Shown piece after piece: positions 1 through 64,000 of a stretch of DNA of 64,000 nucleotides. Position 1 is the stretch's first letter, and each line of letters begins with the position of its first letter. The notes below the pieces were generated by a model. It had not been told where the DNA came from. It searched no databases and worked only from the letters and a program-made list of their open reading frames with translations. Origin of the DNA: a virus (Duplodnaviria > Heunggongvirae > Uroviricota > Caudoviricetes); the IMG/VR virus record IMGVR_UViG_3300038450_000150. One strand, written 5' to 3'. A program made the translations under genes and the position numbers.

Positions 1-98
1 TCACACATCCAGCAGAGATTGCTCTGGTGGAGTATGGCTTCCTTGTCCTGAATGTTTCTCCATTCCTTGTCAAACTTTGCCTTTTCATCAGCATTCAT

Positions 99-722
99 TT
101 AGACCACATCAACATATTCTAATGTGCTATCTCTGCTAATGAATACCGAGCTTGGAGTCTTTGGGTAGGTTTCAATAGAGTATATTTGTCTACGATCTCT
201 ATTCTCGTGAAGTTGTTCCCAAAGTTCTGTATAGTCTACACGTGTAATTCTGAAGATATCTGTATCCATATAGTTAAGATAGTTACCATCACTGTCCCTG
301 ACCTTTACAAATTGACCAACTTGGAATTGTGCCTTTGGTAATTCCTCTCTGTAGTGTGGGATCATTTCGTGCCAGAAGTAGTCAGGATCTGCATCACATT
401 TCTTTCTGAACTCAACATAACGATCTGCATATTCACCACAGTCGTATGCTGTTAGATGGAAGAATCCCATAAACATCTCCTTGCCATCTGGCATCTTGAT
501 TTTTGCCCAAGATCGATTTTCATACATTCCAGGCTTGATTCCTTTTGATTGTGAATGTTCGTCTACACCCTCTGCAATGAGTGGATAGTCAACTATCTCA
601 CAGATTGTTCCTTCTGGATAGCCTAGTTTGTAATCTCCCTCTGGAGAGGAAAGTCCAACGAGAATTACTTTCTCACCTTTGTTTGTAAGTTCACCTAACA
701 TTTCTTTACACCTGTTGACCAC
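99..722 (-). CDS. hypothetical protein (207 aa)
   Basis: Long ORF in the minus-strand gene series; no motif recognised. Confidence 0.4.
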   Translation of the reverse strand: MVNRCKEMLGELTNKGEKVILVGLSSPEGDYKLGYPEGTICEIVDYPLIAEGVDEHSQSKGIKPGMYENRSWAKIKMPDGKEMFMGFFHLTAYDCGEYADRYVEFRKKCDADPDYFWHEMIPHYREELPKAQFQVGQFVKVRDSDGNYLNYMDTDIFRITRVDYTELWEQLHENRDRRQIYSIETYPKTPSSVFISRDSTLEYVDVV

Positions 723-931
723 GACTCAATTAAGTTCCAGAGTTCTTCGAATTCTTTTTGTTTGGTCATATTGACCATCATATAGTTATATTCGCCTTTC
801 CGTTTTTCAAGAATCCAAGTAGGAACACCACCACTGCTTCTCTTCAGTGTTATTGTTCCAATCTCACAGTCTATCGGCATACGAATATCTCCTATCATCG
901 GTTCTTCTGGTTTTATTATTCTTCTTTGCAT
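695..931 (-). CDS. hypothetical protein (78 aa)
   Basis: ORF in the co-oriented series; overlaps neighbours by a few nt. Confidence 0.3.
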   Translation of the reverse strand: MQRRIIKPEEPMIGDIRMPIDCEIGTITLKRSSGGVPTWILEKRKGEYNYMMVNMTKQKEFEELWNLIESWSTGVKKC

Positions 932-1182
932 TAAAACTCATCCTCCTTTCTGGCCAGCATTGCCTTGTGCTTCACAAGGTTTCTGAAGGCTCTGTTTATT
1001 GTCTCTGTTGATGTGAGTCTGTGAATATTGAAACCCTTGACCATAAACGTGTCGGTCTTGATATCGTGAATCATAACCTTATCAATCTCAGTCCAGTAGA
1101 CAAGATCAAGGCGTTCATAGTTGCCCATACATTCTCCGTCTTTCTTGATGCACTTTAACACATTCTCTTCAACAGTGTTCAT
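931..1182 (-). CDS. hypothetical protein (83 aa)
   Basis: ORF in the co-oriented series; stop/start overlap with the next gene. Confidence 0.3.
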   Translation of the reverse strand: MNTVEENVLKCIKKDGECMGNYERLDLVYWTEIDKVMIHDIKTDTFMVKGFNIHRLTSTETINRAFRNLVKHKAMLARKEDEF

Positions 1183-1532
1183 ATTTCATCTATCCCCTTA
1201 TTCATTTTGAATAAATACCTAGTTGTGATTACCTTTTTTAACTCAACCATTTCCTCTTCCGTCAGACCGCCTTCCTTTGATATACTTGCCTCACTAGCAG
1301 ACATTGCGTGAACGCTTGTTGAAGAAAGAGGAACATTTAGTTCACCCTGGAAATCTCTGGTGGTTAGTGCTTTTGGACTCTGACCAGCCCTTATGAGATA
1401 ATTGGTCATTAGGACTACAACTTTTCTCATACTTGCACCTTCTATGAAAGTTCCGTGAAGGAAAGGATCTTTGAGATTCTGGGCAGCAGAATATGTTTGT
1501 CTGGTGTATGTGTATGGACCTTTGTCGTTCAT
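1179..1532 (-). CDS. hypothetical protein (117 aa)
   Basis: ORF. The alternative-frame ORF 1342-1557 overlaps and is judged spurious. Confidence 0.35.
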   Translation of the reverse strand: MNDKGPYTYTRQTYSAAQNLKDPFLHGTFIEGASMRKVVVLMTNYLIRAGQSPKALTTRDFQGELNVPLSSTSVHAMSASEASISKEGGLTEEEMVELKKVITTRYLFKMNKGIDEI

Positions 1533-1777
1533 TTCTCGTTCCTCCTTGGGTCAGCATGAATCATATTGAGAAGTGTTTCTACATCTTGTGGTTCTATGTA
1601 GGTGTCTATGCCTGAAGGTGGTGGCATTGTAATCCAAAGTAAGAAATTTCTATCTAAGTTCAAAGCGACTCCCATCTTCCAATCATTGAAGTATTGAGAA
1701 TCAAAGAACTTATCTACCATTTTCCTTGGAGTGAAGTTATATTCCTCATCTTTATGATTGCTTTTCCAGCCTCTCAT
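1529..1777 (-). CDS. hypothetical protein (82 aa)
   Basis: ORF in series. Confidence 0.3.
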   Translation of the reverse strand: MRGWKSNHKDEEYNFTPRKMVDKFFDSQYFNDWKMGVALNLDRNFLLWITMPPPSGIDTYIEPQDVETLLNMIHADPRRNEK

Positions 1778-1943
1778 TGTTTATCCATCCTCAATATCTT
1801 GAACCCTGTAACCATAGATGTTAGAGTATCATCCTTGATGAAATAGAGCAGAAGAATTTCCATAACCTGTAGTGGTGCGCCATTGAACCCAACTTTGTGC
1901 CACTCTGGGTTTTTCTTCGTCTTGATTAGCATTATGTACTTTT

Positions 1944-2144
1944 TCATTGTGAATTCACTCTATGCGCCCAAGGCTGATCTAGATAGAGCCATTTTATGAA
2001 TGGTGTCACCTTACCAGCACACTGGGGAAATATTTGATCGTACTCATCTTCTAGTCGGTGCTTCTCCTCTATTGTTAGACCTTGAGGAAGTTCCATCATA
2101 GCCATCAGGAGTTCTGAGGCTAAGATTTTCATATTGAGTTTCAT
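1944..2144 (-). CDS. hypothetical protein (66 aa)
   Basis: ORF. TAAATG stop-start coupling with the upstream mini-ORF. Confidence 0.3.
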   Translation of the reverse strand: MKLNMKILASELLMAMMELPQGLTIEEKHRLEDEYDQIFPQCAGKVTPFIKWLYLDQPWAHRVNSQ

Positions 2145-2147
2145 TTA

Positions 2148-2303
2148 CCATTCTCCCTTCTTTGGAATTACTCGCCATTGGCATTCACCATAGTCCTGTG
2201 GTCGAATGGCTAGGCATCGTGGTCGGTAATCTCCACTGTCGTGCTTTCTGCTCTTGTAGGAGCACCAGTCCTTGCAAGTGCATCGGGGCTTTCTCTCTGG
2301 CAT
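2148..2303 (-). CDS. small Cys-rich basic protein (about 51 aa), below the ORF-track threshold
   Basis: Own translation of the minus strand: MPERKPRCTCKDWCSYKSRKHDSGDYRPRC... Region is GC-richer than its surroundings. An ncRNA is an alternative. Confidence 0.2.
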
Positions 2304-2552
2304 TTAGTATGCCACCTCATTGTACTCATTGAGCTTGACGTTTCGGTCTGTGAGATAGCCTGTCACATAGTCTACCAGTTCGACTGGTTTTCTTGTGATG
2401 ATTGTTATGTGGACATCATCATATTCCATCACTCTCCCTATGGGGAAGAGTCTACTGGAAAGATGCCTAGAATCTGGATGAGGCATCCTGTCTATCTTGA
2501 AGGTTATCTTCACGATTCCCGACTTCTCTTCTTCAAAGGTCATATTGGTCAT
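2304..2552 (-). CDS. hypothetical protein (82 aa)
   Basis: ORF whose start lies 20 nt from the TTTATAAA motif at 2573-2580. Confidence 0.45.
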   Translation of the reverse strand: MTNMTFEEEKSGIVKITFKIDRMPHPDSRHLSSRLFPIGRVMEYDDVHITIITRKPVELVDYVTGYLTDRNVKLNEYNEVAY

Positions 2553-2572
2553 CCACAGATACGCAGTTGGTG

Positions 2573-2592
2573 TTTATAAATATTGTGGATTA
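2573..2592 (-). promoter_or_regulatory. BRE/TATA-like promoter motif tttataaatattgtggatta
   Basis: Conserved motif 20 nt upstream of the start codon at 2552. Confidence 0.6.
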
Positions 2593-2605
2593 TTGGTTAT
2601 GGAGT

Positions 2606-3046
2606 TTAAGTTCTAGATTCTCCGTTTTCGTGCCTCTTGATCCAATTGCAGTTGGCACAGAGAACTTGGTATATTTTTCTAGCTTCTTCTGGATTCTTTA
2701 TTATTTTCCAGTAGATTCCCCTAGTGGATATCTTGGTGATTTCCTTATGACCACCACCTTGTTTATGATCAACCTGAAGTGTCCGAATATCGGAACAGCC
2801 ACCTGGAACTAAACAGTTTGGATTTGAACATCTTGGCCCACCAAGAACTTCAAAGGCTCTCAGTTTAATTTTCTCACGATATTCCCTTTTCTGTGCGCTT
2901 ATTTCAGCCTTTTTTGCTATGTAATAGTTTTTCCTTTGTTCCTTGATCACTGCTTTGTTTTCCTTGAGGTATGTCTGTCTCTCCTCTTTATGATCTGCTA
3001 CATATACCTTATAGTATTCCTGAGTTTCTTCCTTTGTCCATGTCAT
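2606..3046 (-). CDS. HNH endonuclease
   Basis: Motif LQVDHKQGGGH...CANCN (the D-H...N...C-x2-C HNH signature). Lys-rich coiled N-terminus. Confidence 0.65.
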   Translation of the reverse strand: MTWTKEETQEYYKVYVADHKEERQTYLKENKAVIKEQRKNYYIAKKAEISAQKREYREKIKLRAFEVLGGPRCSNPNCLVPGGCSDIRTLQVDHKQGGGHKEITKISTRGIYWKIIKNPEEARKIYQVLCANCNWIKRHENGESRT

Positions 3047-3270
3047 ACATTATCAAAGATAGCGTGTTCATAGAAGTATATAAAGGTTGTGGATTAGTAA
3101 CCTCTCACCTTTCGTTCATATTCTATTGATTTGCGAACATATTCGGAGTTGTCACTTGCCCGAATAATTCTTCTGATTGTCTCTTCCTGCTCAGGAGAAC
3201 ATGGAACACCATCTGGACCCTTACATCCATCTGGACCTTGAGGACCCATCTGCATCTTTGACATTTACTA

Positions 3271-3534
3271 TCAGTCCTCATTGAGTTCTCGTGCAATCTT
3301 ATGGAGAGCCATATCGTAACCACAGTGGGAACAGTGAACATAAATCCACTGTCTCTCTTCCATAATATTTCCGTAACTGTCTAGAGTTCGAAAACCACCA
3401 TCATGGTCATACTCCCTTAAACCGCTTCCTCTTAATGCCTTTCCACAGAGGCAAGTTGGCTTCTTACTCTCTATCAGGTTGGCCAGATAGGTTAAGTCTA
3501 TCGGTTCTTCGAGTCTGTTCGTCATATTGGTCAA
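3271..3534 (-). CDS. Zn-binding small protein (87 aa)
   Basis: CLCGK...HCSHCGY cysteine pairs. TTTATAAA at 3555-3562 lies 20 nt upstream. Confidence 0.4.
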   Translation of the reverse strand: MTNMTNRLEEPIDLTYLANLIESKKPTCLCGKALRGSGLREYDHDGGFRTLDSYGNIMEERQWIYVHCSHCGYDMALHKIARELNED

Positions 3535-4313
3535 AGCTGATAGGTATGTGTGTGTTTATAAATGTTATGGACTACTGGTGTTTTAATTGAATAAAAAAGC
3601 ATATTTAGATATTCTACACCCTCTTCTGATATGAAGTTTGGGACGTTGTAATTAGCATTTGTGTATCTTCTCTCAGCCAATACTTTCTCATCTGTGATTG
3701 GATTGTAGCCTTTTTTTAAGTAATATTCAGATTTAAGGATTACACCGTTTTGTTGCCATAATGGTGCATAGTCAGTGTCAAAACCTCTCTCCTTACACAC
3801 TTCCTTCAATTGGTTTCCATTGAGTCCCTTGAGAGTACTGGCTGTTTTGGCTGGACTTAGATTATCTACTCTTAACACCATAGCTTCAGCCCAAGCATTT
3901 AGGAAGTTGCGTTTACACTCAGCTTGCCTCCAAATTAAGTATTTAGTAACATCTGCATCATCTACCATTGGGACTATTCTGCAATCAAAACTCGCCTTTG
4001 ACCCTAGCTCGGAGAAGGAAGAAGCAAAGTGACTAGGCATAAGAGAATCAAGTTTTTCTATTCTATCAAAGACAGTTGGCTCAAAAAAGATGAAACTAAT
4101 CTCATCTGAGAAGTAATATGCAAGTGACGGATTAAAAGCCTTGAAGAATTCTCTTGCTGCGTCTAGGAATCTTACAGAAAGCCTATCATCAAATGGCTTC
4201 CTCATTCCTTTTGTAAAGGTGTGAAATGCCCATCCGTCAAGCCTAGCTATAAATGGTGTGGTCACTCGAATATTGTTGAATATCTCCTTATCTTTGAAAT
4301 TCGTTTGCTCCAT
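3531..4313 (-). CDS. thg1: tRNA-His guanylyltransferase-like (Thg1-like 3'-5' nucleotidyltransferase)
   Basis: ARLDGWAFHTF, AYYFSDEISFIF, HFASSF and YLIWRQAECKRNFLN match the Thg1 signature blocks (RLDGRNFHRF / GQSDEYSFVF / SWRQADCHINNLYN). Confidence 0.8.
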   Translation of the reverse strand: MEQTNFKDKEIFNNIRVTTPFIARLDGWAFHTFTKGMRKPFDDRLSVRFLDAAREFFKAFNPSLAYYFSDEISFIFFEPTVFDRIEKLDSLMPSHFASSFSELGSKASFDCRIVPMVDDADVTKYLIWRQAECKRNFLNAWAEAMVLRVDNLSPAKTASTLKGLNGNQLKEVCKERGFDTDYAPLWQQNGVILKSEYYLKKGYNPITDEKVLAERRYTNANYNVPNFISEEGVEYLNMLFYSIKTPVVHNIYKHTHTYQL

Positions 4314-4543
4314 TATTTATCACCTTTGATTCTGATAGTCACTATACTTTCACCATCTATAAGAATAAAGTAACTGCCAATTTCCTTAGTGTTCCAAACA
4401 GCCTTGATTGTCTGACCATCAAATGCAACCATTATTTTTGTAGCCATTTCTGGTGTCATATCAATTGGATTGAGCTTGATGATATCTTTGGATTCAAAAA
4501 GATCCTTTAAATTGGCTGATCTCACATCTCTATGGCTGTGCAT
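4313..4543 (-). CDS. hypothetical protein (76 aa)
   Basis: ORF. Promoter motif at 4572-4591. Confidence 0.35.
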   Translation of the reverse strand: MHSHRDVRSANLKDLFESKDIIKLNPIDMTPEMATKIMVAFDGQTIKAVWNTKEIGSYFILIDGESIVTIRIKGDK

Positions 4544-4588
4544 ATCATTCGTCTAAAATGATGTGTGTGTGTTTATAAAGATTGTGGA

Positions 4589-5143
4589 TTAAAGTGCTGG
4601 ATGACGGCTGAGTATCCACCTGGAAAAACTATCACCATATTTCTCATCTATTGTCTTTTGATCGAGTGTCAGAAACCCAGTCTTTATGTCACCACAAGTG
4701 AATTCTATATTTTGACCAGCCAGTGTGTGTAATACACCAATTACAATACTTGAAGTCCTGTAGTCATATATTAAATTATTAACAGCATATGGGAAACTAC
4801 CAAAGATGTGTTGACAGATGTAGTGTACTCTGAATTCCGTGTCTGTGTAATAGTTCTCTTTTGGATGTACTATAACTTCTCTATGATCACTACCAAGTTT
4901 AGAGTACACCTTAAAACTGGGACTTTTGGCTTTTGAGGTTTTGACTGCCTTCATTCCCCAGTTCCATTGCATCTCATCTGCTCCAAGCCAACGTTTTATA
5001 GTTTCAAGATCCTTGAAAATGAATTTTGCTTCAACACCTGTTACTGATAGTCCTTTTGGAGCAATTTCATAGAGATAAATTTCAAATGTTGTGGTTTCTT
5101 TACGATCTTCGCTTATTGGTACAGTTATTCCATCGTAGACCAT
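4589..5143 (-). CDS. hypothetical protein (184 aa)
   Basis: ORF in series. Confidence 0.4.
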   Translation of the reverse strand: MVYDGITVPISEDRKETTTFEIYLYEIAPKGLSVTGVEAKFIFKDLETIKRWLGADEMQWNWGMKAVKTSKAKSPSFKVYSKLGSDHREVIVHPKENYYTDTEFRVHYICQHIFGSFPYAVNNLIYDYRTSSIVIGVLHTLAGQNIEFTCGDIKTGFLTLDQKTIDEKYGDSFSRWILSRHPAL

Positions 5144-5149
5144 TTATTT

Positions 5150-5449
5150 TTACTCCTGTTTTACATCCTTGCCCATTCTTGGAATATCTGTTAGAAAAAC
5201 AGTTTGATATATATCACCTTGGATAACAATTCCTGGTGTGCCAGCTTCTGGCTCATATTTACCATCCTTCTTGAACACCATAACCTCTCCAAGGGACTCT
5301 ATCATATCCAAATATTCTGTTGGAATGGGGATTTTGATTATCTGTTCAAATGTTTTTACCCTATCATTTTGAATCATAATCTTGTCGGTTCCAAAGTCCT
5401 TGTAAATGAAACTGACCCTGAACTTGACGTTCTGCCCTATTGCCTTCAT
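5150..5449 (-). CDS. hypothetical protein (99 aa)
   Basis: ORF. Promoter motif at 5479-5496. Confidence 0.35.
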   Translation of the reverse strand: MKAIGQNVKFRVSFIYKDFGTDKIMIQNDRVKTFEQIIKIPIPTEYLDMIESLGEVMVFKKDGKYEPEAGTPGIVIQGDIYQTVFLTDIPRMGKDVKQE

Positions 5450-5479
5450 GTCATCACGGATTAGAAACAGAGTGTGCGT

Positions 5480-5746
5480 TTATAAATATTGTGGAACTGG
5501 AGATACCTTATTTATATAATCTGGGTGATTTTTTAGCAATTCCATAGTCTCTTTGAAATAATGCGCCCAAGATCGTGAACCACACATCGGACAGGTGGAG
5601 AAAACCATAACCTTCTCGGAATCACCATAGTCCCTGATGTCCTTCATTGTTCGAAGCCAGTCGAAGTGTGTTGATGTTTTATATCCACATTCTGGGCATT
5701 CATCACTCATTCCCAGTCGGTGGCTTCTTTCCATTATTAGACTCAT
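5480..5746 (-). CDS. Zn-ribbon protein (88 aa)
   Basis: CPECGYK...CPMCGS. TATA variant tttataag at 5769. Confidence 0.4.
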   Translation of the reverse strand: MSLIMERSHRLGMSDECPECGYKTSTHFDWLRTMKDIRDYGDSEKVMVFSTCPMCGSRSWAHYFKETMELLKNHPDYINKVSPVPQYL

Positions 5747-5787
5747 AGGTACAAGTCAAACACTGAGCGTTTATAAGGAATATGGAT

Positions 5788-6000
5788 TCAGGATTCACGT
5801 TCTGCTAACTTCTTGATACACCAATCACGAAGTTCCTTTAGGTCAAAATCACCGACTTCATTTTTTGTCTCTCCTTGGTGTAACCATCCATTGCAGAAAC
5901 TGATTCCACGTCTAAGATCGTATTCGTCATAGGCTTCTTCTGGTGTGAATCCTTCAAGTATTCCCTTGAAATCATCAACCATTAGCCTACAAAGAGTCAT
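5788..6000 (-). CDS. hypothetical protein (70 aa)
   Basis: ORF. Confidence 0.3.
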   Translation of the reverse strand: MTLCRLMVDDFKGILEGFTPEEAYDEYDLRRGISFCNGWLHQGETKNEVGDFDLKELRDWCIKKLAERES

Positions 6001-6540
6001 TTAAGCACACAGCTTTCTGAGTATCCTATAGAACATCTCGGCTGCTTTATCTTCGTCTTTGAATGTTCCCTCTTCGCCTCTGAAGTTATCCAAGTCACCG
6101 AAATCGGAAAAAATCACTCTATATCCCTGTTTTCCATCCATAATTGGGAAATATGTTAGAAGTTCTCCATTCTCCCCATTAATTGAGAAGAAATTGTGCT
6201 CGTCCCTTGTGTATGTCACTTTTTTTGAACCAGAAGCGATTATCCTATCAACTCCAGTTATTGTGACAAAGTTTGGATTCAAATATAGTTTTGCATAATC
6301 TGAATCCTTGTGCATTAACCTTGAACTATGTATATCATAGCACGGATGTACTTTCCTGCAATCCTCACAAGGACCATATGAGGCTGGTAGTCCAACCCAG
6401 CTATCTTCAGTCCAAGGTTCAAGTCCTCTGGGTGTCTCGACTAGGTAGTTCTTTTCTAAACAATTTTTGCAAAGGAACATAGATTTCACTTTTTCATTGT
6501 CATAAACATTAAGCCAGAGTGGAAACGTGGACATTTCCAC
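6001..6540 (-). CDS. hypothetical Cys-containing protein (179 aa)
   Basis: ORF with CKNC and CEDC pairs. Confidence 0.4.
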   Translation of the reverse strand: MEMSTFPLWLNVYDNEKVKSMFLCKNCLEKNYLVETPRGLEPWTEDSWVGLPASYGPCEDCRKVHPCYDIHSSRLMHKDSDYAKLYLNPNFVTITGVDRIIASGSKKVTYTRDEHNFFSINGENGELLTYFPIMDGKQGYRVIFSDFGDLDNFRGEEGTFKDEDKAAEMFYRILRKLCA

Positions 6541-6653
6541 TTCTTGGCCATCTCGATATTTCCGTCACACTCTTCGTTTGATAAAATACAGGGAGAACAC
6601 TGATCACCGTAAAGTTCCTTCAGTTGCTTTACAGAGAAATGCTTTATGGACAT

Positions 6654-6884
6654 TTACTCAACCAGCTTTATGTGGAACTTTCTCTCGTATGGATACCAGT
6701 CGCTGAACCTGATCTTACCAGCCCTCTTGAGGACATTGAGATATCTCATAAAGGTTCTCTTGTCAACACCAAGTTCCTTGAAGAGTTCGGCTGATACCAT
6801 TTCACCGTTGTGCTCCTTCAACTTCTGGAGAACAATTTCTGCCTGACCGATTTCTACCGTGCTAACCCATCTTAGGCTCATCAT
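6654..6884 (-). CDS. small winged-helix-like DNA-binding protein (76 aa)
   Basis: Helix-turn-helix-like segment RTFMRYLNVLKRAGKI. Promoter motif at 6914-6934. Confidence 0.35.
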   Translation of the reverse strand: MMSLRWVSTVEIGQAEIVLQKLKEHNGEMVSAELFKELGVDKRTFMRYLNVLKRAGKIRFSDWYPYERKFHIKLVE

Positions 6885-6930
6885 TTTAGTTCGTGTAAGA
6901 GTATGTGTTGGTATTTATAAAGATTGTGGA

Positions 6931-7296
6931 TTATGGGTTATGAAGTTTGATTTCGAGATCTTCCATAATAACATCGTCTAAAAAGTGGGTGTCAACTATG
7001 GATTGAATATCAAACACTGGGCAATAATCAATGCCTGGTTTAAGTTTGCCTACTATGTGGTGTAATGGCTCGTGAACCATACAATAGAGCACAAAATCAT
7101 AGATTGTCATATATTTCTTGTATCGAGTCAGGAAAAGACCAATGTTCTCCGCATTGTCTTTAATCTGTGGATGATCTATTGGAAAATCAGAAAAATCAAA
7201 ATAAACAACACCTGTTTCTGTGTTGATACAGGCGTGTAAGTCTGTCATTTCAAAAAACACTTCAACATCTTCGGTTGGAGTGAGGGAGATATCCAT
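6931..7296 (-). CDS. hypothetical protein (121 aa)
   Basis: ORF. Confidence 0.35.
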   Translation of the reverse strand: MDISLTPTEDVEVFFEMTDLHACINTETGVVYFDFSDFPIDHPQIKDNAENIGLFLTRYKKYMTIYDFVLYCMVHEPLHHIVGKLKPGIDYCPVFDIQSIVDTHFLDDVIMEDLEIKLHNP

Positions 7297-7298
7297 TG

Positions 7299-7919
7299 TC
7301 AGCCAAGAATCCTGTGTGTTTCATTGCATATTGCTTTATACATCTTTATGGAACTTGCAACTCTCTTTCTTGCCTTTTCCATTTGTTCCTTGTGATATTT
7401 TAAGTCTGAACGCACAGATTGTTTTTGAGATTTAACGAAATCATCCTTTGATAGAATTCTAACTATGTATGGTCTTGTTTCACTTTCAACAAGATCAAGC
7501 TGGTCAAGTCCAAACTTTGCGACTGCCTTTGTGTGTTTACTTCTGGCAGCTTTGAATAATTTTGTCAAGTCTACTCGTACAGCATCGTGTCTGGCTTTCA
7601 TTACTGAACATCTTTTGACACAGGCTACATTTTCATTCGTTATCTTTTTTTCATAATCTTCGTAGTCTTTATCCCACTGCTCTGGAGTATATGTGGCATA
7701 TAATATGGACTTGTCTCTAGCCTCTCCATATTTATCAGAATGGTATTGAATATCACTGTAATCAGATATGGCATCTTCAATTTGTTTTTCACTCATACTG
7801 AATGAGTAATCACGAAGTTCAGCACATAAACCAAACATACGAACTAATTGTTCAGTGACCCATCTCTGGGTGGTTATTTTTGGATCCTTATCTAAAGCAT
7901 CTGTTAAGCCTGTAGGCAT
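7299..7919 (-). CDS. hypothetical protein (206 aa)
   Basis: ORF. Promoter motif at 7956-7970. Confidence 0.4.
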   Translation of the reverse strand: MPTGLTDALDKDPKITTQRWVTEQLVRMFGLCAELRDYSFSMSEKQIEDAISDYSDIQYHSDKYGEARDKSILYATYTPEQWDKDYEDYEKKITNENVACVKRCSVMKARHDAVRVDLTKLFKAARSKHTKAVAKFGLDQLDLVESETRPYIVRILSKDDFVKSQKQSVRSDLKYHKEQMEKARKRVASSIKMYKAICNETHRILG

Positions 7920-7949
7920 TCATTACACCTTGATAAAAGAAGAGGTGTG

Positions 7950-8171
7950 TTAGTCTTTATAAATATTTTGAAGTTTCTCGTATGGAACTGCTTGCTTTCT
8001 TTTTATAATTGAAGTCCATTTGATTATATCGTGGTTATAGCCCATTCTGCATTCGTTTGGACGTTCTAGGGGAACTTCGTCAAACTCTTCTTTGCAGTGA
8101 ATACAAACGTATTTTTTATGCAGTTTTAAGCACCTTCTCTTCGTGCCTGAAGAGCATTGCACCGAGATCAC
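7950..8171 (-). CDS. Zn-binding small protein (73 aa)
   Basis: C-x-HC...C pairs. Overlaps the next ORF by 56 nt, so the true start is uncertain. Confidence 0.3.
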   Translation of the reverse strand: MISVQCSSGTKRRCLKLHKKYVCIHCKEEFDEVPLERPNECRMGYNHDIIKWTSIIKRKQAVPYEKLQNIYKD

Positions 8172-8487
8172 TTATACAATCTTCAATCCCATCTGCTTTG
8201 CCTTCAGTGAAATCTACTCCCTCTTCGTCTAGATTTTCTATAGCCACTCTCCAGAGATTTGGAAGCTGTTCTATTTCTTGGAGTAGTTCGTATTGCTCTT
8301 CGGCTATCTCCTGCATTTTTTCATAGTACATTTGCTTATAGGTTAGACCACCGCCATTCTTTTCAAGTTCTCTCCAAGAACCGAAATCCAGCCACATCTG
8401 TTCAACCGATGGAACTTCCTTGTGATAGCCATAACGCCAACGCCACCAACGTTTGACAGCCTCATCTTGAGGCTTCAATTGCTTCAT
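8116..8487 (-). CDS. hypothetical acidic protein (123 aa)
   Basis: ORF. Confidence 0.35.
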   Translation of the reverse strand: MKQLKPQDEAVKRWWRWRYGYHKEVPSVEQMWLDFGSWRELEKNGGGLTYKQMYYEKMQEIAEEQYELLQEIEQLPNLWRVAIENLDEEGVDFTEGKADGIEDCISDLGAMLFRHEEKVLKTA

Positions 8488-8786
8488 TTCTTTTTCCTCT
8501 TTTCTAGAGATGCAACTTTGTTTTCTAGGATCTTTGCCTTCTGTATCATTTCCTGAACTTTGATGTTATCACTGAAACAGGAATTTGGCTTATCAGCGTG
8601 TAAGAACTTTGTTAGCTGATCACTAAGTTTCTCACTATTGACTTTTTCAAGACAATTCTTACAAGTTATCTCGGTGAGATAAAATGCTCTTTTTGTCGGT
8701 GTTACACCTACTGCCTTGTTACAGGCGTAGTGGCCATCATCTTCAACCCAGTGAAGAATATCGGGATTTTTTATGCTGTGTGCCAT
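8484..8786 (-). CDS. Zn-ribbon protein (100 aa)
   Basis: CNK...CKNC. Confidence 0.35.
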   Translation of the reverse strand: MAHSIKNPDILHWVEDDGHYACNKAVGVTPTKRAFYLTEITCKNCLEKVNSEKLSDQLTKFLHADKPNSCFSDNIKVQEMIQKAKILENKVASLEKRKKK

Positions 8787-8959
8787 TTCTCATTACTCCA
8801 TTGACTCTATTGTGACTCTGACTTTCTGATTTATCTTCCAGCCATCCTCTTCCTTGAGAGAAATTTCGTGAAGTTTTGGTGTGTGGGTAACATCTGTATC
8901 ACCATCACTATCTGTCCAGACTATTATCTCATCGGATAATGTTGTCTCTACGACTTTCT

Positions 8960-9193
8960 TCATTTTCCAACCTCTTCTATTTCGACTATGATTTTATAAT
9001 GAACTACTTTCTTGTGAAGTCTGCCCATATTCCCAACCTCATCTGGGAAAAATGCGCTCGGATAGATGCGTCTTTCATCCCATTTAATCCATCTCTCGAT
9101 TGGCTCTTGTGGTGGTTCTGGTTGCATAGGATTTATACATAGATAACCAGCAGCTTCAGAGATTACGCCATACCCCTCTGTTATCTTCTTCAT
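8960..9193 (-). CDS. hypothetical protein (77 aa)
   Basis: ORF. Confidence 0.25.
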   Translation of the reverse strand: MKKITEGYGVISEAAGYLCINPMQPEPPQEPIERWIKWDERRIYPSAFFPDEVGNMGRLHKKVVHYKIIVEIEEVGK

Positions 9194-9432
9194 TTCATCT
9201 TTCTCCTTGTTGACTCATTTCGAAGATACAAAGCGATTTCCACAAGTCGAGCTGGAGAAATGTTTGTGTTCTCAGGAAGCGGTTTGCCATCCTGAACAAG
9301 AACTATATCTTCATCATCTTCGTGTGGAATTAGGATTAGAGTTGACCCACGACTAGTGTCTCTCTCCCAGCTACACAGGGTATCCATCAATCTAGTTAGT
9401 GCCTGATCTACCTCTCTACACTTATGTTTCAT
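9190..9432 (-). CDS. hypothetical protein (80 aa)
   Basis: ORF. Confidence 0.3.
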   Translation of the reverse strand: MKHKCREVDQALTRLMDTLCSWERDTSRGSTLILIPHEDDEDIVLVQDGKPLPENTNISPARLVEIALYLRNESTRRKMK

Positions 9433-9820
9433 CTTTGTATTTCACCTCTAGAATTCCAGGCACACTTTTAATTCCTTCTAGAACCCTATCCTTGTGCATT
9501 TCCTTGCAAACAAGTTCAAGTGTGTACTTTTTCTTTGGTGTGTCACCAAGAATATGTTCCCAGAGCTCAGGTACATATCGTTCCATATGTGGGGAATCTG
9601 CTCGGAAATTGTATATGTCCTTACCAGACTCATCTATGGTAAAATCTGAATAGATTTGACCCCAAGAACGAAGTTCCTTCCAGGCTTCATCAAATTCACG
9701 ATTGGTTATCTCAAGTGGTTTAAAGATATCAAAACACTGTTCTTTTGTCATTGGTCCTTTATCATTAAGAACCATTGCTATTGCCATACCTAGAGAGAAT
9801 GGACCAATCTTTGGGGGCAT
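9422..9820 (-). CDS. hypothetical protein (132 aa)
   Basis: ORF. Promoter motif at 9860-9875. Confidence 0.4.
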   Translation of the reverse strand: MPPKIGPFSLGMAIAMVLNDKGPMTKEQCFDIFKPLEITNREFDEAWKELRSWGQIYSDFTIDESGKDIYNFRADSPHMERYVPELWEHILGDTPKKKYTLELVCKEMHKDRVLEGIKSVPGILEVKYKDET

Positions 9821-9923
9821 CTATTACACCATCTGTTCAGTAAATGGTGTTTGTTAGAATTTATAAATATTTGGAATTTTAGTAATCTAATTCAAAAAAA
9901 TGAAGTTTTGAAATTAATTAGTT

Positions 9924-10244
9924 TTACAGGCTAAGAATTGTCTTTCCTTTTGTAGAAAGAACATAACCGCCACGATCAATTCGTTCTGTATAACCACGTG
10001 CCTTGAGTTGATACATCATAGTACGTACACTGTCTACTGGAGCTTTGATCTTCTCAGATATCTTTGGTATGGTAGAAGGATTATCTGGTGTTTCTTCACT
10101 AATTGTTTTCATAGCGAGAAGTATATTACGCTGTTGTGTCGTAATCTTCTCATCTGTATCAATACCTAACGGCAGACCACACTCACCACAGAACTTGGCA
10201 ACTGATGTCTCTTTCCCACATTTGGGGCAAACTACTGTGTCCAT
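9924..10244 (-). CDS. Zn-ribbon plus winged-helix transcription regulator (106 aa)
   Basis: N-terminal CPKCGK...CGEC ribbon. C-terminal wHTH-like segment (SVRTMMYQLKARGYTER). Confidence 0.5.
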   Translation of the reverse strand: MDTVVCPKCGKETSVAKFCGECGLPLGIDTDEKITTQQRNILLAMKTISEETPDNPSTIPKISEKIKAPVDSVRTMMYQLKARGYTERIDRGGYVLSTKGKTILSL

Positions 10245-10335
10245 CTAATGAACCTCTTTAGTGTATGTAGAATATGTGTATGTGTTTATAAAGATTATCG
10301 TAAAAATTATAAATATTGATAAAAAAGGAATTGGA

Positions 10336-11088
10336 TTACTTCTTCCTAAAGATGTTTAGTACAAGATCAACAACACAGAACGCTATCGCTATTACCGAGA
10401 GCAATGTGCTCCATATAGGTGCAGAATCACCTTGTGCGCCTGTTGCTCCAGTAAGTCCTACTGGACCTTGAACTCCCTGAATGCCTTGGATGCCTTGTGC
10501 GCCTGTTAATCCAGTCGCTCCTGTTGCGCCTGTGTCACCCTTATCACCTTTGATACCTTGAATTCCCTGATCTCCTTTTTGTCCCTGTGAACCAACTGGA
10601 CCAACTGGGCCTTGTGGACCCCTTGCTCCAGTAGCACCAGTGGAACCAGTTGCACCAGTTTCACCAGTAGAACCTGTCGCACCCGTTGCTCCAGTGGAAC
10701 CAGTCGCTCCAGTATCTCCCTTGGGACCAGGCGTTAGTTGAATGTTTCCAATTTCAGTCTGGAGATTTGTAATCTGTGTTTGTAGGCTATCAAGCCTTGT
10801 TTGAATTACAGAATCACCATCTGTACACTTCTCGATATCCTCAACTTCAGATGTTAATGCAGCTAGTTGGGACTTCAACTGTAGGAGAAGTGTTTGGTCA
10901 CAGTTGTTTGTTAGTGCATTTATCTTAACATTCAGAGCGTTAATCTGATTCTGTAGATCAGTAATTTGCCCTGGAATGCCATTGTTGTTATTATTTCCAT
11001 CATCACACGCAAGAGCGTGTGGAACAACAAGAACCGACATTAAAAATAGGCATACTATGCCTATTAATCCTCTCTTTTTGATCATCAT
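10336..11088 (-). CDS. collagen-like repeat membrane protein (250 aa)
   Basis: Signal/TM N-terminus, heptad coiled coil, about 45 G-x-y triplets ([13 protein letters not shown]...[10 protein letters not shown]), C-terminal TM helix. Confidence 0.65.
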
Positions 11089-11116
11089 TTTACTCGTATC
11101 ATATGATATGTGTGAG

Positions 11117-11135
11117 TTTATAAATATTTGGATTA
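11117..11135 (-). promoter_or_regulatory. BRE/TATA-like promoter motif
   Basis: tttataaatatttggatta, 28 nt upstream of the start at 11088. Confidence 0.55.
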
Positions 11136-11423
11136 TGGTCCTGCAAAAACATAGTCACATTTGGTACATTTGTAGTACCATTTGTGTGTTGTCAAGCCTA
11201 TGTCAAGGAGTTTTATATCTTTTGAATTGGTATCACAGTTCGGACATTTCAGGTTGACATCAACTGGTCTTATATATGGATCAAGATTGAATTCAAGAAG
11301 TTTGTCGTTTATATCTGTGATTTTCTTGCCAAAAACCTTGGCCATTTCTATAGTACTTTTGTTCTCAGTGTACATATCAACTAATTTGACTTCATCCTCT
11401 TTCGTCCAAGACATTCTTATCAT
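11133..11423 (-). CDS. Zn-ribbon protein (96 aa)
   Basis: CPNCD...CTKCDY. Promoter motif at 11449. Confidence 0.4.
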
Positions 11424-11465
11424 TCCACATACAGTTTTGTATGTGAATTTATAAATATTTGGAAT

Positions 11466-11711
11466 TTAGGATTCTGCTGCTTTCTTAGATTCATTAATAA
11501 TTTCCATAGTTGTCTTGTCGAGTTTGTAATCTTTGAGATCTGGATCGTCTAGGATATAATGATCCATCCAGTCCTCATCATTCATCGACCTATTCCACCT
11601 TTCTTTTCTATATTTCTTATAGACATTCCCACAGGTGCAATAGATTATTACATATTCGTGTAGGCTAACTGACATTCTTGATTCAGATAAACCACATACT
11701 GGACAACCCAA
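11466..11711 (-). CDS. Zn-ribbon protein (81 aa)
   Basis: CPVCG...CTCGN. Confidence 0.35.
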   Translation of the reverse strand: MGCPVCGLSESRMSVSLHEYVIIYCTCGNVYKKYRKERWNRSMNDEDWMDHYILDDPDLKDYKLDKTTMEIINESKKAAES

Positions 11712-11921
11712 TTACTTCTGCTCTCCCCTTAATTTCCAACCAGCTTTGAATCCTTCCCAACGAGTAAGATGTTCAGAAAAGTCTGAGTTGCAAATTGTCC
11801 CATCCTGAATCTCCTTAAAAGTTTCTGGGAAAGCCTGGGCATAGGCATCTGCAATTTTCTTTTTATCTGGTGGTAATTCATCATATGTCATAAGACCATT
11901 TTCGTCTGGCATTGATATCAA
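11712..11921 (-). CDS. hypothetical protein (69 aa)
   Basis: ORF. Promoter motif at 11943-11962, 21 nt upstream. Confidence 0.3.
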   Translation of the reverse strand: MISMPDENGLMTYDELPPDKKKIADAYAQAFPETFKEIQDGTICNSDFSEHLTRWEGFKAGWKLRGEQK

Positions 11922-11958
11922 AGAGGATAAGTAAGTATGAATTTATAAATATTGTGGT

Positions 11959-12435
11959 TTAGTGGTTATGTTCTTTTCTTTGTTTATCCCATTTATCGTG
12001 TTCTTGGTAGTTAAATGTGCTTGTGCCTTTTTCTTTTAATTGTTTGATATGATCGTTCATAAGTGGAACAAGACGGTTGCCTTCTTTAATATCATATCTA
12101 AGTTCAGTGGTGATTCTTTTTAGACGTTCTTTATCTTGTTCTATTTTCTTCTGAAGCCACTTGAGATCCTCTTCTGATTTTTTAATTCTGCCTTGAACAA
12201 TTACTGGCTCAAGACTTTTACCTGTGCAATCTTGGCACACCAGTGCATCCTCATTACATTCTGGTGTTCTTATTGTGCGTTCCTCATATGGTTTGAGGAT
12301 AGTTCTCCCAACTGTATGATATCCTTTGTGGTAATCATCTTCCATAACTCTACGAAGGACAGGTGTACCACAAACATCACATAATTCTATAATCACATCT
12401 TCTGATTCCTTTATCATCTTTGTCATCTTACCCAC
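11959..12435 (-). CDS. Zn-finger / coiled-coil protein (158 aa)
   Basis: CDVCG...CQDC followed by a Lys/Glu-rich coiled coil. Confidence 0.4.
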   Translation of the reverse strand: MGKMTKMIKESEDVIIELCDVCGTPVLRRVMEDDYHKGYHTVGRTILKPYEERTIRTPECNEDALVCQDCTGKSLEPVIVQGRIKKSEEDLKWLQKKIEQDKERLKRITTELRYDIKEGNRLVPLMNDHIKQLKEKGTSTFNYQEHDKWDKQRKEHNH

Positions 12436-12737
12436 TCTCCTCTAACACCAATTTTCTTTTTAAATAATTCATAATCAATATTTAGGCATTGTGAATGAGC
12501 ATAATTTCCGTCAAATCTCATTCCAAACCCATTGACTGGTTTGTCACAGAATATACATTTGACTCCGTAAACCTTTGCCCTCTTGAACTCATCGTGTCTT
12601 GCTCTTAGCCATAAGAGCCTAGTTTCGTGATCATTATCGTGGTCACATTTAGGGCAATTGTCACCCAGCATTGGATAATATTGCGTACCACAGGCGTGAC
12701 AAATGTCTGGGTAACGCTCATCGTGAACGACTACCAT
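12423..12737 (-). CDS. Zn-finger protein (104 aa)
   Basis: CHACG...CPKCDH...CIFCD. TATA variant at 12761. Confidence 0.4.
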   Translation of the reverse strand: MVVVHDERYPDICHACGTQYYPMLGDNCPKCDHDNDHETRLLWLRARHDEFKRAKVYGVKCIFCDKPVNGFGMRFDGNYAHSQCLNIDYELFKKKIGVRGEWVR

Positions 12738-12770
12738 TTGATAAAAAATAGGTTTATGAAGTTATAAACA

Positions 12771-14681
12771 TTAGCCTAAATTAGTCCATTGCCTTGTATG
12801 GAACTCAACTTGTTTCATCTTATTCCAACTTGAGACAGGGACAAAGTATCCGACTATTCTGGTCATCCAGTCAAGTTCGTTTGAGCCACAAACTGGGCAA
12901 GTATTGTAGACACCCATCGAGTTGTGTCCTTTCTTACAGAGTGTGAATCCACGATTCAAGGCAAACTGCACGAGATCTGTGTTCTTGATTAGTCTGTCCT
13001 GGACTTTGAATCCATTGATCTCATCCATCGAGCCAAGGATATTGAGGTGCGCCATACTTCCACCAGTAGTTGTGTTCTGGAACTTGCCCTCAACCTCAAC
13101 TCTCTTACCCATAGGAATGTCATAACTTAGTGGGACAAACTGGCTGTTGTAGAACTGTTTTGTTGCTGTCTCAGGGAATTTGATTTTATCCTTTGCTGCT
13201 AGAAGTCCAGACGCACTTTCTGCTGGAACCTCTTCGATGTTGTACATTACGCCATCTTCGTGGGAGAACTGAACTGATAATTGCTTCATAAGGGATAGTA
13301 TTTTCAGACCTTGTGCCTGTCCTTCACCCTCTGTAATGGTTCCACCCATATACTCAATAGCATCTGCAAAGCCAACAAAGCCTATGGTGCTGAAGAAATT
13401 GGAATCAAGATTGAGTATTCCGTTCCTGAAGAATTCGTGGTACTTTACACGTCTTGCTCCTAGAATGTCTCTTCTGTGAACAAAGAGAAGCTGTCTAGCC
13501 TGACCAACACGATCAACTAGTAGTCTCTCGAACTCAGCCCAATTTCCCTTTGCCTCTAGTGCTATCCTTGGGAGATTGACCGTAACAACAGCGTGTGAAC
13601 CTAGAGTTAGGAAACTGCCAAAGGTGTTGTTGACCTTCATCTTCAACATATCCTCTATGTCGAGAGTTAGCTTGCAACACATAGATAATTTCTTCAAGTC
13701 TGTGTTCATATTTCTAAGAATGTTTAGGAAACAGAAGTCCTTGTTGAGTGTGAGGATCCTGTGATACTCTTCTGGATATTCCTTCTCCATTGAAGGATCA
13801 ATTACCAGAGTTGTTATCGGGAAACGATAAGGCAGATTCTGTAATTTCTTATCTGGACCAACCATACCCTTTGCAAGGAACTCTAGGAAGATCATCTGGT
13901 TCCTCATAATCTCGTCTATTAAATCTCCAATCTTGTAGTCTGAGTCTGGCCAGATATAATCTGCAAACATCGACCTCATAGTCTCTGGACTTAGGATACT
14001 GACGTTTGTGAATGGAGATTGACCTGAGAGGCGTTCCTTATCGGACACACCGTGAACTAGATTTTGCATATCGTTTAGTCTGGATTCATCTGGATAGTTG
14101 CCAACCATCTTTGTGAAGTAACTGTAGTTTACGAAGAAATCTGTGAGTGCTGTCGCTCCAGCAAAGCAATTTGCAGCAGCCTGGATTAGTCGAGCAGTTA
14201 GATTTGTGAAACTTGCTGGACGCTTTGGTGGTAGAGTTGGAACATCACTAAATTGAACTTGACCATAGAGTAAAGGAGTTGTTGAAAGCCCTATACAATA
14301 TGGGAGCTGGTAGAGAGTTGAGTTGTGGATGTAGAGTGCGCCATTGAATACATCACCGATTAACTCATCACCATTGTATTTCCTGCGGTTTGCATATCTC
14401 CTGTAGAGATAATAGCAACTAAGTTTTTCAATGGGATTGTTTACTTCGGTGATTTGATTCACAAAACTCTTCTTCTCTCCAGTATTGCCAAGATTGGCAT
14501 TGGGATTGATTGTAACAGCATCTACTGGTTGCGACCAGTAATCTCTCCTAAGTTTGAAAGGATTGATATTTCCCAAGCCATCCATTTTTATAAGGTCATA
14601 ATCAACATCTGCAAGATAGTCTGCAAATTCCTCATCAAAAGTTCCAAGTATATTTCTGAATTTCAGTTCATCACGATTCAT
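12771..14681 (-). CDS. nrdD: anaerobic ribonucleoside-triphosphate reductase (class III RNR)
   Basis: 636 aa. C-terminal Zn ribbon C...H...CPVCGS followed by the glycyl-radical motif RIVGYF. Confidence 0.85.
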   Translation of the reverse strand: MNRDELKFRNILGTFDEEFADYLADVDYDLIKMDGLGNINPFKLRRDYWSQPVDAVTINPNANLGNTGEKKSFVNQITEVNNPIEKLSCYYLYRRYANRRKYNGDELIGDVFNGALYIHNSTLYQLPYCIGLSTTPLLYGQVQFSDVPTLPPKRPASFTNLTARLIQAAANCFAGATALTDFFVNYSYFTKMVGNYPDESRLNDMQNLVHGVSDKERLSGQSPFTNVSILSPETMRSMFADYIWPDSDYKIGDLIDEIMRNQMIFLEFLAKGMVGPDKKLQNLPYRFPITTLVIDPSMEKEYPEEYHRILTLNKDFCFLNILRNMNTDLKKLSMCCKLTLDIEDMLKMKVNNTFGSFLTLGSHAVVTVNLPRIALEAKGNWAEFERLLVDRVGQARQLLFVHRRDILGARRVKYHEFFRNGILNLDSNFFSTIGFVGFADAIEYMGGTITEGEGQAQGLKILSLMKQLSVQFSHEDGVMYNIEEVPAESASGLLAAKDKIKFPETATKQFYNSQFVPLSYDIPMGKRVEVEGKFQNTTTGGSMAHLNILGSMDEINGFKVQDRLIKNTDLVQFALNRGFTLCKKGHNSMGVYNTCPVCGSNELDWMTRIVGYFVPVSSWNKMKQVEFHTRQWTNLG

Positions 14682-14804
14682 TTTTGGTCAACCAGTTTGT
14701 CTGCCGATAAGCATCGTAGCTATGGTACGAGAGCATATAAATATTATCAGGTCATTATCAAATGAAGAAAATTTATTATAAAAAAATTATGTGGGTGTTT
14801 ATAA

Positions 14805-14874
14805 TTCACCCACCTTTACTTTACTTCACTATACTAAACTCTACAAGACTTCACAACACACTACATTACTATAC
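14805..14874. repeat. G-free pentamer-periodic tract (NNNAC)x13 on the + strand, i.e. (GTNNN)n on the gene strand
   Basis: ttcac ccacc tttac tttac ttcac tatac taaac tctac aagac ttcac aacac actac attac tatac, with AC every 5 nt. Lies upstream of the nrdD leader. Confidence 0.6.
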
Positions 14875-14922
14875 TTCATTAAATTAATAACCATATATTA
14901 CATTTATAAATATTATCACCTA

Positions 14923-15390
14923 TTATATTCTTCCACCAAATTGCATACAAACAACACCGTTTGCACGTAATCCTTCTACGATTGTTGGAGAATCGTCAAA
15001 ATAAACATAAACACCTCTCTCACGAATAATCTTTAACTTTCTTTGGACAATATCATCCTGCCATTCTTTCCAAAGTCCTTTGTTTTTTAATTCTATATCT
15101 TGCCCAACTATCTCAAGTGAAAATTCTGGGAAATATTTGGCAACCCAACGTTTGGTGAGTTGAACCAATTTTTCATCCAAAAAATCCCTTGCGGTGATAA
15201 TAATTCCCTTATCTCCTTCGTGCATATATTCTTTCACGGAGAAAATTGGTTTTACTTGTCTATAAAAAAGTTCATATTCAAACTTTCTTTCATCTGGATT
15301 TGGATTCATATCAATTAAACGAAGTTTAACCGAATCTGTATCTCCAAGGCAACCGTCTAGGTCGAATCCGATAAGTTTTCCGCTATTCAA
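14923..15390 (-). CDS. HAD-superfamily phosphatase, 5'(3')-deoxyribonucleotidase-like
   Basis: N-terminal GFDLDGCLGD (HAD motif I, DxDG). 155 aa. Confidence 0.5.
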   Translation of the reverse strand: MNSGKLIGFDLDGCLGDTDSVKLRLIDMNPNPDERKFEYELFYRQVKPIFSVKEYMHEGDKGIIITARDFLDEKLVQLTKRWVAKYFPEFSLEIVGQDIELKNKGLWKEWQDDIVQRKLKIIRERGVYVYFDDSPTIVEGLRANGVVCMQFGGRI

Positions 15391-15395
15391 TTAAA

Positions 15396-15758
15396 TCACA
15401 TTCCTTTAATATTCTTCTCTATGTACTTGTCACAAGCACCTATTGAAAAATTCTTTCCACCTTCACCACCCTTACAAGTATTTGCACAGTCATCACACAT
15501 ACTGCCATAACAGGCAAGATCGGCTGTCGGACATCCATCTCTGATTGGGCAAGCACCCTTTGGATACTTACCTCTGTGACAATTCTCTCTTATTATTAAT
15601 TGTTCTGGATTGAGCTTTGCTAGGAATGCCTTCTCTGTGCATTCACAACGGTGTTCACTACCGTGCGGAAATGGCTTTCCATTGCCAAAATCCCAGCAAT
15701 ACTCTTCACATTGTCCACCACATTTGGGGCAAATCCAAGTGCATCTTTTAAGACTCAA
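15396..15758 (-). CDS. Cys-rich protein (120 aa, about 20 Cys)
   Basis: Multiple CxxC/CxC clusters. Sits between the HAD and nuclease genes. Confidence 0.4.
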   Translation of the reverse strand: MSLKRCTWICPKCGGQCEEYCWDFGNGKPFPHGSEHRCECTEKAFLAKLNPEQLIIRENCHRGKYPKGACPIRDGCPTADLACYGSMCDDCANTCKGGEGGKNFSIGACDKYIEKNIKGM

Positions 15759-16008
15759 CGTTGAACTCTCCTACTTCTGTTTCGCTCGAACATTTATCAC
15801 ACATACCTTGTTTCAGGTAGTAGTCGTAAAATGGCATAGGTATCTTGCATATATCACAGGGAATATCTGGTAACTCTATCTGTGATAGCATTTCTTCTAT
15901 TGGCTCAAACCAGAATTGAGCAATGTTTGGATCAACTTCGTTGAGAGCCAGCATTACTTGTTCACAGGCGTGAACATCATGTAGGCTTGGTCTAAATTTT
16001 GTTGGCAT
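15748..16008 (-). CDS. hypothetical protein (86 aa)
   Basis: ORF with C-x-C...CDKC. Confidence 0.3.
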   Translation of the reverse strand: MPTKFRPSLHDVHACEQVMLALNEVDPNIAQFWFEPIEEMLSQIELPDIPCDICKIPMPFYDYYLKQGMCDKCSSETEVGEFNVES

Positions 16009-16808
16009 TATTGTTCACTCTCTATGTACATACTATGAAGATGATTGTAAAGTGCTTTACCAAGAACTGGACCAACACCTTCACAAACTAAATCTTTTGC
16101 TTCCATTTCAGACATTAGGGAAATAGAACCAAACTTCTTGAGCAGAGCACGTGCCTTTGCCTCTCCTATTCCTTCACAACCCATCAGGGTCATAATTAAA
16201 CGCCTATTTGTGTTGTTTTTCTCTGCAACCTGGGGAAGGACAAGTGTGGGTTCTCTTATCAAACCGTTCTCATCGTCTAACTTTTTCTGGACGCATTGGA
16301 TAAGCAGACCTAAATCTTCTGTGCTTTCCAGCATTATGAGTGAGATTGATCCCTGTTCTCCGTCCTTGGCGTGTCTGAGGAATGCACCAGCAAGGGAAGA
16401 ATAAACAGAAGTTCTGTTGACTCCTGTTTTCTCGATTGCTCTGTTTATTGAGCCAACGTAGACTATGGCTGAATGCTTGGCAACCTGTGACATTCGAATT
16501 AACTGATCATTGAGGTGTTCGGTGATTAGGGATTGTATCCAGTCGAGCTCGGATTTGTGTTCGATAATGTATAGGATTACATCTCCATTCTGACCACTGA
16601 GTTGTATTGGAATTGGTTTTCCAAATATCCAGTAGTCACAGACATCAAGTTGTCTAAGCTGATATGGTAAGTTGAGTCTACCTAGGACACCAAGAATCTC
16701 TGTTGGAATCTCACGATTATCTACGAATATCATACTATAAATCTCCTCAACAACAAGAAAACTACAACAACAATGATAACTGCTGCTGTTGTATCTATGA
16801 CTATCCAC
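16008..16808 (-). CDS. XPF/Hef/Mus81-family (ERCC4) nuclease with C-terminal HhH2
   Basis: VDNREIP...DYWI...IEHKSELDWIQSL resembles the ERCC4 VDxRE / ERKS block. C-terminal GIGEAKARALLKKFGS...GVGPVLGKALY reads as helix-hairpin-helix pairs. Confidence 0.6.
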   Translation of the reverse strand: MDSHRYNSSSYHCCCSFLVVEEIYSMIFVDNREIPTEILGVLGRLNLPYQLRQLDVCDYWIFGKPIPIQLSGQNGDVILYIIEHKSELDWIQSLITEHLNDQLIRMSQVAKHSAIVYVGSINRAIEKTGVNRTSVYSSLAGAFLRHAKDGEQGSISLIMLESTEDLGLLIQCVQKKLDDENGLIREPTLVLPQVAEKNNTNRRLIMTLMGCEGIGEAKARALLKKFGSISLMSEMEAKDLVCEGVGPVLGKALYNHLHSMYIESEQ

Positions 16809-16820
16809 TTCCCTTTAAGT

Positions 16821-17057
16821 TCAGGCATAATATATTACCTTCCTTTTGCAGTGTGGGCAGATAAACTCTTCTCCAGGCTTTGCAATTTTTGTTACATCTT
16901 GAAAACAATAACCACAGTATCTTCTTTCTGAGAATGGAATATAATCATCTGGATATAACTTATCTGCCATATTTGCCCAAGCAACAATAATTAATACAAT
17001 GAATCCGATCAAACAAAGCAAGAGAAGAAGGATAATCAGAGATGGCAATAATCTCAC
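16821..17057 (-). CDS. small membrane protein with Zn ribbon (78 aa)
   Basis: Hydrophobic N-terminal helix plus CGYC...CPHC. Confidence 0.35.
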   Translation of the reverse strand: MRLLPSLIILLLLLCLIGFIVLIIVAWANMADKLYPDDYIPFSERRYCGYCFQDVTKIAKPGEEFICPHCKRKVIYYA

Positions 17058-17482
17058 CTATCAGAGTAACTTCCTTCTGAGAGTGGTGAGTGTACAATCG
17101 AGCAGTATCCTGGCATCGATGTGCTTTCGTTAAATACCTTGACGTAATTTACGTATCGATCTGAGTTCTGGTAGGCCATAAGCATCGAGTTCACATGGCT
17201 CTCAATGTCTGGGATATCCTCTAGACTACTTAGATGGATTTGTGGATATGGATCGGTAGAGTTTGGATTGTATTTGTGAAACTTGGTTGGATAGTACATC
17301 ACAACCACAGACTTTATCTCACCGTTCCAGACATTCATTGAGATGCCCTGAATTGAGAGGTTACGCAGGGTGTTCAGACGTTTGTTTACAGCATTGGATA
17401 TCTTGGCTAGATATTCATTAAATGCACTACCATCGTAATGAATGTCGAGATCTTCCAAGTTTATAACCATAAGTTGAATCAA
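17054..17482 (-). CDS. hypothetical protein (142 aa)
   Basis: ORF. Confidence 0.35.
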   Translation of the reverse strand: MIQLMVINLEDLDIHYDGSAFNEYLAKISNAVNKRLNTLRNLSIQGISMNVWNGEIKSVVVMYYPTKFHKYNPNSTDPYPQIHLSSLEDIPDIESHVNSMLMAYQNSDRYVNYVKVFNESTSMPGYCSIVHSPLSEGSYSDR

Positions 17483-17661
17483 TATAGAACAGGCTCCTGT
17501 GGATGTTCGAACATTCCCTCAAGCCAGTTGTACAATGGTGTGATTGATGATTCAACATCGTCTGGCTTTTTTATGTTTTCGGTCTTGACCAGTTGTTGAT
17601 AAAGTTTTAGAAGTTCCTGTTTTTCTACCTTAGTAAGCAGATCTTCTGGTTTTGTAGACAT
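17479..17661 (-). CDS. hypothetical protein (60 aa)
   Basis: ORF. TTTATAAA at 17691, 29 nt upstream. Confidence 0.25.
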   Translation of the reverse strand: MSTKPEDLLTKVEKQELLKLYQQLVKTENIKKPDDVESSITPLYNWLEGMFEHPQEPVLY

Positions 17662-17725
17662 ATATGATCGAAAGAGATACGATATGAAAGTTTATAAATA
17701 TTATCTGTTTCACGACTACTAGGTT

Positions 17726-18028
17726 TTACACCAACAGATTGCCCTGACCTTTCTTTGTTAGTTCGAATAGATGAACTACATATGGACCAGCAGGGGTTTC
17801 ATAGCTGTCTGAGCCTATGTAATAGAGATATGATGGATCGATCTGTATTGGTTGACCAGTTTCAACTAGCCAGAAGTTGCGCTCTTCCTCTGGTTTTTCT
17901 ATGTCAACAAATGCCCATAGACAGGGTATCTTGTTCTGGAATTTAAATGAAAGAATTTTTGTTCCTTTTGGCATTTTGATTCTTGGGTGATCTGTGTCTG
18001 GTAATTGATATTTCCAAATCCTCAACAT
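17726..18028 (-). CDS. hypothetical protein (100 aa)
   Basis: ORF. Confidence 0.35.
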   Translation of the reverse strand: MLRIWKYQLPDTDHPRIKMPKGTKILSFKFQNKIPCLWAFVDIEKPEEERNFWLVETGQPIQIDPSYLYYIGSDSYETPAGPYVVHLFELTKKGQGNLLV

Positions 18029-18324
18029 TAGTTTTTCACCTCCTTCAGTTTTTCTAATGTTATAGACTCATAATGTGTTTGAACCAGTGCTAATTTGAAT
18101 GAGGAATGGAAAGGCTCTAAATAGAAAAGCTGATCAAGACCAAGATTTAAAGTATAAGTTGTCGAGAGTCCACCCATAACATATGTTATTTGTAGACCTA
18201 TGCACTTTGATACAATCGATGGTCCAGTGTAAACAATTATCCAAAAATTCATTGGGCTAATCTCAAGAATCATTGGATGCCCTAGGTCGAGTGAAACTGT
18301 TCCATCATCAACTTTTTTGCTCAC
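18028..18324 (-). CDS. hypothetical protein (98 aa)
   Basis: ORF. Confidence 0.3.
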   Translation of the reverse strand: MSKKVDDGTVSLDLGHPMILEISPMNFWIIVYTGPSIVSKCIGLQITYVMGGLSTTYTLNLGLDQLFYLEPFHSSFKLALVQTHYESITLEKLKEVKN

Positions 18325-18839
18325 TTAAACCACTCCTGTAGATTTTCCTCTTTTGCTTTGCCAACCATTGCTATTCTGTAAACTACATCTGTTGGATTTT
18401 TGGGAATAAGTAAACCGTGAATTCTACACGTGGAGAAGATATTAACTCCATACATCTCTGGTCTAAGCATAAATATATTGTTATTTGGAGTGTGTACAAC
18501 AATGTATTCTGTATCATCTTTGAGTAGTTTATCTTGGTGTGATTGCCAGAGCCTTGAGTTTCGGCATTGCTTCTCTGTCCAAGTCGGGAACTTCTCCTTC
18601 ATTTTCTTGGCGTGTGCGCTCAAGTCGAAGGTTCGAATTACAAAATAGTAAGGTGGATCTATTATTGTTGACCATAAAGGAAATTTATCACAGCGTTCAC
18701 ATTGTGGGCATCCATTTGGATTTCCTTGATATGGTAAGTGACACCACTTTTTGACATATTCACCACCTATGACTCTCTTGAGCATAAGAAGTATGAGGTT
18801 GTCGTTCAGGATATTAAAGACTCCAGGCTCTATAGGCAT
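18321..18839 (-). CDS. hypothetical protein (172 aa)
   Basis: ORF with CPQCERC. Confidence 0.4.
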   Translation of the reverse strand: MPIEPGVFNILNDNLILLMLKRVIGGEYVKKWCHLPYQGNPNGCPQCERCDKFPLWSTIIDPPYYFVIRTFDLSAHAKKMKEKFPTWTEKQCRNSRLWQSHQDKLLKDDTEYIVVHTPNNNIFMLRPEMYGVNIFSTCRIHGLLIPKNPTDVVYRIAMVGKAKEENLQEWFK

Positions 18840-19181
18840 TTAGATTTCCTTCCAATCATTTGTGTATAATTTTGCACGATACTTACCAACTTTGAAACTT
18901 CCAGTGGAAATTGCTATTTGCAAAACAAACTGCAAGTCTCTATATATTTCCATCATTCTTGTTTCAACATCATCTGAGTAACCACCATTTTCATCTGGTT
19001 CTATTCCAAGTATTCTTCCTATATCACCAAACACATATGAGTTACCAAATGGCCGTTTTGGGTCGATTGATGGTGCTCCAAATTCTGTGTCTGTCCAGTC
19101 CACATATAGTTCCTTTAGAAGTTTGATATGATTTCTTTTGATTTCAAAATATTGATATTTATCGTCCTTAGTTCTTGGCAT
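18840..19181 (-). CDS. hypothetical protein (113 aa)
   Basis: ORF. Confidence 0.35.
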   Translation of the reverse strand: MPRTKDDKYQYFEIKRNHIKLLKELYVDWTDTEFGAPSIDPKRPFGNSYVFGDIGRILGIEPDENGGYSDDVETRMMEIYRDLQFVLQIAISTGSFKVGKYRAKLYTNDWKEI

Positions 19182-19747
19182 TATTTATCCCTCTTACCAT
19201 AATCCTTCTTACAGGGTGCTGGGACAACCTTTCCATCTGCTTGAAGCAGGACGTTTTCACATTTTCCACAGTTGTGATCACACTCTTCAAAGAAGTTGTG
19301 CGAAACCGAGATTGGGACATCTCTAATCATCATATCATCGTATCGTCCAGTTCTAATATATTTGAGTAAATGAACCTTGTCAACCTCATCTGGGATGCAA
19401 ATCTTTCTGCCTGGAAGAACTAGAACATTTGCCTCAACACGAATCTTTGGACAGGTTTGGCGGTTTCTTGAGAGAACTTCAGCATTGTAGATTATGTTTC
19501 TAATCATATTTGTATAGAGCCAGACGTTCTCTGTTATTGTGTAGCAGAGTTTGAGGATCCTGTAGATATCTGGGTGTGATAATGGCTCACCACCAGAGAT
19601 ATTGATTCTATCTATGTCCTTGTGAAGGAGAAGGAACTTCTCTATCTCTTCAAATGGAAGCGGTTTGCCCTCTGGTGTTGCAGAGGACGAGCAGACTTCA
19701 CAATCCTCTTCACAGAATTGTGTGATTTCTATTGTTACTTCAACCAA
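19181..19747 (-). CDS. radical-SAM enzyme (NrdG-like RNR activase or QueE-like)
   Basis: CEEDCEVC (C-x3-C-x2-C) plus ISGGEPL. 188 aa. nrdD lies 4.5 kb away on the same strand. Confidence 0.55.
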   Translation of the reverse strand: MVEVTIEITQFCEEDCEVCSSSATPEGKPLPFEEIEKFLLLHKDIDRINISGGEPLSHPDIYRILKLCYTITENVWLYTNMIRNIIYNAEVLSRNRQTCPKIRVEANVLVLPGRKICIPDEVDKVHLLKYIRTGRYDDMMIRDVPISVSHNFFEECDHNCGKCENVLLQADGKVVPAPCKKDYGKRDK

Positions 19748-19967
19748 CTAACTTTTCCTCCTTCTTTAATTCTCTTAATGAAACTTGACCAGCTATTCTC
19801 CATCTTTTTGCTGTTTTTGCATTGTTGAGAGCGTGTCCACAGATTGGACACCCACCTCTACCGTGTGGTACATAAGTCTGGGAAAGCATTACTGTAATAA
19901 TATCACCAGATTTTACAACTCTAATCCGTGGAGAAAATTGAGTACCCATATTAAGGCATCCTCTCAA
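19740..19967 (-). CDS. Zn-ribbon protein (75 aa)
   Basis: GGCPICGH. Confidence 0.3.
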   Translation of the reverse strand: MRGCLNMGTQFSPRIRVVKSGDIITVMLSQTYVPHGRGGCPICGHALNNAKTAKRWRIAGQVSLRELKKEEKLVG

Positions 19968-20400
19968 CTGTGACTGTCTCGTCCACCCAATTTACAGCCC
20001 ATAATTTGTATGTTACTCCAGCAGCATTGAATGTTTGGTGTAATACTGGATATATAGTTAATGTCTCTATGTCATTACCAAGAACAAAGTAAACAGTAAA
20101 AATTACCTGTTGTGAATATGTATGGTTTATTCCAGAAAGTACTAAAGTTGGATATCTTGTATAATAATTATTTAATATCATATCTCCAGTGTGCATCACT
20201 ATTGCATCAGATGGTATGGTTTCTGTATCTGCTGATACAACAGGTGTTGGTTTTTGTGGTGTATTACCCATAATACCAACAGCAAATATGCCAAAGACTA
20301 ATACACAGATTACTAAACCAAATATAAAATCTCTTACGGAGAGATTTCTTTCCTTTCTTGGTTTTTTATTTTTTGGCTTATCATCATCAATATGTATCAA
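19951..20400 (-). CDS. membrane protein (149 aa)
   Basis: Basic N-terminus followed by a TM helix. Confidence 0.35.
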   Translation of the reverse strand: MIHIDDDKPKNKKPRKERNLSVRDFIFGLVICVLVFGIFAVGIMGNTPQKPTPVVSADTETIPSDAIVMHTGDMILNNYYTRYPTLVLSGINHTYSQQVIFTVYFVLGNDIETLTIYPVLHQTFNAAGVTYKLWAVNWVDETVTVERMP

Positions 20401-20819
20401 GATACTCTCACCTTACCGTGCTTTGGTGGTCTTGTCCAGTTGAATTTCATTTTCTTAATCATTTCATATTCTAAATCAATATGAAGATCTTCTGCTGTTT
20501 GGAACAGACGGAGTGCAAGATCGGCTAAATCCTCACCAAGATGTTCGTTATCTCTCCATTTCTCAAAATCTTCTGAGACTTCAGAATGGAGATAACAAAG
20601 AGCTAGAGGAACCTGATCGTTTCCTTTGAGCCAGTGACCTAACTTAGCGTGTGTGTATTTCTGGGCTTCTCTTTGCCAACCACGAATTGAAAATCCAGTG
20701 TAATGTTTTTCAAACCACTGGTTGTACGCTTCTATATGACAGGATGGACAAGGACAAAGCTGCTCACCAGATTCTGGATTATATAGGTAGTTTCTATCAG
20801 CACAAAGTAGACAGGTCAA
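20397..20819 (-). CDS. Zn-finger protein (140 aa)
   Basis: CLLCAD...CPCPSCH. Confidence 0.35.
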   Translation of the reverse strand: MTCLLCADRNYLYNPESGEQLCPCPSCHIEAYNQWFEKHYTGFSIRGWQREAQKYTHAKLGHWLKGNDQVPLALCYLHSEVSEDFEKWRDNEHLGEDLADLALRLFQTAEDLHIDLEYEMIKKMKFNWTRPPKHGKVRVS

Positions 20820-21052
20820 TCAATACCACCTCTGAAACAGATTGCCTGTTCATTTAAATTAATAAGATCTCGAAGTGATAATGGAAGTAAATGGAATGGA
20901 AGTGTGGTTATAACTATAACTTTTTTGACCTTGAGTTTTTTCATCAGTTCTTGATAGTTCACTGGAACAGACATTCTTTCTGGAAGTAAATCTGCCGTAT
21001 CGAGCAGAAGCGCATACTCACCTTTGTATTTGATTTTATCCAAACAAAGCAC
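20816..21052 (-). CDS. hypothetical protein (78 aa)
   Basis: ORF. Confidence 0.25.
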   Translation of the reverse strand: MLCLDKIKYKGEYALLLDTADLLPERMSVPVNYQELMKKLKVKKVIVITTLPFHLLPLSLRDLINLNEQAICFRGGID

Positions 21053-21383
21053 CTCTCATTACGAGAATATTTACATATGCACAGTGGTATCTACCAAAGG
21101 CATAAATTAATGGACTAAGGAAAAAAAGATATTTATATTTGAGATCAAGTCGCATAAATACCCAGCACATAAAGATAATTGAGCCTGTGCAAGCAAACTC
21201 AAGGAGCATCCAAGTTCCATTCTGCATACCTATTAGCACCAATGGATTCATCTCATAAGTTCCTTGTATTTGCAAACCAAAATGGGTTGTTAGAATGTCA
21301 GCCAATGCACCAAGGATAACTACTGAATAGACAACTATCTCTGAAGTAGTAATTTGCTTTTCATTCTTGGCAAATCTTATCAA
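21036..21383 (-). CDS. membrane protein (115 aa)
   Basis: Three predicted TM segments. Confidence 0.3.
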   Translation of the reverse strand: MIRFAKNEKQITTSEIVVYSVVILGALADILTTHFGLQIQGTYEMNPLVLIGMQNGTWMLLEFACTGSIIFMCWVFMRLDLKYKYLFFLSPLIYAFGRYHCAYVNILVMRGALFG

Positions 21384-21565
21384 AGTTCATCTACCTTCAA
21401 TGGGATTTGTTTTCGCTCCATTGGATGTAGGAGATTGATATGATTTTCCCTGAGATAGTGGGATGGAAAAACTTTCGTACAAAAAGGACATTTGTATTCC
21501 GTTTTGAATTCAAACTTTTCGCCTGGAATTACGGACACAAAATGTTCCTCCTCTCGTTTACTCAT
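21380..21565 (-). CDS. C2H2 zinc-finger protein (61 aa)
   Basis: YKCPFCTKVFPSHYLRENHINLLH follows the C-x2-C-x12-H-x4-H pattern with a conserved Phe. Confidence 0.4.
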   Translation of the reverse strand: MSKREEEHFVSVIPGEKFEFKTEYKCPFCTKVFPSHYLRENHINLLHPMERKQIPLKVDEL

Positions 21566-22068
21566 TTAGACTTGTCCTCTTTTAACTTCTTGATTGATTC
21601 TGAAAAAATCTTGGCTTGCTCTTTATGCCTAGTCCAAGACGGTGAATATTTTACAGTTCCATCCTTATCTTGAAGGAATTGACATCCACACTTTTTACAC
21701 TCTCTCCAATATGGCATAACTGCACCAATTATTGGATCATATGGATGTTGCTTGTTGTACGCTCGATTCATCTGATTCATCGTTGGATCTTCCCAATCGA
21801 TATCGTCTGAGTCACAATTTGGACACTTCAACTTTTTTTCCAGCCTCTTGACCACTGGCTTATTAGCATTCGGAGTTAAATTCTTTCCGCACCGCTTACA
21901 CTCCAAGATGTCTGCTCCTTGATGACCTGGAGCCCAAAAAGTATGCACCCATTGGCTCTCCCTATGTGAGCAAGTATCTTGCATTTCTTTTATCTCTAGA
22001 TCACGCTGTGTTTCTATTGGCTTGATCATTTCTTGGTACTTGTTCCATATTCTAGTATATTCAGACAT
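21562..22068 (-). CDS. multi-Zn-ribbon protein (168 aa)
   Basis: Three CxxC pairs: CKRCGK, CPNCDSD, CKKCGC. Confidence 0.4.
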   Translation of the reverse strand: MSEYTRIWNKYQEMIKPIETQRDLEIKEMQDTCSHRESQWVHTFWAPGHQGADILECKRCGKNLTPNANKPVVKRLEKKLKCPNCDSDDIDWEDPTMNQMNRAYNKQHPYDPIIGAVMPYWRECKKCGCQFLQDKDGTVKYSPSWTRHKEQAKIFSESIKKLKEDKSK

Positions 22069-22264
22069 TTTTCATCGGTTCCCTTTCTATATGGTTGCAC
22101 TTTGGGCATACCCAAGCGTGTTCTCCAGAGGCTCTGAAATTTCCAAGTCCTTTTTGAATAGTGTCTAAGATGTAATTCATTTTATGACCACAATTCTTAC
22201 ACTCTCTTTCAGGGAAATGGAATGCTCCACAACGACCAACAGATGCCATTTTCAAATACACCAA
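22061..22264 (-). CDS. Zn-ribbon protein (67 aa)
   Basis: CKNCGH...CPKCNH. TTTATAAA at 22300. Confidence 0.3.
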   Translation of the reverse strand: MVYLKMASVGRCGAFHFPERECKNCGHKMNYILDTIQKGLGNFRASGEHAWVCPKCNHIEREPMKNV

Positions 22265-22309
22265 TTCGGGTTTTTCTAATTATTAAGGTACAGTTTATAT
22301 TTATAAATA

Positions 22310-22726
22310 TTATGAAATACTATTATTAATTATCTTCCTGAGTTCATCTGCCTCTTTGGTGTAACCTTCTTTTTCACATATCTTGGCCACAGCATCATAG
22401 AGGGGAATATCCCTTGGCATTAATTTGAAGGAATATGGGTTTGCACTTGTTTGTACTTCAAAATTGGCTCGGAAGTATGGACTTTTAACATAGATTAGAC
22501 CGACTATGATACAGGTTACTGGACCGATTGCAAATCCTATTGTTAGAAAAATTGGGAAATTGGGGAATATTATTTTTAATGCTGGTATGTTCACAATATC
22601 AAGATAAAATGCAACAGAGGCATAGTTGAAGAGTGTTAGAGGGAGAGCAACGAGAGCATATCCCTGGGTGAATAGAAAAAGCCAGTTGTGTCTAGTTTGT
22701 TTTAGCTGATCTATATTTTGCGTCAA
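22310..22726 (-). CDS. membrane protein (138 aa)
   Basis: Several hydrophobic helices. Confidence 0.35.
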   Translation of the reverse strand: MTQNIDQLKQTRHNWLFLFTQGYALVALPLTLFNYASVAFYLDIVNIPALKIIFPNFPIFLTIGFAIGPVTCIIVGLIYVKSPYFRANFEVQTSANPYSFKLMPRDIPLYDAVAKICEKEGYTKEADELRKIINNSIS

Positions 22727-22958
22727 ACTGTTTCATCCTTTCTTCTATTGCTTTTGTTTTCGCTATTTGTTTCTGTAATACATTATCTCTTAGGTTGTCA
22801 AGAATATCTATTAACTCAGTATCGGTTGGGCCATCATATGGTTGCCATACTTCACCATAGTTTAGATTAACATCAAGCACAAGAGGCTTTAGTTTTTCCT
22901 CTAGCCGTTCCCTCATCTCAGATGGATAATCAATCACAAGAACAAGTGTTTTGTTCAA
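22692..22958 (-). CDS. hypothetical protein (88 aa)
   Basis: ORF. Confidence 0.3.
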   Translation of the reverse strand: MNKTLVLVIDYPSEMRERLEEKLKPLVLDVNLNYGEVWQPYDGPTDTELIDILDNLRDNVLQKQIAKTKAIEERMKQFDAKYRSAKTN

Positions 22959-22961
22959 GTT

Positions 22962-23417
22962 TTACAGCTTCCAGAATGGCATATGCTTCGTTTCTTCCCT
23001 TTTAGGAGTTACCTTCTCAGGGGCATTGGAGTTGTCTTGAACTGGAAAAGTAGATTGTTCCTGTTTCTCAGGCTCTTTTTCCTCTTCTTTATCTTCCTCT
23101 TTATCCTCTTCTGTTTCTTCTTCCTCTTCTGGCTCTTCAAATTGTACCTCAACTATGAACCCTGAATCAAACACAAACATAATGTCCTCCTCATCATCAT
23201 CCATAGTTGTCAAAATTGCAGCATTAAAGAGTCCAGATAGTATGCCTAGGGAAGAATTAAATGAACCGCCTGAGTTTTCTAGTTGTTTTGCAACTTCTTC
23301 ATATTTTCCAATATATTTAATTGAGATATCTGTATCACTATAATCAAATCGGTTGATTTTTTCTGAATCAGTAAATCTTATGCCTTTCATATAAACAGTG
23401 AGTGTCATATTTACCAC
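22962..23417 (-). CDS. hypothetical protein with poly-acidic tract (151 aa)
   Basis: EEPEEEEETEEDKEEDKEEEKE low-complexity run. Confidence 0.35.
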   Translation of the reverse strand: MVNMTLTVYMKGIRFTDSEKINRFDYSDTDISIKYIGKYEEVAKQLENSGGSFNSSLGILSGLFNAAILTTMDDDEEDIMFVFDSGFIVEVQFEEPEEEEETEEDKEEDKEEEKEPEKQEQSTFPVQDNSNAPEKVTPKREETKHMPFWKL

Positions 23418-23746
23418 TCTGGTTTGGTTGTATAACTCTTAGAGGCATCGTGCCTGTGATTCTTGAACTTATTTTCAAGGTTGGTTAGAGTGCCATCCAA
23501 CTCATTTAGTTCGGTTGCAAACAATGGACCAAACCAATCTCGATGAACAAGCCCTAGCCTGTCAGCTATCACACCTCTCAGGACATCGTATCTTACCATA
23601 TCCTTTATTATTTCACCATCCATAGTCTTATCAAACTCTTCAAAAAGTTTGAGTGTTGGAAGGTTCCAAACTTGATTGTACACAGTTCGTTCATCTTCAT
23701 TCATATTTGAAGTGAAGAATGGGAACTCATAATCTGGTTTTGACAT
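23411..23746 (-). CDS. hypothetical protein (111 aa)
   Basis: ORF. TATA at 23806. Confidence 0.35.
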   Translation of the reverse strand: MSKPDYEFPFFTSNMNEDERTVYNQVWNLPTLKLFEEFDKTMDGEIIKDMVRYDVLRGVIADRLGLVHRDWFGPLFATELNELDGTLTNLENKFKNHRHDASKSYTTKPEW

Positions 23747-23817
23747 TTAGATTACCTTGGATTCCGCTTAGGCGGTGACTCCAGTGAATGTAATCAGTCA
23801 AATCTTTATAAATATTA

Positions 23818-24099
23818 TTATTTAATTTCAAGTTCCTTGATTTTTTGTATAGCATTATCCATCTGTTTGATAGTGAATTCTAAGCGCATTCTGTATCCTG
23901 CTGCTTCTAATGGTAGACCACCAGCCATAAGAGTAAGACCAAATAACCTGTTTTGGGATTTTAGTGGTTTTATGAACTTCTCGTCCAGTTCATTTAGAAC
24001 GATTTCTTGTTTCTTTACTTGATTTAGATAATGAACGTATAATGTCTTTGTATTTTCGAGTTGGGTCACGATTAGATCTCTATCTTCCTTAGTAACCAT
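23818..24099 (-). CDS. hypothetical coiled-coil protein (93 aa)
   Basis: ORF. TATA at 24129. Confidence 0.3.
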   Translation of the reverse strand: MVTKEDRDLIVTQLENTKTLYVHYLNQVKKQEIVLNELDEKFIKPLKSQNRLFGLTLMAGGLPLEAAGYRMRLEFTIKQMDNAIQKIKELEIK

Positions 24100-24171
24100 T
24101 GTAGTCTACCTGATAAAGGAACATAGAATTTATAAATATTTGGAAATTATATGACATTTCTCTGGAGTAGA

Positions 24172-24513
24172 TTACTTCCGTAAATTGGTGATTTCTTGTG
24201 CCTTGCATCTACAGAGTAGACAACGTGTCATTAGTTCTACTCCATTTTTCTCAACATCAACTTTGCCAGCAATGAGTTTTAGTTTATAGGAATTGGAAAT
24301 CGGTGTGTTGTGATTCATTCCACGTGCAAGCATTTCCTTGACTATCTCATCGTGACGTGTGCGGATATGGTGAACTTCAACCAAACCATTTTGGATATAT
24401 CCTTCAATGCTCTTTCCTTTCTCGATGCAACCAACAAACATATGGAGTTCGAGATGTTCACCAAGAAGGTGCTTGTCACACATCATCTGGGGTGGGATCA
24501 TCCACATTCTCAT
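24172..24513 (-). CDS. denV: pyrimidine-dimer DNA glycosylase (T4 endonuclease V / DenV-like)
   Basis: N-terminus MRMWMIPPQMMCDKHLLGEHLELHMFVG parallels T4 endoV [29 protein letters not shown]. 113 aa. Confidence 0.6.
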   Translation of the reverse strand: MRMWMIPPQMMCDKHLLGEHLELHMFVGCIEKGKSIEGYIQNGLVEVHHIRTRHDEIVKEMLARGMNHNTPISNSYKLKLIAGKVDVEKNGVELMTRCLLCRCKAQEITNLRK

Positions 24514-24553
24514 ATGATGAAAAAGAGGCTGAGTGAACTTATAAATAATTGGG

Positions 24554-24757
24554 TTACTCGATTACGTTTCCATATCTGTCTCTTTTCTTCAATCTCCAAA
24601 TATAGAGTTCGTGATGCTTGCCATATGGGGTTTCAGTGCTTATAATATGAGTTTGCCATTCTGGGTGCTTCTTTTTTATCTTTGTGGCCACTTGCTTGGC
24701 ACTGCTGAGAGTCTTGTACCAGGCATAGTACTTGTATTTATTGAAAAACCCAACCAT
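24554..24757 (-). CDS. hypothetical basic protein (67 aa)
   Basis: ORF. Confidence 0.3.
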   Translation of the reverse strand: MVGFFNKYKYYAWYKTLSSAKQVATKIKKKHPEWQTHIISTETPYGKHHELYIWRLKKRDRYGNVIE

Positions 24758-24961
24758 TTACTTCACCCATTTATGCTTGATTCTTCCGAGCTCACCTAGA
24801 TGGATGCGTTCTGCACTGATTATGCGACCAATGGTCATTGCTTCTTCAGAATAACCACCTTTTTCTAGGTTGGCTTGGAATTTCTTATAGTCTGCTATAA
24901 CTTGTTTCTCCGAAACACGTATAGCATGTTCGAGTTGTTTTCTTAGAGTTGCATTCACCAT
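24758..24961 (-). CDS. small protein, paralog A (67 aa)
   Basis: Similar to the adjacent ORF (…ELGRIKHKWVK versus …ELAEIKRKWMRMK). Confidence 0.35.
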   Translation of the reverse strand: MVNATLRKQLEHAIRVSEKQVIADYKKFQANLEKGGYSEEAMTIGRIISAERIHLGELGRIKHKWVK

Positions 24962-24962
24962 A

Positions 24963-25172
24963 TTACTTCATCCTCATCCATTTTCTCTTGATCTCTGCAA
25001 GTTCTCTACGATGAACTTCCTCTTCTCGTCTGATTTCAATGATTTTACGTGCTTCTTCCACTCTGCCATTTGCCAAAAGATGAGTATAGAATTTGTTATA
25101 GCCACGTATGGCCACAATCTCACCACGATCATTGCTGGCAAGTTCCCTAAACTCTGATTTACTAGGTTTCAT
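24963..25172 (-). CDS. small protein, paralog B (69 aa)
   Basis: Tandem duplicate of 24758-24961. Confidence 0.35.
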   Translation of the reverse strand: MKPSKSEFRELASNDRGEIVAIRGYNKFYTHLLANGRVEEARKIIEIRREEEVHRRELAEIKRKWMRMK

Positions 25173-25332
25173 TTCAATCTCTCCCCACAGAATGGACAGT
25201 GAAGTCCACCGTTTGGAACGTATTTGTAGACATAACTACCCTTTTTGAAGAGATGTTTGTTCTTACAAACTTTATCCTTTCTAATCTGAATACGTGTTCT
25301 TGGTGAACCTTCATCATACTTGAGTCTCTTCA
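25168..25332 (-). CDS. mini Zn-ribbon protein (about 54 aa), below the ORF-track threshold
   Basis: Own translation: MKRLKYDEGSPRTRIQ...HCPFCGERLK. Confidence 0.25.
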
Positions 25333-25356
25333 TTTTTACATCTCCTAATTTATCAT

Positions 25357-25629
25357 TTAATTGCCTCTAGTATTATGGAAGCCTTTTGCTCCTTTTTTCC
25401 TCATCCTTATCCTGTCAAGACGAAGCACTTCATTTGCATATTGAAGTGGGCCATCGTAGGTGAGATACCAGAAGTGTTTGCTTGGAGTCATTGACCACTC
25501 GATAGATGCCTGACCGTGTGGTGTCTTGTAGTATGAAGCATAATTTGTGTGCTTGTCCTGGTAGGGATCGTTGACGGTTTCCTTTTCTTGACGGACATAC
25601 TTTACTTTTGGATTTGTCATATTTATCAC
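25357..25629 (-). CDS. small basic protein (90 aa), array member
   Basis: ORF. Part of the tightly packed 25.2-30.2 kb operon. Confidence 0.35.
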   Translation of the reverse strand: MINMTNPKVKYVRQEKETVNDPYQDKHTNYASYYKTPHGQASIEWSMTPSKHFWYLTYDGPLQYANEVLRLDRIRMRKKGAKGFHNTRGN

Positions 25630-25832
25630 AGTTTTAGGAACGCTTCTATCATTGCTCTGCTAAATCCTTCCTTTTTAGCATTGATAGCAAAGACTTCTTT
25701 CTTGTCAAGACGCTTTGGAACAGTGCCACCATATATTGAGGTTGGATAACTGTTTTGCCAAACTCTCTGCATACGATCTGCTTTTGTCTTTCCATATTTC
25801 TTTACGAAACGCTGTTCATCATCAAAACCCAT
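25626..25832 (-). CDS. small basic protein (68 aa), array member
   Basis: ORF overlapping its neighbours by 4 nt. Confidence 0.35.
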   Translation of the reverse strand: MGFDDEQRFVKKYGKTKADRMQRVWQNSYPTSIYGGTVPKRLDKKEVFAINAKKEGFSRAMIEAFLKL

Positions 25833-25843
25833 TTCATTTCCAC

Positions 25844-26065
25844 CTACATAGTATATCTGCTTTGATTCCAGAATAGCTTTTTAATACTCTTCTGGGGTCT
25901 GAGTTTATCTTTTGGAACCCTGACAACGTACAGCCCATTTGGTAATTGGTAGATGGTGTGTTTCCACTCTTTGGAAACTCTCTTAGATACTTCAATTGAG
26001 AGTGTGGCTAACCACTTACTTTTATCACGAACAATCGCTTCTTGACTTATTTTTCGTATGGTCAT
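25844..26065 (-). CDS. small basic protein (73 aa), array member
   Basis: ORF. Segment YQLPNGLYVVRVPKD. Confidence 0.35.
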   Translation of the reverse strand: MTIRKISQEAIVRDKSKWLATLSIEVSKRVSKEWKHTIYQLPNGLYVVRVPKDKLRPQKSIKKLFWNQSRYTM

Positions 26066-26214
26066 TTGCTTTTCCTCCTAACTTTTCTAACTACTCCGAA
26101 CTTGATATCTAAATCAGAAATCCTGTATAGTGATGCAGGATATTCTTTATGTAAAAATTCCAATGCTTGTTTATAGTTTTTTGCCATAACTCTGACAGAT
26201 TGGTAAGTTGTCAT
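26062..26214 (-). CDS. mini basic protein (about 50 aa), array member, below the ORF-track threshold
   Basis: Own translation MTTYQSVRVMAKNYKQALEFLHKEYP... ATGA overlap with the next gene. Confidence 0.25.
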   Translation of the reverse strand: MTTYQSVRVMAKNYKQALEFLHKEYPASLYRISDLDIKFGVVRKVRRKSK

Positions 26215-26217
26215 TTT

Positions 26218-26415
26218 TTATTTTCTCCTATATTCTTTCTGGTATTCTTTACGTAGACGCTTGTCTATGTATGTGTAAGTCTTGCCACAGTATGGACAAC
26301 CAACTTTGCAGAAGCCACTTGCAGACATTTCACTCCAGCCCTCATCGGGTTTAAGGTGTCTATGGCAGTACGGACAAGTGCCTGTCTTGTTCTCTGAAAC
26401 CCTTTTCATTACCAT
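26218..26415 (-). CDS. Zn-ribbon basic protein (about 65 aa), array member
   Basis: CPYCHRH...CPYCGK. Start trimmed to the internal Met to avoid overlapping 26417-26686. Confidence 0.35.
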   Translation of the reverse strand: MVMKRVSENKTGTCPYCHRHLKPDEGWSEMSASGFCKVGCPYCGKTYTYIDKRLRKEYQKEYRRK

Positions 26416-26416
26416 T

Positions 26417-26686
26417 TTACTTCCAGTTCCCCTTTTTGTACCAGCTTGGATATGAGTGCTTATTCTTATACTGTACAAGGTAATGCTTTGGATCGTATTT
26501 TGGTCTTGAGTGAGATATACTTACTCTTAACATATCGCCCCTGTGTTTTGCATTGTCAGCAACTATCTTAGCTTCTTCATATGTTTCGGCTGTGAACACT
26601 AACTTGTTTGCCTTTCCCTGGGCTTTACCCCATCCAGACAAAAATTTGTCTGTCATTGTGACCCAATACTTGTAAGTTGTGACCAT
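26417..26686 (-). CDS. small basic betaalphabetabeta-like family protein (89 aa)
   Basis: KLVFTAETYEEAKIVADNAKHRGDMLRVSI...HYLVQY fits the family pattern shared with 26846, 27067, 27295, 27585, 27798 and 28592. Confidence 0.4.
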   Translation of the reverse strand: MVTTYKYWVTMTDKFLSGWGKAQGKANKLVFTAETYEEAKIVADNAKHRGDMLRVSISHSRPKYDPKHYLVQYKNKHSYPSWYKKGNWK

Positions 26687-26839
26687 TTACTTTTTCGCTC
26701 TCCTAAGATGAACTTGCGTAGGCTTGTATGTTGTCCCGTCTGTGAACTTCTTACGTGCCTCTCTTGCACTATCAGCAACTACTTTGTGCCATCTTCCACC
26801 CCTGTGGGGATATTTTAACTCATAAACGTGTTTGGTCAT
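26687..26839 (-). CDS. mini basic family protein (about 50 aa), below the ORF-track threshold
   Basis: Own translation MTKHVYELKYPHRGGRWHKVVADSAREARKKF... carries the same AxxxA / basic helix motif. Confidence 0.3.
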   Translation of the reverse strand: MTKHVYELKYPHRGGRWHKVVADSAREARKKFTDGTTYKPTQVHLRRAKK

Positions 26840-26845
26840 TTTATG

Positions 26846-27064
26846 TCATTTCTCCTTGACTACTGCATAGAGGACATATGTCCTTTTATCATATCTGTCT
26901 TTCGGTTTGGTGGATGGAAACATAACTATTCTGGTATAAAATCCACCTTTTTTCCAGTGTTTTGCAGCGTGTTCAATAGATGATTTTGTTGGGTGATCGG
27001 CAACTTTAAGATATGTTCTATGACCGAATTTTTTAGTTATTGGGATACGTGGAAGTCTTTTCAT
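26846..27064 (-). CDS. small basic betaalphabetabeta-like family protein (72 aa)
   Basis: TYLKVADHP...AAKHWKKGGFYTRIV...TYVLYAV. Confidence 0.4.
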   Translation of the reverse strand: MKRLPRIPITKKFGHRTYLKVADHPTKSSIEHAAKHWKKGGFYTRIVMFPSTKPKDRYDKRTYVLYAVVKEK

Positions 27065-27066
27065 TT

Positions 27067-27294
27067 TTAGCGTTTCTCCTTATTGGCTGTGTAGAGGATA
27101 TAATACATCTTGCCTCTCATATTTTTGAGTTTAGGATCATTACCACGATATGGACCTGCCTTGACCACACGTGCCATCATACCATCTTTGCGCCTTCTCT
27201 CGGCTGTCTTTTGCATCTCACGTTTGGAGAAGTCTGAGTCATCTAGATAGAAGTGCTTACCGCCTATCCATTTTGTGCTCTGTGGTTTTCTCAT
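27067..27294 (-). CDS. small basic betaalphabetabeta-like family protein (75 aa)
   Basis: FYLDDSDF...AERRRKDGMMARVV...YYILY. Confidence 0.4.
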   Translation of the reverse strand: MRKPQSTKWIGGKHFYLDDSDFSKREMQKTAERRRKDGMMARVVKAGPYRGNDPKLKNMRGKMYYILYTANKEKR

Positions 27295-27615
27295 TTAGAA
27301 TCCTCCGATATCATATGCACTCCAAGACTTCTTTCTCTTAGATCCTTCAACATATCTCTTATAAAGGACATAAAGTGTGGCTTTGCGTTTTCCATCCTTA
27401 GCCTTGAATGGTTTGACTATTTCATTTCTAAGTCCAGCTTCATTTGTGTGCTTTGCCCACCTTTTAGCAACGTCACTATAGAATGTGTAACTTGAGATCA
27501 CAACATCATATTTCTTTCCACGATGAATTACGTGCTCAGGAACTTTGAAGGTGAAACCACCATATTCAATTGTTTCCATATTTATCAGTACTCCTTCCAG
27601 ATGTAGACTGCCCAC
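27295..27615 (-). CDS. small basic family protein (106 aa)
   Basis: YDVVISSYTFYSDVAKRWAKHTNEAGLRNEIV...TLYVLY. Confidence 0.4.
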   Translation of the reverse strand: MGSLHLEGVLINMETIEYGGFTFKVPEHVIHRGKKYDVVISSYTFYSDVAKRWAKHTNEAGLRNEIVKPFKAKDGKRKATLYVLYKRYVEGSKRKKSWSAYDIGGF

Positions 27616-27797
27616 ATAGTGTGGGTCACTCCACCAACTTTTACCATTCTTGCGAGATAGCCTTTCTTCCTATATTTGGTTGCTCCTTCCTTTGCCTGAG
27701 TCTTTAATCTATAAAGACGTATGGGATGGAATAAGTGCTTACCAAATTTTCTAGAAGTGACAACCTTGTCAAACTCAGAACCGTGATATCTCACCAT
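27585..27797 (-). CDS. small basic betaalphabetabeta-like family protein (70 aa)
   Basis: LYRLKTQAKEGATKYRKKGYLARMV...WAVYIW. Confidence 0.4.
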   Translation of the reverse strand: MVRYHGSEFDKVVTSRKFGKHLFHPIRLYRLKTQAKEGATKYRKKGYLARMVKVGGVTHTMWAVYIWKEY

Positions 27798-27995
27798 TTA
27801 CTTTTTCCTCCTGAATACCATAACGTACTTCTGGCCACTCTTTTGAGTGTAAGTAGGAACAAGCCTGACGCTCCAGCCTTCAGCCTTCAGTTTTTCCTTG
27901 TGATATGGTGCTGTACCTTTTTGTGTAGTGACATAGAGATGGTAGATTTTACCATCAATCACTTTCTCCGAACCGATTAGCCTTCTTTTTCCCAT
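27798..27995 (-). CDS. small basic betaalphabetabeta-like family protein (65 aa)
   Basis: YHLYVTTQ...KEKLKAEGWSVRLV...YVMVF. Confidence 0.4.
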   Translation of the reverse strand: MGKRRLIGSEKVIDGKIYHLYVTTQKGTAPYHKEKLKAEGWSVRLVPTYTQKSGQKYVMVFRRKK

Positions 27996-28126
27996 TATTT
28001 TTTACCTTCCTTGGGATACCATATGTTCTTTAGTTTGGCATCTGAACCCCAGAGAGTGCCAACCTTTAGGGAGTTATCTCCCCAGAGGGAACCTTGTTTA
28101 AAAGAATATTTTTTCTTAGTGGGCAT
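27996..28126 (-). CDS. mini ORF (about 43 aa), array member
   Basis: Own translation MPTKKKYSFKQGSLWGDNSLKVGTLWGSDAKLK... Fills the gap in the operon. Confidence 0.2.
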
Positions 28127-28128
28127 AG

Positions 28129-28410
28129 CTACTTCTCCTTGTATGCCTTTAGGTCTGATTCGTGTCTGTACATTGCCTTTGGTTTGCCTGGGATTTTAAC
28201 ACGGTATTCGTATCCAGTGACATAGAGAGCAGAGCCAAGGACTTTTGCCTTTAACCCACTCTTTGTTTGTACCCACTGACCGACCCTGAACTTTCTCTTT
28301 GGATGTTTATGACCCATTACGTCTGTCCTGCCGTCTGTGTAATCCTTTGCCATTTTATCTCGCCTTCCCGTACACGACATATAGTGGTGGAAAACCACGT
28401 AATGTCTCAT
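28129..28410 (-). CDS. small basic protein (93 aa), array member
   Basis: ORF. Confidence 0.35.
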   Translation of the reverse strand: MRHYVVFHHYMSCTGRRDKMAKDYTDGRTDVMGHKHPKRKFRVGQWVQTKSGLKAKVLGSALYVTGYEYRVKIPGKPKAMYRHESDLKAYKEK

Positions 28411-28591
28411 TATTTGGAATCATTTTTATTCCAAAGATATTTCCTGTTTTTTTCTTTAGAGCAGCCATTTTCTTTTTAGTCACAGATAGATGCTGTGAAT
28501 AAACGTGAAGCATTTCGTACTCAGAACCTCTAACAGTCACTGAGTCTGGTAGTGTATATGAGTACTTTCCAACTACTACTTTTCTATCCAT
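28355..28591 (-). CDS. small basic protein (78 aa), array member
   Basis: ORF. Its 5' end overlaps the previous ORF, so the true start may be internal. Confidence 0.3.
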   Translation of the reverse strand: MDRKVVVGKYSYTLPDSVTVRGSEYEMLHVYSQHLSVTKKKMAALKKKTGNIFGIKMIPNNETLRGFPPLYVVYGKAR

Positions 28592-28891
28592 TTACTTTCT
28601 CCTCCCTAAATGAACTCCCTTATCGGTTATAACCGTCCACTCTGAATTTCCTCTGAATTTTGTCATACTGCCTCTACGCTTTTTCTTAGGAGCAATATAT
28701 ACAGCGTGTGTATCCTTACCCTTTCCACTAGGAACTATTGGTGAATATGACTTTGGAATTTTTACAATCCTTATCTTGTAACCAATTGAAGCAGATTCCT
28801 TTGCGTGTGCTTGGCAATGTGCTTTTGTTCCCTCACAGTCTAGGACATAGGTTTCTCCATTGAATTTCTTCGTGAATGCTGTCTGCTTCAT
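28592..28891 (-). CDS. small basic betaalphabetabeta-like family protein (99 aa)
   Basis: TYVLDCEGTKAHCQAHAKESASIGYKIRIV...HAVYIAPKKKRRG. Confidence 0.4.
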   Translation of the reverse strand: MKQTAFTKKFNGETYVLDCEGTKAHCQAHAKESASIGYKIRIVKIPKSYSPIVPSGKGKDTHAVYIAPKKKRRGSMTKFRGNSEWTVITDKGVHLGRRK

Positions 28892-29035
28892 TTACTTTTT
28901 CCTCCCATATTTCTGTTCAATTAGTTTCTGGTGCTTCTGTAGACGTTTAATCTCTTTATCTGTCTCTCTGAAAAACTTCTCCATTTTAAGTCTTTCATCT
29001 TTGAGCATTTTTCTGGCTACTGGATCGCTTACCAT
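28892..29035 (-). CDS. mini basic coiled protein (about 47 aa)
   Basis: Own translation MVSDPVARKMLKDERLKMEKFFRETDKEIKRLQKHQK... TAATG overlap with its neighbour. Confidence 0.25.
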   Translation of the reverse strand: MVSDPVARKMLKDERLKMEKFFRETDKEIKRLQKHQKLIEQKYGRKK

Positions 29036-29367
29036 TACTTCTTTCTCCTTACTGTTTGTTTGAACCCATAGAACCTTTCAAACTGTTCTGGGGTCATCGG
29101 TGTTCCACCACTTGGAAATTTCTTGTAGAGTTTACAAGCATTTGAGATTGTAATCTTTTTCTTTGTGTAGCCATATACCTGTGGGTTGCTAAGAACCATA
29201 CCAGCTCTCTGCAATGGGAATTGTTTTCCAACTATCAGGGACTTTCTCTTTTTCTTGTATTCTGAGTCAGATATCTTTTTTGCAAGCCAATCTTTATCAA
29301 GTTTTTCAAGCTGTCTATTAATGGCTTGTATTCTTGCTGATATCTGCTTGTGTGTTAGCATTACCAT
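29035..29367 (-). CDS. basic protein (110 aa), array member
   Basis: ORF. Confidence 0.35.
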   Translation of the reverse strand: MVMLTHKQISARIQAINRQLEKLDKDWLAKKISDSEYKKKRKSLIVGKQFPLQRAGMVLSNPQVYGYTKKKITISNACKLYKKFPSGGTPMTPEQFERFYGFKQTVRRKK

Positions 29368-29368
29368 T

Positions 29369-29614
29369 TTAATCTACCCATCCTGCTTCTCCAGACTTGA
29401 GCAATTTTCTAGCCCTATCTGGTGTGATTGCTCTCATTGATGCTACATCTTCCTTACGGAAAGCATAATAATGAGGTGTCTGTGATGATCTTGCTTTCTT
29501 TGCCTGAGTTGGAGTTCCAGCCCAAAGTCCATCCTGTATGTGTCTACCTCTCTTCATTTTGATATGATAGATCTTCCATCCAGACTTGATATTACGTCTA
29601 CCAACTACTGGCAT
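29369..29614 (-). CDS. basic protein (81 aa), array member
   Basis: ORF. Confidence 0.35.
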   Translation of the reverse strand: MPVVGRRNIKSGWKIYHIKMKRGRHIQDGLWAGTPTQAKKARSSQTPHYYAFRKEDVASMRAITPDRARKLLKSGEAGWVD

Positions 29615-29620
29615 CTAAGA

Positions 29621-29785
29621 TCACCTATAATCTCCAACATTTCCATATCCTGGTTTCTTTGGATGGAATTTTGATTTGTGTCTCTTGTCAGCAGCTATGG
29701 ATTTACCGATGCTAACCCACTTTTTGAATCTGCCGTCTGCATAGCGTTCTACATAGAACTTTCCAATTTTACTTCTTGCAACCAT
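29621..29785 (-). CDS. mini basic protein (about 54 aa)
   Basis: Own translation MVARSKIGKFYVERYADGRFKKWVSIGKSIAADKRHKSKF... Antisense to the spurious + ORF 29678-30058. Confidence 0.25.
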   Translation of the reverse strand: MVARSKIGKFYVERYADGRFKKWVSIGKSIAADKRHKSKFHPKKPGYGNVGDYR

Positions 29786-29968
29786 TTACTTTTTCAACCC
29801 CATTCTTTCTGCTCTTTTGGATGCTACAAGCAATTCCTTATTTGTGAACACCCAAGATCTGTCCTTTGCCATAATTCCAGAGTAGGTTTTATGGCGTTTT
29901 GGATCGTGAATTCTAACGGCAGTAACTTTAGTTTTTCTGCCTACTGTGTGTGCTTTATTTTCTGTCAT
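29786..29968 (-). CDS. basic protein (60 aa), array member
   Basis: ORF. Confidence 0.35.
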   Translation of the reverse strand: MTENKAHTVGRKTKVTAVRIHDPKRHKTYSGIMAKDRSWVFTNKELLVASKRAERMGLKK

Positions 29969-30175
29969 TTACTTTCTTCTCCTCATTCTGTCACGGTGTT
30001 TCTTTGTAGAACGGACACGAGCGTGATATACTTCCATAGCGTGTTCCTTACCAGCTAACCTGATTGCTTTTAGAGGTTTACCATTGCCATCTGTACCACC
30101 AGAAACCCAGTAGTACCCAAGGATAATACCGTATGTATCCCTGTCCTTACAAATAGAAACTTTTCTCCTTGCCAA
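29969..30175 (-). CDS. very basic protein (68 aa), first gene of the array
   Basis: ORF ending ...KKHRDRMRRRK. The distinct promoter region lies immediately upstream. Confidence 0.35.
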   Translation of the reverse strand: MARRKVSICKDRDTYGIILGYYWVSGGTDGNGKPLKAIRLAGKEHAMEVYHARVRSTKKHRDRMRRRK

Positions 30176-30324
30176 GGTTTGTCTAAGTGGATATCACTAG
30201 CTGAGAATATAAAGTTTATGATAAATCGTTATGATATTGATAGATGTATCGGTATGGTACATCTAGCTCATCTTTTTATGATAATTCTTTTATCTTAGCG
30301 TTCAAGATAGATTAACTGATAACA
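30176..30324. promoter_or_regulatory. divergent control region of the basic-protein operon and the + gene 30325
   Basis: Lacks the canonical TTTATAAATATT motif. Contains aatataaag TATA-like element and three copies of TTATGATA(A/T). Confidence 0.4.
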
Positions 30325-30573
30325 ATGGTTCCACCACCAAGAAAAAGAATCTTCTTAACAAAGAAGAGAGGCTGGTCGAAAGACCTTCCTGCATCAGAGC
30401 GCAGAAAGAGAGTGTATTCCACCACAGATCATAAAAAGACTAGACACAACCGCTACCTTGAAGCATTCAGGGCAACACAGGGTCTAGCTAATCTCAGTAA
30501 GGATCCTGACACAAAGGCAAAGGCAAAGTCTGATGCAAATTACTTCTCCAAGAAAATGGAGAAGTACCAATAA
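30325..30573 (+). CDS. very basic protein (82 aa)
   Basis: The only + strand ORF in this stretch. Lys/Arg-rich. Convergent with 30581-30961. Confidence 0.4.
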   Translation: MVPPPRKRIFLTKKRGWSKDLPASERRKRVYSTTDHKKTRHNRYLEAFRATQGLANLSKDPDTKAKAKSDANYFSKKMEKYQ

Positions 30574-30595
30574 ACTTTTTTTATTCTTGTAATAA
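30574..30595. terminator. T-tract terminator at a convergent junction
   Basis: taaactttttttattcttg between converging gene ends. Confidence 0.35.
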
Positions 30596-30961
30596 AGCGT
30601 TAGAACTTCCTAAGATTTTATCGAGTGAGTAGAGGAAGGCTAATGATGTCAGCCTAGACACACCATCTTCATCCATCGTCAAAACAGATATTATTGAAGT
30701 ATTCGAGAACTTTTTTGAACGAACATATACATTAAGATCGTCACTGCTGTCTCTTAAAAATCCATTTTCCTTTCCTATAATAAAATGACCATCTTCATAT
30801 TTAATAGTCATAAAGCCTGGAAAGGCATCTTTGATGGCTCTATCAATGTAGTCTTTTGGTTCTTCACCCTGTTTTAGGAAATAAACAACAGAACTTGGGA
30901 TACTCAAACCGTGACTACTTGAGGATGAACCGTGTGCTATTGGAACAAAAATTACAGGCAT
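30581..30961 (-). CDS. hypothetical protein (126 aa)
   Basis: ORF with poly-Ser near the N-terminus. Immediately preceded by the pentamer tract. Confidence 0.4.
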   Translation of the reverse strand: MPVIFVPIAHGSSSSSHGLSIPSSVVYFLKQGEEPKDYIDRAIKDAFPGFMTIKYEDGHFIIGKENGFLRDSSDDLNVYVRSKKFSNTSIISVLTMDEDGVSRLTSLAFLYSLDKILGSSNALLQE

Positions 30962-31045
30962 TTTACATCACTCTTTACTTTACATTACTTGACTTAACTG
31001 CACTAAACTCCAGTTCACTGCACTTTACTGCTCTACTTTACTTTA
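30961..31045. repeat. second G-poor pentamer-periodic (NNNAC)n tract
   Basis: tttac atcac ..tttac attac ttgac ttaac tgcac taaac ... ttcac tgcac tttac ... tttac. Fills the whole intergenic space from the start codon at 30961 to 10 nt before the stop of the next gene. Confidence 0.55.
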
Positions 31046-31055
31046 AAAAATGGGA

Positions 31056-32900
31056 TTAGACTGCTTTGGTAGCTGCCTCTTTCTTTCGAAGCATCTGAGC
31101 CAGCCAGACATTGAGTAGGTTGCCTTGGGCTTCTCCACCATTGCCACCTGAAACTAGGATATCAGGTGTGATAGTGATCTTGCCAGAGGCAATCTGCTCG
31201 AACACCTTTAGCATTGCAACGTTGTCCTGACCTAGGACACCCATCTGTGCAGCATATGCTTTAGCTGTACCTACACCTTCCTGTTCATTCTTGTAAGCTG
31301 TACCGTCTGCCTGAGCCTTAGTTGCATCACGAACACCAGCAGCTTCCATCCTTGCTGCATCTGCACGGTCTGCTGCAATATCGATTGACAGTTTAGCTGA
31401 GATAACGTCAGTCTGCTTGTCAGCCCTTGCCGTTTTCTCTGCTACAGCAATCCTCTGCTCCTGTGCAAGTGCTTCCTGCTGGTACTGTGCCTGTTGCTGG
31501 GCAGCTATTTCCTTCTTTGTCTGAGTTTCTAGTAGTGCCTTGTCAACATCAATGTAAGCAATTAGCAGCCCCTGAACCTCTGTGTGGTACTTCGAGAACT
31601 CTTCACGAGCCTTCTCAAGTGCCTGTTCCTGTAGTTCAGTTCGGCTGTGGACGAACTGCATTGCCTGTTTCTTGCCAGCTTCGTTACGGAAGGAGGAGTC
31701 GATCAGTGGGTGAGCAACCTGTTCAATCAGGTTCTGTACAGTACCGAACCTTGCAATCACGAAAGGTGCATTGGCTGGAGGTACACGGATGATGAGCCTG
31801 ACATCTACATCAAGCTGGAACCCATCCATTGAAGTTACACGAAGTTGGCTGAACTTGAAGAACTCTGTGATCTTCTGGCTCTGGGAAACGTCCTTTCCCT
31901 GAGCTCCAAGTACACGTGTCTCTGCTGGACCCTCAGTTGATGCCCAATCTATAGTGATAGCGGAAGTAGGTACTAACTCAGGCTTGTAGGCGATTTGGTT
32001 AAGGTTGTACTTTCCAGGTGTAACTGGCTCGGCCAGAATACCACGCTGGTTCTTGTCAGTGATTAGAAGAGACTCAACTGTCTCTGGAATTGGGGAATTG
32101 AGATCAGGTGTCTTGCTGATTTTTGGTGCTTCACCACTAGGCTGGACTTCCTTTCCAACACTGGAAATGATTACAGCAACGTAGCCTGGTGGGACAACAG
32201 CAACATCATAGAGAGTGACTTGGAATAGGTTAGTATTTATGTAGTAATCACCTGGCTGAAGTGTCTCAAGTTGTGGACCCCTGTAGCCACCAGCCTCAAT
32301 GAAGGCTTGGCTGTCTTGGAAGTGCTTGTGATCTGATGTGGGTGCTGGAGCAATTATGAAACCAGATGGCAGTGAATTGCCATCCATAGCAACAACTACA
32401 CCGACCCTCTCCTGTGGAACTTGTACTGCACCAACTGCTGTGACTTTGAATACAGCTAGGTTGATACGATAAACACCTGGGCGAAGTACACCAATCTGAG
32501 GACCCTTCTTTCCACCATTCTTGAGGAATGCCCCTGCATCTTGGTACGAATTACATTCAACCTCATCTGCAAGGATACGACCAGATGGAATGGATTGTCC
32601 GTCAATGGACTCAACTAGACCAATATTTCCCTGTGGAATCTCGGTCACTTCGACCTTCTTAATCTTCCAGATTATGGGGAAACGCCAGTAAAGTCCAGGC
32701 ATAAGGGTTTCAGCTTGAATACCGACCTCACCCTCAGTAGCAATGATTTTTCCCTGTGGTAATTTCTTGCCAAACATTTTCTTAACTAGGATACCGACCT
32801 CACCAGCTTTGATGAGAGCGAATCCTGGTAGCACGAAGAAAACTAAGCATATTAGTACGACAATGCCTAGAATCCCTAGTCCGATTAGATCTTCAAACAT
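31056..32900 (-). CDS. SPFH/flotillin-like (YqiK-type) membrane protein with internal repeats
   Basis: N-terminal TM. Duplicated about 90-aa segment (FQDSQAFIEAGGYRGPQLETLQPGDYYIN versus YQDAGAFLKNGGKKGPQIGVLRPGVYRIN). C-terminal Ala/Glu/Gln-rich coiled coil and ITITPDILVSGGNGG...LLNVWLAQML tail typical of the flotillin C-terminus. Confidence 0.65.
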   Translation of the reverse strand: MFEDLIGLGILGIVVLICLVFFVLPGFALIKAGEVGILVKKMFGKKLPQGKIIATEGEVGIQAETLMPGLYWRFPIIWKIKKVEVTEIPQGNIGLVESIDGQSIPSGRILADEVECNSYQDAGAFLKNGGKKGPQIGVLRPGVYRINLAVFKVTAVGAVQVPQERVGVVVAMDGNSLPSGFIIAPAPTSDHKHFQDSQAFIEAGGYRGPQLETLQPGDYYINTNLFQVTLYDVAVVPPGYVAVIISSVGKEVQPSGEAPKISKTPDLNSPIPETVESLLITDKNQRGILAEPVTPGKYNLNQIAYKPELVPTSAITIDWASTEGPAETRVLGAQGKDVSQSQKITEFFKFSQLRVTSMDGFQLDVDVRLIIRVPPANAPFVIARFGTVQNLIEQVAHPLIDSSFRNEAGKKQAMQFVHSRTELQEQALEKAREEFSKYHTEVQGLLIAYIDVDKALLETQTKKEIAAQQQAQYQQEALAQEQRIAVAEKTARADKQTDVISAKLSIDIAADRADAARMEAAGVRDATKAQADGTAYKNEQEGVGTAKAYAAQMGVLGQDNVAMLKVFEQIASGKITITPDILVSGGNGGEAQGNLLNVWLAQMLRKKEAATKAV

Positions 32901-32941
32901 TTGAATACATCTCTGTTTGCAAATGTAGGACTGTGCTAAAG

Positions 32942-32963
32942 TTTATAAATATTTGGAATTTGG
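32942..32963 (-). promoter_or_regulatory. BRE/TATA-like promoter motif upstream of the SPFH gene
   Basis: tttataaatatttggaatttgg. Confidence 0.5.
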
Positions 32964-33045
32964 TGGGGTTACAAGGAGTCGAACCCTGACCCTTGGTTTT
33001 CCCCTATTTCTGGGGACCAAGATGCTACCGCTACACCATAACCCC
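32961..33045 (-). tRNA. tRNA with an apparent 13-20 nt insertion in the anticodon region (intron-like), isotype undetermined
   Basis: Minus-strand sequence GGGGTTA...GGTTCGACTCC...TAACCCCACCA has acceptor and T-arm. The segment CTTGG-TCCCCAGAAATAGGGGAAAA-CCAAG is too long for a 7-nt anticodon loop. Confidence 0.5.
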
Positions 33046-33093
33046 AATGATATGCTCTAAGAAATGTGTGAATTTATAAATCTTGTGATTGGG

Positions 33094-33522
33094 TTAATCC
33101 CCACCGCCACCGCCATCTCCCCCACCACCGCCATCTCCTCCTCCTGCATCTCCACCACCACCAGCATCAGAACCACCACCACTGCCACCAGAGTCGATTC
33201 CACCACCTGAACCACCATTTGATGCACTGCCTGAGTCACCTGGACTTGGACCCTCTTCGTCATCTCCATTTGAGGATGTTGATGGATTTGAACTACTTGA
33301 ACTGCCACCACCGTCATAGAAGAAATATGGCATCCAAGGAACCCATCCAGTGTCAGTCGAGTTGTCTTTGCCTGATGTCGGTTTTGGATATGACCTTGAT
33401 TGCTGGTTAATCATAGCTGTTTTTATATTGGAAAGTAAAATAACTGTCAATAACAGTATGACAAACACCATAATTGCTGAAAGGGCTAAAGTTAGCTTTG
33501 TTCCCGTTCTCATATCGATCAA
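33094..33522 (-). CDS. membrane-anchored Gly/Asp/Ser-rich low-complexity protein (142 aa)
   Basis: N-terminal TM helix. C-terminal GSGGGIDSGGSGGGSDAGGGGDAGGGDGGGGGD. Promoter at 33543, 20 nt upstream. Confidence 0.45.
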   Translation of the reverse strand: MIDMRTGTKLTLALSAIMVFVILLLTVILLSNIKTAMINQQSRSYPKPTSGKDNSTDTGWVPWMPYFFYDGGGSSSSSNPSTSSNGDDEEGPSPGDSGSASNGGSGGGIDSGGSGGGSDAGGGGDAGGGDGGGGGDGGGGGD

Positions 33523-33625
33523 TAAATTGTAAGTTTGAGTGTTTATAAATATTTAGTATATTTTTTATATAGATAATTAATAAAATTTTGTTTGAAACTA
33601 ATTATCTCGGAAATAAATAATTATT

Positions 33626-34396
33626 TTATGGTATCAGTTCTATCTTAGTAACCGTATCATCATATGATGGTGCTTCATAGATAGTTCTGTCCCAATATGG
33701 TTGACCAACTTTAACGTGCATTATTATATCAGTCTGTGGCTCGATGTAGACAATTCCCCTGTCTGTGGTGTTGAAAGCTACCAAAGCGTGTCCTACACTT
33801 GTTGGCATAAAATCACCCATCTCGATAGACACAAAGAAACACCGATAACCAGCATTAAACGCATTTCTCTTCACATCTGATGTGAAATCGTGGCAAACAT
33901 AGCTACCTTCTACATATTCTTTCTCATCTGTCTTGTCATTCTGTATGAATGTAAGCATCTGTTGATATGTTGGGTCTTTGATATTAAATCCTGTAGCTTT
34001 CCATCCTTTTTGATATCCTACTGTATAGCCTGTTTTTTCACCCAAGCCATAGCCAGTTGTATTTCCGACTTTGTAACCGTTGGTGTATCCAGTGGCAATA
34101 CCAGCCGTGTTACCAGTATTGTATCCAGCTAGATCACCCACATTGTAGCCTCTACCATACCCAACGGAATCACCAGCCGTATATCCTGTATTATACCCAT
34201 CCTTTGTTCCATTTGAATAACCAGAGGTATATCCAACTGGATAACCTGATTTGTATCCAGCAATCTGTCCCTCAGTATATCCAGCAATATGTCCTTGAGT
34301 GTTTCCAAAGTAAAAACCAAAAAAGGTTCCACCAAGGATCATTGCTGTCATTCCCACAATTACTATTGTACTTGTCTTTTGGTTCATTTCATTCAC
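33626..34396 (-). CDS. membrane-anchored protein with GY-x-x tetrapeptide repeats and a C-terminal transglutaminase-like (Cys-His-Asp) domain
   Basis: N-terminal TM. About 25 repeats of the (T/S)GY(x)xG type. C-terminal YVCHDF...VGHALVAF...IEPQTD resembles the transglutaminase-like cysteine-peptidase core. Confidence 0.45.
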   Translation of the reverse strand: MNEMNQKTSTIVIVGMTAMILGGTFFGFYFGNTQGHIAGYTEGQIAGYKSGYPVGYTSGYSNGTKDGYNTGYTAGDSVGYGRGYNVGDLAGYNTGNTAGIATGYTNGYKVGNTTGYGLGEKTGYTVGYQKGWKATGFNIKDPTYQQMLTFIQNDKTDEKEYVEGSYVCHDFTSDVKRNAFNAGYRCFFVSIEMGDFMPTSVGHALVAFNTTDRGIVYIEPQTDIIMHVKVGQPYWDRTIYEAPSYDDTVTKIELIP

Positions 34397-34440
34397 TATT
34401 ACGTATTGATAATTAACTTACTTAAAAATGTTATGGATTA

Positions 34441-34520
34441 TGGCGGGTTCGGAGGGATTTGAACCCCCGACAAGTGGATTAAAAGTCCACTGCGCTAAGA
34501 CCTGACTGCGCCACGAACCC
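34441..34520 (-). tRNA. tRNA-Lys (anticodon TTT), CCA encoded
   Basis: GGGTTCG...GTGGA-CTTTTAA-TCCAC...GGGGGTTCAAATCCCTC-CGAACCC-G-CCA. Own TATA at 34543. Confidence 0.75.
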
Positions 34521-34559
34521 AGCACTGAATAGTATGACTGAATTTATAAATATTGTGAA

Positions 34560-34637
34560 TGGTGGACTCGAAGGGATTTGAACCCCTGACCCTTGGCTTA
34601 GAAGGCCAATGCTCTATCCAAGCTGTGCTACGAGTCC
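34560..34637 (-). tRNA. tRNA-Arg (anticodon TCT), CCA encoded
   Basis: GGACTCG...GGCCTTCTAAGCC...GGGGTTCAAATCCC...CGAGTCC-A-CCA. Confidence 0.75.
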
Positions 34638-34639
34638 AA

Positions 34640-34719
34640 TGGTGAGTCTGAGGGGATTTGAACCCCTGAATGGAGGATTAAGGGTCCTCTGCGCTAGACC
34701 TTGCTACGCCACAGACTCA
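34640..34719 (-). tRNA. tRNA-Lys (anticodon CTT), CCA encoded
   Basis: GAGTCTG...GAGGACCCTTAATCCTC...GGGGTTCAAATCCCC...CAGACTC-A-CCA. TATA at 34739, about 20 nt upstream. Confidence 0.75.
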
Positions 34720-34757
34720 GCATAAAAGACAAAATCTGATTTATAAATATTTAGAAT

Positions 34758-35018
34758 CTACTCTTCTGGCTTCTCAGCGACTTCCTTTACACTATCAAGG
34801 AAATCTACATTGTTTGGAACTTCTACAATATTCTTTGATGTCACTCCAATAGATTGAACAAGTACACCAAAAAATGCACCTAAACCAAGTATTCCAAAAA
34901 GATATATAATTTCATTAGGGTGAATTAGGGTGAATATAAGTGAAACAACTATTGAAATTGATAATAGCAACCAACCCTTGGCATTAATGCCACCCTCTAC
35001 CACAACTTTACGACTCAT
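34758..35018 (-). CDS. small membrane protein (86 aa)
   Basis: Two TM helices. Confidence 0.3.
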   Translation of the reverse strand: MSRKVVVEGGINAKGWLLLSISIVVSLIFTLIHPNEIIYLFGILGLGAFFGVLVQSIGVTSKNIVEVPNNVDFLDSVKEVAEKPEE

Positions 35019-35290
35019 TTCTTTTTCACCTTTTTTATTTTCTCTGGAATTACAGCTTTTTGATTTTCAAGATAAGGATCATCTGGCTTACCAAGTTCGT
35101 CCCTAAGTTTTTTATTAATCCAGGCTTCAAATTTACATTTTTGACATTGTACTACCATTGGCTCTGGTAGCTGGTTTGGTCTTTTGCCCCATATTGGTAT
35201 GAGAATAAATTTCCAATCTGCCTGATAGGAATTATGTTCAGTGCAACCATTAGGACAATATATCCCTATGAATTCTTTAGGATCTGCCAT
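35015..35290 (-). CDS. Zn-ribbon protein (91 aa)
   Basis: CPNGC...CQKCK. Confidence 0.35.
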   Translation of the reverse strand: MADPKEFIGIYCPNGCTEHNSYQADWKFILIPIWGKRPNQLPEPMVVQCQKCKFEAWINKKLRDELGKPDDPYLENQKAVIPEKIKKVKKK

Positions 35291-35459
35291 ATTATATCAA
35301 GTTCCCGTAACTGCTTTACCCATAAATTCTGCAAGCCATAGCAGGACTTTGAAGATGAAATACACACCAACTCCTAGGGCAAAGACGAGCAGAAGATAGA
35401 TTAATATCTTCTTTTCATTTGCGTGTTCATCATCTTCGTCTATGTCAAACAATTTAGGT

Positions 35460-35711
35460 TCACCTAACTTTCCTTATCTTGCTTGTAATTACAATTTCAC
35501 CATCTTTAATATCCATTTTTACTGTTTGAATTTTAACTAGTTTGAAGATGTATTGATTGACACCTTGTTCATTAGCCCAACCTTGCTTAACATCCATTCC
35601 AAACTGTTTCTCTGCCTCTTTGAGGGTTTTGCACCAAGAAACTTGCTCGAAGGCACAACCATTACCGTGTGCTTCACGATTATCAAAACACTTAATATAT
35701 TTTGTGCTCAT
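35460..35711 (-). CDS. hypothetical protein (83 aa)
   Basis: ORF. Confidence 0.35.
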   Translation of the reverse strand: MSTKYIKCFDNREAHGNGCAFEQVSWCKTLKEAEKQFGMDVKQGWANEQGVNQYIFKLVKIQTVKMDIKDGEIVITSKIRKVR

Positions 35712-35911
35712 TTCTTTGCAGACTCCTTCTCCTGTTTCATAACTGTAATACTATCCCAATAATTTTTCTCGTATATGCTCCTTCCTTTTTCATAGTTGAA
35801 AAAATGAATTAAGCACTCGATTACGTCTAATTCGTCTGTTGCCTCTCTTGAGAATTCGGTTTTTTGTTTACCTTCCTTTCCTTTCCATTTTATCGTGTAT
35901 TTAGTGTTCAT
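35708..35911 (-). CDS. hypothetical protein (67 aa)
   Basis: ORF. Confidence 0.3.
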   Translation of the reverse strand: MNTKYTIKWKGKEGKQKTEFSREATDELDVIECLIHFFNYEKGRSIYEKNYWDSITVMKQEKESAKK

Positions 35912-36144
35912 TCCTTTGCAACCTCTGCATCCACGGTCTTTAGGAATTCAATGAACTTGGCTATGTGGTTTTGACCAAGGTCATTCATAATCTCATCGTA
36001 TCGCTCGACCCCTTCTGGATAGCCCATCTCCTTGAGAACCTTGTCGATAATCTTCATTCGCTTGACAAGTCTTTCCTGTTCCTTGGGATCTGAGGATACA
36101 ACCTTTCCATTTTTCACATACACATTGATCGGCATTTGTTTCAC
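35908..36144 (-). CDS. hypothetical protein (78 aa)
   Basis: ORF. Confidence 0.3.
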   Translation of the reverse strand: MKQMPINVYVKNGKVVSSDPKEQERLVKRMKIIDKVLKEMGYPEGVERYDEIMNDLGQNHIAKFIEFLKTVDAEVAKE

Positions 36145-36354
36145 CTACACATTGAGAATCTTTGCCATTTTAATGAGATTCTTCTGTGTTTCAATTAGAC
36201 TTTCCCTAATTGCTACAATCTCCAGAAGTTCTGGTGTGGTTATCTTATCAGTATTAAAAAATGCGTATTGATCAATCGCTTCTGCATATGGCTTCAAATC
36301 CATTGCAAAACGAACTCCTTCGAACCACTGGCAATCACGCTTTCTAGCAGACAT
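36145..36354 (-). CDS. hypothetical protein (69 aa)
   Basis: ORF. Promoter motif at 36384-36402. Confidence 0.3.
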   Translation of the reverse strand: MSARKRDCQWFEGVRFAMDLKPYAEAIDQYAFFNTDKITTPELLEIVAIRESLIETQKNLIKMAKILNV

Positions 36355-36407
36355 TTTGAACGTAGGAGAGATAGATGTGTGAATTTATAAATATTGTGAT
36401 TAGTTAT

Positions 36408-36596
36408 TTATGGACAGATAATACTTCCTCTAATAAAATTATCATACTTCCTATTTTCCTTGAATTTCTCAATCTTTCTTTCACGTTCTGTAGGTGGAAG
36501 AACCTCACAAAAATTCGGGTATTGATCCAAATGCCAGTGCCAGACCCATTCCTTATCCGACATTTGTTGACCACAATGCAAACACCTTACCATCAT
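36408..36596 (-). CDS. Zn-binding mini protein (62 aa)
   Basis: CLHCGQQ...HWH. Confidence 0.3.
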   Translation of the reverse strand: MMVRCLHCGQQMSDKEWVWHWHLDQYPNFCEVLPPTERERKIEKFKENRKYDNFIRGSIICP

Positions 36597-37015
36597 TTAG
36601 AATTGTTCACCTCACTGAGTTCTTCCATCAATGTTACTTTTTTGAGCTGGGTTGGTGGTGTTTGGACATCAATCGTTCCAAGTGTTGAGTCTACATTCCA
36701 AACCATAAACTTGAAACCACCAACTGTGAAATTTTGGGGTAAGTTGTTGTTATAAAATGTTATAATATATCCACCAAGGTGCATTGAATGTGTGAGAGGT
36801 GTAGCGGAAAATAAACCACCACCATTGTCTGTAAAGCCATTATATGTGTATGGACCAAGTTGATCGCCTGGAATGAGGGTCACTATGTTCTTTGGTTTCA
36901 ATGGAACTGGTGTTGTGAATACAGATGAAATAATACTAATTATTGCTATAGACATAAATAATCCAAAAAATAGTTTTGGTATCATATCGAACATATCTAA
37001 GTCAGACACTTTCAT
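36593..37015 (-). CDS. secreted/membrane beta-rich protein (140 aa)
   Basis: N-terminal hydrophobic signal/TM. Downstream of the collagen-like gene in the same operon. Confidence 0.4.
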   Translation of the reverse strand: MKVSDLDMFDMIPKLFFGLFMSIAIISIISSVFTTPVPLKPKNIVTLIPGDQLGPYTYNGFTDNGGGLFSATPLTHSMHLGGYIITFYNNNLPQNFTVGGFKFMVWNVDSTLGTIDVQTPPTQLKKVTLMEELSEVNNSK

Positions 37016-37021
37016 TTCACC

Positions 37022-37867
37022 TTATTCATCATCGTCTTGAGGATTAGAACGTGGTCTACCTCTCGGTCTTGTTGGTGGTAATGGTTGTGGCTTACTACGA
37101 ACAAATGCACCTATTGAAAATGCCATTGACATAACACAAAACCCAATAATTGTATAGAATTCCCATTCTGGTGCTATTTCTCCTTGGGGACCCTGAATGC
37201 CTTGAGGACCTGTTGCGCCTGTGTCACCCTTATCACCCTTTGCACCAGTTGCACCAGTTAATCCCCTATCACCCTGTATTCCTTGTATTCCTTGTAATCC
37301 CTGTATGCCTTGTGTTCCGTTAAATCCTCTTAATCCTTGAGGACCAACTGGACCAATAAGTTTTGCTTTTATAGTTGAGTTCAATTTATCAAACCAGTCT
37401 GGTGGTGGAATGAAATTTGTGATTGTAAATGATTTTGCAATTGTTACTTTACTTCCATCCATTCCTTCAACAATAATTTTTATTGTGTGCAGACCAAGAT
37501 TAGAGTAGGGTGTTTGATTAGGTACTAAAATAAATGTGTCCCAAGTTACTAAAATATTTGCTCCAGCAGTACTGTATAATGGTTCAGATTTAATAATCTC
37601 AGAAAAATCATCATAATATACATATAAATATGAAGAAACTGGACAAGTTGTGTGATCAGCTTCTGGATTAACTTCAATATGTATATTTATTTTTGTATTA
37701 ACATCACCAGATTCTGGTGATATTATTACAGATAAATTATTTATTGGGACATCTGCTTTTATTAATTTAGGTGTAGAGATTACAAAACATATTAAAAAAA
37801 TCATTAAGATAAATTTGTGTTTGAACATTTTATAATTTCTCACCACAGTGTTTGCAAAACTGAGCAT
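37022..37867 (-). CDS. collagen-like membrane protein with C-terminal AT-hook-like tail
   Basis: Signal peptide, globular domain, G-x-y repeats (GPVGPQGLRGFNGTQGIQGLQG...GDTGATGPQGIQGPQG), TM helix, then tail RSKPQPLPPTRPRGRPRSNPQDDDE. Confidence 0.6.
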   Translation of the reverse strand: MLSFANTVVRNYKMFKHKFILMIFLICFVISTPKLIKADVPINNLSVIISPESGDVNTKINIHIEVNPEADHTTCPVSSYLYVYYDDFSEIIKSEPLYSTAGANILVTWDTFILVPNQTPYSNLGLHTIKIIVEGMDGSKVTIAKSFTITNFIPPPDWFDKLNSTIKAKLIGPVGPQGLRGFNGTQGIQGLQGIQGIQGDRGLTGATGAKGDKGDTGATGPQGIQGPQGEIAPEWEFYTIIGFCVMSMAFSIGAFVRSKPQPLPPTRPRGRPRSNPQDDDE

Positions 37868-38120
37868 CTTCAGAATTAAGTGTTTTGCATTTTTGGCATT
37901 TGATTTTTATACGTATTTTTTGGTCAGAATTAACTTCTTGTTTCATAATAATTTGCTGGTGTTGACTGGATGTGATTAAACCAGCAAAAAGTATTATTCC
38001 ACCCAAAAACATTGCTGGAACACCTATAAGTGCTCCTATAATTGTAAGTGAAATTAGCCATCCTAAAAAACCAATTATAAGCCCAATGATTATTAATCCA
38101 AGACGCAAGTTGATTACCAT
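37830..38120 (-). CDS. polytopic membrane protein with C-terminal Zn ribbon (about 96 aa)
   Basis: Start moved to the internal Met (MVINL...) because the longer ORF runs into tRNA-Ile. TATA at 38140-38147 lies 20 nt upstream. C-terminal CQKCK...CKHCG. Confidence 0.4.
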   Translation of the reverse strand: MVINLRLGLIIIGLIIGFLGWLISLTIIGALIGVPAMFLGGIILFAGLITSSQHQQIIMKQEVNSDQKIRIKIKCQKCKTLNSEDAQFCKHCGEKL

Positions 38121-38158
38121 AAAATAACAAATATGAAAGTTTATAAATATTATGAAAA

Positions 38159-38235
38159 TGGTGGCGAAGAGCAGACTTGAACTGCTGATGCCCTGATTAT
38201 CAGTCAGGTGGACTACCAAGCTGTCCTACTTCGCC
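38159..38235 (-). tRNA. tRNA-Ile (anticodon GAT), CCA encoded
   Basis: GGCGAAG...CCTGA-CTGATAA-TCAGG...CAGCAGTTCAAGTCTGCTG? T-arm...CTTCGCC-A-CCA. Confidence 0.7.
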
Positions 38236-38240
38236 AAGAA

Positions 38241-38321
38241 TGGTAGAGAGGATGGGATTCGAACCCACATAAAGGCAAGGATTATGAGTCCTCCGAGATA
38301 ACCAGGTTCCTCTACCTCTCT
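38241..38321 (-). tRNA. tRNA with anticodon CAT (Met, or Ile2 if lysidine/agmatidine-modified); 81 nt, 8-nt variable loop
   Basis: AGAGAGG...GAGGA-CTCATAA-TCCTT...GTGGGTTCGAATCCCAT-CCTCTCT-A-CCA. Only 5 nt from tRNA-Ile. TATA at 38343-38350, 21 nt upstream. Confidence 0.6.
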
Positions 38322-38342
38322 GGGTATTATAAATAAAGTGTG

Positions 38343-38350
38343 TTTATAAA
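38343..38350 (-). promoter_or_regulatory. TATA box of the tRNA(CAT)-tRNA-Ile transcription unit
   Basis: gtgtgtttataaagattt. TATA is 21 nt upstream of the mature 5' end. Confidence 0.5.
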
Positions 38351-38353
38351 GAT

Positions 38354-39811
38354 TTATTCTCTGACGATGTAAAGGTTGTTTAATGACCTTGTTAGAGCTA
38401 CAAACTTGCAGTTATCTTCCTCTTTCAACTGCTGGGGATTGCCCTGCTTTACAGCATATGGGTGTGGCATAAGATCATAGCGGAGTATGTAGACGTTCTC
38501 AGACTCAAGTCCCTTAGCCCTATGAACACTGCTGAAAACTATGCCCTCAATATTGTCACGGAAAATGAATTTCACTTTTGATGTAAGATCGGTTATGGTT
38601 TTGCTCTCATCGGCTATAGCAAAGATTGTGTCAACCCTGTCACTGAGGGTGAGTATTGATGCTTCCTTTTTCTGGATCTTCAACTTCTCGGTCTGCTTCT
38701 GCTGGTACTCTTTCAGACCGATTAGGAAAGTGCTGAGATCGGTAGCACCACACATCTTTACGACACGGTTGATTAGGTTCTCAAGCTGATCGCCTATGCT
38801 CTTGCCAACAATTATGACCTTCTTGCCGTTTCGAATAAGTTCGAAGGCTGGTTCTACGAGAGGGGCATTTGTTCGGCAGAGAACCATATCCTTCGGCTGG
38901 ACTTTTTTCATAAATGTGGGATAGTCTATTTCCTCAACTTTTCCCTGCTTGGCATTTGGACCACATTCGTGTGTGATGTTTGGGAAGGTCTTGTTTACAA
39001 AGGCAACGACAGACTTTGGGTTTCTGTAACTGATGCTGAGTGGAAATTCGACAGCATCAAGCATATTTCCCAAGTAATCCATAGCATTGATTCCAGCTCC
39101 ACGGAAACCGTATATGGCTTGGTTTCTGTCACCGATTACTATTGTGCATCCGTTGGGTTTCCTGATTTTGAGGATCATTTGAACCTGAGTCTCGTTCAAG
39201 TCCTGTGCCTCATCAACAAGGACATAATCGTATTTTCTCATTGGGATATCGAGAACGACAGGAAGCCAGATCATATCATCATAATCGATTGTTTGTGTGT
39301 CTTTTTTAGATCGTTGTATAACATAATTAACGGCCTTGAACACTGTTTTTTCATTACCATTTAATTTAATGTTATAGAAATCACACATTTCAATCATAGA
39401 ATCTTCATCTTCTGAATCTGTTAATGTGTTTTTCACATATTGAACAACTTTAGCAATTGTCTGCCAGAGCATTTTATTGACAACAGTGTCCTCTAGGATT
39501 GAGTATGTTTTTTGATTGTCCATAATGAAATTACCATATACATTACGAAGTTCACGATTGCCAAGAGAATGAAGTGTTTTTGCTTCTCCACCAGGCATAT
39601 TTGCTAGTTTTTCTTTTGCCTCAAGTTGATTCTTTTTATTAAAAACAAGATATATCCAGCTTTTATTTTTTGGTATATAATTTTTAATAAACTCTTGAAT
39701 TGTTCGAGTTTTACCAGAGCCAGCAGTTGCACTCACTATGATGTTCTTATCTCCCTTTCTGCCAGCCTCAAAGATTGCCTTCTGGTATGAGGACGGGACG
39801 AATGTTGACAT
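38354..39811 (-). CDS. UvrD/PcrA/Rep-family SF1 DNA helicase
   Basis: Walker A ATAGSGKTR, motif II VLVDEAQDLNETQ, motif III VIGDRNQAIYGFRGA. Confidence 0.75.
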   Translation of the reverse strand: MSTFVPSSYQKAIFEAGRKGDKNIIVSATAGSGKTRTIQEFIKNYIPKNKSWIYLVFNKKNQLEAKEKLANMPGGEAKTLHSLGNRELRNVYGNFIMDNQKTYSILEDTVVNKMLWQTIAKVVQYVKNTLTDSEDEDSMIEMCDFYNIKLNGNEKTVFKAVNYVIQRSKKDTQTIDYDDMIWLPVVLDIPMRKYDYVLVDEAQDLNETQVQMILKIRKPNGCTIVIGDRNQAIYGFRGAGINAMDYLGNMLDAVEFPLSISYRNPKSVVAFVNKTFPNITHECGPNAKQGKVEEIDYPTFMKKVQPKDMVLCRTNAPLVEPAFELIRNGKKVIIVGKSIGDQLENLINRVVKMCGATDLSTFLIGLKEYQQKQTEKLKIQKKEASILTLSDRVDTIFAIADESKTITDLTSKVKFIFRDNIEGIVFSSVHRAKGLESENVYILRYDLMPHPYAVKQGNPQQLKEEDNCKFVALTRSLNNLYIVRE

Positions 39812-39813
39812 TT

Positions 39814-40038
39814 TTATACTTCCAATGCTAATTCTCTACAAAGTTGTATAAACTCATTTTCTTGGCGTAGTGGATTAATATCCTCAATTTTTGAATTAAA
39901 AATATAACCACATTTTGGGCAGAGGCAATAATTCATCCAATAGCGATCTTCAATCAGCTTACGATAATAAAGTGGTTTTATATCACATTGTGGGCATACC
40001 CTATTTAGGATAATGTCCAAGTCCCTGTTGGTCAACAT
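39814..40038 (-). CDS. Zn-ribbon protein (74 aa)
   Basis: CPQCD...CLCPKCGY. Promoter motif at 40068-40087. Confidence 0.35.
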   Translation of the reverse strand: MLTNRDLDIILNRVCPQCDIKPLYYRKLIEDRYWMNYCLCPKCGYIFNSKIEDINPLRQENEFIQLCRELALEV

Positions 40039-40084
40039 TTTATACGGTGTAGATGTGTTTAGTACTCTTATAAATATTGTGGAT

Positions 40085-40285
40085 TATAGTTACAGGGGAG
40101 TGATTGGCTCCCCTGCCTGAGCTTCCTTGGTTATCAACCAGTGGACATTGAGACATACACGGTGATCAGTCGTGCTGTTACTCATTCTCAGGACGTATTT
40201 ACCTGTCGCTTTCCCGATTACTAGTCGGGAGCAACATAGGGAACCACACCATTGGTAAGGTGTTACGCACAGGTTCCTTCGTAGA
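40085..40285 (-). ncRNA. candidate structured non-coding RNA (about 200 nt), class unknown
   Basis: GC about 50% versus about 35% nearby. Many stable hairpins (GGGGAG/CUCCCC, GGAACC...GGUUCC enclosing ACACC/GGUGU, CCCGA/UCGGG, CACG/CGUG). Flanked by TATA motifs at 40302 (correct spacing for a minus-strand TSS near 40280) and 40069. The embedded 67-aa ORF has only a 9-nt TATA-to-ATG gap. Confidence 0.4.
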
Positions 40286-40313
40286 AGAAACACGTTAAGA
40301 CTTTATAAATATT

Positions 40314-40389
40314 TGGAGCCCCAGGCAGGACTCGGACCTGCGACCATCAACTTACAAGGTTGACGCACTACCAACTATGCTACAGGGGC
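40314..40389 (-). tRNA. tRNA-Thr (anticodon TGT), CCA encoded
   Basis: GCCCCTG...TCAAC-CTTGTAA-GTTGA...GGTCCGAGTCC...CTGGGGC-T-CCA. One T-T mismatch in the acceptor stem. TATA variant at 40416. Confidence 0.65.
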
Positions 40390-40425
40390 AACAGTGGTAA
40401 AAGGTATGTGTATGGTTATAAATAT

Positions 40426-40929
40426 TTAGATAAAAACAGGAATTTTGTTTATTTTCATTAAGTCTTTAATTGTTATTATTTTTACTTCATTTTCTATATA
40501 ATTTCTAATATTTTCCCATCCCCAGATACATTGTTCATTTTTAACATCTATAAATGGTTCATTATGTTCTTGTGCATTATCCATTGAAGATATTGGATAT
40601 TGTAATAATTTTAAGAGTGGTATCATCACTGCGTTTGTACCACCTTTATTTATTTGAATATAATATGAATATGGTTTTGCATATTTTAATTTACGTTCTA
40701 AAAAATGAACAGAATTGAATGAAAAATAATCGTTCCAATATTTCTCGTGATTTTCTACTTCTATACCACCGACTAATGTTAGAGACTTCATAATTTGTAT
40801 ATCAATATCATATTTCTTTTCATTTCTTTTAATCCAAAACACATTTGATTTAATATTTTTAAAAACACAATTTATTGCAGGATCATTAAATTTTTTATTT
40901 GCTTTCTCGTCATATTCCTTATGACCCAA
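40426..40929 (-). CDS. hypothetical protein (167 aa) with very low-GC codon usage, possible nuclease
   Basis: Lys/Asn/Ile-rich; composition distinct from neighbours. Weak D...E-x-K-like spacing (DIDIQIMK...IEVENHEK). Confidence 0.35.
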   Translation of the reverse strand: MGHKEYDEKANKKFNDPAINCVFKNIKSNVFWIKRNEKKYDIDIQIMKSLTLVGGIEVENHEKYWNDYFSFNSVHFLERKLKYAKPYSYYIQINKGGTNAVMIPLLKLLQYPISSMDNAQEHNEPFIDVKNEQCIWGWENIRNYIENEVKIITIKDLMKINKIPVFI

Positions 40930-40933
40930 GAGA

Positions 40934-42730
40934 TCACCTAATAGCTTCCTTAAACCACTTCGGGAAGAATCCTATATTCTGGTTGAATAAGTCTGAGAAC
41001 TTCCCATCAATTATGAAAGTCTCACCCCAATCGTCAACACTTCTACAGACTCTACCATAAGTCTGGATTAGGAGCATTGCGGTTGTCCAGTTGTACCAGG
41101 ATTGATCCTTTTCGACCCTCTTCTTAATCTGAGGATCACCGAGAGATGGATAGGGTACTTTAACTAGGACTTGCCATCTAGCCAAATCATCTTTTAGGTC
41201 GATGCCCATTTTCATACTCGGTGTTGTCATAATGCAAGGTGCTTTTGCTTGGAAGAATCTCTCGAAAGTATCTTCACGCCTCTCATCTGTGTCAATAAAG
41301 TTTCCTCTCTCATCTCTAAGAGAAACATTGGTCATCATATACTGCTTGTATTTTGAATTAGCCATAATATATCTTGCAATTTCGTTATTGTGAGTGTGTA
41401 TTACACCTTTGTGCTGCAAACGAGTTGGAATGATATCGTTGTCAATTATTCTAAGCATATTCGGTAGGAACTGATCCATTTCTTTGAAAATCGCTCTTCC
41501 AGCAAATTTTTGGTAGAGTGGACGATGTTCGACTGGGAATGTTGAGTTGCCTATTCTGAAAAACTTAACCTCTTCTTCTATGCCTAAGTATTTCTGTAAT
41601 TTTTCTTTGTCAAGTATTGTGGCCGATATAAGAATGTGTTTGTCAGTGTGCTTGAAAAGCTGGTCAGAATATTTATTAATTGTAACTGGTTTGAAAGTGG
41701 CAGATGTTTTGTCTTTTAAGACAACCCAGTTATCAATATCATCTTCTAGACTATCTAGCAACTCTGTGATTCTATTTGTTATATTTTCAACTGTTTTACG
41801 ACTCTTCAGTTCTTGTACACGATTTGAACTATCACCTATATCCCTTTGGATTGAGGCGAAAGTTCCATACTTTTCTGAGATCCCTTTAAGTTCACCCTGG
41901 ATATTCTGCAACCATTTTTCCCAATCTTCCATTTTTGTGTATTCTGGTATTATTGGAAATGGCATATCTTTAAAATACATCCAAATACCATTAAATGTTC
42001 TCGAAGAAATTAAAACTTCAATATAGGTCATTAAAGTATTTTCGATTGTGTGTGCCTCATCAAAGATTCCTAAAAATCTTTTATTGAAGCTGTGTGCGTG
42101 ATTTTGTTCGTGAAGGTAATAGGAATAGTTGTGGATGGTAAGAGGTGAATGGATTGCCTTGTCCTTGGCTTGCCAGTAGGCACAGAGTGGATAAGAACAA
42201 TTGCTCCAATCGAACTTAACTCCAAACTTGTCACGATCTGCTCTCGGTGACGCATTATCATCTTCAAAATTTTCTGGGTCAATTTCAGCACCCATCTCCA
42301 TATCGGTTAGTGCAGACTCACGTTTTACTTGGTTTGCCTTGTGGGGGCATTTGTAACCATTAATCAGGGTACACGGTGCTCTGTCTGCATAGAGTGTGTT
42401 CCCTATTCTCTCAGCCCAAAACTCTGGTTCCATATCTCCTGCTGTGAGAGAGCAGGGATAATTGCCCCTACCTTTGATTAGTGCTATGTCTGGAAAATCA
42501 CGTAGATACTGTCCCTGTAGGTAGATGTCGTTTACAACAAAGTGTGTAAGGTTGCCATATTCCTGATAGACATACTTAGCGATTGCATAGGCTACAGGTG
42601 ACTTACCAAAGCCTGTAGGTGCTTCTAGGAAGATGTAATTGTAGGGATCAAGGTTGGCTTCTATAAGACTTAGGATTTCCTTCTGGTATGGACGGAATTC
42701 CTTGAATGGGAAACAGGCTTCAATTGCCAA
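40934..42730 (-). CDS. XPD/Rad3-like SF2 (DEAH) helicase with Fe-S cluster cysteines
   Basis: Walker A EAPTGFGKS, DEAH box FDEAHTIEN, Cys cluster between them (CSLTAG...CTLINGYKCPH...CSYPLC), C-terminal VKVPYPSLGDP. Confidence 0.65.
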   Translation of the reverse strand: MAIEACFPFKEFRPYQKEILSLIEANLDPYNYIFLEAPTGFGKSPVAYAIAKYVYQEYGNLTHFVVNDIYLQGQYLRDFPDIALIKGRGNYPCSLTAGDMEPEFWAERIGNTLYADRAPCTLINGYKCPHKANQVKRESALTDMEMGAEIDPENFEDDNASPRADRDKFGVKFDWSNCSYPLCAYWQAKDKAIHSPLTIHNYSYYLHEQNHAHSFNKRFLGIFDEAHTIENTLMTYIEVLISSRTFNGIWMYFKDMPFPIIPEYTKMEDWEKWLQNIQGELKGISEKYGTFASIQRDIGDSSNRVQELKSRKTVENITNRITELLDSLEDDIDNWVVLKDKTSATFKPVTINKYSDQLFKHTDKHILISATILDKEKLQKYLGIEEEVKFFRIGNSTFPVEHRPLYQKFAGRAIFKEMDQFLPNMLRIIDNDIIPTRLQHKGVIHTHNNEIARYIMANSKYKQYMMTNVSLRDERGNFIDTDERREDTFERFFQAKAPCIMTTPSMKMGIDLKDDLARWQVLVKVPYPSLGDPQIKKRVEKDQSWYNWTTAMLLIQTYGRVCRSVDDWGETFIIDGKFSDLFNQNIGFFPKWFKEAIR

Positions 42731-43730
42731 CGTCTATACCACCGAGTTGATATTTTCTTACGTGATTACGAATTGAAACCTCTGTCACGCCACAGGTTGT
42801 TGCTATAACCTTCTGGGAGATGTTAAGTTCCATCTTCTTGGATGCCAGATAAATTGCACAAGCTGCTACACAGAGTGGACTTGAGCCACTTGTGATTTTT
42901 AAGTCCTCTGCCTCTCTGCAAATCTTTAGGGCTAACATTTCAAATTCACCAGATAGGTTTAACTTAGAGGTGAACTGGGAAATAAAGATTGCAGGATCCC
43001 TGCGAGTTGGCTTGATCTTCATTGATTCTACCATAAGGCGATAGCAACGAGCAATATCCTTCTTGTCGATGCCTGTGACCTCTTCAATATTCTCCATTGT
43101 TGTTGGAATGCCATTCTCTCTGAGGCTGTAGTACATACAGGCAACTAGGATTTGCTGGATTGAACGTCCTCTAATGAGGTTTATGGCCACCGATTTTGTA
43201 AATATATCAAAGATATCGTCATCTATTGCATCTGGTATGCTGAGTCTGTATTTGTAGGTTGTATAAAGTGACCTTGCAGAGGATAGTGTTCTGGTTAGAG
43301 ATGCCTTATCACCTGTTGCCCTATTGTTCATTCTTGAAAGACGAAGATATTCTATCTTCTTTTCTCCTGTAAGTTTCTTGTTTTGACCATCTAAATTTGA
43401 CCAAGGAGCAATCCTTGTATGGCTTGAAGAGCCATTAACGACACCTGGATTTGTGATTGGCGTAGCCCTGTCAAGTTGCTGTGGCTCACCATCAAAGTTT
43501 CGCCATTCCTTGTCTCTGGAAATTACTTGTTCCTCAAGAACAACCAACCCACAGTTTTTGCAAACAACCTCACCAGTAACATTATCGTGATAGAAGTCAC
43601 GACTGCCACAAATTGGGCAGTTTAATGGAGCATCTTGTGGGGCTTCGTGGGACGGGTCATTAGACATAAACATCACTCCTATTGTACCTACATTTATAAA
43701 TATTATGAGATTTTTATCCAAACCACTCAT
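42720..43730 (-). CDS. tfb: transcription factor B (TFB/TFIIB homolog)
   Basis: N-terminal Zn ribbon CPICGS...CKNCG followed by two cyclin-like repeats. 336 aa. Confidence 0.8.
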   Translation of the reverse strand: MSGLDKNLIIFINVGTIGVMFMSNDPSHEAPQDAPLNCPICGSRDFYHDNVTGEVVCKNCGLVVLEEQVISRDKEWRNFDGEPQQLDRATPITNPGVVNGSSSHTRIAPWSNLDGQNKKLTGEKKIEYLRLSRMNNRATGDKASLTRTLSSARSLYTTYKYRLSIPDAIDDDIFDIFTKSVAINLIRGRSIQQILVACMYYSLRENGIPTTMENIEEVTGIDKKDIARCYRLMVESMKIKPTRRDPAIFISQFTSKLNLSGEFEMLALKICREAEDLKITSGSSPLCVAACAIYLASKKMELNISQKVIATTCGVTEVSIRNHVRKYQLGGIDVGN

Positions 43731-46050
43731 TTAGGTTTGCGAAACCTTCAACATTTTCCCAACCTATTCCAACTGCCTCTAGGATCCTCTCTAATGGGGA
43801 ACGCACGGTTCTTTCAATTACCCAATCATAATCTATTTCTATACCCTTTCCGACTAGGCTTTGCTTGTCTAGATATGAACACCAATTTGTTTGTTCCCAA
43901 GAACCGTTGTTAATCCTTTTTACTCTAAAGTACTTTACAAGATCACCTGGAACGATTTCTTCTTTAAGGAATTTATTTGACCAAATTGCACCGTCATAAT
44001 ATTCACCACCAGCATCCTGTTTAAGGAAGTTCTTTGAGAGGTTGACGGGGATAACTATCTGGTCGATATCGTATGTTCCACCTCTGATATCAGCCATCAA
44101 CTTACCCAACTTTGCAACAAACTCCTGTGCTTGTCCGTGCAGAACCATCTCGATACACTCTTTTTGCAGTTTGCGTGTTACCTCAGATGTGTTTCCACGG
44201 ATGTAGTCGAAACCCTTGATGAGGATGTAGTCGCAGGATCGACCATCTTCTCTAATAATACGCTGTGCATATCTCTTCTTAGCACCTGTCTCTTTGCCCT
44301 TTTTCTTAATGAAAAGGCTTTCAGAGGCATACCTATCCTCTTTGATTTTGAATTTGGCTGTCTCGGCTATGCCATTTTCCTCTGCCCACTTCAGTAACTC
44401 ATCGTTCATTGCAGCTTCGAGTTCTGGTACACGTTCCATTGGGGCATCGATGAATATGGAATCTGTATCACCGTAGATGACCTTGAAACCCATAGATTCT
44501 GCTCTCTTCTGGAGTCTGTGTAAACCATCTCCAGCAGTTTTGAGAACGAAGTCTGCCTTTGCCTTTGAGAAGATACGACTGCCCTTGAATGCAAAGTATC
44601 CCCAAGCACCTGAGAGGAAAGCCTTAACCTTATCTCGTGTGTCCTTTACAACCTTGTACTGTGCAGAACCAGGCTCATATTTCAGAAGTTCCTTGTCCCA
44701 CACTTCACGTTCACTTAATAAATCATTGATAACTGCTGGACCCAACTTGCCCCAGATATCTGGAGAAGTTTCCATAGGATAACTTCTGAGGATACTTGGG
44801 TAGTATCTGCTCATATCCAGCACGACTAAGTTTGGATAAATCTTTGGCGGTGGAGTGAACACTACACCACCATACTCTAAGTCCTCTTCACTCTGCTCCT
44901 CTGGAGAGGATGGTAGAACCATTCCAAGTCCGTGTGCTTTTCTAAGCCAGAAGCAGTCGTGACGCTTAATGTGTTCGAGTGTGTAGTTTATGTCGTGAAG
45001 CCCTACAAAGTTCTTCTCTCCCCAGAAGGACTGTATGAAGCGGTATTCCTTCCACTCACCAGTGTTGACATCCTTGAAGCCTCTGTCGAGCTTGACACAG
45101 TAGTCAACGTCCATCTTATTGTATAGAATGAACTCATCTCTCTTTGTAGGGTCAAGGTATGTATCGATTCTGAAGAATTCGGACACCATATCCTCTTGTT
45201 TGATTATCCCTTCCCTGATAACAACTTCCTTTAGTCTGTTACCTAGGTTTGGTCTAGTCTTTGTGTAGGCATTATGTAGGTCGAAGATTTCTGTTCCAGC
45301 CCAATCAACCTTGAGATTGAACTGTTTCTTAGCCCAAGCATCAAAGTACTCGGTATCAAATCTGATATTCCAGCCTGTAACTATATCTGGCTTGAGGTAG
45401 TCAAAATACTTCTGGATATAATCAATTAGAGCAACGTAAGAAGCAACGTGAACAACTTTCCAGTTCTCCTCTCTTTGCTCAACCTGTGTGGCCAAGAACC
45501 GATCATCAACAACAAACGTGATATATTGCTCACTTTTGTTGTCCCAGAAGGTGACACAGATAATTGGCTGAGTTGGGTTGTTCTTGTTTGGGAATCTGAT
45601 GCCCTGAGCCTTTGTCTCAATGTCCATATAGACAACTAGAGGCTGGAGAACAACATTGGCTGGTTTTATGGTGTCAAATGGAATGATTGAAGAGTTCCCA
45701 TCATAGTAGAATGAGGATTTGACACCTGTGTCAATCAGCATACGTTCTACAAATTCAATATCTGCTTCCCAATGCTTTGAGAAATTGTCTCTGTGGTTAC
45801 TTACTTCAAGTGGATTTTGAACAACTATTTTTACTAACTTTTCACCGTCTTTTGAAATGAACCCAGGCTCAATGCGTTTAATCCAAGGTGCATTCTCTGG
45901 AATTGATTCACCATCGTGGACGTACATATAAGGGTCGAACTTGGAGATTCTGAACATTCTCTTCTCTCCAGTGTTCGAGCGACAGTAAATATTAATGAAG
46001 CCTGTCTCTCCATCGTAATGACCTTTAACGTACTGCCAGACAGTGGACAT
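43714..46050 (-). CDS. polB: family B DNA polymerase
   Basis: Exo I YMDIETK, motif A LDMSRYYPS, motif C VIYGDTDSIFI. 778 aa. Confidence 0.9.
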   Translation of the reverse strand: MSTVWQYVKGHYDGETGFINIYCRSNTGEKRMFRISKFDPYMYVHDGESIPENAPWIKRIEPGFISKDGEKLVKIVVQNPLEVSNHRDNFSKHWEADIEFVERMLIDTGVKSSFYYDGNSSIIPFDTIKPANVVLQPLVVYMDIETKAQGIRFPNKNNPTQPIICVTFWDNKSEQYITFVVDDRFLATQVEQREENWKVVHVASYVALIDYIQKYFDYLKPDIVTGWNIRFDTEYFDAWAKKQFNLKVDWAGTEIFDLHNAYTKTRPNLGNRLKEVVIREGIIKQEDMVSEFFRIDTYLDPTKRDEFILYNKMDVDYCVKLDRGFKDVNTGEWKEYRFIQSFWGEKNFVGLHDINYTLEHIKRHDCFWLRKAHGLGMVLPSSPEEQSEEDLEYGGVVFTPPPKIYPNLVVLDMSRYYPSILRSYPMETSPDIWGKLGPAVINDLLSEREVWDKELLKYEPGSAQYKVVKDTRDKVKAFLSGAWGYFAFKGSRIFSKAKADFVLKTAGDGLHRLQKRAESMGFKVIYGDTDSIFIDAPMERVPELEAAMNDELLKWAEENGIAETAKFKIKEDRYASESLFIKKKGKETGAKKRYAQRIIREDGRSCDYILIKGFDYIRGNTSEVTRKLQKECIEMVLHGQAQEFVAKLGKLMADIRGGTYDIDQIVIPVNLSKNFLKQDAGGEYYDGAIWSNKFLKEEIVPGDLVKYFRVKRINNGSWEQTNWCSYLDKQSLVGKGIEIDYDWVIERTVRSPLERILEAVGIGWENVEGFANLNEWFG

Positions 46051-46160
46051 AGAATCAGCCTGTCTTGTTTTTATTTACTGATTCTCCAAATTGAATTGCT
46101 TGGTAGGTCATACCCACATTTTTCTGTCCGTGGATGGAGATTGTTATATATTTATCTTTT

Positions 46161-47189
46161 TTAGAGTTGACCATTATTCATTAATTCCTCCTCTTCCTGT
46201 CTAGCATCTGGGTTGCGAATTGGACAGTCTGAGAATCTATCGTATAGGCAAGCACCCCTTGTTTTAAGCCTTGTGCAGGAGTACTCCTTGAGATCCATAC
46301 AGGAATGGATTTGGCTGATTGTTGTGTCGTAATCCCAGTCTACCCATTTGAGTTGGGCATACATATCGGCTATCTGGTGTGGTTTCCAGAATCTGAGTAA
46401 ATCAACTGTGGCTGCTACACGAATGAAATGGAGTGGGTTAGGAGCACAAAGTGCCTTGAAGATGCAGGGACGAAGTTGTCCTTCTAGATAGATTGGTGCA
46501 GAGTTCTCGGATGAACTTGTATTGAATAGAGGTGCTTCTTCGTCTGTCTCTATCCGTTTTATCTTTGAGAGATCGACTGTCTTGAAGTCATAGAGTGTCT
46601 TGTTTGGCACTGAAACTGTGTTAAACTCGTGTGGCATCTTAGTCCAATTTACAACGTCCTTCCAGGACATATCAAGGAACCAAGGCGGTAGAGCAACACA
46701 GTAACTTGCATTGTTTGGCGGTCTGCGTGTGTTTGGTAGACGGCTGTATCTGCTGATGTCACCTATGCAGTGTGGGTCAACGGTTGTTTTAACATAATCA
46801 TCTTCACCAAAGGTATCTATCAGGATACGATAGGTAGAAGATGTTAGCAACTTCTTTGAGTCTGGATATTGACGTGGGGTAAGGAGAACATAGAGATGTA
46901 TGCCCTTCTTACCAGATGCCACAGGAACGACTGTATGCTTCTGCTTTACGAGATATTGAAAAATGGCTTTAGAATCTTCCAGAGCTCGCCCATATCCATC
47001 AAAGTCAAAATATACCTTGTCTATCATTCCACTTAGAGGATATATTTTAACGAAGCAGTCATTCACGCCTTCGTTATAAGATAAAAAACTTTTGAGTTGC
47101 TTGATATCAAAAACTATGGTATCAATTGGATTTCCCACTATCCTTGGGAACTGACCAAAAAGCTGGAGAGTGAGAAGATCAGGGATCAA
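46161..47189 (-). CDS. archaeo-eukaryotic primase (PrimPol-like) with Cys-rich C-terminal domain
   Basis: AEP motif I YFDFDGYG (DxD), motif II ASGKKGIHLYV (sG-x-G-x-H), motif III GDISRYSRLPNTRRP. C-terminal Cys cluster. Confidence 0.7.
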   Translation of the reverse strand: MIPDLLTLQLFGQFPRIVGNPIDTIVFDIKQLKSFLSYNEGVNDCFVKIYPLSGMIDKVYFDFDGYGRALEDSKAIFQYLVKQKHTVVPVASGKKGIHLYVLLTPRQYPDSKKLLTSSTYRILIDTFGEDDYVKTTVDPHCIGDISRYSRLPNTRRPPNNASYCVALPPWFLDMSWKDVVNWTKMPHEFNTVSVPNKTLYDFKTVDLSKIKRIETDEEAPLFNTSSSENSAPIYLEGQLRPCIFKALCAPNPLHFIRVAATVDLLRFWKPHQIADMYAQLKWVDWDYDTTISQIHSCMDLKEYSCTRLKTRGACLYDRFSDCPIRNPDARQEEEELMNNGQL

Positions 47190-47194
47190 TTTTT

Positions 47195-47752
47195 TTATCC
47201 TCCAATAGTAAACAACCCAATATCATTGAAATTTATCTTTGCATATTTACCAAACAATTCAATGGCTTTACTATCATAGGCTCTAGCTGCATCTTCTTCT
47301 GTATTAAATGTGCCTAAATATATTATTGTTCCATCTTTCACTATACGACTATACCATTTATTATTGTTTTTACTCACACCTTTATATTTGCTTAAACACA
47401 TTTTTCTATTTCGTGTTTTCTGCTTTCTACTATTAAATTTATTTTGCTGGTTTGAAACTATTCTTAAATTACACTTACGATTATCAAGACCATCACCATT
47501 AATATGATCGATTTGCTCATTTGAATTTACATTTAAAATTAATCTATGTATTGAATTTCCTTTGTTGCCAACTCTTCCAGATTCTGCATACCAGATACCA
47601 TCTCTTTTATTGGCATACCAAGTATGATTTTTTACATTATCATAATCTTCTGAATCTATAATAGCAGATTTATTTTGAGTTAATGAAATTATACAAATTT
47701 TACTTAATTTATCTTCAATTATTTTATTATGTTTTCTGCTACCAAATTTCAT
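47195..47752 (-). CDS. HNH homing endonuclease with AP2 DNA-binding domain
   Basis: HNH HINGDGLDNRKCNLRIVSNQQN. AP2 SKYKGVSKNNNKWYSRIVKDGTIIYLGTFNTEEDAARAYDSKAIELFGKYAKINF. Extremely AT-rich codons. Confidence 0.8.
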   Translation of the reverse strand: MKFGSRKHNKIIEDKLSKICIISLTQNKSAIIDSEDYDNVKNHTWYANKRDGIWYAESGRVGNKGNSIHRLILNVNSNEQIDHINGDGLDNRKCNLRIVSNQQNKFNSRKQKTRNRKMCLSKYKGVSKNNNKWYSRIVKDGTIIYLGTFNTEEDAARAYDSKAIELFGKYAKINFNDIGLFTIGG

Positions 47753-47765
47753 TTTTAGACACCAT

Positions 47766-47987
47766 TTATTTCATATCTTTTCTGACATCCACCTTTGGAG
47801 GGATTGTAATGACACTGTTGGCTTGTGTTACACCAAAAATTGGATGTCCTTTTGGATCAAATTTGTTGTCGAACACAAGAGACACAACACTTGTACGTAT
47901 CAATATAGTGTAACCTTTGAACTTACCCTCTGTCACTGTAACCTGTAATTCTCCAGACTTATCAGATTTAAAATCAATGAATTCCAT
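47766..47987 (-). CDS. hypothetical protein (73 aa)
   Basis: ORF. Confidence 0.3.
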   Translation of the reverse strand: MEFIDFKSDKSGELQVTVTEGKFKGYTILIRTSVVSLVFDNKFDPKGHPIFGVTQANSVITIPPKVDVRKDMK

Positions 47988-47997
47988 AAAAAATCGC

Positions 47998-48789
47998 CTA
48001 AGTAACTGCTGTCATATACATAAGCGAGAAGGTATCGTTGAGTTGGGTGATAAAGATTCCTCTCTCGTAGATAGTCACCACAACATTATCTGAGAAGTTT
48101 GCTAGGATATCTGCTAGGTGGTCGATGAAGAATGTATAGTCTATCTTCTCACCCTGACCAGCAGTTCTAGGCTTCATAACTTCTAGGGGTGTAATCTTCT
48201 CACTATATTCACCACCTAGAGTGAAGTAGAGTGTAAGGCTTGGGCCATTTGTTCTATATGTGACCTTATCGATGCCCTTTGGTGTTGAGAGTGCAGATGC
48301 AGGAACCCTGATTTGGTAGTGTATAGGACGATCTTCCTTGGCTGGTAGCCAACCGATTGTAGGCTTCTCAGCAATAGTCATTTTGAGAGGCTGAACCTCT
48401 GGGTTAGATAAGACAGGGTGATAGTCAGATCGTGTGCCTGAAATGTTGAGTCTGCTATTAGGTATGTCTGTTTCGACAGTAATTTCTGCTTCACTGCCAA
48501 ATTTGAGACTCTGCATATTTGCAAACAATTCCTTTGTAAGTTTGATTGTCTCTGGTGCTGGGCATTCATACTTTGTGAAATATCCAGGCTTGAATGTGTT
48601 GTGAACACCAAATGTTCCAGCTCTGCTGGTTGATGTTGTCACCAACTCTGGTGTGAATGAAACTTCCATTGCTTCGAAGTGATTATTGATTAATCCCTTG
48701 CGAATGATATCAAGGAACTTCTGTGGACTACAACTGAATTTTGTCAATCTTCCTTCACCTTTACTATCTCGTGCTGTCTCTTCCTGCAC
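47998..48789 (-). CDS. pcna: PCNA-like sliding clamp
   Basis: 263 aa. FTKYECPAPETIKLTKELFANMQSL parallels archaeal PCNA FSKYEVVEPETIGVNMDHLKKIL. Two-domain beta pattern. Near the RFC genes. Confidence 0.5.
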   Translation of the reverse strand: MQEETARDSKGEGRLTKFSCSPQKFLDIIRKGLINNHFEAMEVSFTPELVTTSTSRAGTFGVHNTFKPGYFTKYECPAPETIKLTKELFANMQSLKFGSEAEITVETDIPNSRLNISGTRSDYHPVLSNPEVQPLKMTIAEKPTIGWLPAKEDRPIHYQIRVPASALSTPKGIDKVTYRTNGPSLTLYFTLGGEYSEKITPLEVMKPRTAGQGEKIDYTFFIDHLADILANFSDNVVVTIYERGIFITQLNDTFSLMYMTAVT

Positions 48790-49007
48790 GTTTTATGGAT
48801 GTGCCATTTCTGTCCATTTCTAGTGACAGAAACCCTATCTGCACGTATTATATGCTTGCCACATATTGGACAAGTTTCTAGATTGGGCTGGATGTGACCG
48901 TTCTCGAAGGTCATCTCTGGATGCACAATCTTTACTTTGTTATGGTAAAAAATTGGATTGTTTGGATTTCCCATTACTTTTTCTCCTCCACTACTAACCT
49001 CTTCCAA
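48744..49007 (-). CDS. Zn-ribbon protein (87 aa)
   Basis: CPICGKH...HKTCRKRQH. Confidence 0.3.
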   Translation of the reverse strand: MEEVSSGGEKVMGNPNNPIFYHNKVKIVHPEMTFENGHIQPNLETCPICGKHIIRADRVSVTRNGQKWHIHKTCRKRQHEIVKVKED

Positions 49008-50071
49008 ATATCTACTTTTCCTGGTTCACAGGTGATATCTGCCTTGTGTCCTGTTGGCATATCTGTATGCTTGGATGATATGATGTGGGCATAGAATCTT
49101 GGGATTCCTGTTTCCTTATTGATGTCAACCGTGTTCTCTATCACGATGTCTGTCTGTTCCTCAACGATGTCAACCCAGATTGGAACTTTCTTCTTCTCGA
49201 CTACCATTCCAGCGATCTTGGTTTCTTCCCACTCGTACTTGGTGCAGAAGATGACACCCTGCTTGACGATGCTTCCTATCTTGATGAACAGTTGCTTGAT
49301 GTAGAGCCTACGATCCTTCCAGTACTGCCATTCCACACCCTGTGTGAGCTTGAGGTTGTTCCTGAACCTCATAACGTTCTCGGCTATAGACTTGTACTCT
49401 TCGAACCCGTCTATGATTATCCAGTCTGGATATTCTGACTGAGCACCTGACTTAATCTTGTCTAGGATAGCATTGATGAATTGGAATGTAATCTCTGAGG
49501 ACATTAGTGTTGCATCTGGAGAACTGTAGTCCATATACTTGATGGCGTTCATAATGGTAATTCTTGTATCAGACTTGAACATTGTGAACCAAGCCTCAAC
49601 TGTCTTGTTATCAAAAGACAGTGCAAGGACTTTTCCAGGTGCTGAAAGTGCCAGAGTTGACTTAGATGTACCTTTACCACCAAAAATGGTGATGTATTTG
49701 AGGCTACTCGGTGCTTGTGGTGTGAAATCAAATTCCTTTGGCATCTCAGGTAGAGGTGCATCGGGAAGAGCATTCTTTCTTGTATCTAATGAAGAAAGTC
49801 CTGCCAATAATGGATTAGGTATTGGTTGTGCCATCTTTGGTGTTTCCTTCATATCAAGAAGTCCACCACCTGGATTTCCTTTTGGATTAAGTGATTCCTG
49901 TGGTGCTATAGTTTGTGCTGGTGCTTGCTCTATTGGTTTGAGAGGTTCTTTTGGAGGAACTTGTTCCTTTGGCTTTTCCTCAACTACTGGTGCTTGGGGT
50001 ACAGGAGCAGGAGTTTCCTTCTTCTCCTCTACCTTTGGTGGGCCTTTCTTAAACAGTTCCTCTATAGACAT
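48974..50071 (-). CDS. P-loop NTPase (RecA-like or packaging-ATPase-like) with Pro-rich N-terminal low-complexity region
   Basis: Deviant Walker A ITIFGGKGTSKSTLAL. Walker B WIIIDGFEEY. N-terminal PAPVPQAPVVEEKPKEQVPPKEPLKP. Confidence 0.5.
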   Translation of the reverse strand: MSIEELFKKGPPKVEEKKETPAPVPQAPVVEEKPKEQVPPKEPLKPIEQAPAQTIAPQESLNPKGNPGGGLLDMKETPKMAQPIPNPLLAGLSSLDTRKNALPDAPLPEMPKEFDFTPQAPSSLKYITIFGGKGTSKSTLALSAPGKVLALSFDNKTVEAWFTMFKSDTRITIMNAIKYMDYSSPDATLMSSEITFQFINAILDKIKSGAQSEYPDWIIIDGFEEYKSIAENVMRFRNNLKLTQGVEWQYWKDRRLYIKQLFIKIGSIVKQGVIFCTKYEWEETKIAGMVVEKKKVPIWVDIVEEQTDIVIENTVDINKETGIPRFYAHIISSKHTDMPTGHKADITCEPGKVDIWKRLVVEEKK

Positions 50072-50076
50072 TTAGT

Positions 50077-51063
50077 TTAACGCTCCTCAATTCCTTGGCT
50101 CATACTGAAGATTGGCATTATCAAGCCAGCCTTCATACTAGTTTTGACCTGACCTGTCTTTTCATCCTTCTTATTGGATACAGCACCTAGGAATGCAGCG
50201 TAGTCGTTCTCAGACTGTGCCTGTAGGAACTCTGGTGCAGCATAGCAATCAATACCTGGATAGACTGTAAAGTTCTTAGCGTCTTGGTAGGCGGTTTCCT
50301 TCACTGTAAGGTCAGTGATTGTGCATCGACCATACTTGACAGGTTGACCATCAAGTTCGATTACATTTCCTGCATCATCCTTGGAGTTGTTGATTCTCGG
50401 TGGACCTGAGAAGTTGCCAAGTATGCAACGCCAGTCACAAGGATCAACAAAGCCATCAGACTTAGTTTTTGATGGATTTGCCTTTGCTTGCTCAATTGTC
50501 ACTATTGGAGTATTGAGGATTTGACATAGAGCGTAGACATCTAGACTCTGAGGTCTGGGTGAACCGAATGAACACCTACCATCGTAGGTGAAATCACCCT
50601 CTACACCACCAGCACTCCTGCGTCTTGCAAGAACTGCTGTGTAGATATTTAGAGGATTGAGGACTTTATAGATACCAGCATATTTCCCATCAGATGAGAG
50701 TCTGTAAATCTTGAGTCCAGTTCCTTCTCTAAGACCTAAGAATAGAGTTGCACTAGCACGTTTGGAACCCTTTGCGACTGTCATACCAGATGTACCTAGA
50801 TAAACGATATCATAGTTATTCACTGGTGGCATATTCACTATTTGGTTCCAGACAGTTGAGATTGCTATTGTTTGTGCCTTCGCAATCTTCTCATCTGCGG
50901 AGAGATTCGGGTGTACAATGTTGACTTGTTGAATACTCATCTTAAAAACTCGTAAGTATTCCTGAAGGATAACTTCCTTCGAATTTCCTGTCCTTGAAAC
51001 CAGTTGAGCAATCTGTGCTTCAATGGCTTCAGGGAGTGTTTGAGGATGTTCAATGACGGACAT
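50077..51063 (-). CDS. hypothetical beta-rich protein (328 aa)
   Basis: ORF. No catalytic motif found. Adjacent to the P-loop NTPase. Confidence 0.4.
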   Translation of the reverse strand: MSVIEHPQTLPEAIEAQIAQLVSRTGNSKEVILQEYLRVFKMSIQQVNIVHPNLSADEKIAKAQTIAISTVWNQIVNMPPVNNYDIVYLGTSGMTVAKGSKRASATLFLGLREGTGLKIYRLSSDGKYAGIYKVLNPLNIYTAVLARRRSAGGVEGDFTYDGRCSFGSPRPQSLDVYALCQILNTPIVTIEQAKANPSKTKSDGFVDPCDWRCILGNFSGPPRINNSKDDAGNVIELDGQPVKYGRCTITDLTVKETAYQDAKNFTVYPGIDCYAAPEFLQAQSENDYAAFLGAVSNKKDEKTGQVKTSMKAGLIMPIFSMSQGIEER

Positions 51064-51145
51064 AACAGCGTCAATACGTAACCCCCACTATAAACTTTAT
51101 AAATATTATCGGCTAGACGGATTTCTTGTTTTTCATAATTTAAAA

Positions 51146-51160
51146 AATATTTATAAAGTG
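51146..51160 (+). promoter_or_regulatory. promoter motif in + orientation (aatatttataaagtg) for the + strand block
   Basis: Reverse-oriented copy of the window-wide motif. About 80 nt upstream of the TTG start of the RFC gene, with the SD-like GAGGGA in between. Confidence 0.45.
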
Positions 51161-51238
51161 TCTGCCTTGTATTTGTATGGTTTCAAATGCTTCCAACTAG
51201 CTTAGTGATTTCACAAGTTTTCAATGTGAGGGATCGGT

Positions 51239-52222
51239 TTGAGTAATCAAAGACTTACTGAGAAATATAGACCCCAAAAATGGGATGATGTAGTCGGTCA
51301 GGACAAGATAATCAAGTCCATTAAGAACACCGTTGACAGGGCTAAAATGATGAAAGGTGAGGGTATTACTCCACATTTCTTATTTGTTGGTCCTCCAGGT
51401 TGTGGTAAAACAACAGTTGCAGAGATTGTAGGTAGGGAACTTGGGTTTGAGACTATAGAGTTTAATGCCTCTGATGATAGAACACTTGTTTTTGTTAGAG
51501 AGGAAATCAAGAAACTAGCTGCATTTGCTGGTGTTCACGTAATCATTCTGGACGAGTTTGACGAAATGATCAAGCCAGCTCAGATGGCTATGAAGAGGAT
51601 TATGGAAACAACTGATTCAATTTTCATACTCTTGGCAAACCACGATTGGAAGATTGAAGATGCTATCAAGAGTCGATGTGCAAAGTTTACCTTTGAGAGA
51701 ATCAAAGATGATATTATTGAGAAGAAGATTGTATCCATAATTATGGCAGAGGGAATCAAGTTCTCACCTACAGAAGAAGTCAAACAGGGTCTGAAGGACT
51801 TGGTAAAGAATGCCGATGGTGATCTTAGGAAGGCTATAAACGACTTGGAAAGTATCACAGACGCAAGCAAATACATTACAAATGATTCCGTTGCTTTACT
51901 CCAGAGGCCAATCGGACTTGGTTTGGTTGCTCTAACTTATGCTTTACAGGGTGACTTTGATAGTGCAAAGGAGAACATTGAGAAAACATATGTTGAGGGA
52001 AAATATGATCCAAGAAAGACTATTCACGAACTTTACGAAGCTATTCCAAAACTACAGCTAGATCAGGAAATTAAAATCAGAATGTATGAGAAGTTAGCCA
52101 GAACAGATGCTGATATGAAATATGGTGGGGATCCTGTAATCCACCTGATTGGCTTCGTAGCTTTTGTTTGGCTACTACCACACCTTAGTAAGTGTCCAGT
52201 TCTAAGTACAAGTGGGGTTTAA
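51239..52222 (+). CDS. rfcS: replication factor C small subunit (clamp loader)
   Basis: RFC box II EKYRPQKWDDVVGQ, Walker A GPPGCGKTT, DEFDEM, SRC motif KSRCAKF. TTG start. Confidence 0.85.
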   Translation: MSNQRLTEKYRPQKWDDVVGQDKIIKSIKNTVDRAKMMKGEGITPHFLFVGPPGCGKTTVAEIVGRELGFETIEFNASDDRTLVFVREEIKKLAAFAGVHVIILDEFDEMIKPAQMAMKRIMETTDSIFILLANHDWKIEDAIKSRCAKFTFERIKDDIIEKKIVSIIMAEGIKFSPTEEVKQGLKDLVKNADGDLRKAINDLESITDASKYITNDSVALLQRPIGLGLVALTYALQGDFDSAKENIEKTYVEGKYDPRKTIHELYEAIPKLQLDQEIKIRMYEKLARTDADMKYGGDPVIHLIGFVAFVWLLPHLSKCPVLSTSGV

Positions 52223-52706
52223 GATGCCAACACAATCAAAGGTCATAGGTAACAATGTTGTCACTAACCCAATTGGAGAAAAGATAGAGGATAATTACAT
52301 ACATATCTATCCAGGCACTGAAGTAACAATAAGGTTGGCAAAAAGTTTTGCAGACGAACTTAGTGACCTTGGATATGTTGGTGTAGAAAGGACAGACGAT
52401 AGAACAAAGTCTGTGGATTTGCCTGTAAACATAATCCATATGCAGGATGAATTAATGATATCATTCTACAGGCACGATCTTGGTGAACCTATGCCCTGTA
52501 AGTTACATAACTTTGTAATTGACGGTATCTCAGATACAATACAGGACATACTCCGATCTAGGGCAGATGTTGTGTCAAGAATTAAATATGAGGGTGTGTC
52601 GGTAGTAGTGGGCGAACTTCCCCAAGTTATTCATATGTACTTCGATATGTTGAAGTTAGAGAAACTTGGAAGGAAGGAAGAGAAGTTAGATTCGTGGTTT
52701 GGGTGA
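52212..52706 (+). CDS. hypothetical protein (164 aa)
   Basis: ORF between the rfcS and Cas4-like genes. Confidence 0.4.
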   Translation: MGFKMPTQSKVIGNNVVTNPIGEKIEDNYIHIYPGTEVTIRLAKSFADELSDLGYVGVERTDDRTKSVDLPVNIIHMQDELMISFYRHDLGEPMPCKLHNFVIDGISDTIQDILRSRADVVSRIKYEGVSVVVGELPQVIHMYFDMLKLEKLGRKEEKLDSWFG

Positions 52707-52712
52707 TAATCC

Positions 52713-53450
52713 TTGCAAATGGGTCCAATTAGTCAGTCACAGATGTATTATGCAGAACATTGCCCACATAGTTGGTATTTCTATAGAATCAAGGCACAAC
52801 AAATCCAAGGTGATATGTCCTATGCCACAATTGGAACCGTGATTCACGAATCAATTGAGGAGTATTTCAAATCAATCAGTGAAAATCCACATAGTGGACA
52901 AATCACAGGTACATTTAAAACGATTGTTGACAAGAACTGGAGTGTTTACGAATCTTTACTCAAGGAGTACTCTGGTAGAAAAGACAAGTGTGTTAATAAC
53001 TTTGTCAACTTCGAAGTAAATAGAGCAGCTACAGCAAAGAAATACAAGCCAACTCTTATCGAACAAGATTTGAAGGCAATTATCAAGAGGATAGAGTACA
53101 GGGCAATAATAGACGCTTACTGGGAAGATGAGGGACTGATAGCAGACTGGAAAACAGGGAATAAGAATATGCTAAGTCCACAGGATTATCTTCAGGGACA
53201 AATTGAGACAATGCTCCTGAGAGAGCACGGATACAACGTTAAGAGAGTTGTCTTTGTAAGTCTCTTTTCTGGACTTGTACTTGAACTTCCAAAGGTAACA
53301 GATGAATACGTTCACGAGAAAGCAATGAAAATGATAAATTATTGGAATACAGGTATATTCCCAAAAATTAGAGGACAAGGTTGCAATATGTGTAACTGGA
53401 ATCTGAGATGTAAATTAGAAGATAGAGGGATATGTTTATGGCAACTATAG
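52713..53450 (+). CDS. Cas4/RecB-like PD-(D/E)XK exonuclease with 4-Cys cluster
   Basis: N-terminal Cys (HCPHSWYF), D...E-x-K block (IDAYWEDEGLIADWKTG), C-terminal C-x2-C-x5-C (CNMCNWNLRC). Confidence 0.6.
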   Translation: MQMGPISQSQMYYAEHCPHSWYFYRIKAQQIQGDMSYATIGTVIHESIEEYFKSISENPHSGQITGTFKTIVDKNWSVYESLLKEYSGRKDKCVNNFVNFEVNRAATAKKYKPTLIEQDLKAIIKRIEYRAIIDAYWEDEGLIADWKTGNKNMLSPQDYLQGQIETMLLREHGYNVKRVVFVSLFSGLVLELPKVTDEYVHEKAMKMINYWNTGIFPKIRGQGCNMCNWNLRCKLEDRGICLWQL

Positions 53451-53713
53451 ACGAGCCAGTTTCTCTACCAAAATCTGGTAGATGCAAACGTTGTGGCAGA
53501 CAACTATCAGATCACACTAGCATTCTTTTTGAAATGGGACCAGTCTGCCGTGCTAAAGAAGGAATGAAAATAACAAAACCTAGGGTGCATAAAGTAGATT
53601 TAACTATCAAGAAACCGAAGGTACATACATTTAAATTTAAGAAGGTAGAAGGTACTGCACCCACCTTCGATTTCGAAGATTGGTTCAGCAATAAAGAGGA
53701 GAAAGAGCAATGA
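53432..53713 (+). CDS. Zn-ribbon protein (93 aa)
   Basis: CKRCGRQ...GPVCRAK. Confidence 0.35.
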   Translation: MFMATIDEPVSLPKSGRCKRCGRQLSDHTSILFEMGPVCRAKEGMKITKPRVHKVDLTIKKPKVHTFKFKKVEGTAPTFDFEDWFSNKEEKEQ

Positions 53714-54606
53714 GATGGGATAAAATAGCACCAAAGACAACTTCCGAGTTGCTAGGAAATCCCAAGGCTCACGAGTCATTGATGAGATACGTTAAGGAAC
53801 GTACTGCTGTATGTTTAGTCGGTGATCCAGGCTCAGGAAAGACTACCGCAGCATATGTGGTGGCTCGTGAGTTAGGTTTGAATGTGATGGAGCTCAATGC
53901 TTCTGACGAGAGAACAAAGGAATCTTCCCTTCCAGAGTTTGTTGAACTCTGCCAACAAGTACCAATGACAGGAGAAGGACTTCTTTTCCTGTTAGATGAG
54001 GTAGATGGTATGGGTTCGGTTGATGGTAAGGGAGCCTGGGAGTATGTCAAAGATATTTTGAAGTACTCCAAACACGCTGTTGTGTTGACTTGTAATGATG
54101 ATTATAAAATTCCTGCTACAGTGAAAGGTTTACTTGTAACTGTTAAGTTGATAAAACCCAATGTAAAAACTGTTGAAAAATATGCTGCTAAAATTGCAAA
54201 GGAAAATTTGCGTACAACTGCACCTACAACTGATGAATTGACATCTGACTTTAGAAATGCTATTAATGTTGCACTATTTGGTGGAGAACCCTACAAAGAA
54301 CAGAATACATACACATTGACACACAAGTTCTTCGTTGAAGGGGATGTGGAGAGGATTGATGATGTTCCTCTACCTTTCCTCTTTGACAATGCCCCAAACT
54401 ATCTAAAGGGGTGGGACTTGTTCCAGTTTTACAGAGTACTCAGAATATCAGCTATTAGCAATCAAACTGGAGCACTGTCCTTATCCCCCAGAGGTTCTGG
54501 GACATATGCCAGATTCCCTGGCTATATGAGAATGCGATCTAGTCGCAAGAAGGGTGAGGATGATGTCGAATCAACAACAACAGACGAAAACGGGCAGAAG
54601 AGTTGA
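53710..54606 (+). CDS. rfcL: RFC large-subunit-like AAA+ clamp-loader protein
   Basis: Walker A GDPGSGKTT. LNASDERT box. Walker B LLDEVDGM. 298 aa. Confidence 0.6.
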   Translation: MRWDKIAPKTTSELLGNPKAHESLMRYVKERTAVCLVGDPGSGKTTAAYVVARELGLNVMELNASDERTKESSLPEFVELCQQVPMTGEGLLFLLDEVDGMGSVDGKGAWEYVKDILKYSKHAVVLTCNDDYKIPATVKGLLVTVKLIKPNVKTVEKYAAKIAKENLRTTAPTTDELTSDFRNAINVALFGGEPYKEQNTYTLTHKFFVEGDVERIDDVPLPFLFDNAPNYLKGWDLFQFYRVLRISAISNQTGALSLSPRGSGTYARFPGYMRMRSSRKKGEDDVESTTTDENGQKS

Positions 54607-56047
54607 ACTAACTTCTTCTGGTTTGGTTAGAGAACTAACCGAGTTTATGCTAGATGGGGTAAACACCCATCCAGATTGGGTAGAAAGTTTGGCAGTAGCT
54701 TTAGTTGGTATGTTGGCTGGAAAGAACAGGTATATGGTCAACAACCTTGGAAAGGTCAGGGCTAATCTATTCTTCATTATAGTTGGGGCTAGTGGACTCA
54801 GTATGAAGTCTGTGCCACTTATGAAGGTGGCTAGACCTATTCTGAAGAAACTTACTAAGGCTGTAAATGATGACGTACTGAAAGATGCTGGAATCAAGGA
54901 AGAGGAATTCCTAGCACGTAAGATGGCCAACAACAAGGCAGATGCTAAGGAGAGAGGAAAGGACGAGTGGAAAAAGGAGAAGGCTTGGCTTGATGAGTTG
55001 GAGAAAAGTATGGTTGATTTTGTCACACCTACCAGCTTCACGTCAGAACTTCTCACAACATTCCTGAGCAAGCACCCACAGGGTTTAATCTGTGGTGACG
55101 AGTACACCAAGATGTTCAAGGGAACTTTGAAGAAAGATTACCTTACAGACAATATGGAAGATCTCAGTCGAATGTATGACTGTGATATGGAGAAGAAGGG
55201 TACTCAGACTAGGGGAATCGAGAACCCAGAGGATGCCTATGTTAGCTTTACTTCCGCTACTACATATTATCTTCTGACAATAATGACCGATGACTTTTTC
55301 CTACAGGGAACAGGTAATCGGATACTCTGGATTCTTGATGAGGAACTTTATCCTATGGATATCGAGAAGGAAGAGGGTAAGTTCTTCTGGGACTTGAACA
55401 GGGAAACAGAGTTCAACAACAAGATGGATGAACTGGTAATCAAGCTAATGAATGTTAGGTATCTCCCAGAAGGAATCATAATGCCTAACTATGCTGCTGG
55501 AATCATGCTGGATAGATATAGGATAGAGATGTATAATGAGGCTGTAAAGAAGTTCAATGAGGATATTCTGAATAAGGATGCTAACCTAATTTCCAGACTT
55601 GCACAGAACTCTATGAAGTTGGCTTTGGCACATGCTATTGGTAGATATGCTGTAGATGACCGTGGAACATATCACGATGTTACACAACTTGAGATTGTAG
55701 AAGAGGATGCTAAATGGGCAATTGAAAAGACCAGAAAACACTATGAATACTATAAGAGAATGTGGGAAGTTGCTTCAACAATTAAGATTGGTACTATGAA
55801 GAATTACAAGGCTGACCAAGAACGTGTACTATTCATAATGGATAAGATAGAGAGTCAGGGAAAGCATATGACAACAGCCAATCTCAGAAAACACACTGGT
55901 TGGGATAAGGCAGAATGTCAGAAGTTGCTGGATACTATGGTTTCGAATGGTCAGTTAAAGTACCTTGAAGGACTGTCTGGTATTCATAAATATGGATATT
56001 ATACACACAGTACTGAAGAGGATCCTCAAGATCAAAAGACTGTGTGA
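54554..56047 (+). CDS. hypothetical protein (497 aa) with degenerate P-loop-like and DE motifs
   Basis: IVGASGLSMKS and LICGDEY. No firm family assignment. Confidence 0.45.
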   Translation: MRMMSNQQQQTKTGRRVELTSSGLVRELTEFMLDGVNTHPDWVESLAVALVGMLAGKNRYMVNNLGKVRANLFFIIVGASGLSMKSVPLMKVARPILKKLTKAVNDDVLKDAGIKEEEFLARKMANNKADAKERGKDEWKKEKAWLDELEKSMVDFVTPTSFTSELLTTFLSKHPQGLICGDEYTKMFKGTLKKDYLTDNMEDLSRMYDCDMEKKGTQTRGIENPEDAYVSFTSATTYYLLTIMTDDFFLQGTGNRILWILDEELYPMDIEKEEGKFFWDLNRETEFNNKMDELVIKLMNVRYLPEGIIMPNYAAGIMLDRYRIEMYNEAVKKFNEDILNKDANLISRLAQNSMKLALAHAIGRYAVDDRGTYHDVTQLEIVEEDAKWAIEKTRKHYEYYKRMWEVASTIKIGTMKNYKADQERVLFIMDKIESQGKHMTTANLRKHTGWDKAECQKLLDTMVSNGQLKYLEGLSGIHKYGYYTHSTEEDPQDQKTV

Positions 56048-56082
56048 TATGAGCTTTGATTATAATATATATTGGATTATAA

Positions 56083-56125
56083 AGAGCGAAAGATCGCTCT
56101 TCGCTTTTATCGCTTTTCGCTTTTC
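56083..56125. terminator. hairpin plus T-rich TCGCTTTT direct repeats at a convergent junction
   Basis: agagcgaaagatcgctct perfect inverted repeat followed by tcgctttta tcgctttt cgctttt catttt. Confidence 0.45.
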
Positions 56126-56660
56126 ATTTTCTAAGAAGGCTATATCCTTCATATAACTTTGGATATAATTTATAATCATAGATTAGAACTGCTGGATGTA
56201 ATAATGGTAAAATAACTCGTCCTTCCCAGAAGAAGGCATTACCGTGTTCCATTGAGATTGATGCTCCTGGCTTGAAGAATTGAAGGGCAGAATTTCCAAG
56301 AGGTGCGATCTTCTGAGGGTTGACCATATTTATTTCCATCCGAAGATAAGGAGAACAAGTTTGAATTTCTATTGGAACAGGTGCTCGATTCTTGTTACCA
56401 TCTGTCGGTCTGCATTTAACAATGTTTGTTATAAAAAGATCAGACCTTTTTATGCCTATATCCTTTAGAAGTCTATCAAGCATCTGTCCAGCTTTACCAA
56501 CAAATGGCAGTCCCTGAAGATCCTCATCTTTTCCAGGTGCTTCACCAACAAGCATTGTTTTTGCTTGAGGGTTCCCAACTCCTATACAAACGTGATGTCT
56601 GTGAATTTTGATATCAGTTGGACATCTTTTGCAGTCTATCTCGATACCGTTGATAGACAT
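56124..56660 (-). CDS. udg: uracil-DNA glycosylase family 4 (Fe-S type)
   Basis: GEAPGKDEDLQGLPFVGKAGQMLDRLL matches the family-4 UDG motif. Cys residues for a 4Fe-4S cluster. Confidence 0.8.
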   Translation of the reverse strand: MSINGIEIDCKRCPTDIKIHRHHVCIGVGNPQAKTMLVGEAPGKDEDLQGLPFVGKAGQMLDRLLKDIGIKRSDLFITNIVKCRPTDGNKNRAPVPIEIQTCSPYLRMEINMVNPQKIAPLGNSALQFFKPGASISMEHGNAFFWEGRVILPLLHPAVLIYDYKLYPKLYEGYSLLRK

Positions 56661-56905
56661 TTTCTAGTCCTCTTCTCGGTATCTATCTCCTTTCTTGTCT
56701 TTATGGCTAATTCGACTGCACACTCTTCACAATATAGTTTTCTCAAACCGTGGCTAACTTTGCTTATTGCATAGTCACCCTGTTTGAATGTGACCATATT
56801 TGTGCAATTTGGGTTGGCGCATTTTAACACTTCTTCACCACCCTTCAGACCTATTCTCTTTGCCGTGATATAAATTACTACAGTGTTCTTACCCATCAGT
56901 ATCAT
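56636..56905 (-). CDS. Zn-ribbon protein (89 aa)
   Basis: CANPNC...CEEC. Confidence 0.3.
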   Translation of the reverse strand: MILMGKNTVVIYITAKRIGLKGGEEVLKCANPNCTNMVTFKQGDYAISKVSHGLRKLYCEECAVELAIKTRKEIDTEKRTRKCLSTVSR

Positions 56906-57158
56906 CTCCGATTTGGACTTGGTTTGTTTCCAGTGGAGTCCAATTGAACACTGGTGCTGTTTGCATATTAAAGCCTATGCCTTTTTCGTAAATATACCAT
57001 AGCGGAATGTCAGCCCACACCGCCTTCTCCGAAACCTTGGCCACCCACTCATCTACATCTTCCTTGCTTAAAAGGAAGTAGGTATAGGGATGATGCTTGA
57101 TTCTGACTTCAACAATCATACAGAGATTTGCTATCCTACCACGAGCAAATTCTTTCAA
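56889..57158 (-). CDS. hypothetical protein (89 aa)
   Basis: ORF. Confidence 0.3.
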   Translation of the reverse strand: MKEFARGRIANLCMIVEVRIKHHPYTYFLLSKEDVDEWVAKVSEKAVWADIPLWYIYEKGIGFNMQTAPVFNWTPLETNQVQIGDDTDG

Positions 57159-57200
57159 TCCAAACCATCCAGCCTTGTTGAGATGTGTATTTCCTACTTT

Positions 57201-57473
57201 TCAAATCTTCATACCTTTTACATTTTTATCTACACTGAAAGGTAGCATTGTTTTAACTTCTATAACCATCCTTCCAAGAGAAGTTACCAGATATATATCT
57301 GGGTGTCCACCCTGACCAGTTGTGGTTTGAATGGAATCTTCACCAAAGTAATGAGCCAGAATCATTTTGACATTCTCCTCACCTTGGTTTCCAATTTCCT
57401 CTCGCTCATCCCTTCCGTACATACCATTCATCTCTTGTAAACATTGTAAAACTGTAACCGAAGTCACAATCAT
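57201..57473 (-). CDS. small PD-(D/E)XK nuclease-like protein (90 aa)
   Basis: GGHPDIYLV...MVIEVKT fits the PD...E-x-K arrangement of Hjc/VRR-NUC-like nucleases. Confidence 0.35.
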   Translation of the reverse strand: MIVTSVTVLQCLQEMNGMYGRDEREEIGNQGEENVKMILAHYFGEDSIQTTTGQGGHPDIYLVTSLGRMVIEVKTMLPFSVDKNVKGMKI

Positions 57474-57747
57474 AGTATTGAATCATATAGTCGTGTTCTT
57501 TGGCGTATTGATTGATCCAGCTCCTAAGAGGAACAAAATGTACAGGTTTGACTCCTTGGTAGTATTCAAACCATTTCTTGAATCCTTCGCTACATTTCTT
57601 CTTAGTGTTTAGGTAGTTCTTACCAATAAGAAAAGTAAAATATTCACCTATATGATGTGTTGATAATCTCCTATCTGACCTATTAATTAAATCCAGCCAT
57701 TTGTTGAGATTATTATGATCTGGAACATAGAGTTGCAACATTATCAC
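57406..57747 (-). CDS. hypothetical protein (113 aa)
   Basis: ORF overlapping the 57201-57473 frame at its 3' end. Confidence 0.3.
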   Translation of the reverse strand: MIMLQLYVPDHNNLNKWLDLINRSDRRLSTHHIGEYFTFLIGKNYLNTKKKCSEGFKKWFEYYQGVKPVHFVPLRSWINQYAKEHDYMIQYYDCDFGYSFTMFTRDEWYVRKG

Positions 57748-57923
57748 CTATGATATACACGGATTTCTGCAAGGCTGTAGACATCGGCTTGAAAGCCTCT
57801 GAGCAAGAGCCTGTTGGGGAAACTGATGTAAAGCCAACAGGGAGACCAGGGGAAGAACTAACCCTACTCTACAGAAGAGTATGCCCATTTCGGATGTCCC
57901 TTGCCTCTTACAGTCCGTAATTA

Positions 57924-58475
57924 TCACACCTGTTGTTGTGTCTCTTTTGGCTTGTTTTTACTACCTTTTGGTCTGCCACCGCCTCTCTTTTTCTGAACTG
58001 GAGATACTACTTGTTCTTGTTCCTGTGGCTGTTCTTGTTCCTGTTCCTCTGGTTGTGTCTGTTTCTCTGGTGGTGTTTGATGAGTACTCACGAATATTGG
58101 CTTTTTTCCTTTTCTCTTCAAGGCACTTGGAATCTTGAGCTTTTCTTGTGGTTTTTGCATTGATTGAAACTGTGGTTTCTTGTGTCTGTCTGGCTTACTT
58201 AACCTAACATATGCGTCCCAATATGTCCAAGTTGAGACAATTGTAATTAGCACAAATAAGATGAATGTTCCAATAACTGTAGCATCTCTATTTTGATAAA
58301 TGAAATCAAGACCAGATATTGGTTCCATCTTATCTAAGGCAAAGTAAACCATAACAAAGAATGTCCAACTAAAGAACACTGCAAATAGGTTTATCAGGAA
58401 TAGTATCCCTTGGCTACCAACTAGGCTTCTAAGTGCCTTAGAAAACCAAGTTGTGAACTTTTCTCTTTGCATCAT
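57924..58475 (-). CDS. polytopic membrane protein with basic C-terminal tail containing an AT-hook-like GRPKG motif
   Basis: Three N-terminal TM helices. Tail ...PEEQEQEQPQEQEQVVSPVQKKRGGGRPKGSKNKPK. Confidence 0.45.
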   Translation of the reverse strand: MMQREKFTTWFSKALRSLVGSQGILFLINLFAVFFSWTFFVMVYFALDKMEPISGLDFIYQNRDATVIGTFILFVLITIVSTWTYWDAYVRLSKPDRHKKPQFQSMQKPQEKLKIPSALKRKGKKPIFVSTHQTPPEKQTQPEEQEQEQPQEQEQVVSPVQKKRGGGRPKGSKNKPKETQQQV

Positions 58476-58518
58476 TAATACACTCTCTTCATTTGGTCGC
58501 TTATACTATGTCTATGCG

Positions 58519-58538
58519 TTTATAAATATTGTGGTTGG
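58519..58538 (-). promoter_or_regulatory. BRE/TATA-like promoter motif
   Basis: tttataaatattgtggttgg upstream of 57924-58475. Confidence 0.5.
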
Positions 58539-58595
58539 GTATCTATACAATAAACGAACACTATATGATAATTCTATTTATATTATACCACATAT

Positions 58596-60872
58596 ATGTG
58601 TGTAACGAGCGCATTGTCTAGTAAATATCTCCACTTACTAGTTATACTTATAATTTTAATACCGATGATACCAAAGGCAAACGCAAGTTTATCCAAACCA
58701 TATATTGATGGTATGACAATTGAAAATATTAATGGAGAACCATTGAATCTATATGGGGTGAATATACGTGACAACTACCAAGAAAAGGACATTAAATGGC
58801 TATCAGATAATGGGTATAATGCAATAAGAGTCACAATTCTATGGCAAACAATCGAGCCAACAGAAGGTGTACTGGATTGGAGTGGGTTAGACAACACAGT
58901 ACAATGGGCTGAAAAATATCACATTTATGTACAGTTAGATTTTCACCAGTGGCAATATAGTAATTATTTTCATTGGGACAGTATGGGAACAGGTTGTGGA
59001 TTTCCAGCTTGGATTGTTAGTGCTGGAGGATACACAAACGATGAGGCTGGACAGCAAGCCTTCTCAGATGATTTTTTCCTCAAACGTGGTTATGGTGCAG
59101 TAGTCTGGGATAAATATGAAAACTTCATATTGCAAATTGTCACCAGATATAAAGATTATCAAAATGTGTGGGCATATGAACCAATTAATGAACCAATGGT
59201 TGGTTCACCACATATTGATGATGCAAGAGTTGCCTGTAATGCTAGATATACAGAATTGATACAGGCAATCAGAGCAATCGACCCTGAAACGATAATTGTG
59301 TTACATTATATTGATTCTGGTTTCAATCAAAAACAGGATTTTCCAAACATTGCCTGGACAAAGAGTGCATATAGTGAATATGGTGTTGGAACAACAAAAT
59401 CTCAGATTGATAAATATCTAACAAACCGTGAAGCAGAGTTCAATATTGTAATGGATGTTCCTTGGATAATTAGTGAAACTGGGTCGATGCCAGCTATGAA
59501 AGATTCGGCTGAGTATTTCCTAACAACATTATTGACTGACTACAAATCAATGTTAAACAATGGTCAATCTGTTTGGTATATCTGGGATTATGGATATGGT
59601 ATAACTGGTGGTTATGTAAGCCCAAGAAATGCAGACGGCAGTGATAGTTGGATACAGCCAATACTAGCTAATATTATTAATTCAATTACTCCACCAAAAA
59701 CAATAACACAAGTAGACACATCATCTTGGACAGGATTTGCAATGTCTGTCGAGAATCGTGAAAACTTGGATATGTGGACTTCTGCTTTAGACAAAGGCTC
59801 AAAATGGGGATTTACTGTAATTCGTGTACCATTTCTATTTCCAATAGACTATGCTAATATGGATCAGATACTTGCCCTTATTGACCAGCACGGTGCAAAG
59901 GCAATTTTAGATTTCCATTGTTTGGTTCAATATCCAGCAGCAAATAAGATTGGCACTGTTGGATTCATATCAGATTGGGTGGAAGTAGTCAACCATTATA
60001 AGAATGACACTAGAGTTCTTGGCTGGGAAATTGCCAATGAACCTGATCCAACACAATGGGATACATCAATAGTTACTTCTTATGATCATATCAAAGCATT
60101 AACAGATGTTGTTGATGCTATCAGAGCAATCGATCCAAGTAGAGTGATCATTTGGCCACCATCTTCTTTTTGGGGAGATACTAACATCCCACAAGGACTT
60201 ATACGGGATAATATTGTTCTTTCAACACATCCATATAGTTACGGTGATAAGAGTACTTGGGCAGAATTAAAAGTAATAGCAGACTACAGAATATCACAAA
60301 TTGCAAAATATGAAAACCAATTTAGTGGTGTTTGGGTTGGTGAAATTGAATGCCATCCAGGTGGAGCAACTAATCCAGAATTGGAAAAACAATATGTTGT
60401 CTATATGTTGAGTTGGTCACTCAGTAATGGACACGGATTTAATTATTGGAAATATGGAAATACATATGATGATGGTGGACAAAATCCAGATGAAATCATT
60501 AGTTTAGCATATGCAGATTCTGGAATATCATTACCCGTCACAACAACTGCCATATCAACAGTTTCTATGATAACAACGACTGTAGAAGAAACATATACAA
60601 AAGAGCCAATTGTTACTTCCAAAATATCACAAAGAAATAATTTGAATCAGAATAATCAAAATAATGCCCCTGTAGATTCTCCACCTGTAGATCCACCATT
60701 AGATACTAGTATTGGTGCTATGGGACAGATTATAGAATTTGTGATTATTGCATTTGGAATATCATTTTTGATAGCAATAGTCAATGGTGGAACAATAGAA
60801 GGAAGAAGTTTGATTGGAATGGTAATTGGACTTACAATAGTTATGTTTATCTTAGTTTTGATAAATAAATAA
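58596..60872 (+). CDS. secreted, C-terminally membrane-anchored protein with two tandem GH5-like (cellulase-family) domains
   Basis: Signal peptide. YEPINEP and WEIANEP (GH5 NEP acid/base motif, twice). Pro/Thr-rich linker PVDSPPVDPPLD. C-terminal TM helices. Confidence 0.65.
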   Translation: MCVTSALSSKYLHLLVILIILIPMIPKANASLSKPYIDGMTIENINGEPLNLYGVNIRDNYQEKDIKWLSDNGYNAIRVTILWQTIEPTEGVLDWSGLDNTVQWAEKYHIYVQLDFHQWQYSNYFHWDSMGTGCGFPAWIVSAGGYTNDEAGQQAFSDDFFLKRGYGAVVWDKYENFILQIVTRYKDYQNVWAYEPINEPMVGSPHIDDARVACNARYTELIQAIRAIDPETIIVLHYIDSGFNQKQDFPNIAWTKSAYSEYGVGTTKSQIDKYLTNREAEFNIVMDVPWIISETGSMPAMKDSAEYFLTTLLTDYKSMLNNGQSVWYIWDYGYGITGGYVSPRNADGSDSWIQPILANIINSITPPKTITQVDTSSWTGFAMSVENRENLDMWTSALDKGSKWGFTVIRVPFLFPIDYANMDQILALIDQHGAKAILDFHCLVQYPAANKIGTVGFISDWVEVVNHYKNDTRVLGWEIANEPDPTQWDTSIVTSYDHIKALTDVVDAIRAIDPSRVIIWPPSSFWGDTNIPQGLIRDNIVLSTHPYSYGDKSTWAELKVIADYRISQIAKYENQFSGVWVGEIECHPGGATNPELEKQYVVYMLSWSLSNGHGFNYWKYGNTYDDGGQNPDEIISLAYADSGISLPVTTTAISTVSMITTTVEETYTKEPIVTSKISQRNNLNQNNQNNAPVDSPPVDPPLDTSIGAMGQIIEFVIIAFGISFLIAIVNGGTIEGRSLIGMVIGLTIVMFILVLINK

Positions 60873-60877
60873 AAAAA

Positions 60878-61135
60878 TTAGATTTTTCCTTCTATTTCAA
60901 GTCTAATCTGCTTCGCAATTCGGACAGCTTTAGTCTTTGTTATTCCTTTTCTTTTGCGAATAAGCACCGACTGTACTTTCCAGACACCCTTAGTTGTTTT
61001 CCCAACAACAACTTCTGAACCTCTTACCTTACTGTTTGCAACTAACTTTGCCCACTCTGGTGTCCTGAACATAGTAAACTGTCCAGGTGGTCGCTGTCGA
61101 ACTCTAAAGTAGTTTGTCGTTTCTTCTACTGGCAT
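60878..61135 (-). CDS. hypothetical basic protein (85 aa)
   Basis: ORF convergent with the GH5 gene. Confidence 0.35.
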   Translation of the reverse strand: MPVEETTNYFRVRQRPPGQFTMFRTPEWAKLVANSKVRGSEVVVGKTTKGVWKVQSVLIRKRKGITKTKAVRIAKQIRLEIEGKI

Positions 61136-61267
61136 TTTTTTTCACCTCCTACATAACTGGTGGATATTTCTTAATATTCTGTCTTTGTTTCTTCTTCCAT
61201 TCTGGAAGTTTTGAGAGTTTATTTTTTGTACCGCTTGACCGTTTATCTTTTTTAACTTTCTTTCCCA

Positions 61268-61960
61268 TTAATCCTCAACCTTCTTCAATAGTTCGTAATA
61301 ATCTGGTTTTTCTTTCAAGTGCGCCCAAGCTATCTTAGCTGTAAGCACAGGATCATTGTGTGTAACATCTGTCTGTGGATCTTGGATTCCGTGTTCGTTC
61401 TCGACATTCATTCCCTGAGCGAATGTCTCTGCTGTGAACGGTGATTTAGTCCACTCAATACCAACCATTCTGCCTATCTCTCTGGCCATTTTGGAATTGT
61501 AATGTCTCTTTGTTGTGAATCTTGATTTAAACTTGTTACGCCACTTTAACTCCTCTTCATTGGCGTGAAAGTGAGCGACTTCGTATGGTTCCTTGAGATC
61601 TCTCATCCTCTTGGCTTCAACAGTTTCGTGAATTTTGAGTGCTTCGAAGTCAAAAGGTGCAAGATCATCATCTATCCAAACTTCACCCTTTGGAATGTAG
61701 CCATCTCCAGCATAGCAGTGATTACCCATAGTGAATGATATGTCAATTTTATCTCTAACGTAAGAGCCATTTACACCATAGATTTTAAATCCGTTCAGAG
61801 AACCACGATAAATCTTTCTAAGTCCAGGTGCTTCGAGATGACTTGTGGTTAGTGGTTTCTGGTGCTGTGGTTTGAATACACCACGTGCATATGAATGAAC
61901 TGTATGTCCTTCTCTATTGTATCCTCTTACAACGTGACGTTTTGGGGGTTGTCTTGCCAA
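61268..61960 (-). CDS. hypothetical protein (230 aa)
   Basis: ORF. No motif recognised. Confidence 0.4.
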   Translation of the reverse strand: MARQPPKRHVVRGYNREGHTVHSYARGVFKPQHQKPLTTSHLEAPGLRKIYRGSLNGFKIYGVNGSYVRDKIDISFTMGNHCYAGDGYIPKGEVWIDDDLAPFDFEALKIHETVEAKRMRDLKEPYEVAHFHANEEELKWRNKFKSRFTTKRHYNSKMAREIGRMVGIEWTKSPFTAETFAQGMNVENEHGIQDPQTDVTHNDPVLTAKIAWAHLKEKPDYYELLKKVED

Positions 61961-62186
61961 GCTGAAACACCTTAGTGTATGATAATTCCCTCCTTAGAAT
62001 AAAAAAGTTATGATAAATATTTAATACTCGATTATATATGATTATAATGACTTGGGCAAGAAAAGAAAGGCTGAGAACAATTATACAACTGTGCGTGTCA
62101 GTAAAGATTTTGTTGATAAGGTTGCCAAGCTCAGAATCACAGAATCTTTTGAGGATACGCTTAGAAGGATTCTTAACTGGGAACCT

Positions 62187-63122
62187 CTAAAAAAACAGTC
62201 CTCTGAGGTATCCGATAGCAAGTGATAATTGCATTATTGTAAATGCAACGGTTTCTTCTGGTAGCAACTCTAGAATAAGAATGTATGATGAAATTCCTAT
62301 TATTCCTAGTGCTGGGAACATATAGAAGATAATTGGAGCAAGAATTAACAGTAAAATTAAAGCAATCGAAGGTATTGCCCTAGATAACTTGAAGATATGC
62401 TTGACTCTGAGTAGTCTACCCCAGCTCCAACCATACCCATTCATTTGTTTTTGGAATGCCTTGTATGTCACTCTTTCCTTGTGAACAACTGGAACGGCTG
62501 GTACACCAAGCAAACAATATCCTGCATTTCTGAGTCTATTGTTGAGCTCCCAATCCTCACATCCACCAATTTCCTCTGAGAATCCACCAACTTTTCGGAT
62601 TGCATCTGCTTTGTAGACAGCATTGTAGCCAGGAACACTGTTGACATAGACGGTGTTTGTGTACTTCCTAGAATGGTTTGATGCTATTTTCATAACATTG
62701 CTTTTTGCTCTGGAAAGACTTGTTGATGTGTCTGGTTCACAGCCAGATGTTATGGCTGCAACTGGAATGAATTGTGTGGTTTTTGGGTCAACAACTGGAG
62801 ATCTATAAATTTCCATTAAGTTCTCCATTTCTTCAGCCCAAGTCTCTGGGATTACTGTATCACTATCTAGGAACCCAACGAACTCAGATGTTACGTGTCT
62901 CAAACCTTCATTACAGGCCACTGCTCTTTTGCTACCTTTGAAATTTGTTTTTGGCTCTTCTAGGATAGTACAACCAAAGGCTTTTGCTATATCTTTTGTC
63001 TCATCTGATGAGTTGGCATCTACGATAATGACATGCACTGGATTGGTTTGTTTTGAGAGGGATAATAGACAGGGTTCTAACACAGGAGCACTGTTTCGAG
63101 TGGGAATTATAACATCCATCAA
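62187..63122 (-). CDS. family 2 glycosyltransferase with C-terminal TM segments
   Basis: IIPTRNSAPVLEPCLLSL...VIIVDANSSDET and DSD (GT-A fold, DxD). Hydrophobic C-terminus. Confidence 0.75.
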   Translation of the reverse strand: MMDVIIPTRNSAPVLEPCLLSLSKQTNPVHVIIVDANSSDETKDIAKAFGCTILEEPKTNFKGSKRAVACNEGLRHVTSEFVGFLDSDTVIPETWAEEMENLMEIYRSPVVDPKTTQFIPVAAITSGCEPDTSTSLSRAKSNVMKIASNHSRKYTNTVYVNSVPGYNAVYKADAIRKVGGFSEEIGGCEDWELNNRLRNAGYCLLGVPAVPVVHKERVTYKAFQKQMNGYGWSWGRLLRVKHIFKLSRAIPSIALILLLILAPIIFYMFPALGIIGISSYILILELLPEETVAFTIMQLSLAIGYLRGLFF

Positions 63123-63592
63123 AATTCATTTCTCCAGTTCTTGATTCTGTAAATTAGGCTGAAACTTGCAGCACCTGGATACCCATTTGATATTGCGTCA
63201 AAGAGCATATGTACGATAAGCCCATTCACAAACGCACCGATAAGCATTGGTGAAATTGGCATTAGTAATATAGAAAAAATTATGGCTTCATAGCTATGAA
63301 ATGGTAAGATAAAATGGTGGTAAGGAGCTAAAGTCTCTGAGAGTTCTGTGACACTTAGAGTAAATCGTTTCTTTCTCAGGAAGAAATCGACTTGATGATC
63401 AAAGTCCACAAGAACAGCACCTAATAGAAATGGGATGATTAATGTTGGTGTCCAAATGAAACCGAACATAATCAGAAAGATGACCGATACAAAGAAATGA
63501 TATTTTGCCATCAAAACTTTTTCCACATCCCAAGGAACCAAGGAACCTTTGTTCCATCTATATCCAGTACAGTTGAATATTGTGTTAGACAT
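63119..63592 (-). CDS. polytopic membrane protein (157 aa)
   Basis: Four or five hydrophobic helices. Overlaps the GT2 start by 4 nt. Confidence 0.35.
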   Translation of the reverse strand: MSNTIFNCTGYRWNKGSLVPWDVEKVLMAKYHFFVSVIFLIMFGFIWTPTLIIPFLLGAVLVDFDHQVDFFLRKKRFTLSVTELSETLAPYHHFILPFHSYEAIIFSILLMPISPMLIGAFVNGLIVHMLFDAISNGYPGAASFSLIYRIKNWRNEF

Positions 63593-64000
63593 AAATACTC
63601 TTCGTGATTTACGACAATTTTTGACTCATTTTTATTCCTCATTTGTTTGTTTTGCCATAATAAATTACTATTTTCCATCCAGAGATTGTGTTGATGTAGA
63701 CCGAGCCATTTGTTGCAATCTGCTACTTTTATGTCACCACAAACTATTAGGATTCCGTTTGGTTTTAAGACTGTATTAATCCCTTTAAATGTTTGTTCTG
63801 GATTATCTCCGTGATCTATTGAATTGCTTGCATAGATCATATGAATTGAATTTGGTTTAAAAAGTTCAGCAATTTCCTCTCCTCTGCCTCTCAGAAGAAA
63901 GTCTCTCCCACCAAATTCTCTCTTAAAATCATCTGCAAGAGGATCAATTGCCCTCAAATCAAAAAGACCATCATCATATCCTTTGGTGAGTCTAGAACGT
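63511..64000 (-). CDS. SAM-dependent methyltransferase (class I), 5' end beyond the window
   Basis: The reading frame stays open to position 64000; the track start at 63957 is a TTG. C-terminal part ...HMIYASNSIDH...VLKPNGILIV is typical of type-11 methyltransferases. Confidence 0.5.
   Translation of the reverse strand, partial: RSRLTKGYDDGLFDLRAIDPLADDFKREFGGRDFLLRGRGEEIAELFKPNSIHMIYASNSIDHGDNPEQTFKGINTVLKPNGILIVCGDIKVADCNKWLGLHQHNLWMENSNLLWQNKQMRNKNESKIVVNHEEYLCLTQYSTVLDIDGTKVPWFLGMWKKF

What the first reader, a model, noticed from the sequence alone, without database searches (positions are those of the whole stretch)
2560..58545. One near-invariant archaeal-type promoter (AATCCACAATAT-TTTATAAA-CACAC) reused at more than 30 gene starts
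The 8-bp palindromic TATA box TTTATAAA, extended to tttataaatattgtggatt on the + strand, occurs at 2573, 3555, 4572, 5479, 6914, 7956, 9860, 10285, 11117, 11449, 11943, 14903, 17691, 22300, 23806, 24129, 32942, 33076, 33543, 34543, 34739, 36384, 38139, 38343, 40068, 40302, 43697, 51091, 58519 and others (variants at 5769, 12761, 24533, 40416). Its orientation always matches the gene strand; the single inverted copy at 51146 serves the + block. The gap between TATA and start codon is mostly 20-30 nt, with a few instances further upstream (35-60 nt); the gap to mature tRNA 5' ends is 19-22 nt. This fits TBP/TFB-driven initiation about 22 nt downstream, producing leaderless mRNAs. Such uniformity suggests a single temporal class or a dedicated factor; the element encodes its own TFB.
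Basis: seen in the sequence. Interest (0 to 1): 0.6.

Follow-up and report, generated by a model that had tools for sequence, protein, structure and literature searches.

The report
Repeated archaeal promoter in a giant peat virus
A roughly 197-kb uncultivated archaeal virus from peat places almost the same 12-base archaeal promoter core (AATA-TTTATAAA) in front of about three dozen genes and tRNAs in this window. This is a clean new example of a known viral strategy, and the virus also carries its own copy of the transcription factor (TFB) that reads such promoters.

Summary
TTTATAAA occurs 29 times (2.9 expected). The 12-mer AATATTTATAAA occurs 37 times with at most one mismatch (1.1 expected). 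A weight matrix finds 36 sites; 35 lie in the 6.7% of the window that is non-coding (P = 2e-40), and every site points the same way as its gene.

The anatomy is that of an archaeal core promoter:
- a BRE-like cCA(c/a)AATA;
- a palindromic TATA box;
- a C/A-rich stretch just downstream, then a G-poor spacer;
- a pyrimidine-G initiator 22-23 nt after the TATA box;
- the ATG most often 28-29 nt after it, and tRNA 5' ends at 21-27 nt.

Promoter-proximal genes lack Shine-Dalgarno motifs (5/28) while operon-internal genes have them (59/105). Orthologous promoters are conserved islands in related viruses.

Four corrections apply. Only the 12-nt core is near-invariant. There are two upstream flavours. 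The mRNAs probably carry 5-8-nt leaders rather than none. The consensus was written with one T too many.

The encoded TFB is real and is a conserved core gene (PolB-TFB-XPD) of this virus lineage. The likely hosts (Bathyarchaeia) almost never use TTTATAAA. Whether the viral TFB is a dedicated factor remains untested, because the TFB gene sits behind the same motif.

Verdict: a new member of a known kind (virus-wide consensus BRE/TATA promoters).

The parts
2573..2588 (-). Promoter: TATA box 2573-2580 plus the 8 nt upstream (BRE-like). Sequence taatccacaata-TTTATAAA-caccaac. Drives ORF 2304-2552.
   Evidence: 28.2 bits. ATG at gap 20 or 29; tGA initiator at +22-24.
3077..3092 (-). Variant promoter (TTTATATA). 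Drives ORF 2606-3046.
   Evidence: 13.0 bits, gap 30.
3555..3570 (-). Promoter lying inside the last codons of the Thg1-like gene. Drives ORF 3271-3534.
   Evidence: 28.7 bits, ATG gap 29. The only site inside coding sequence.
4572..4587 (-). Promoter driving ORF 4313-4543. The TAA of TAATCC is the stop codon of upstream gene 4589-5143.
   Evidence: 32.5 bits (the best site), gap 28.
5479..5494 (-). Promoter driving ORF 5150-5449.
   Evidence: 30.4 bits, gap 29.
5770..5785 (-). Variant promoter (CTTATAAA). Drives ORF 5480-5746.
   Evidence: 14.9 bits, gap 23.
6914..6929 (-). Promoter driving ORF 6654-6884.
   Evidence: 29.2 bits, gap 29. The flank is 84% identical to the 2573 copy over 58 nt.
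7956..7971 (-). Promoter driving ORF 7299-7919.
   Evidence: 29.5 bits, gap 36.
9860..9875 (-). Promoter driving ORF 9422-9820.
   Evidence: 29.7 bits, gap 39.
10285..10300 (-). Promoter (ATAATC flavour) driving ORF 9924-10244.
   Evidence: 24.4 bits, gap 40.
11117..11132 (-). Promoter driving the collagen-like protein gene 10336-11088.
   Evidence: 31.0 bits, gap 28.
11448..11463 (-). Promoter driving ORF 11133-11423.
   Evidence: 31.4 bits, gap 24 or 33.
11942..11957 (-). Promoter driving ORF 11712-11921.
   Evidence: 29.7 bits, ATG gap 29.
12761..12776 (-). Variant promoter (TTTATAAC). Drives ORF 12423-12737.
   Evidence: 10.4 bits, gap 23.
14734..14749 (-). Variant promoter (gataata-TTTATATG). 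Drives NrdD 12771-14681.
   Evidence: 12.6 bits, gap 52.
14903..14918 (-). Promoter-like site with no ORF within 60 nt, 221 nt upstream of NrdD.
   Evidence: 17.5 bits. Its target is unexplained.
17691..17706 (-). Promoter (gATAATA flavour) driving the operon 17661 to 14923, which includes the ERCC4 nuclease.
   Evidence: 24.1 bits, gap 29.
22300..22315 (-). Promoter (cATAATA flavour) driving the operon 22264 to 17726, which includes a radical-SAM protein.
   Evidence: 26.1 bits, gap 35 (TTG) or 50 (ATG).
23805..23820 (-). Promoter driving ORF 23411-23746 with a leader of about 36 nt.
   Evidence: 17.4 bits, gap 58.
24129..24144 (-). Promoter driving ORF 23818-24099.
   Evidence: 25.1 bits, gap 29.
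24538..24553 (-). Variant promoter (TTTATAAG). Drives ORF 24172-24513.
   Evidence: 15.6 bits, gap 24.
32942..32957 (-). Promoter driving the SPFH/Band-7 protein gene 31056-32900.
   Evidence: 29.1 bits, gap 41.
33073..33088 (-). Promoter driving tRNA-Trp 32961-33045.
   Evidence: 27.0 bits, gap 27 to the tRNA 5' end.
33542..33557 (-). Promoter driving ORF 33094-33522.
   Evidence: 26.0 bits, ATG gap 28.
34543..34558 (-). Promoter driving tRNA-Lys(UUU) 34441-34520.
   Evidence: 28.3 bits, gap 22. The tRNA 5' G coincides with the predicted start site.
34740..34755 (-). Promoter driving the tRNA-Lys(CUU) and tRNA-Arg pair 34718 to 34560.
   Evidence: 15.4 bits, gap 21.
36384..36399 (-). Promoter driving ORF 36145-36354 and the downstream small genes.
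   Evidence: 29.9 bits, gap 29.
38140..38155 (-). Promoter (cATAATA flavour) driving the ORF that starts at 38120, followed by collagen-like gene 37022-37867.
   Evidence: 27.1 bits, gap 19.
38343..38358 (-). Promoter driving the tRNA-Met and tRNA-Ile pair 38321 to 38159.
   Evidence: 15.5 bits, gap 21.
40067..40082 (-). Variant promoter (taatccacaata-TTTATAAG). Drives ORF 39814-40038, followed by the UvrD-like helicase.
   Evidence: 16.9 bits, gap 28.
40302..40317 (-). Promoter-like site abutting the 3' end of tRNA-Thr, with no clear ORF downstream. It has a cGA initiator at +21-23.
   Evidence: 19.3 bits. Its target is unexplained.
40415..40430 (-). Variant promoter (TTTATAAC). Drives tRNA-Thr 40314-40389.
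   Evidence: 21.5 bits, gap 25.
43693..43708 (-). Promoter (cATAATA flavour) between the PolB stop codon and the TFB start codon. Drives the TFB-XPD operon.
   Evidence: 23.3 bits. ATAATATTTATAAA and the 25-nt gap are conserved in relative L004, and a TATA box is also present at this position in L015 and L017.
42720..43667 (-). Virus-encoded transcription factor B. It has a Zn ribbon, a B-reader and two cyclin folds. The conserved start is the ATG at 43667.
   Evidence: Pfam TFIIB 1.7e-26 and Zn_Ribbon_TF 5e-13. PDB TFIIB/TFB matches at 1e-33 and 4e-26. Relatives are 51-75% identical; cellular TFBs are at most 36% identical.
51096..51111 (-). Promoter (gATAATA flavour) driving the operon 51063 to 43714, which ends with PolB.
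   Evidence: 17.7 bits, gap 32. An orthologous site lies in L015 at 10013.
51142..51157 (+). The only + strand copy. Drives the RFC-like / PD-(D/E)XK / AAA / primase-helicase block 51239-56047 through a leader of about 60 nt that carries a Shine-Dalgarno motif.
   Evidence: 17.3 bits. An orthologous site lies in L015 at 9348.
58519..58534 (-). Promoter driving block 58475 to 56124, which ends with UDG.
   Evidence: 27.0 bits, gap 43. An orthologous site lies in L015 at 1756.
30206..30213 (-). Weaker variant TATA box (TTTATATT), 30 nt before the start of the small-gene block at 30175.
   Evidence: Read directly from the sequence. It scores below the PWM threshold.
30288..30295 (+). Weaker variant TATA box (gataattc-TTTTATCT), 29 nt before the ATG at 30325.
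   Evidence: Read directly from the sequence.

Best explanation
The motif is the core promoter of a large (about 197 kb) uncultivated archaeal virus or virus-like element from peat.

Each copy is a complete archaeal pre-initiation-complex site with five parts:
1. A BRE-like element, c-C-A-(c/a)-A-A-T-A at -8 to -1. This would be read by the C-terminal helix-turn-helix of a TFB, and it gives direction to an otherwise palindromic TATA box.
2. The TATA box TTTATAAA, the TBP site.
3. A C/A-alternating stretch at +1 to +8, possibly a downstream TFB contact.
4. A G-poor spacer.
5. A pyrimidine-G initiator 22-23 nt after the TATA box.

Host RNA polymerase recruited by TBP and TFB would start there. 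That gives mRNAs with leaders of about 5-8 nt and no Shine-Dalgarno motif. It also gives tRNA precursors whose 5' end is at, or a few nucleotides before, the mature end. Genes further inside the operons are translated through Shine-Dalgarno motifs.

What is shown: the sequence architecture, the positions, the strand logic and the conservation. What is inferred: the transcription start sites, promoter strength, and which TFB (host or viral) is used.
For: Enrichment and placement:
- TTTATAAA 29 vs 2.9 expected; 12-mer 37 vs 1.1.
- 35 of 36 sites lie in the 6.7% non-coding DNA (P = 2e-40), and the top non-coding 8-mers are all pieces of the motif.
- Orientation always follows the gene strand.

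Anatomy:
- Information content is confined to -8..+8 around the TATA box, plus the +1..+8 stretch and the initiator.
- Position +21 is a pyrimidine in 31 of 36 sites. A YG with the G at +22 or +23 occurs in 24 of 36. The spacer is only 10% G.
- The ATG mode lies at gap 28-29.
- tRNA 5' ends lie at gaps 21, 21, 22, 25 and 27, and the tRNA ends are confirmed by both ARAGORN and Rfam.

Translation signals:
- Shine-Dalgarno-like motifs occur in 5 of 28 promoter-proximal genes against 59 of 105 internal genes (Fisher p = 2.8e-4).

Conservation in relatives:
- Between the PolB stop and the TFB start of a relative with 73-87% protein identity, only ATAATATTTATAAA, the start region and the 25-nt gap are conserved.
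- The sites at 51096, 51150, 58519 and 43693 have orthologues in L015. The distant relative L017 keeps a TATA box 29 nt before its TFB gene.
- Nine more copies lie in the 8.8 kb beyond the window start.

Compatibility with a cellular pre-initiation complex:
- A at -3 matches the TFB contact position cited for Sulfolobus (PMC11065993, citing Qureshi & Jackson 1998).
- A at -3/-4 matches the Bathyarchaeia consensus derived here.

Other models:
- Sigma-70-like promoters are not enriched (56 vs 58 expected).
Against: - There are no transcript data, so start sites are inferred from sequence geometry alone.
- Three sites (14903, 23805, 40302) have no gene start within about 50 nt.
- A few gaps (19-20 nt) are shorter than the predicted start distance. 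This means either a mis-called start codon or variable initiation.
- Some transcription units lack a strong copy: the small-gene block 24554-30175, the GH5 gene, and the glycosylation operon at and beyond the window end. The motif is therefore not the only promoter type.
- The host is not identified directly.
Confidence: 0.85

Rival explanations
1. Dedicated-factor version (a refinement of the best explanation). The virus-encoded TFB, rather than the host TFB, recognises the virus-specific BRE/TATA flavour and redirects host RNA polymerase to viral promoters. This would work like a phage sigma factor or a cellular TFB paralogue.
For: - The TFB is a full-length, conserved core gene located PolB-TFB-XPD in all four related genomes.
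- It forms a small clade that is 51-75% identical internally but at most 36% identical to any cellular TFB among 185,579 species genomes.
- The C-terminal half of its recognition helix differs consistently from cellular TFBs: RNHVRK against RNRYK.
- An unrelated integrated element in a Bathyarchaeon (L001) carries a TFB of the same clade. It has 8 TTTATAAA in 11.6 kb, mostly as ATAAT-n-TTTATAAAc, while 38 kb of the matching host lineage has none.
- Across 661 kb of Bathyarchaeia DNA, TTTATAAA is 25 times rarer than in the window. Host promoters read aAAA-nn-YTTAAATA, and host tRNA promoters have a G-rich distal BRE (GGGTTAtG) instead of cCA.
Against: - The TFB gene itself lies behind the same core motif, so host factors must fire it at least once.
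- The BRE-proximal AA at -4/-3 matches the host consensus.
- The N-terminal half of the recognition helix (VTEV[ST][IV]RN), the part most important for base recognition (PMC4581349), is conserved.
- The TATA box is read by TBP, and no viral TBP was found among the window ORFs I scanned.
- The host assignment is indirect.
Confidence: 0.3
2. The conserved flanks (TAATCCAC upstream, CACACA downstream) are operators for a virus-encoded repressor or activator. This would define an early-gene regulon, as with the Aca8-type regulatory sequence around early anti-defence gene promoters of SIRV2.
For: - The flank-rich copies cluster in a 20-kb region of single small genes of unknown function. There are 21 copies in about 20 kb across the window start and its extension, often one per gene.
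- That is the layout described for early or anti-defence genes in archaeal viruses (PMC11065993).
Against: - Information content outside -8..+8 is low: at most 0.4 bit per position upstream of -8.
- The flanks have no dyad symmetry.
- The same flavour also precedes tRNA genes and a collagen-like (structural-type) gene.
- No regulator was identified.
Confidence: 0.15
3. The copies are passive repeats spread by duplication or by a small mobile cassette, with no promoter function.
For: - Some copies share longer similarity. 2566-2623 and 6907-6964 are 84% identical over 58 nt.
- Beyond the window start, a family of small genes shares promoter, leader and first codons (TGACCAATATGACCTTTGA).
Against: - Most downstream genes are unrelated. 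Only 3 paralogue pairs exist in the window, and none of them pairs two promoter-proximal genes.
- Conservation collapses outside about 30 bp.
- Spacing to start codons and tRNA ends is fixed, and the Shine-Dalgarno dichotomy holds.
- Orthologous copies are conserved islands in diverged relatives.
- There are no terminal inverted repeats or target duplications.
Confidence: 0.03
4. It is a bacterial or phage-type (sigma-dependent) promoter, or an AT-rich binding site unrelated to transcription, such as a replication or packaging repeat.
For: None beyond AT-richness.
Against: - Sigma-70-like sites are at chance level (56 vs 58.1).
- The element encodes TFB, archaeal-type PolB, RFC, XPD and ERCC4.
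- The sites are dispersed at gene starts rather than clustered.
Confidence: 0.01

Closest known systems
Consensus early-gene promoters of archaeal viruses: the SIRV2 and other rudi-, lipothrix- and fusellovirus 'anti-defence gene' regulatory sequences (Nat Commun 2024, PMC11065993)
   Same: A nearly identical BRE + TATA core is repeated in front of many small, unrelated, often single genes of one virus genome. It is interpreted as a strong promoter read by the host machinery. Flanks are conserved within a virus but differ between viruses.
   Different: - Here the core is AATA-TTTATAAA rather than purine-rich BRE + TTTAWATA.
- It also drives tRNA genes and the replication operons (NrdD, PolB, TFB-XPD, RFC), not only terminal small genes.
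- The host is probably a mesophilic Bathyarchaeon rather than a member of the Sulfolobales.
- No Aca-like regulator or dyad operator was found.
- The virus encodes its own TFB.
Canonical archaeal core promoter: BRE / TATA box centred near -26/-27 / Inr (general knowledge; TFB HTH-BRE recognition as summarised in PMC4581349)
   Same: The order and spacing of the elements match. A at -3 of the BRE matches. There is a pyrimidine-purine initiator 22-23 nt after the 8-bp TATA box. The BRE provides polarity to a symmetric TATA box.
   Different: Uniformity is unusually high: 23 exact copies of a 12-mer in 64 kb. The TATA box is perfectly palindromic. There is a C/A-alternating stretch immediately downstream of the TATA box.
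Virus- and MGE-encoded TFB homologues: WyrdV1 and Asgard MGEs, and some rod-shaped viruses of Crenarchaeota (bioRxiv 10.1101/2021.07.29.453957)
   Same: An archaeal virus or MGE carries a TFB homologue, presumed to recruit host RNA polymerase to viral genes.
   Different: - This is a different clade, at most 36% identical to any cellular TFB found here.
- It sits in a conserved PolB-TFB-XPD module of a large virus.
- I did not compare it by sequence with the Asgard or rudiviral TFBs.
- The function of any viral TFB is untested experimentally, as far as the papers I read state.
Phage promoter families tied to a phage-encoded specificity factor: T7-type RNAP promoters, T4 late promoters with gp55 (own knowledge)
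   Same: Many near-identical short promoters occur in one viral genome together with a virus-encoded promoter-recognition protein.
   Different: The machinery is bacterial. Here the link between factor and promoter is only hypothetical.
Leaderless tRNA transcription in Nanoarchaeum equitans (Randau et al. 2008; own knowledge, not re-read here)
   Same: The promoter sits at a fixed distance so that the predicted start coincides with the mature tRNA 5' end. Three of five tRNA promoters here have gaps of 21-22 nt, against 26-27 nt in Bathyarchaeia tRNA genes.
   Different: Two tRNA genes have gaps of 25-27 nt, and two promoters drive tRNA pairs that still need processing. The probable host encodes RNase P subunits.

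Membership tests
Archaeal BRE/TATA/Inr core promoter | An A/T-rich 8-bp TATA box at a fixed distance upstream of the transcribed unit, oriented with it | tested here: met
   TTTATAAA or a one-mismatch variant at 36 sites. 33 have a gene or tRNA start 19-58 nt downstream on the same strand.
Archaeal BRE/TATA/Inr core promoter | A conserved BRE immediately upstream of the TATA box, with an A at -3 | tested here: met
   A at -3 and -4 in 29 of 29 exact sites, T at -2 in 27, A at -1 in 25, C at -7 in 22, A at -6 in 20.
Archaeal BRE/TATA/Inr core promoter | A pyrimidine-purine initiator about 22-27 bp downstream of the TATA box | tested here: met
   Pyrimidine at +21 in 31 of 36 sites. YG with the G at +22/23 in 24 of 36. 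This coincides with the tRNA 5' ends.
Archaeal BRE/TATA/Inr core promoter | Transcripts actually start there; TBP and TFB bind | not testable with these tools
   No transcriptome or biochemistry is available for this uncultivated virus.
Archaeal BRE/TATA/Inr core promoter | Located in intergenic DNA rather than spread through coding sequence | tested here: met
   35 of 36 sites lie in the 6.7% non-coding DNA, P = 2e-40.
Virus-wide consensus 'early/anti-defence' promoter regulon (SIRV2 type) | Near-identical promoter core in front of many small unrelated genes of one virus | tested here: met
   21 copies in about 20 kb of small ORFs. Only 3 paralogue pairs in the window.
Virus-wide consensus 'early/anti-defence' promoter regulon (SIRV2 type) | Immediate-early timing and anti-defence function of the downstream genes | not testable with these tools
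   No expression data. The small ORFs have no family matches.
Virus-wide consensus 'early/anti-defence' promoter regulon (SIRV2 type) | A conserved regulator-binding sequence around the core, with a cognate regulator | tested here: inconclusive
   The flanks TAATCC and CACACA are conserved in a subset, but information content is low and there is no dyad. No regulator was identified.
TFB / TFIIB family (the encoded factor) | An N-terminal Zn ribbon, a B-reader/linker and two cyclin-like repeats ending in a helix-turn-helix | tested here: met
   Pfam Zn_Ribbon_TF 5e-13 and TFIIB repeat 1.7e-26 with two stretches. It aligns over residues 19-307 to human TFIIB and over 129-307 to P. woesei TFBc, including GVTEVSIRN.
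Promoter class dedicated to a virus-encoded initiation factor | The viral factor has a promoter specificity distinct from the host factor | not testable with these tools
   Only indirect evidence exists: different TATA and distal-BRE flavours in Bathyarchaeia and recognition-helix substitutions.
Bacterial sigma-70 promoter | -35 and -10 hexamers enriched upstream of genes | tested here: not met
   56 matches against 58.1 +/- 6.7 in shuffles for 1-20000.

The most novel reading that the evidence does not exclude
The conserved virus-encoded TFB is a takeover factor. It would prefer the virus-specific BRE (C-7, A-6 ... AATA) next to the perfect TATA box, which the Bathyarchaeal host almost never uses. 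It would thereby switch host RNA polymerase from host to viral promoters, an archaeal counterpart of phage sigma factors. The gene sits behind its own promoter type, which would give positive feedback. A second unusual point is that several viral tRNAs would be made with their mature 5' end directly by initiation, bypassing RNase P, in a genome that also encodes a Thg1-like tRNA 5'-end enzyme.
Probability: 0.3. Interest if true: 0.8.

Novelty: new member of a known kind. Interest (0 to 1): 0.5.

Why it matters
- It gives a ready-made, high-confidence promoter map (BRE, TATA box, initiator, leader length) for a large, completely uncharacterised archaeal virus lineage, probably one that infects Bathyarchaeia. 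No transcription signals have been described for that group in the papers I found.
- It corrects start codons. For example, TFB starts at 43667, and several TTG or GTG calls should be ATGs at +29.
- It defines operons.
- It flags about 20 individually promoted small genes as candidate early or anti-defence genes.
- The pairing of a lineage-conserved viral TFB with a promoter flavour that is rare in the probable hosts makes the open question 'what do viral TFBs do?' directly testable with a few recombinant proteins and short DNA templates.

Tried and rejected
- Megablast of 20 kb of the window against the phage collection gave no match.
- PolB searched as a protein against IMG/VR and against JGI metagenome contigs gave no relatives. 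Relatives were instead reached through protein look-ups.
- The exact 18-mer ATCCACAATATTTATAAA in IMG/VR gave 5 single hits in unrelated AT-rich contigs, including giant-virus MAGs. I judged these to be chance matches, because each carries one copy only.
- The genome-contig scan with the viral TFB alignment found only cellular TFBs at 36% identity or less, so no provirus was found. The search pattern (..KKDIARCY) favours Bathyarchaeia-type TFBs, so '55 of 80 loci are Bathyarchaeia' is weak host evidence on its own.
- I tried splitting the sites into two classes by upstream flavour and testing for different downstream sequence. The difference was not significant (Mann-Whitney p = 0.16). I report the flavours as a description only.
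- The Rfam scan found only the 7 tRNAs, so the three orphan promoter sites are not explained by known RNAs.
- A look-up of ORF 63119-63592 failed because no identical gene call is on record.
- No TBP was found among the roughly 40 larger window ORFs scanned. The many ORFs under 140 aa and the other 117-133 kb of the genome were not scanned.
- The Bathyarchaeia virus paper (PMC10848311) and the SPRUCE virome paper (PMC8626947) do not describe this element, its TFB or its promoters.

Full report
**Where the window comes from.** The window is part of a roughly 197-kb contig recovered repeatedly from peat. It appears as NCBI JAFMOA010002524.1 (197,240 bp), a viral OTU of the SPRUCE peat virome, and as JGI 3300018005 Ga0187878_1000020 (PMC8626947, which does not describe it). 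Another assembly reaches 197,619 bp. The window runs past the end of those contigs, so the genome is circular or circularly permuted.

Genes identified in the window:
- NrdD, a radical-SAM protein and an ERCC4 nuclease;
- a Thg1-like enzyme and seven tRNAs;
- UvrD-like and XPD-like helicases, family-B DNA polymerase and two RFC-like ATPases;
- a PD-(D/E)XK nuclease, a DUF3987 primase-helicase and UDG;
- a GH5 glycosidase and GT2;
- two collagen-like proteins;
- a full-length transcription factor B.

The polymerase is only about 24% identical to its best match among deposited viruses, the haloarchaeal tailed viruses. About 135 mostly small genes lie almost all on the - strand up to 51 kb.

- TTTATAAA occurs 29 times against 2.9 expected.
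- AATATTTATAAA with at most one mismatch occurs 37 times against 1.1.
- A weight matrix built from the exact copies finds 34 sites of at least 12 bits on the - strand and 3 on the + strand, against 0.5 per strand by chance. After inspection I keep 36 sites.
- Non-coding DNA is 6.7% of the window, yet 35 of the 36 sites lie in it (P = 2e-40). In an unbiased comparison of 8-mers between non-coding and coding DNA, the top words are all pieces of this motif; TTTATAAA scores 27 non-coding against 1 coding.
- A general repeat finder recovers the same element as 23-44-nt families.
- Every copy points the same way as the gene downstream. The one + copy (51146-51157) faces the only long + strand block.

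**Anatomy.** Aligning the sites on the TATA box gives the following picture.
- Upstream, A-4, A-3, T-2 and A-1 are almost invariant. C-7 occurs in 22 of 29 and A-6 in 20 of 29. Further upstream there is little information.
- Downstream, C and A alternate weakly over +1 to +8. Then comes a spacer with only 10% G.
- Position +21 is a pyrimidine in 31 of 36 sites, and G peaks at +22 and +23. In 24 of 36 sites there is a pyrimidine-G step with the G at +22 or +23.
- This is where an archaeal initiator is expected for an 8-bp TATA box centred near -26/-27 (established knowledge).
- The first ATG that opens a real ORF is most often 28-29 nt after the TATA box: 12 of 28 sites fall at 28-30, and other sites have an alternative ATG there. 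The predicted leaders are therefore about 5-8 nt.
- The five tRNA transcription units begin 21, 21, 22, 25 and 27 nt after the TATA box. Three mature tRNA 5' ends fall exactly on the predicted start nucleotide.
- The conserved span as a whole equals the expected TBP/TFB footprint plus the initiator.
- Because TTTATAAA is a perfect palindrome, the asymmetric flanks must set the direction. This is the known role of the BRE.

**Independent support for promoter function.**
- Translation signals split as expected. Shine-Dalgarno-like motifs (GGAGG, GGTGA and the like) precede 59 of 105 operon-internal genes but only 5 of 28 promoter-proximal genes (Fisher p = 2.8e-4).
- The copies are conserved islands in relatives.
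  - L004 shares 82% (PolB), 73% (TFB) and 87% (XPD) protein identity with the window. Its spacer between the PolB stop and the TFB start has diverged except for ATAATATTTATAAA, the start-codon region and the 25-nt gap.
  - In a 105-kb relative (L015, about 87% protein identity), the promoters of the PolB operon, the RFC block, the UDG block and TFB are all present at orthologous places.
  - In a distant relative (L017, 41% identity on the query protein), a TATA box still sits 29 nt before TFB.
- The 8.8 kb beyond the window start holds nine more copies with the same 28-30-nt spacing. The 7.1 kb beyond the other end, a glycosylation operon, holds none.
- Bacterial-type promoters are not enriched.

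- Only the 12-nt core is near-invariant.
- There are two upstream flavours. TCCA[CA]AATA accounts for about 22 sites; these precede mostly single small genes, tRNAs, a collagen-like gene and the SPFH gene. [GC]ATAATA accounts for about 9 sites, including those before NrdD, the ERCC4 operon, the PolB operon and TFB-XPD. The second flavour is also the one seen in L004, L015 and L001. The split is descriptive; I could not separate the classes statistically on downstream sequence.
- Weaker variants with the same spacing exist: 30206-30213 (-) and 30288-30295 (+).
- Some units have no strong copy.
- Gene duplication contributed locally. 2566-2623 and 6907-6964 are 84% identical over 58 nt, and a small-gene family beyond the window start shares promoter, leader and first codons. 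Most promoted genes are nevertheless unrelated.

**Host and host promoters.** The host is not known directly. Three lines point to Bathyarchaeia.
- A TFB of the same clade (51% identical) sits in an integrase-bearing element (L001) inserted between the RNase P Rpp14 gene and rpoN of a Bathyarchaeon. The flanking p30 gene is 85% identical to that of MAG MFD03726.bin.1.105, whose uninterrupted locus is L014.
- The best cellular matches of the viral TFB are Bathyarchaeia, and its first helix-turn-helix (IDKKDIARCYRLM) is identical to theirs. The search pattern biases this result.
- Bathyarchaeia are common in peat (own knowledge).

In 661 kb from 55 Bathyarchaeia loci, TTTATAAA occurs 12 times (0.018 per kb against 0.45 per kb in the window), and the 12-mer occurs once against 23 times. 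An EM search on 373 upstream regions gives aAAA-nn-(C/T)TTAAATA, most often 25-35 nt before the start codon. Host tRNA promoters read GGGTTAtG-TTTATAT(T/C) or GAGGA-TTTAAATC and lie 26-27 nt before the tRNA.

The viral promoter therefore shares the proximal A-rich BRE with the host. It differs in the TATA flavour and in the distal BRE. The L001 element has 8 TTTATAAA in 11.6 kb (mostly ATAAT-n-TTTATAAAc), while 38 kb of its host lineage has none.

**The TFB.** It is full length, with a Zn ribbon, a B-reader and two cyclin repeats. It is conserved in the order PolB-TFB-XPD in all relatives. It belongs to a small clade: five relatives among 5.8 billion proteins, plus the L017 copy.

Its BRE-recognition helix keeps the N-terminal VTEV(S)IRN but has HVRK where cellular TFBs have RYK(E/G). 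This is compatible with either unchanged or shifted specificity.

The TFB gene lies behind the same core promoter, so host factors must be able to use that promoter at least initially. I therefore treat 'dedicated factor' as an open refinement with a probability of about 0.3, not as shown.

**Comparison with what is known.** The closest described phenomenon is the near-identical BRE/TATA core, with virus-specific flanks, that precedes many small early (anti-defence) genes in SIRV2 and other archaeal viruses (PMC11065993). TFB homologues have been noted in Asgard viruses and MGEs and in some rod-shaped crenarchaeal viruses, without functional study (bioRxiv 10.1101/2021.07.29.453957).

This case is a new member of that kind. 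It occurs in a much larger genome and an unrelated lineage, and it extends to tRNA genes and replication operons. It comes with a particularly clear initiator and leader geometry and a lineage-conserved TFB.

**Verdict.**
- Observation: confirmed.
- Interpretation as an archaeal promoter: well supported by sequence evidence (0.85).
- 'Leaderless' should read 'very short leaders'.
- 'One invariant promoter' should read 'one 12-nt core with two flavours'.
- The link to the viral TFB remains a testable hypothesis.

Noticed in passing
window 3531-4313 (-), with tRNA genes at 32961-40389: The element encodes a Thg1-like tRNA 5'-end nucleotidyltransferase (Pfam Thg1, 1.6e-19) and seven tRNAs. Three of those tRNAs have predicted transcription starts that coincide with the mature 5' end. 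A link between start-defined tRNA 5' ends and a 5'-end repair or extension enzyme is possible.
   Followed up: partly
window 14903-14918, 23805-23820, 40302-40317 (-): Three good promoter copies have no ORF start within about 50 nt. 40302 has a canonical cGA initiator and abuts the 3' end of tRNA-Thr. They may drive unknown small RNAs or long leaders; the one at 14903 lies 221 nt upstream of NrdD. Rfam finds nothing there.
   Followed up: partly
window 4589-4591, 6931-6933, 11959-11961: The TAA in the upstream TAATCC/TAAACC part of the promoter doubles as the stop codon of the preceding gene. At 5480-5482 the stop codon lies inside the TATA box itself. The packing is extreme, with only 6.7% non-coding DNA.
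   Followed up: no
window 30962-31055 (-): The leader before gene 30581-30961 is about 80 nt long and repetitive, rich in A, G and T (gtaaagt / agtgcagt units). It follows a TTTTTTAAAG box and is unlike the other promoters.
   Followed up: no
L099 13500-18900 (8.8 kb beyond window position 1): A tandem family of small genes, each with its own promoter copy. They share TAATCCACAAT..TTTATAAA..ACACAC..TGACCAATATGACCTTTGA, that is, promoter, leader and first codons (MTFE...). This looks like a recently expanded, individually promoted gene family and is a candidate early or anti-defence set.
   Followed up: partly
L001 1003-12665 (ENA ERZ27247850 k141_1516244): An integrase-bearing element is inserted between Rpp14 and rpoN of a Bathyarchaeon. 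It carries a TFB of the same clade with a C-terminal extension of about 100 aa (415 aa in total) and TTTATAAA-type promoters, in a GC-rich (51%) background.
   Followed up: partly
window 47195-47752 (-); L017 5348-8662: An HNH-AP2 homing-endonuclease-like gene sits in the PolB operon. In the distant relative, the PolB gene carries an intein with a LAGLIDADG domain (1104 aa).
   Followed up: no
window 58596-60872 (+), 62187-63122 (-); L100 1-9987: A 758-aa protein with two GH5 (cellulase) domains lies next to a glycosylation operon of about 10 kb (methyltransferases, WbqC, PIG-L, GT2, hexapeptide transferase). This is unusual cargo for an archaeal virus. The operon has no copy of the promoter motif within the sequence I hold (its start lies beyond L100); the GH5 gene has only a weak TTTATATT box 11 nt before its called start codon.
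   Followed up: no
window 10336-11088 and 37022-37867 (-): Two paralogous collagen-repeat proteins match phage tail-fibre families through their collagen repeats. They are the only hint of virion genes in the window. No capsid, portal or terminase gene was seen in the window.
   Followed up: partly
window 51064-51238: This divergent intergenic region holds two separate, oppositely oriented motif copies whose TATA boxes start 54 nt apart, rather than one shared palindromic TATA box. The virus therefore does not use the palindrome bidirectionally here.
   Followed up: yes

Follow-up and report, generated by a model that had tools for sequence, protein, structure and literature searches.

An archaeal-type Thg1-like protein conserved in a clade of large archaeal virus-like genomes

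We describe a gene for an archaeal-type Thg1-like protein (TLP), a conserved and long-standing resident of the large archaeal virus-like genomes that make up one clade. No polymerases other than TLPs are known to make RNA in the 3'-to-5' direction. For the activity of this protein, its tRNA substrate and its physiological purpose, we infer as the best explanation, with a probability of about one half, that in the infected cell it would complete tRNA 5' ends in general, irrespective of the anticodon, on both host and viral tRNAs. By the database and literature searches made here, it is the first TLP found in an archaeal virus, and its independent acquisition carries the known range of virus-encoded TLPs beyond bacteriophages into the archaeal virosphere. 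The finding is well founded, but it extends a familiar theme only modestly, as similar genes have been annotated before in many large bacteriophages. Viral genomes retain only genes that earn their keep, and this TLP is conserved in its clade together with tRNA genes and a TFB, so that such genomes would make a compact test system for TLPs in vivo. On the practical side, the candidates for 5'-end RNA labelling or engineering are joined by a divergent TLP subfamily whose anticodon-site triad is altered. All nucleotide positions refer to the window, the stretch of 64,000 nucleotides that was analysed, and the features discussed are collected in Table 1.

Table 1. Features of the window (nucleotide positions) and of the encoded TLP (residue positions)
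Feature	Position	Strand	Remarks
TLP gene, archaeal-type Thg1-like protein, 260 aa	3531..4313	-	Profile, structure and alignment matches
76-aa ORF, no assigned function	4313..4543	-	Immediately upstream of TLP
Promoter-like box ATCTTTATAAA	4572..4582	-	28 nt ahead of the start codon (ATG) of the 76-aa ORF
Promoter-like box ACATTTATAAA	3555..3565	-	For the next gene (ATG at 3525, 84 aa)
tRNA-Trp(CCA)	32961..33045	-	11-nt intron-like insertion in anticodon loop; +1 at 28th nt after box; predicted leader ~6 nt
tRNA-Lys(TTT)	34441..34520	-	TATA box 34543-34550; +1 at 23rd nt after box; CCA encoded; predicted leaderless
tRNA-Arg(TCT)	34560..34637	-	2 nt downstream of tRNA-Lys(CTT)
tRNA-Lys(CTT)	34640..34718	-	TATA box 34740-34747; +1 at 22nd nt after box; CCA encoded; predicted leaderless; candidate TLP substrate
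tRNA-Ile(GAT)	38159..38235	-	5 nt downstream of tRNA-Met(CAT)
tRNA-Met(CAT)	38241..38321	-	A1:U72 pair; TATA box 38343-38350; +1 at 22nd nt after box; predicted leaderless
tRNA-Thr(TGT)	40314..40389	-	+1 at 26th nt after box; predicted leader ~3 nt
TLP catalytic residues	R24, D26, K39, S69, D70, E71
TLP acceptor-stem contacts	R135/N136		By alignment to MaTLP R136/N137
TLP beta-hairpin	~191-221		Strands 191-204/209-221, carries R215; AlphaFold2 model
TLP C-terminal tail	248-260		Disordered, low model confidence

Identification and family assignment

The ORF begins with ATG and coincides exactly with the gene coordinates in the ORF call of the window, and the identical 260-aa product is called independently on 14 contigs from NCBI, JGI, ENA and Logan assemblies. 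Its membership in the Thg1 superfamily is clear, with matches far beyond chance. The Pfam Thg1 profile (PF04446) aligns to residues 6-115 with 70.6 bits (E 1.6e-19), the gathering score being 29.2 bits, and the profile of PHROG 4717, 'tRNA-His guanylyltransferase', aligns to residues 13-210 (E 1.4e-33); a search of NCBIfam with the window protein gave no match. In phmmer searches against the PDB, the M. acetivorans TLP (MaTLP, 5AXK) is matched over query residues 7-240 with E 3.3e-33 and the B. thuringiensis TLP (4KGK) with E 1.9e-17, values far better than those of human Thg1 (3OTB, E 4.7e-8) and yeast Thg1 (E 6.1e-6). Because of this difference and its position in a neighbour-joining (NJ) tree, the protein is, by sequence comparison, an archaeal-type TLP and not a eukaryote-type Thg1. 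The original prediction, a Thg1-like 3'-5' nucleotidyltransferase, is thus borne out by the profile and PDB matches and by the predicted fold described below. The identification is a routine one: the label 'tRNA(His) 5'-end guanylyltransferase' is already given to this very protein by annotation pipelines in use.

Eukaryotic Thg1 proteins (human 3OTB/7CV1, Candida 3WBZ, yeast 5XOX) share the fold and the catalytic carboxylates of the window TLP but are far more distant from it (E 5e-8 to 6e-6, ~21% identity), and they carry out a non-templated, anticodon-dependent addition of G-1 opposite A73. In the alignment to human Thg1 (3OTB), the block RQADCHINNLYN corresponds to RQAECKRNFLNA of the window TLP, which reads KRNFLNA where Thg1 has HINNLYN. 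The latter motif, which we take to be the signature of bona fide Thg1, is absent from the window protein.

Fold, active site and tRNA contacts

The AlphaFold2 model of the window TLP (pLDDT 86.1, pTM 0.82) has the polymerase-palm-like fold and the C-terminal domain of solved Thg1/TLP structures. It superposes along its full length on 5AXK (Foldseek E 1.2e-19; TM 0.76/0.82-0.88), and the best 32 Foldseek matches in the PDB are all Thg1 or TLP structures. A check on the Thg1_C domain had been proposed from the sequence alone, and it gave a divided answer: the Pfam Thg1C domain falls below threshold by sequence (E 0.025), whereas the full-length superposition of the model indicates that the domain is structurally present.

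The RLDG block, R24-L25-D26-G27, and the SDE block, S69-D70-E71, both retain the catalytic carboxylates that had been predicted there. These residues (D26, D70 and E71) align to D21/D69/E70 of MaTLP and to D29/D76/E77 of human Thg1, and the conserved carboxylates of MaTLP coordinate two metal ions (PMC4820378). In an alignment of 96 TLPs, consisting of 10 members of the viral clade and 86 other archaeal TLPs, R24, D26, K39, S69, D70, E71, R135/N136 and R215 are invariant (96/96). In MaTLP, structural or mutational evidence ties R136/N137 to the tRNA 5' end and R215, on the beta-hairpin, to the elbow, and these contacts mediate anticodon-independent binding (PMC4820378). With the active site and the tRNA-contact residues intact, the window TLP should be catalytically competent.

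MaTLP (5AXK-5AXN; Kimura et al. 2016, PMC4820378) is the best match of the window TLP in both sequence and structure, and the two have in common the metal carboxylates, the R/N pair at the tRNA 5' end, the arginine-bearing beta-hairpin and a similar length. They differ in that identity is only ~31-35%, that the window TLP has no in-frame UAG/pyrrolysine (the position is Trp141), and that MaTLP is chromosomal, whereas the window TLP resides on a virus-like element and branches with non-methanogen TLPs. The anticodon-site residues F174/N179/R188 of MaTLP, mutation of which lowers only the anticodon-dependent mode used for tRNA-His, are also replaced, their counterparts being K174/D179/Q188. The triad is x-D-Q in 10/10 TLPs of the viral clade, while among the 86 other archaeal TLPs, F is found in 63, N in 79 and R in 78. 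A loss of the tRNA-His anticodon site specific to viruses was nonetheless rejected: the change is real, but the nearest cellular relatives have it too (KDQ in P0012, KDR in Woesearchaeota and Micrarchaeota). By these comparisons, the replaced triad is a trait of the subfamily and not evidence of viral specialisation, and we therefore make no claim of viral adaptation. The F/N/R triad characterises a function of MaTLP and is no mark of family membership.

The element and the viral clade

The window belongs to a genome of ~197 kb (JAFMOA010002524.1, 197,240 nt), circular or circularly permuted, which was deposited as a viral OTU from Minnesota peat. Its replication genes have matches among PHROG virus families and among haloarchaeal tailed viruses, and its PolB is closest to that of haloarchaeal tailed viruses. 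Since it also encodes its own TFB and has archaeal TATA promoters and an intron-like tRNA-Trp, the element is an archaeal virus-like genome rather than a bacteriophage, and it apparently infects archaea; among the genes of the ~80 kb examined, none was recognised as coding for a capsid protein or a terminase.

Related large elements carry the TLP with 55-67% identity, and the copies form a monophyletic clade of at least 10 proteins in two subclades, on virus-like contigs of up to 213 kb. In the NJ tree, the window TLP falls within the archaeal TLPs, beside those of non-methanogens. The closest cellular TLPs are only 32-45% identical and are taxonomically scattered, and we therefore make no host call. 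Both GC and GC3 of the TLP gene match the rest of the element, its composition being fully ameliorated, so that the gene is not a recent passenger and a recent horizontal acquisition is ruled out. A megablast of 12 kb against 50,697 phage records returned nothing near-identical, and a scan of IMG/VR returned no TLP relative.

At least 139 phage genomes have an annotated Thg1-family homologue (PHROG 4717), and jumbo-phage homologues have been discussed as agents of tRNA 5'-end restoration (Iyer et al. 2021, PMC7824862). To call the gene an unusual auxiliary function, as was done from the sequence alone, therefore overstates its rarity. None of the ~85 phage records inspected is an archaeal virus, and our literature search for an archaeal-virus TLP or a characterised viral TLP returned only the jumbo-phage survey (PMC7824862). 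The phage proteins (Bacillus Bcp1 and G; Caulobacter CcrColossus; Mycobacterium Pound and Klein) resemble the window TLP in belonging to PHROG 4717, in being encoded by tRNA-carrying genomes (110-635 kb), and in being annotated as 'tRNA-His guanylyltransferase' and interpreted as restoring tRNA 5' ends. They differ in having bacterial hosts and in sharing only 24-35% identity with the window TLP, often over the N-terminal half only. Because archaeal cellular TLPs are nearer to the window TLP than any phage copy is, the gene represents a separate acquisition in an archaeal virus lineage, which in turn suggests that tRNA 5'-end maintenance has been under convergent selection in large viruses.

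Gene neighbourhood and promoters

The TAA stop of the 76-aa ORF overlaps the ATG of the TLP gene (TAATG), with a Shine-Dalgarno-like GGTGAT 8-13 nt ahead of the TLP start, and the two genes are probably co-transcribed and translationally coupled. We infer that the box ATCTTTATAAA is the promoter of this two-gene unit. The 76-aa ORF was considered as a conserved partner of the TLP and rejected, as it does not resemble the ORF that precedes the TLP gene in the related locus L087. The box of the following gene, ACATTTATAAA, sits within the last TLP codons (…N-I-Y-K-H…), and the low-confidence C-terminal tail of the TLP is therefore encoded by promoter sequence. The promoter motif occurs more than 10-fold above expectation (43 matches versus 4.0) and most often lies 28-29 nt from the start codon, and protein genes show a conserved pyrimidine-purine step ~21-23 nt after the box. 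Within ±10 kb of the TLP, the only Pfam matches are to NrdD and to a faint zinc ribbon.

Viral tRNA genes

The element was predicted to bear tRNA genes, and both ARAGORN and Rfam confirm seven of them at 32961-40389. By the spacing from box to predicted start, three of the five viral tRNA units appear to be leaderless (Table 1). The tRNA-Ser genes of two related loci show comparable geometry, +1 being nucleotide 24 after the box in L087 and nucleotide 22 in L093. The arrangement resembles that of Nanoarchaeum equitans (PMC10100707), in which the TATA box of every tRNA unit is centred at a constant distance of ~26 nt before +1, and in which CCA is encoded and trailers are short. The likeness is incomplete: N. 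equitans has neither RNase P nor a Thg1/TLP, whereas here only 3/5 units fit exactly, by predicted starts, and two tRNAs are internal to dicistronic units.

According to the Rfam alignments, positions 1-3 of the acceptor stem form standard pairs in 7/7 viral tRNAs, and the sole non-standard acceptor pair among them is 6:67 in tRNA-Thr. Mitochondrial 5'-editing TLPs (Dictyostelium DdiTLP3 and relatives; PMC5041481, PMC6471195) are comparable in that many tRNAs and a small tRNA-bearing element are involved, but their editing is defined by encoded mismatches in the first three acceptor pairs, and substrates of this kind were rejected here since none of the seven tRNAs has a mismatch at those positions.

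Function of the viral TLP

In the reading that we prefer, which follows the analogy with MaTLP, the TLP would bind tRNA at the 5' end of the acceptor stem through R135/N136 and at the elbow through the flexible R215 beta-hairpin, with two Mg2+ ions held by D26 and D70 (plus E71). It would activate a 5'-monophosphate with ATP or GTP, or use a 5'-triphosphate directly, and would then extend the 5' end by base pairing with the 3' strand up to the full length of the acceptor stem, at which point the hairpin would be out of reach of the elbow and the reaction would stop. The tRNA pool would in this way stay chargeable while the virus runs its own transcription with the viral TFB and supplies its own tRNAs. 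That the enzyme maintains or repairs tRNA 5' ends had been suggested originally; the suggestion agrees with TLP biochemistry (PMC4820378, PMC3061083, PMC6471195), and the role itself is still a matter of extrapolation. The characterised bacterial and archaeal TLPs all prefer 5'-truncated tRNAs over full-length tRNA-His (PMC6471195, PMC3061083), and the physiological substrates of these enzymes have yet to be settled (PMC6471195). The replaced anticodon triad likewise favours, as far as sequence can indicate, a general template-dependent completion of tRNA 5' ends. Against a need for repair, the acceptor stem is perfectly paired in each of the seven viral tRNA genes by our reading, and thus nothing in these genes demands it.

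A dedicated role in tRNA-His maturation, in which G-1 would be added opposite C73 of a host or viral tRNA-His and histidylation would be secured during infection, is a possible but less likely explanation. It corresponds to the canonical annotation of the Thg1 family, archaeal TLPs add G-1 to C73-tRNA-His in vitro (PMC3061083, PMC6471195), and MaTLP has a second, anticodon-dependent binding mode for this addition. However, all three anticodon-site residues of MaTLP are replaced in the viral clade, and G-1 is genome-encoded in most archaea, so that its addition would often be redundant (PMC6471195). A tRNA-His elsewhere in the genome, which had been suggested as something to look for, was not found among the seven tRNAs or anywhere in the ~80 kb scanned of ~197 kb (the window and its flanks, reaching 6.5 kb past the left end in L001 and ~9 kb past the right end in L094), nor in the related loci L087, L088, L092 and L093; a viral tRNA-His could sit in the remaining ~118 kb.

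Somewhat more doubtful is the idea that the TLP polishes the 5' ends of leaderless viral tRNAs, filling in a ppp-tRNA that lacks nucleotide 1 because transcription started at +2; such a ppp-tRNA is the TLP substrate of choice among those known. The enriched promoter box, its fixed 28-29 nt spacing to the ATG of protein genes and the +1 positions at nucleotides 22, 22 and 23 for tRNA-Lys(CTT), tRNA-Met and tRNA-Lys(TTT), together with those of L087 and L093, are consistent with it. MaTLP is ~10-fold more active on ppp-tRNA than on p-tRNA lacking nucleotide 1 (PMC4820378), and N. equitans provides a precedent for leaderless tRNAs positioned by their promoters (PMC10100707). The same organism, however, copes with leaderless tRNAs without any Thg1/TLP (PMC10100707), and the viral start sites are predicted ones. 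In addition, tRNA-Thr and tRNA-Trp have predicted short leaders, while tRNA-Arg and tRNA-Ile lie so closely behind another tRNA that they need endonucleolytic 5' processing, and the host machinery for this would be used anyway.

A broader version of this idea, which we regard as equally doubtful, is a self-contained viral tRNA line, in which the virus's own TFB and a strong, uniform promoter would yield several leaderless ppp-tRNAs with encoded CCA and the TLP would proof-read their 5' ends. The enzyme would fill transcripts that start one or two nucleotides late and might add G-1 to a leaderless viral tRNA-His, and host maturation dependent on RNase P would be bypassed. If this were true, TLPs would gain a defined natural substrate.

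Repair as counter-defence, in which the viral TLP would restore tRNA 5' ends shortened by a host nuclease upon infection, is improbable. An explanation of this kind has been offered for jumbo-phage Thg1, together with other RNA-repair genes (PMC7824862), and TLPs are able to rebuild one or two missing 5' nucleotides (PMC4820378). Here, no gene for RNA ligase, RtcB, polynucleotide kinase-phosphatase or a CCA-adding enzyme was found within ±10 kb of the TLP, nor were such RNA-repair partners seen in the 106 other ORFs of the window (among the best 25 of 41 Pfam and the best 25 of 79 PHROG families). An RNA-repair operon was rejected on these grounds, and repair after nuclease attack, the example given in the original prediction, loses its footing with it. 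We know of no defence nuclease that removes the 5'-terminal nucleotides of tRNAs, which also counts against this explanation; the known anti-phage tRNases cut anticodon loops or 3' ends, beyond what a TLP can mend.

Least probable is a non-tRNA substrate, such as the 5' end of another structured RNA, or no current function at all as a neutral passenger: although RNA recognition is broader in TLPs than in Thg1 and roles outside tRNA have been suggested (PMC6471195), the strict retention of catalytic and tRNA-contact residues across a clade at 55-67% identity and the ameliorated composition of the gene argue for selection on the canonical tRNA-directed activity.

An archaeal-type Thg1-like protein

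The ORF begins with ATG, runs for 260 codons at 3531..4313 on the minus strand, exactly where it had been placed, and its 260-aa product is called independently by annotation pipelines on 14 contigs (NCBI, JGI, ENA and Logan assemblies). The Thg1 signature match proposed from the sequence is borne out by Pfam Thg1 (PF04446; E = 1.6e-19, 70.6 bits with a curated cut-off of 29.2) and by the viral protein family PHROG 4717, 'tRNA-His guanylyltransferase' (1.4e-33), while no NCBIfam model matches. Among solved structures, the Thg1-like protein (TLP) of Methanosarcina acetivorans (MaTLP, PDB 5AXK) matches residues 7-240 at 3.3e-33 and that of Bacillus thuringiensis (4KGK) matches at 1.9e-17, with human, Candida and yeast Thg1 reaching only 5e-8 to 6e-6. 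An AlphaFold2 model with 15 homologues in the input is confident (pLDDT 86.1, pTM 0.82) and superposes over its full length on 5AXK (Foldseek E = 1.2e-19; TM 0.76 query-normalised, 0.82-0.88 target-normalised), and its first 32 PDB matches are all Thg1/TLP structures. The C-terminal domain, Thg1C, which the original prediction had also named for checking, is sub-threshold by sequence (E = 0.025) and is recovered by structure through this superposition. The enzyme is very probably an archaeal-type TLP, and it is not a eukaryote-type Thg1. It shows every testable feature of the Thg1 superfamily and TLP subfamily except the tRNA-His anticodon triad of MaTLP, which marks a function and not the family.

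The closest database homologues (P0002-P0010) are 53-65% identical to the window TLP by alignment (55-67% in BLASTP local alignments) and form with it a monophyletic viral clade of two subclades in a neighbour-joining tree. Members with known context sit in virus-like DNA: P0006, on contigs of up to 213 kb, is flanked by XPD-like and UvrD-like helicases, with Phage_endo_I and many DNA methyltransferases; P0009 shows the same synteny; and the surroundings of P0005 are ORFan-dense, like the window. Next come cellular relatives, namely P0012 (45%; a 'Thaumarchaeota' MAG), found with SAM synthetase, THUMP and amidohydrolase genes, and P0017 (35%), in a methanogen-like chromosome region. In GTDB, at one genome per species, 388 loci encode relatives, of which the 80 best matches share 32-42% identity and come almost exclusively from archaea (Methanomicrobiales, Methanosarcinales, Bathyarchaeia, Woesearchaeota, Nitrososphaerota and Atabeyarchaeia); the lone 'Bacteroidales' bin contig among these 80 clusters with Methanosarcinaceae and is probably mis-binned. 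The GC and GC3 of the gene (0.377 and 0.345) match the element means (0.41 and 0.36). The conservation of the clade, its cellular archaeal next relatives and this compositional match indicate that the TLP is an old, selectively maintained gene of this viral lineage, derived from an archaeal, non-methanogen-type TLP lineage independently of the bacteriophage copies.

In related elements, the TLP lies in the interval between the two helicases (L087, 6182-19023; L093, 6463-14916). The corresponding window interval, 38354-42730, holds tRNA-Thr and tRNA-Met/Ile instead, with the TLP ~35 kb away among ORFans. DNA methyltransferase and restriction-like genes are also numerous in these relatives, and none of them is seen in the window.

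Active site and tRNA contacts

We mapped the functional residues of MaTLP (Kimura et al. 2016, PMC4820378) onto the window TLP in an alignment with MaTLP and the 14 closest database homologues, and in a second that adds 80 further archaeal TLPs from GTDB species genomes (96 sequences in all). The two-metal site D21/D69 and E70 correspond to D26/D70/E71; R19, K36 and S68 to R24, K39 and S69; the pair touching the 5' nucleotide and its phosphate, R136/N137, to R135/N136; and the conserved R215 of the elbow-binding beta-hairpin to R215. All of these except K39 (D26, D70, E71, R24, S69, R135, N136 and R215) are invariant in 96/96 sequences, and K39 is invariant within the viral clade and K, R or A in other TLPs. 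The AlphaFold2 model contains a long beta-hairpin (191-204/209-221), and with the mapped residues this gives the window TLP all known requirements for template-dependent 3'-5' addition at tRNA 5' ends. Because Thg1 is recovered and the catalytic carboxylates are retained, neither of the outcomes named as counting against the original prediction was found; the observation is confirmed, and its interpretation is supported in substance. The pyrrolysine-encoded position of MaTLP is Trp141 in the window TLP, and its gene has no in-frame TAG.

The main difference lies in the MaTLP triad F174/N179/R188. Mutating all three residues reduces MaTLP activity on tRNA-His that lacks G-1 without lowering it on truncated tRNA-Phe (PMC4820378). 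The window TLP has K174/D179/Q188 at these positions. The triad is x-D-Q in 10/10 viral-clade members; in the remaining 86 archaeal TLPs, F occurs in 63/86, N in 79/86 and R in 78/86. A viral invention is rejected, since the nearest cellular relatives share the change (P0012, KDQ; Woesearchaeota and Micrarchaeota sequences, KDR). With the triad replaced, the tRNA-His-specific binding mode of MaTLP should not be taken for granted in this subfamily.

For mechanism and ALTERNATIVES, we favor, with a probability of about 50%, an active TLP that completes tRNA 5' ends in the infected cell: by analogy with MaTLP, it would extend these ends in a template-dependent manner and would act independently of the anticodon, on host or viral tRNAs. 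Dedicated G-1 addition to tRNA-His is the textbook annotation of the family, but it appears rather unlikely here, given the replaced triad and a search for tRNA-His that found none in the ~80 kb scanned of the ~197-kb genome. It is missing from the window tRNAs, from 6.5 kb past the left end and ~9 kb past the right end, and from the related loci, which carry tRNA-Ser-GCT.

Promoters and tRNA genes

With up to one mismatch allowed, the 11-mer ATATTTATAAA is found at 43 sites where chance predicts 4.0, and 0/100 shuffles reach this count. It lies upstream of genes, as for an archaeal TATA box. In at least 12 protein genes, the ATG follows the TTTATAAA box by 28-29 nt, counted from its end, and a pyrimidine-purine step, 'aCGa', is conserved at ~nt 21-23; as this is the expected archaeal start site, 5' UTRs would be ~6 nt and the mRNAs are predicted to be near-leaderless. 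These observations imply that one promoter class predominates, and the virus's own TFB may take part in reading it. A box precedes the 76-aa ORF that overlaps the TLP start codon (see table), and a GGTGAT Shine-Dalgarno-like motif lies ahead of the TLP start, so the TLP probably forms a short operon with this ORF, as its second cistron; no conserved counterpart of the 76-aa protein is found next to the TLP in L087. The next gene has its promoter within the TLP coding sequence, which explains the C-terminal tail (248-260), of low model confidence and absent from homologues.

Features of the window and of two related loci (L087, L093)
Feature	Position	Strand	Remarks
Promoter of gene after TLP	3555-3565	-	Inside last TLP codons
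76-aa ORF	4313..4543	-	TAA stop overlaps TLP ATG (TAATG)
Promoter box	4572-4582	-	28 nt before ATG of 76-aa ORF
ATATTTATAAA, example sites	2573-2583, 5479-5489, 7956-7966, 11117-11127, 34543-34553, 34740-34750, 51096-51106	-	
Collagen-repeat protein	10336-11088	-	G-X-Y run of 34 triplets
NrdD (anaerobic class III ribonucleotide reductase)	12771-14681	-	E 3.4e-87
tRNA-Trp(CCA)	32961-33045	-	+1 at nt 28 after box; predicted leader ~6 nt
tRNA-Lys-TTT	+1 at 34520	-	nt 23 after TATA box 34543-34550
tRNA-Lys-CTT	+1 at 34718	-	nt 22 after TATA box 34740-34747
Collagen-repeat protein	37022-37867	-	G-X-Y run of 20 triplets
tRNA-Met	+1 at 38321	-	nt 22 after TATA box 38343-38350
tRNA-Thr		-	+1 at nt 26 after box; predicted leader ~3 nt
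TFIIB/TFB-like factor	42720..43730	-	Pfam TFIIB 1.7e-26; zinc ribbon, two cyclin-fold repeats
Family B DNA polymerase (PolB)	43714-46050	-	TFB gene immediately downstream
GH5 cellulase, 758 aa	58596-60872	+	Two GH5 cellulase-domain matches
tRNA-Ser of L087, promoter geometry	4355-4386		+1 at nt 24 after box
tRNA-Ser of L093, promoter geometry	4347-4376		+1 at nt 22 after box

Seven tRNA genes are detected by both ARAGORN and Rfam (Trp-CCA, Lys-TTT, Arg-TCT, Lys-CTT, Ile-GAT, Met-CAT and Thr-TGT). Each has an encoded CCA, and the whole set lies on the minus strand within 32,961-40,389. Positions 1-3 of the acceptor stem are fully paired in all seven, which rules out a mitochondrial-type 5'-editing requirement. 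Because the tRNA +1 coincides with the expected start site, three of the five transcription units are predicted to be leaderless, giving 5'-triphosphate tRNAs; these candidates have short T-rich trailers after the encoded CCA. The spacing of the tRNA-Ser genes in L087 and L093 leads to the same prediction. tRNA-Arg and tRNA-Ile lie 2 and 5 nt downstream of the preceding tRNA, so endonuclease release is still needed. The predicted arrangement resembles that of the leaderless tRNA genes of Nanoarchaeum equitans, whose promoters lie 26-27 nt upstream (PMC10100707).

Polishing of such 5'-triphosphate viral tRNAs by the TLP would agree with the promoter geometry and with MaTLP, which favors truncated tRNA ~10-fold when it is triphosphorylated (PMC4820378), but we regard it as improbable, as the viral start sites are predictions only and N. 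equitans produces its leaderless tRNAs while lacking Thg1 altogether (PMC10100707). A functional link between the predicted leaderless tRNAs and the TLP is similarly doubtful; if true, TLPs would gain a defined natural substrate.

Within tRNA-Trp, the anticodon-stem halves are separated by 18 nt, corresponding to 7 plus an 11-nt intron-like insertion able to form a CCCC/GGGG hairpin. The insertion is a candidate for an archaeal-type intron, here within a viral tRNA gene; splicing at the canonical site would leave C instead of U at position 33.

Comparison with known virus-encoded TLPs

By tblastn, TLP homologues occur in 139 deposited phage genomes, all below 60% identity and mostly at 24-35%. 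Nearly all are annotated 'tRNA-His guanylyltransferase', and the genomes are large (110-635 kb), including Bacillus phage G, Bcp1-like, Caulobacter CcrColossus-like and Mycobacterium phages. Virus-encoded TLPs are therefore already known, and the 'unusual auxiliary function' originally suggested is less unusual than supposed. Since the ~85 records inspected of the 139 are all bacteriophages, the IMG/VR scan yielded no relative and our literature search found no archaeal-virus TLP (nor any biochemically characterised viral one), we consider the window TLP an independent, archaeal-lineage instance.

Sporadic Thg1 in jumbo phages has been described as a 5'-end nucleotide restorer (Iyer et al. 2021, PMC7824862), in the company of other RNA-repair genes. 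Applied to the window, this framing would have the TLP undo nuclease attack as a counter-defence, an example also offered in the original prediction, but here no RNA-repair partner genes accompany it: Pfam assigns nothing within +/-10 kb except NrdD and a faint zinc ribbon, and RNA ligase, RtcB, kinase-phosphatase and CCA-adding enzyme are absent from the top families of the 106 other window ORFs (the best 25 of 41 Pfam and the best 25 of 79 PHROG families). We also know of no nuclease that trims tRNA 5' ends, and this role is quite unlikely. A non-tRNA or vestigial role is very improbable given the strictly conserved tRNA-contact residues.

The element and its cargo

At NCBI the contig is deposited as JAFMOA010002524.1 (197,240 nt), one of the 5,006 viral OTUs from a study of the SPRUCE peatland in Minnesota (ter Horst et al. 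2021, PMC8626947). The TLP maps to 13,047 of this record and the GT2 gene (window 62187-63119) to 151,719, so the window crosses the record's ends. From this and from the agreement of independent assemblies (197,232, 197,240 and 197,619 nt), we conclude that the genome is complete and either circular or circularly permuted; the implied circle of ~197,478 nt is 238 nt off the record.

Coding sequence makes up 91% of the window. Very small genes are numerous, and up to ~51 kb almost every gene is on the minus strand. In addition to the tabulated genes, we identify XPD-like and UvrD-like helicases, two RFC clamp-loader subunits, UDG, ERCC4 and PD-(D/E)XK nucleases, a Band-7 protein and, elsewhere than NrdD, a radical-SAM protein. 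A comparison with 50,697 deposited genomes of phages and archaeal viruses shows no DNA-level relative of the element; within this set, its PolB most resembles the polymerases of haloarchaeal tailed viruses (~24% identity across 97% of its length), and the TFB-like factor matches only Halorubrum tailed viruses and one Sulfolobales virus (~25% identity). The 'tRNA-bearing virus-like element' of the original prediction can thus be identified as a ~197-kb archaeal virus-like genome that comes from anoxic peat. No capsid or terminase genes are seen in the ~80 kb examined of this genome, so the label 'virus' reflects the depositors' classification and the replication-gene affinities.

NrdD and the radical-SAM protein are consistent with an anaerobic host and the peat source. 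The collagen-like G-X-Y runs account for 'tail fibre' PHROG matches, and the second such ORF lies just upstream of the neighbourhood of the tRNA-Met/Ile unit. Past the right end of the window, by the GH5 gene (L094, 1-10933), ~12 glycan-modification genes are clustered, including radical SAM, hexapeptide acyltransferases, several methyltransferases, WbqC, a PIG-L deacetylase and GT2 glycosyltransferases; with GH5, this is unusual cargo for an archaeal peat virus. Among the 122 predicted window ORFs, stop codons are TAA in 71, TGA in 41 and, rarely, TAG in 10.
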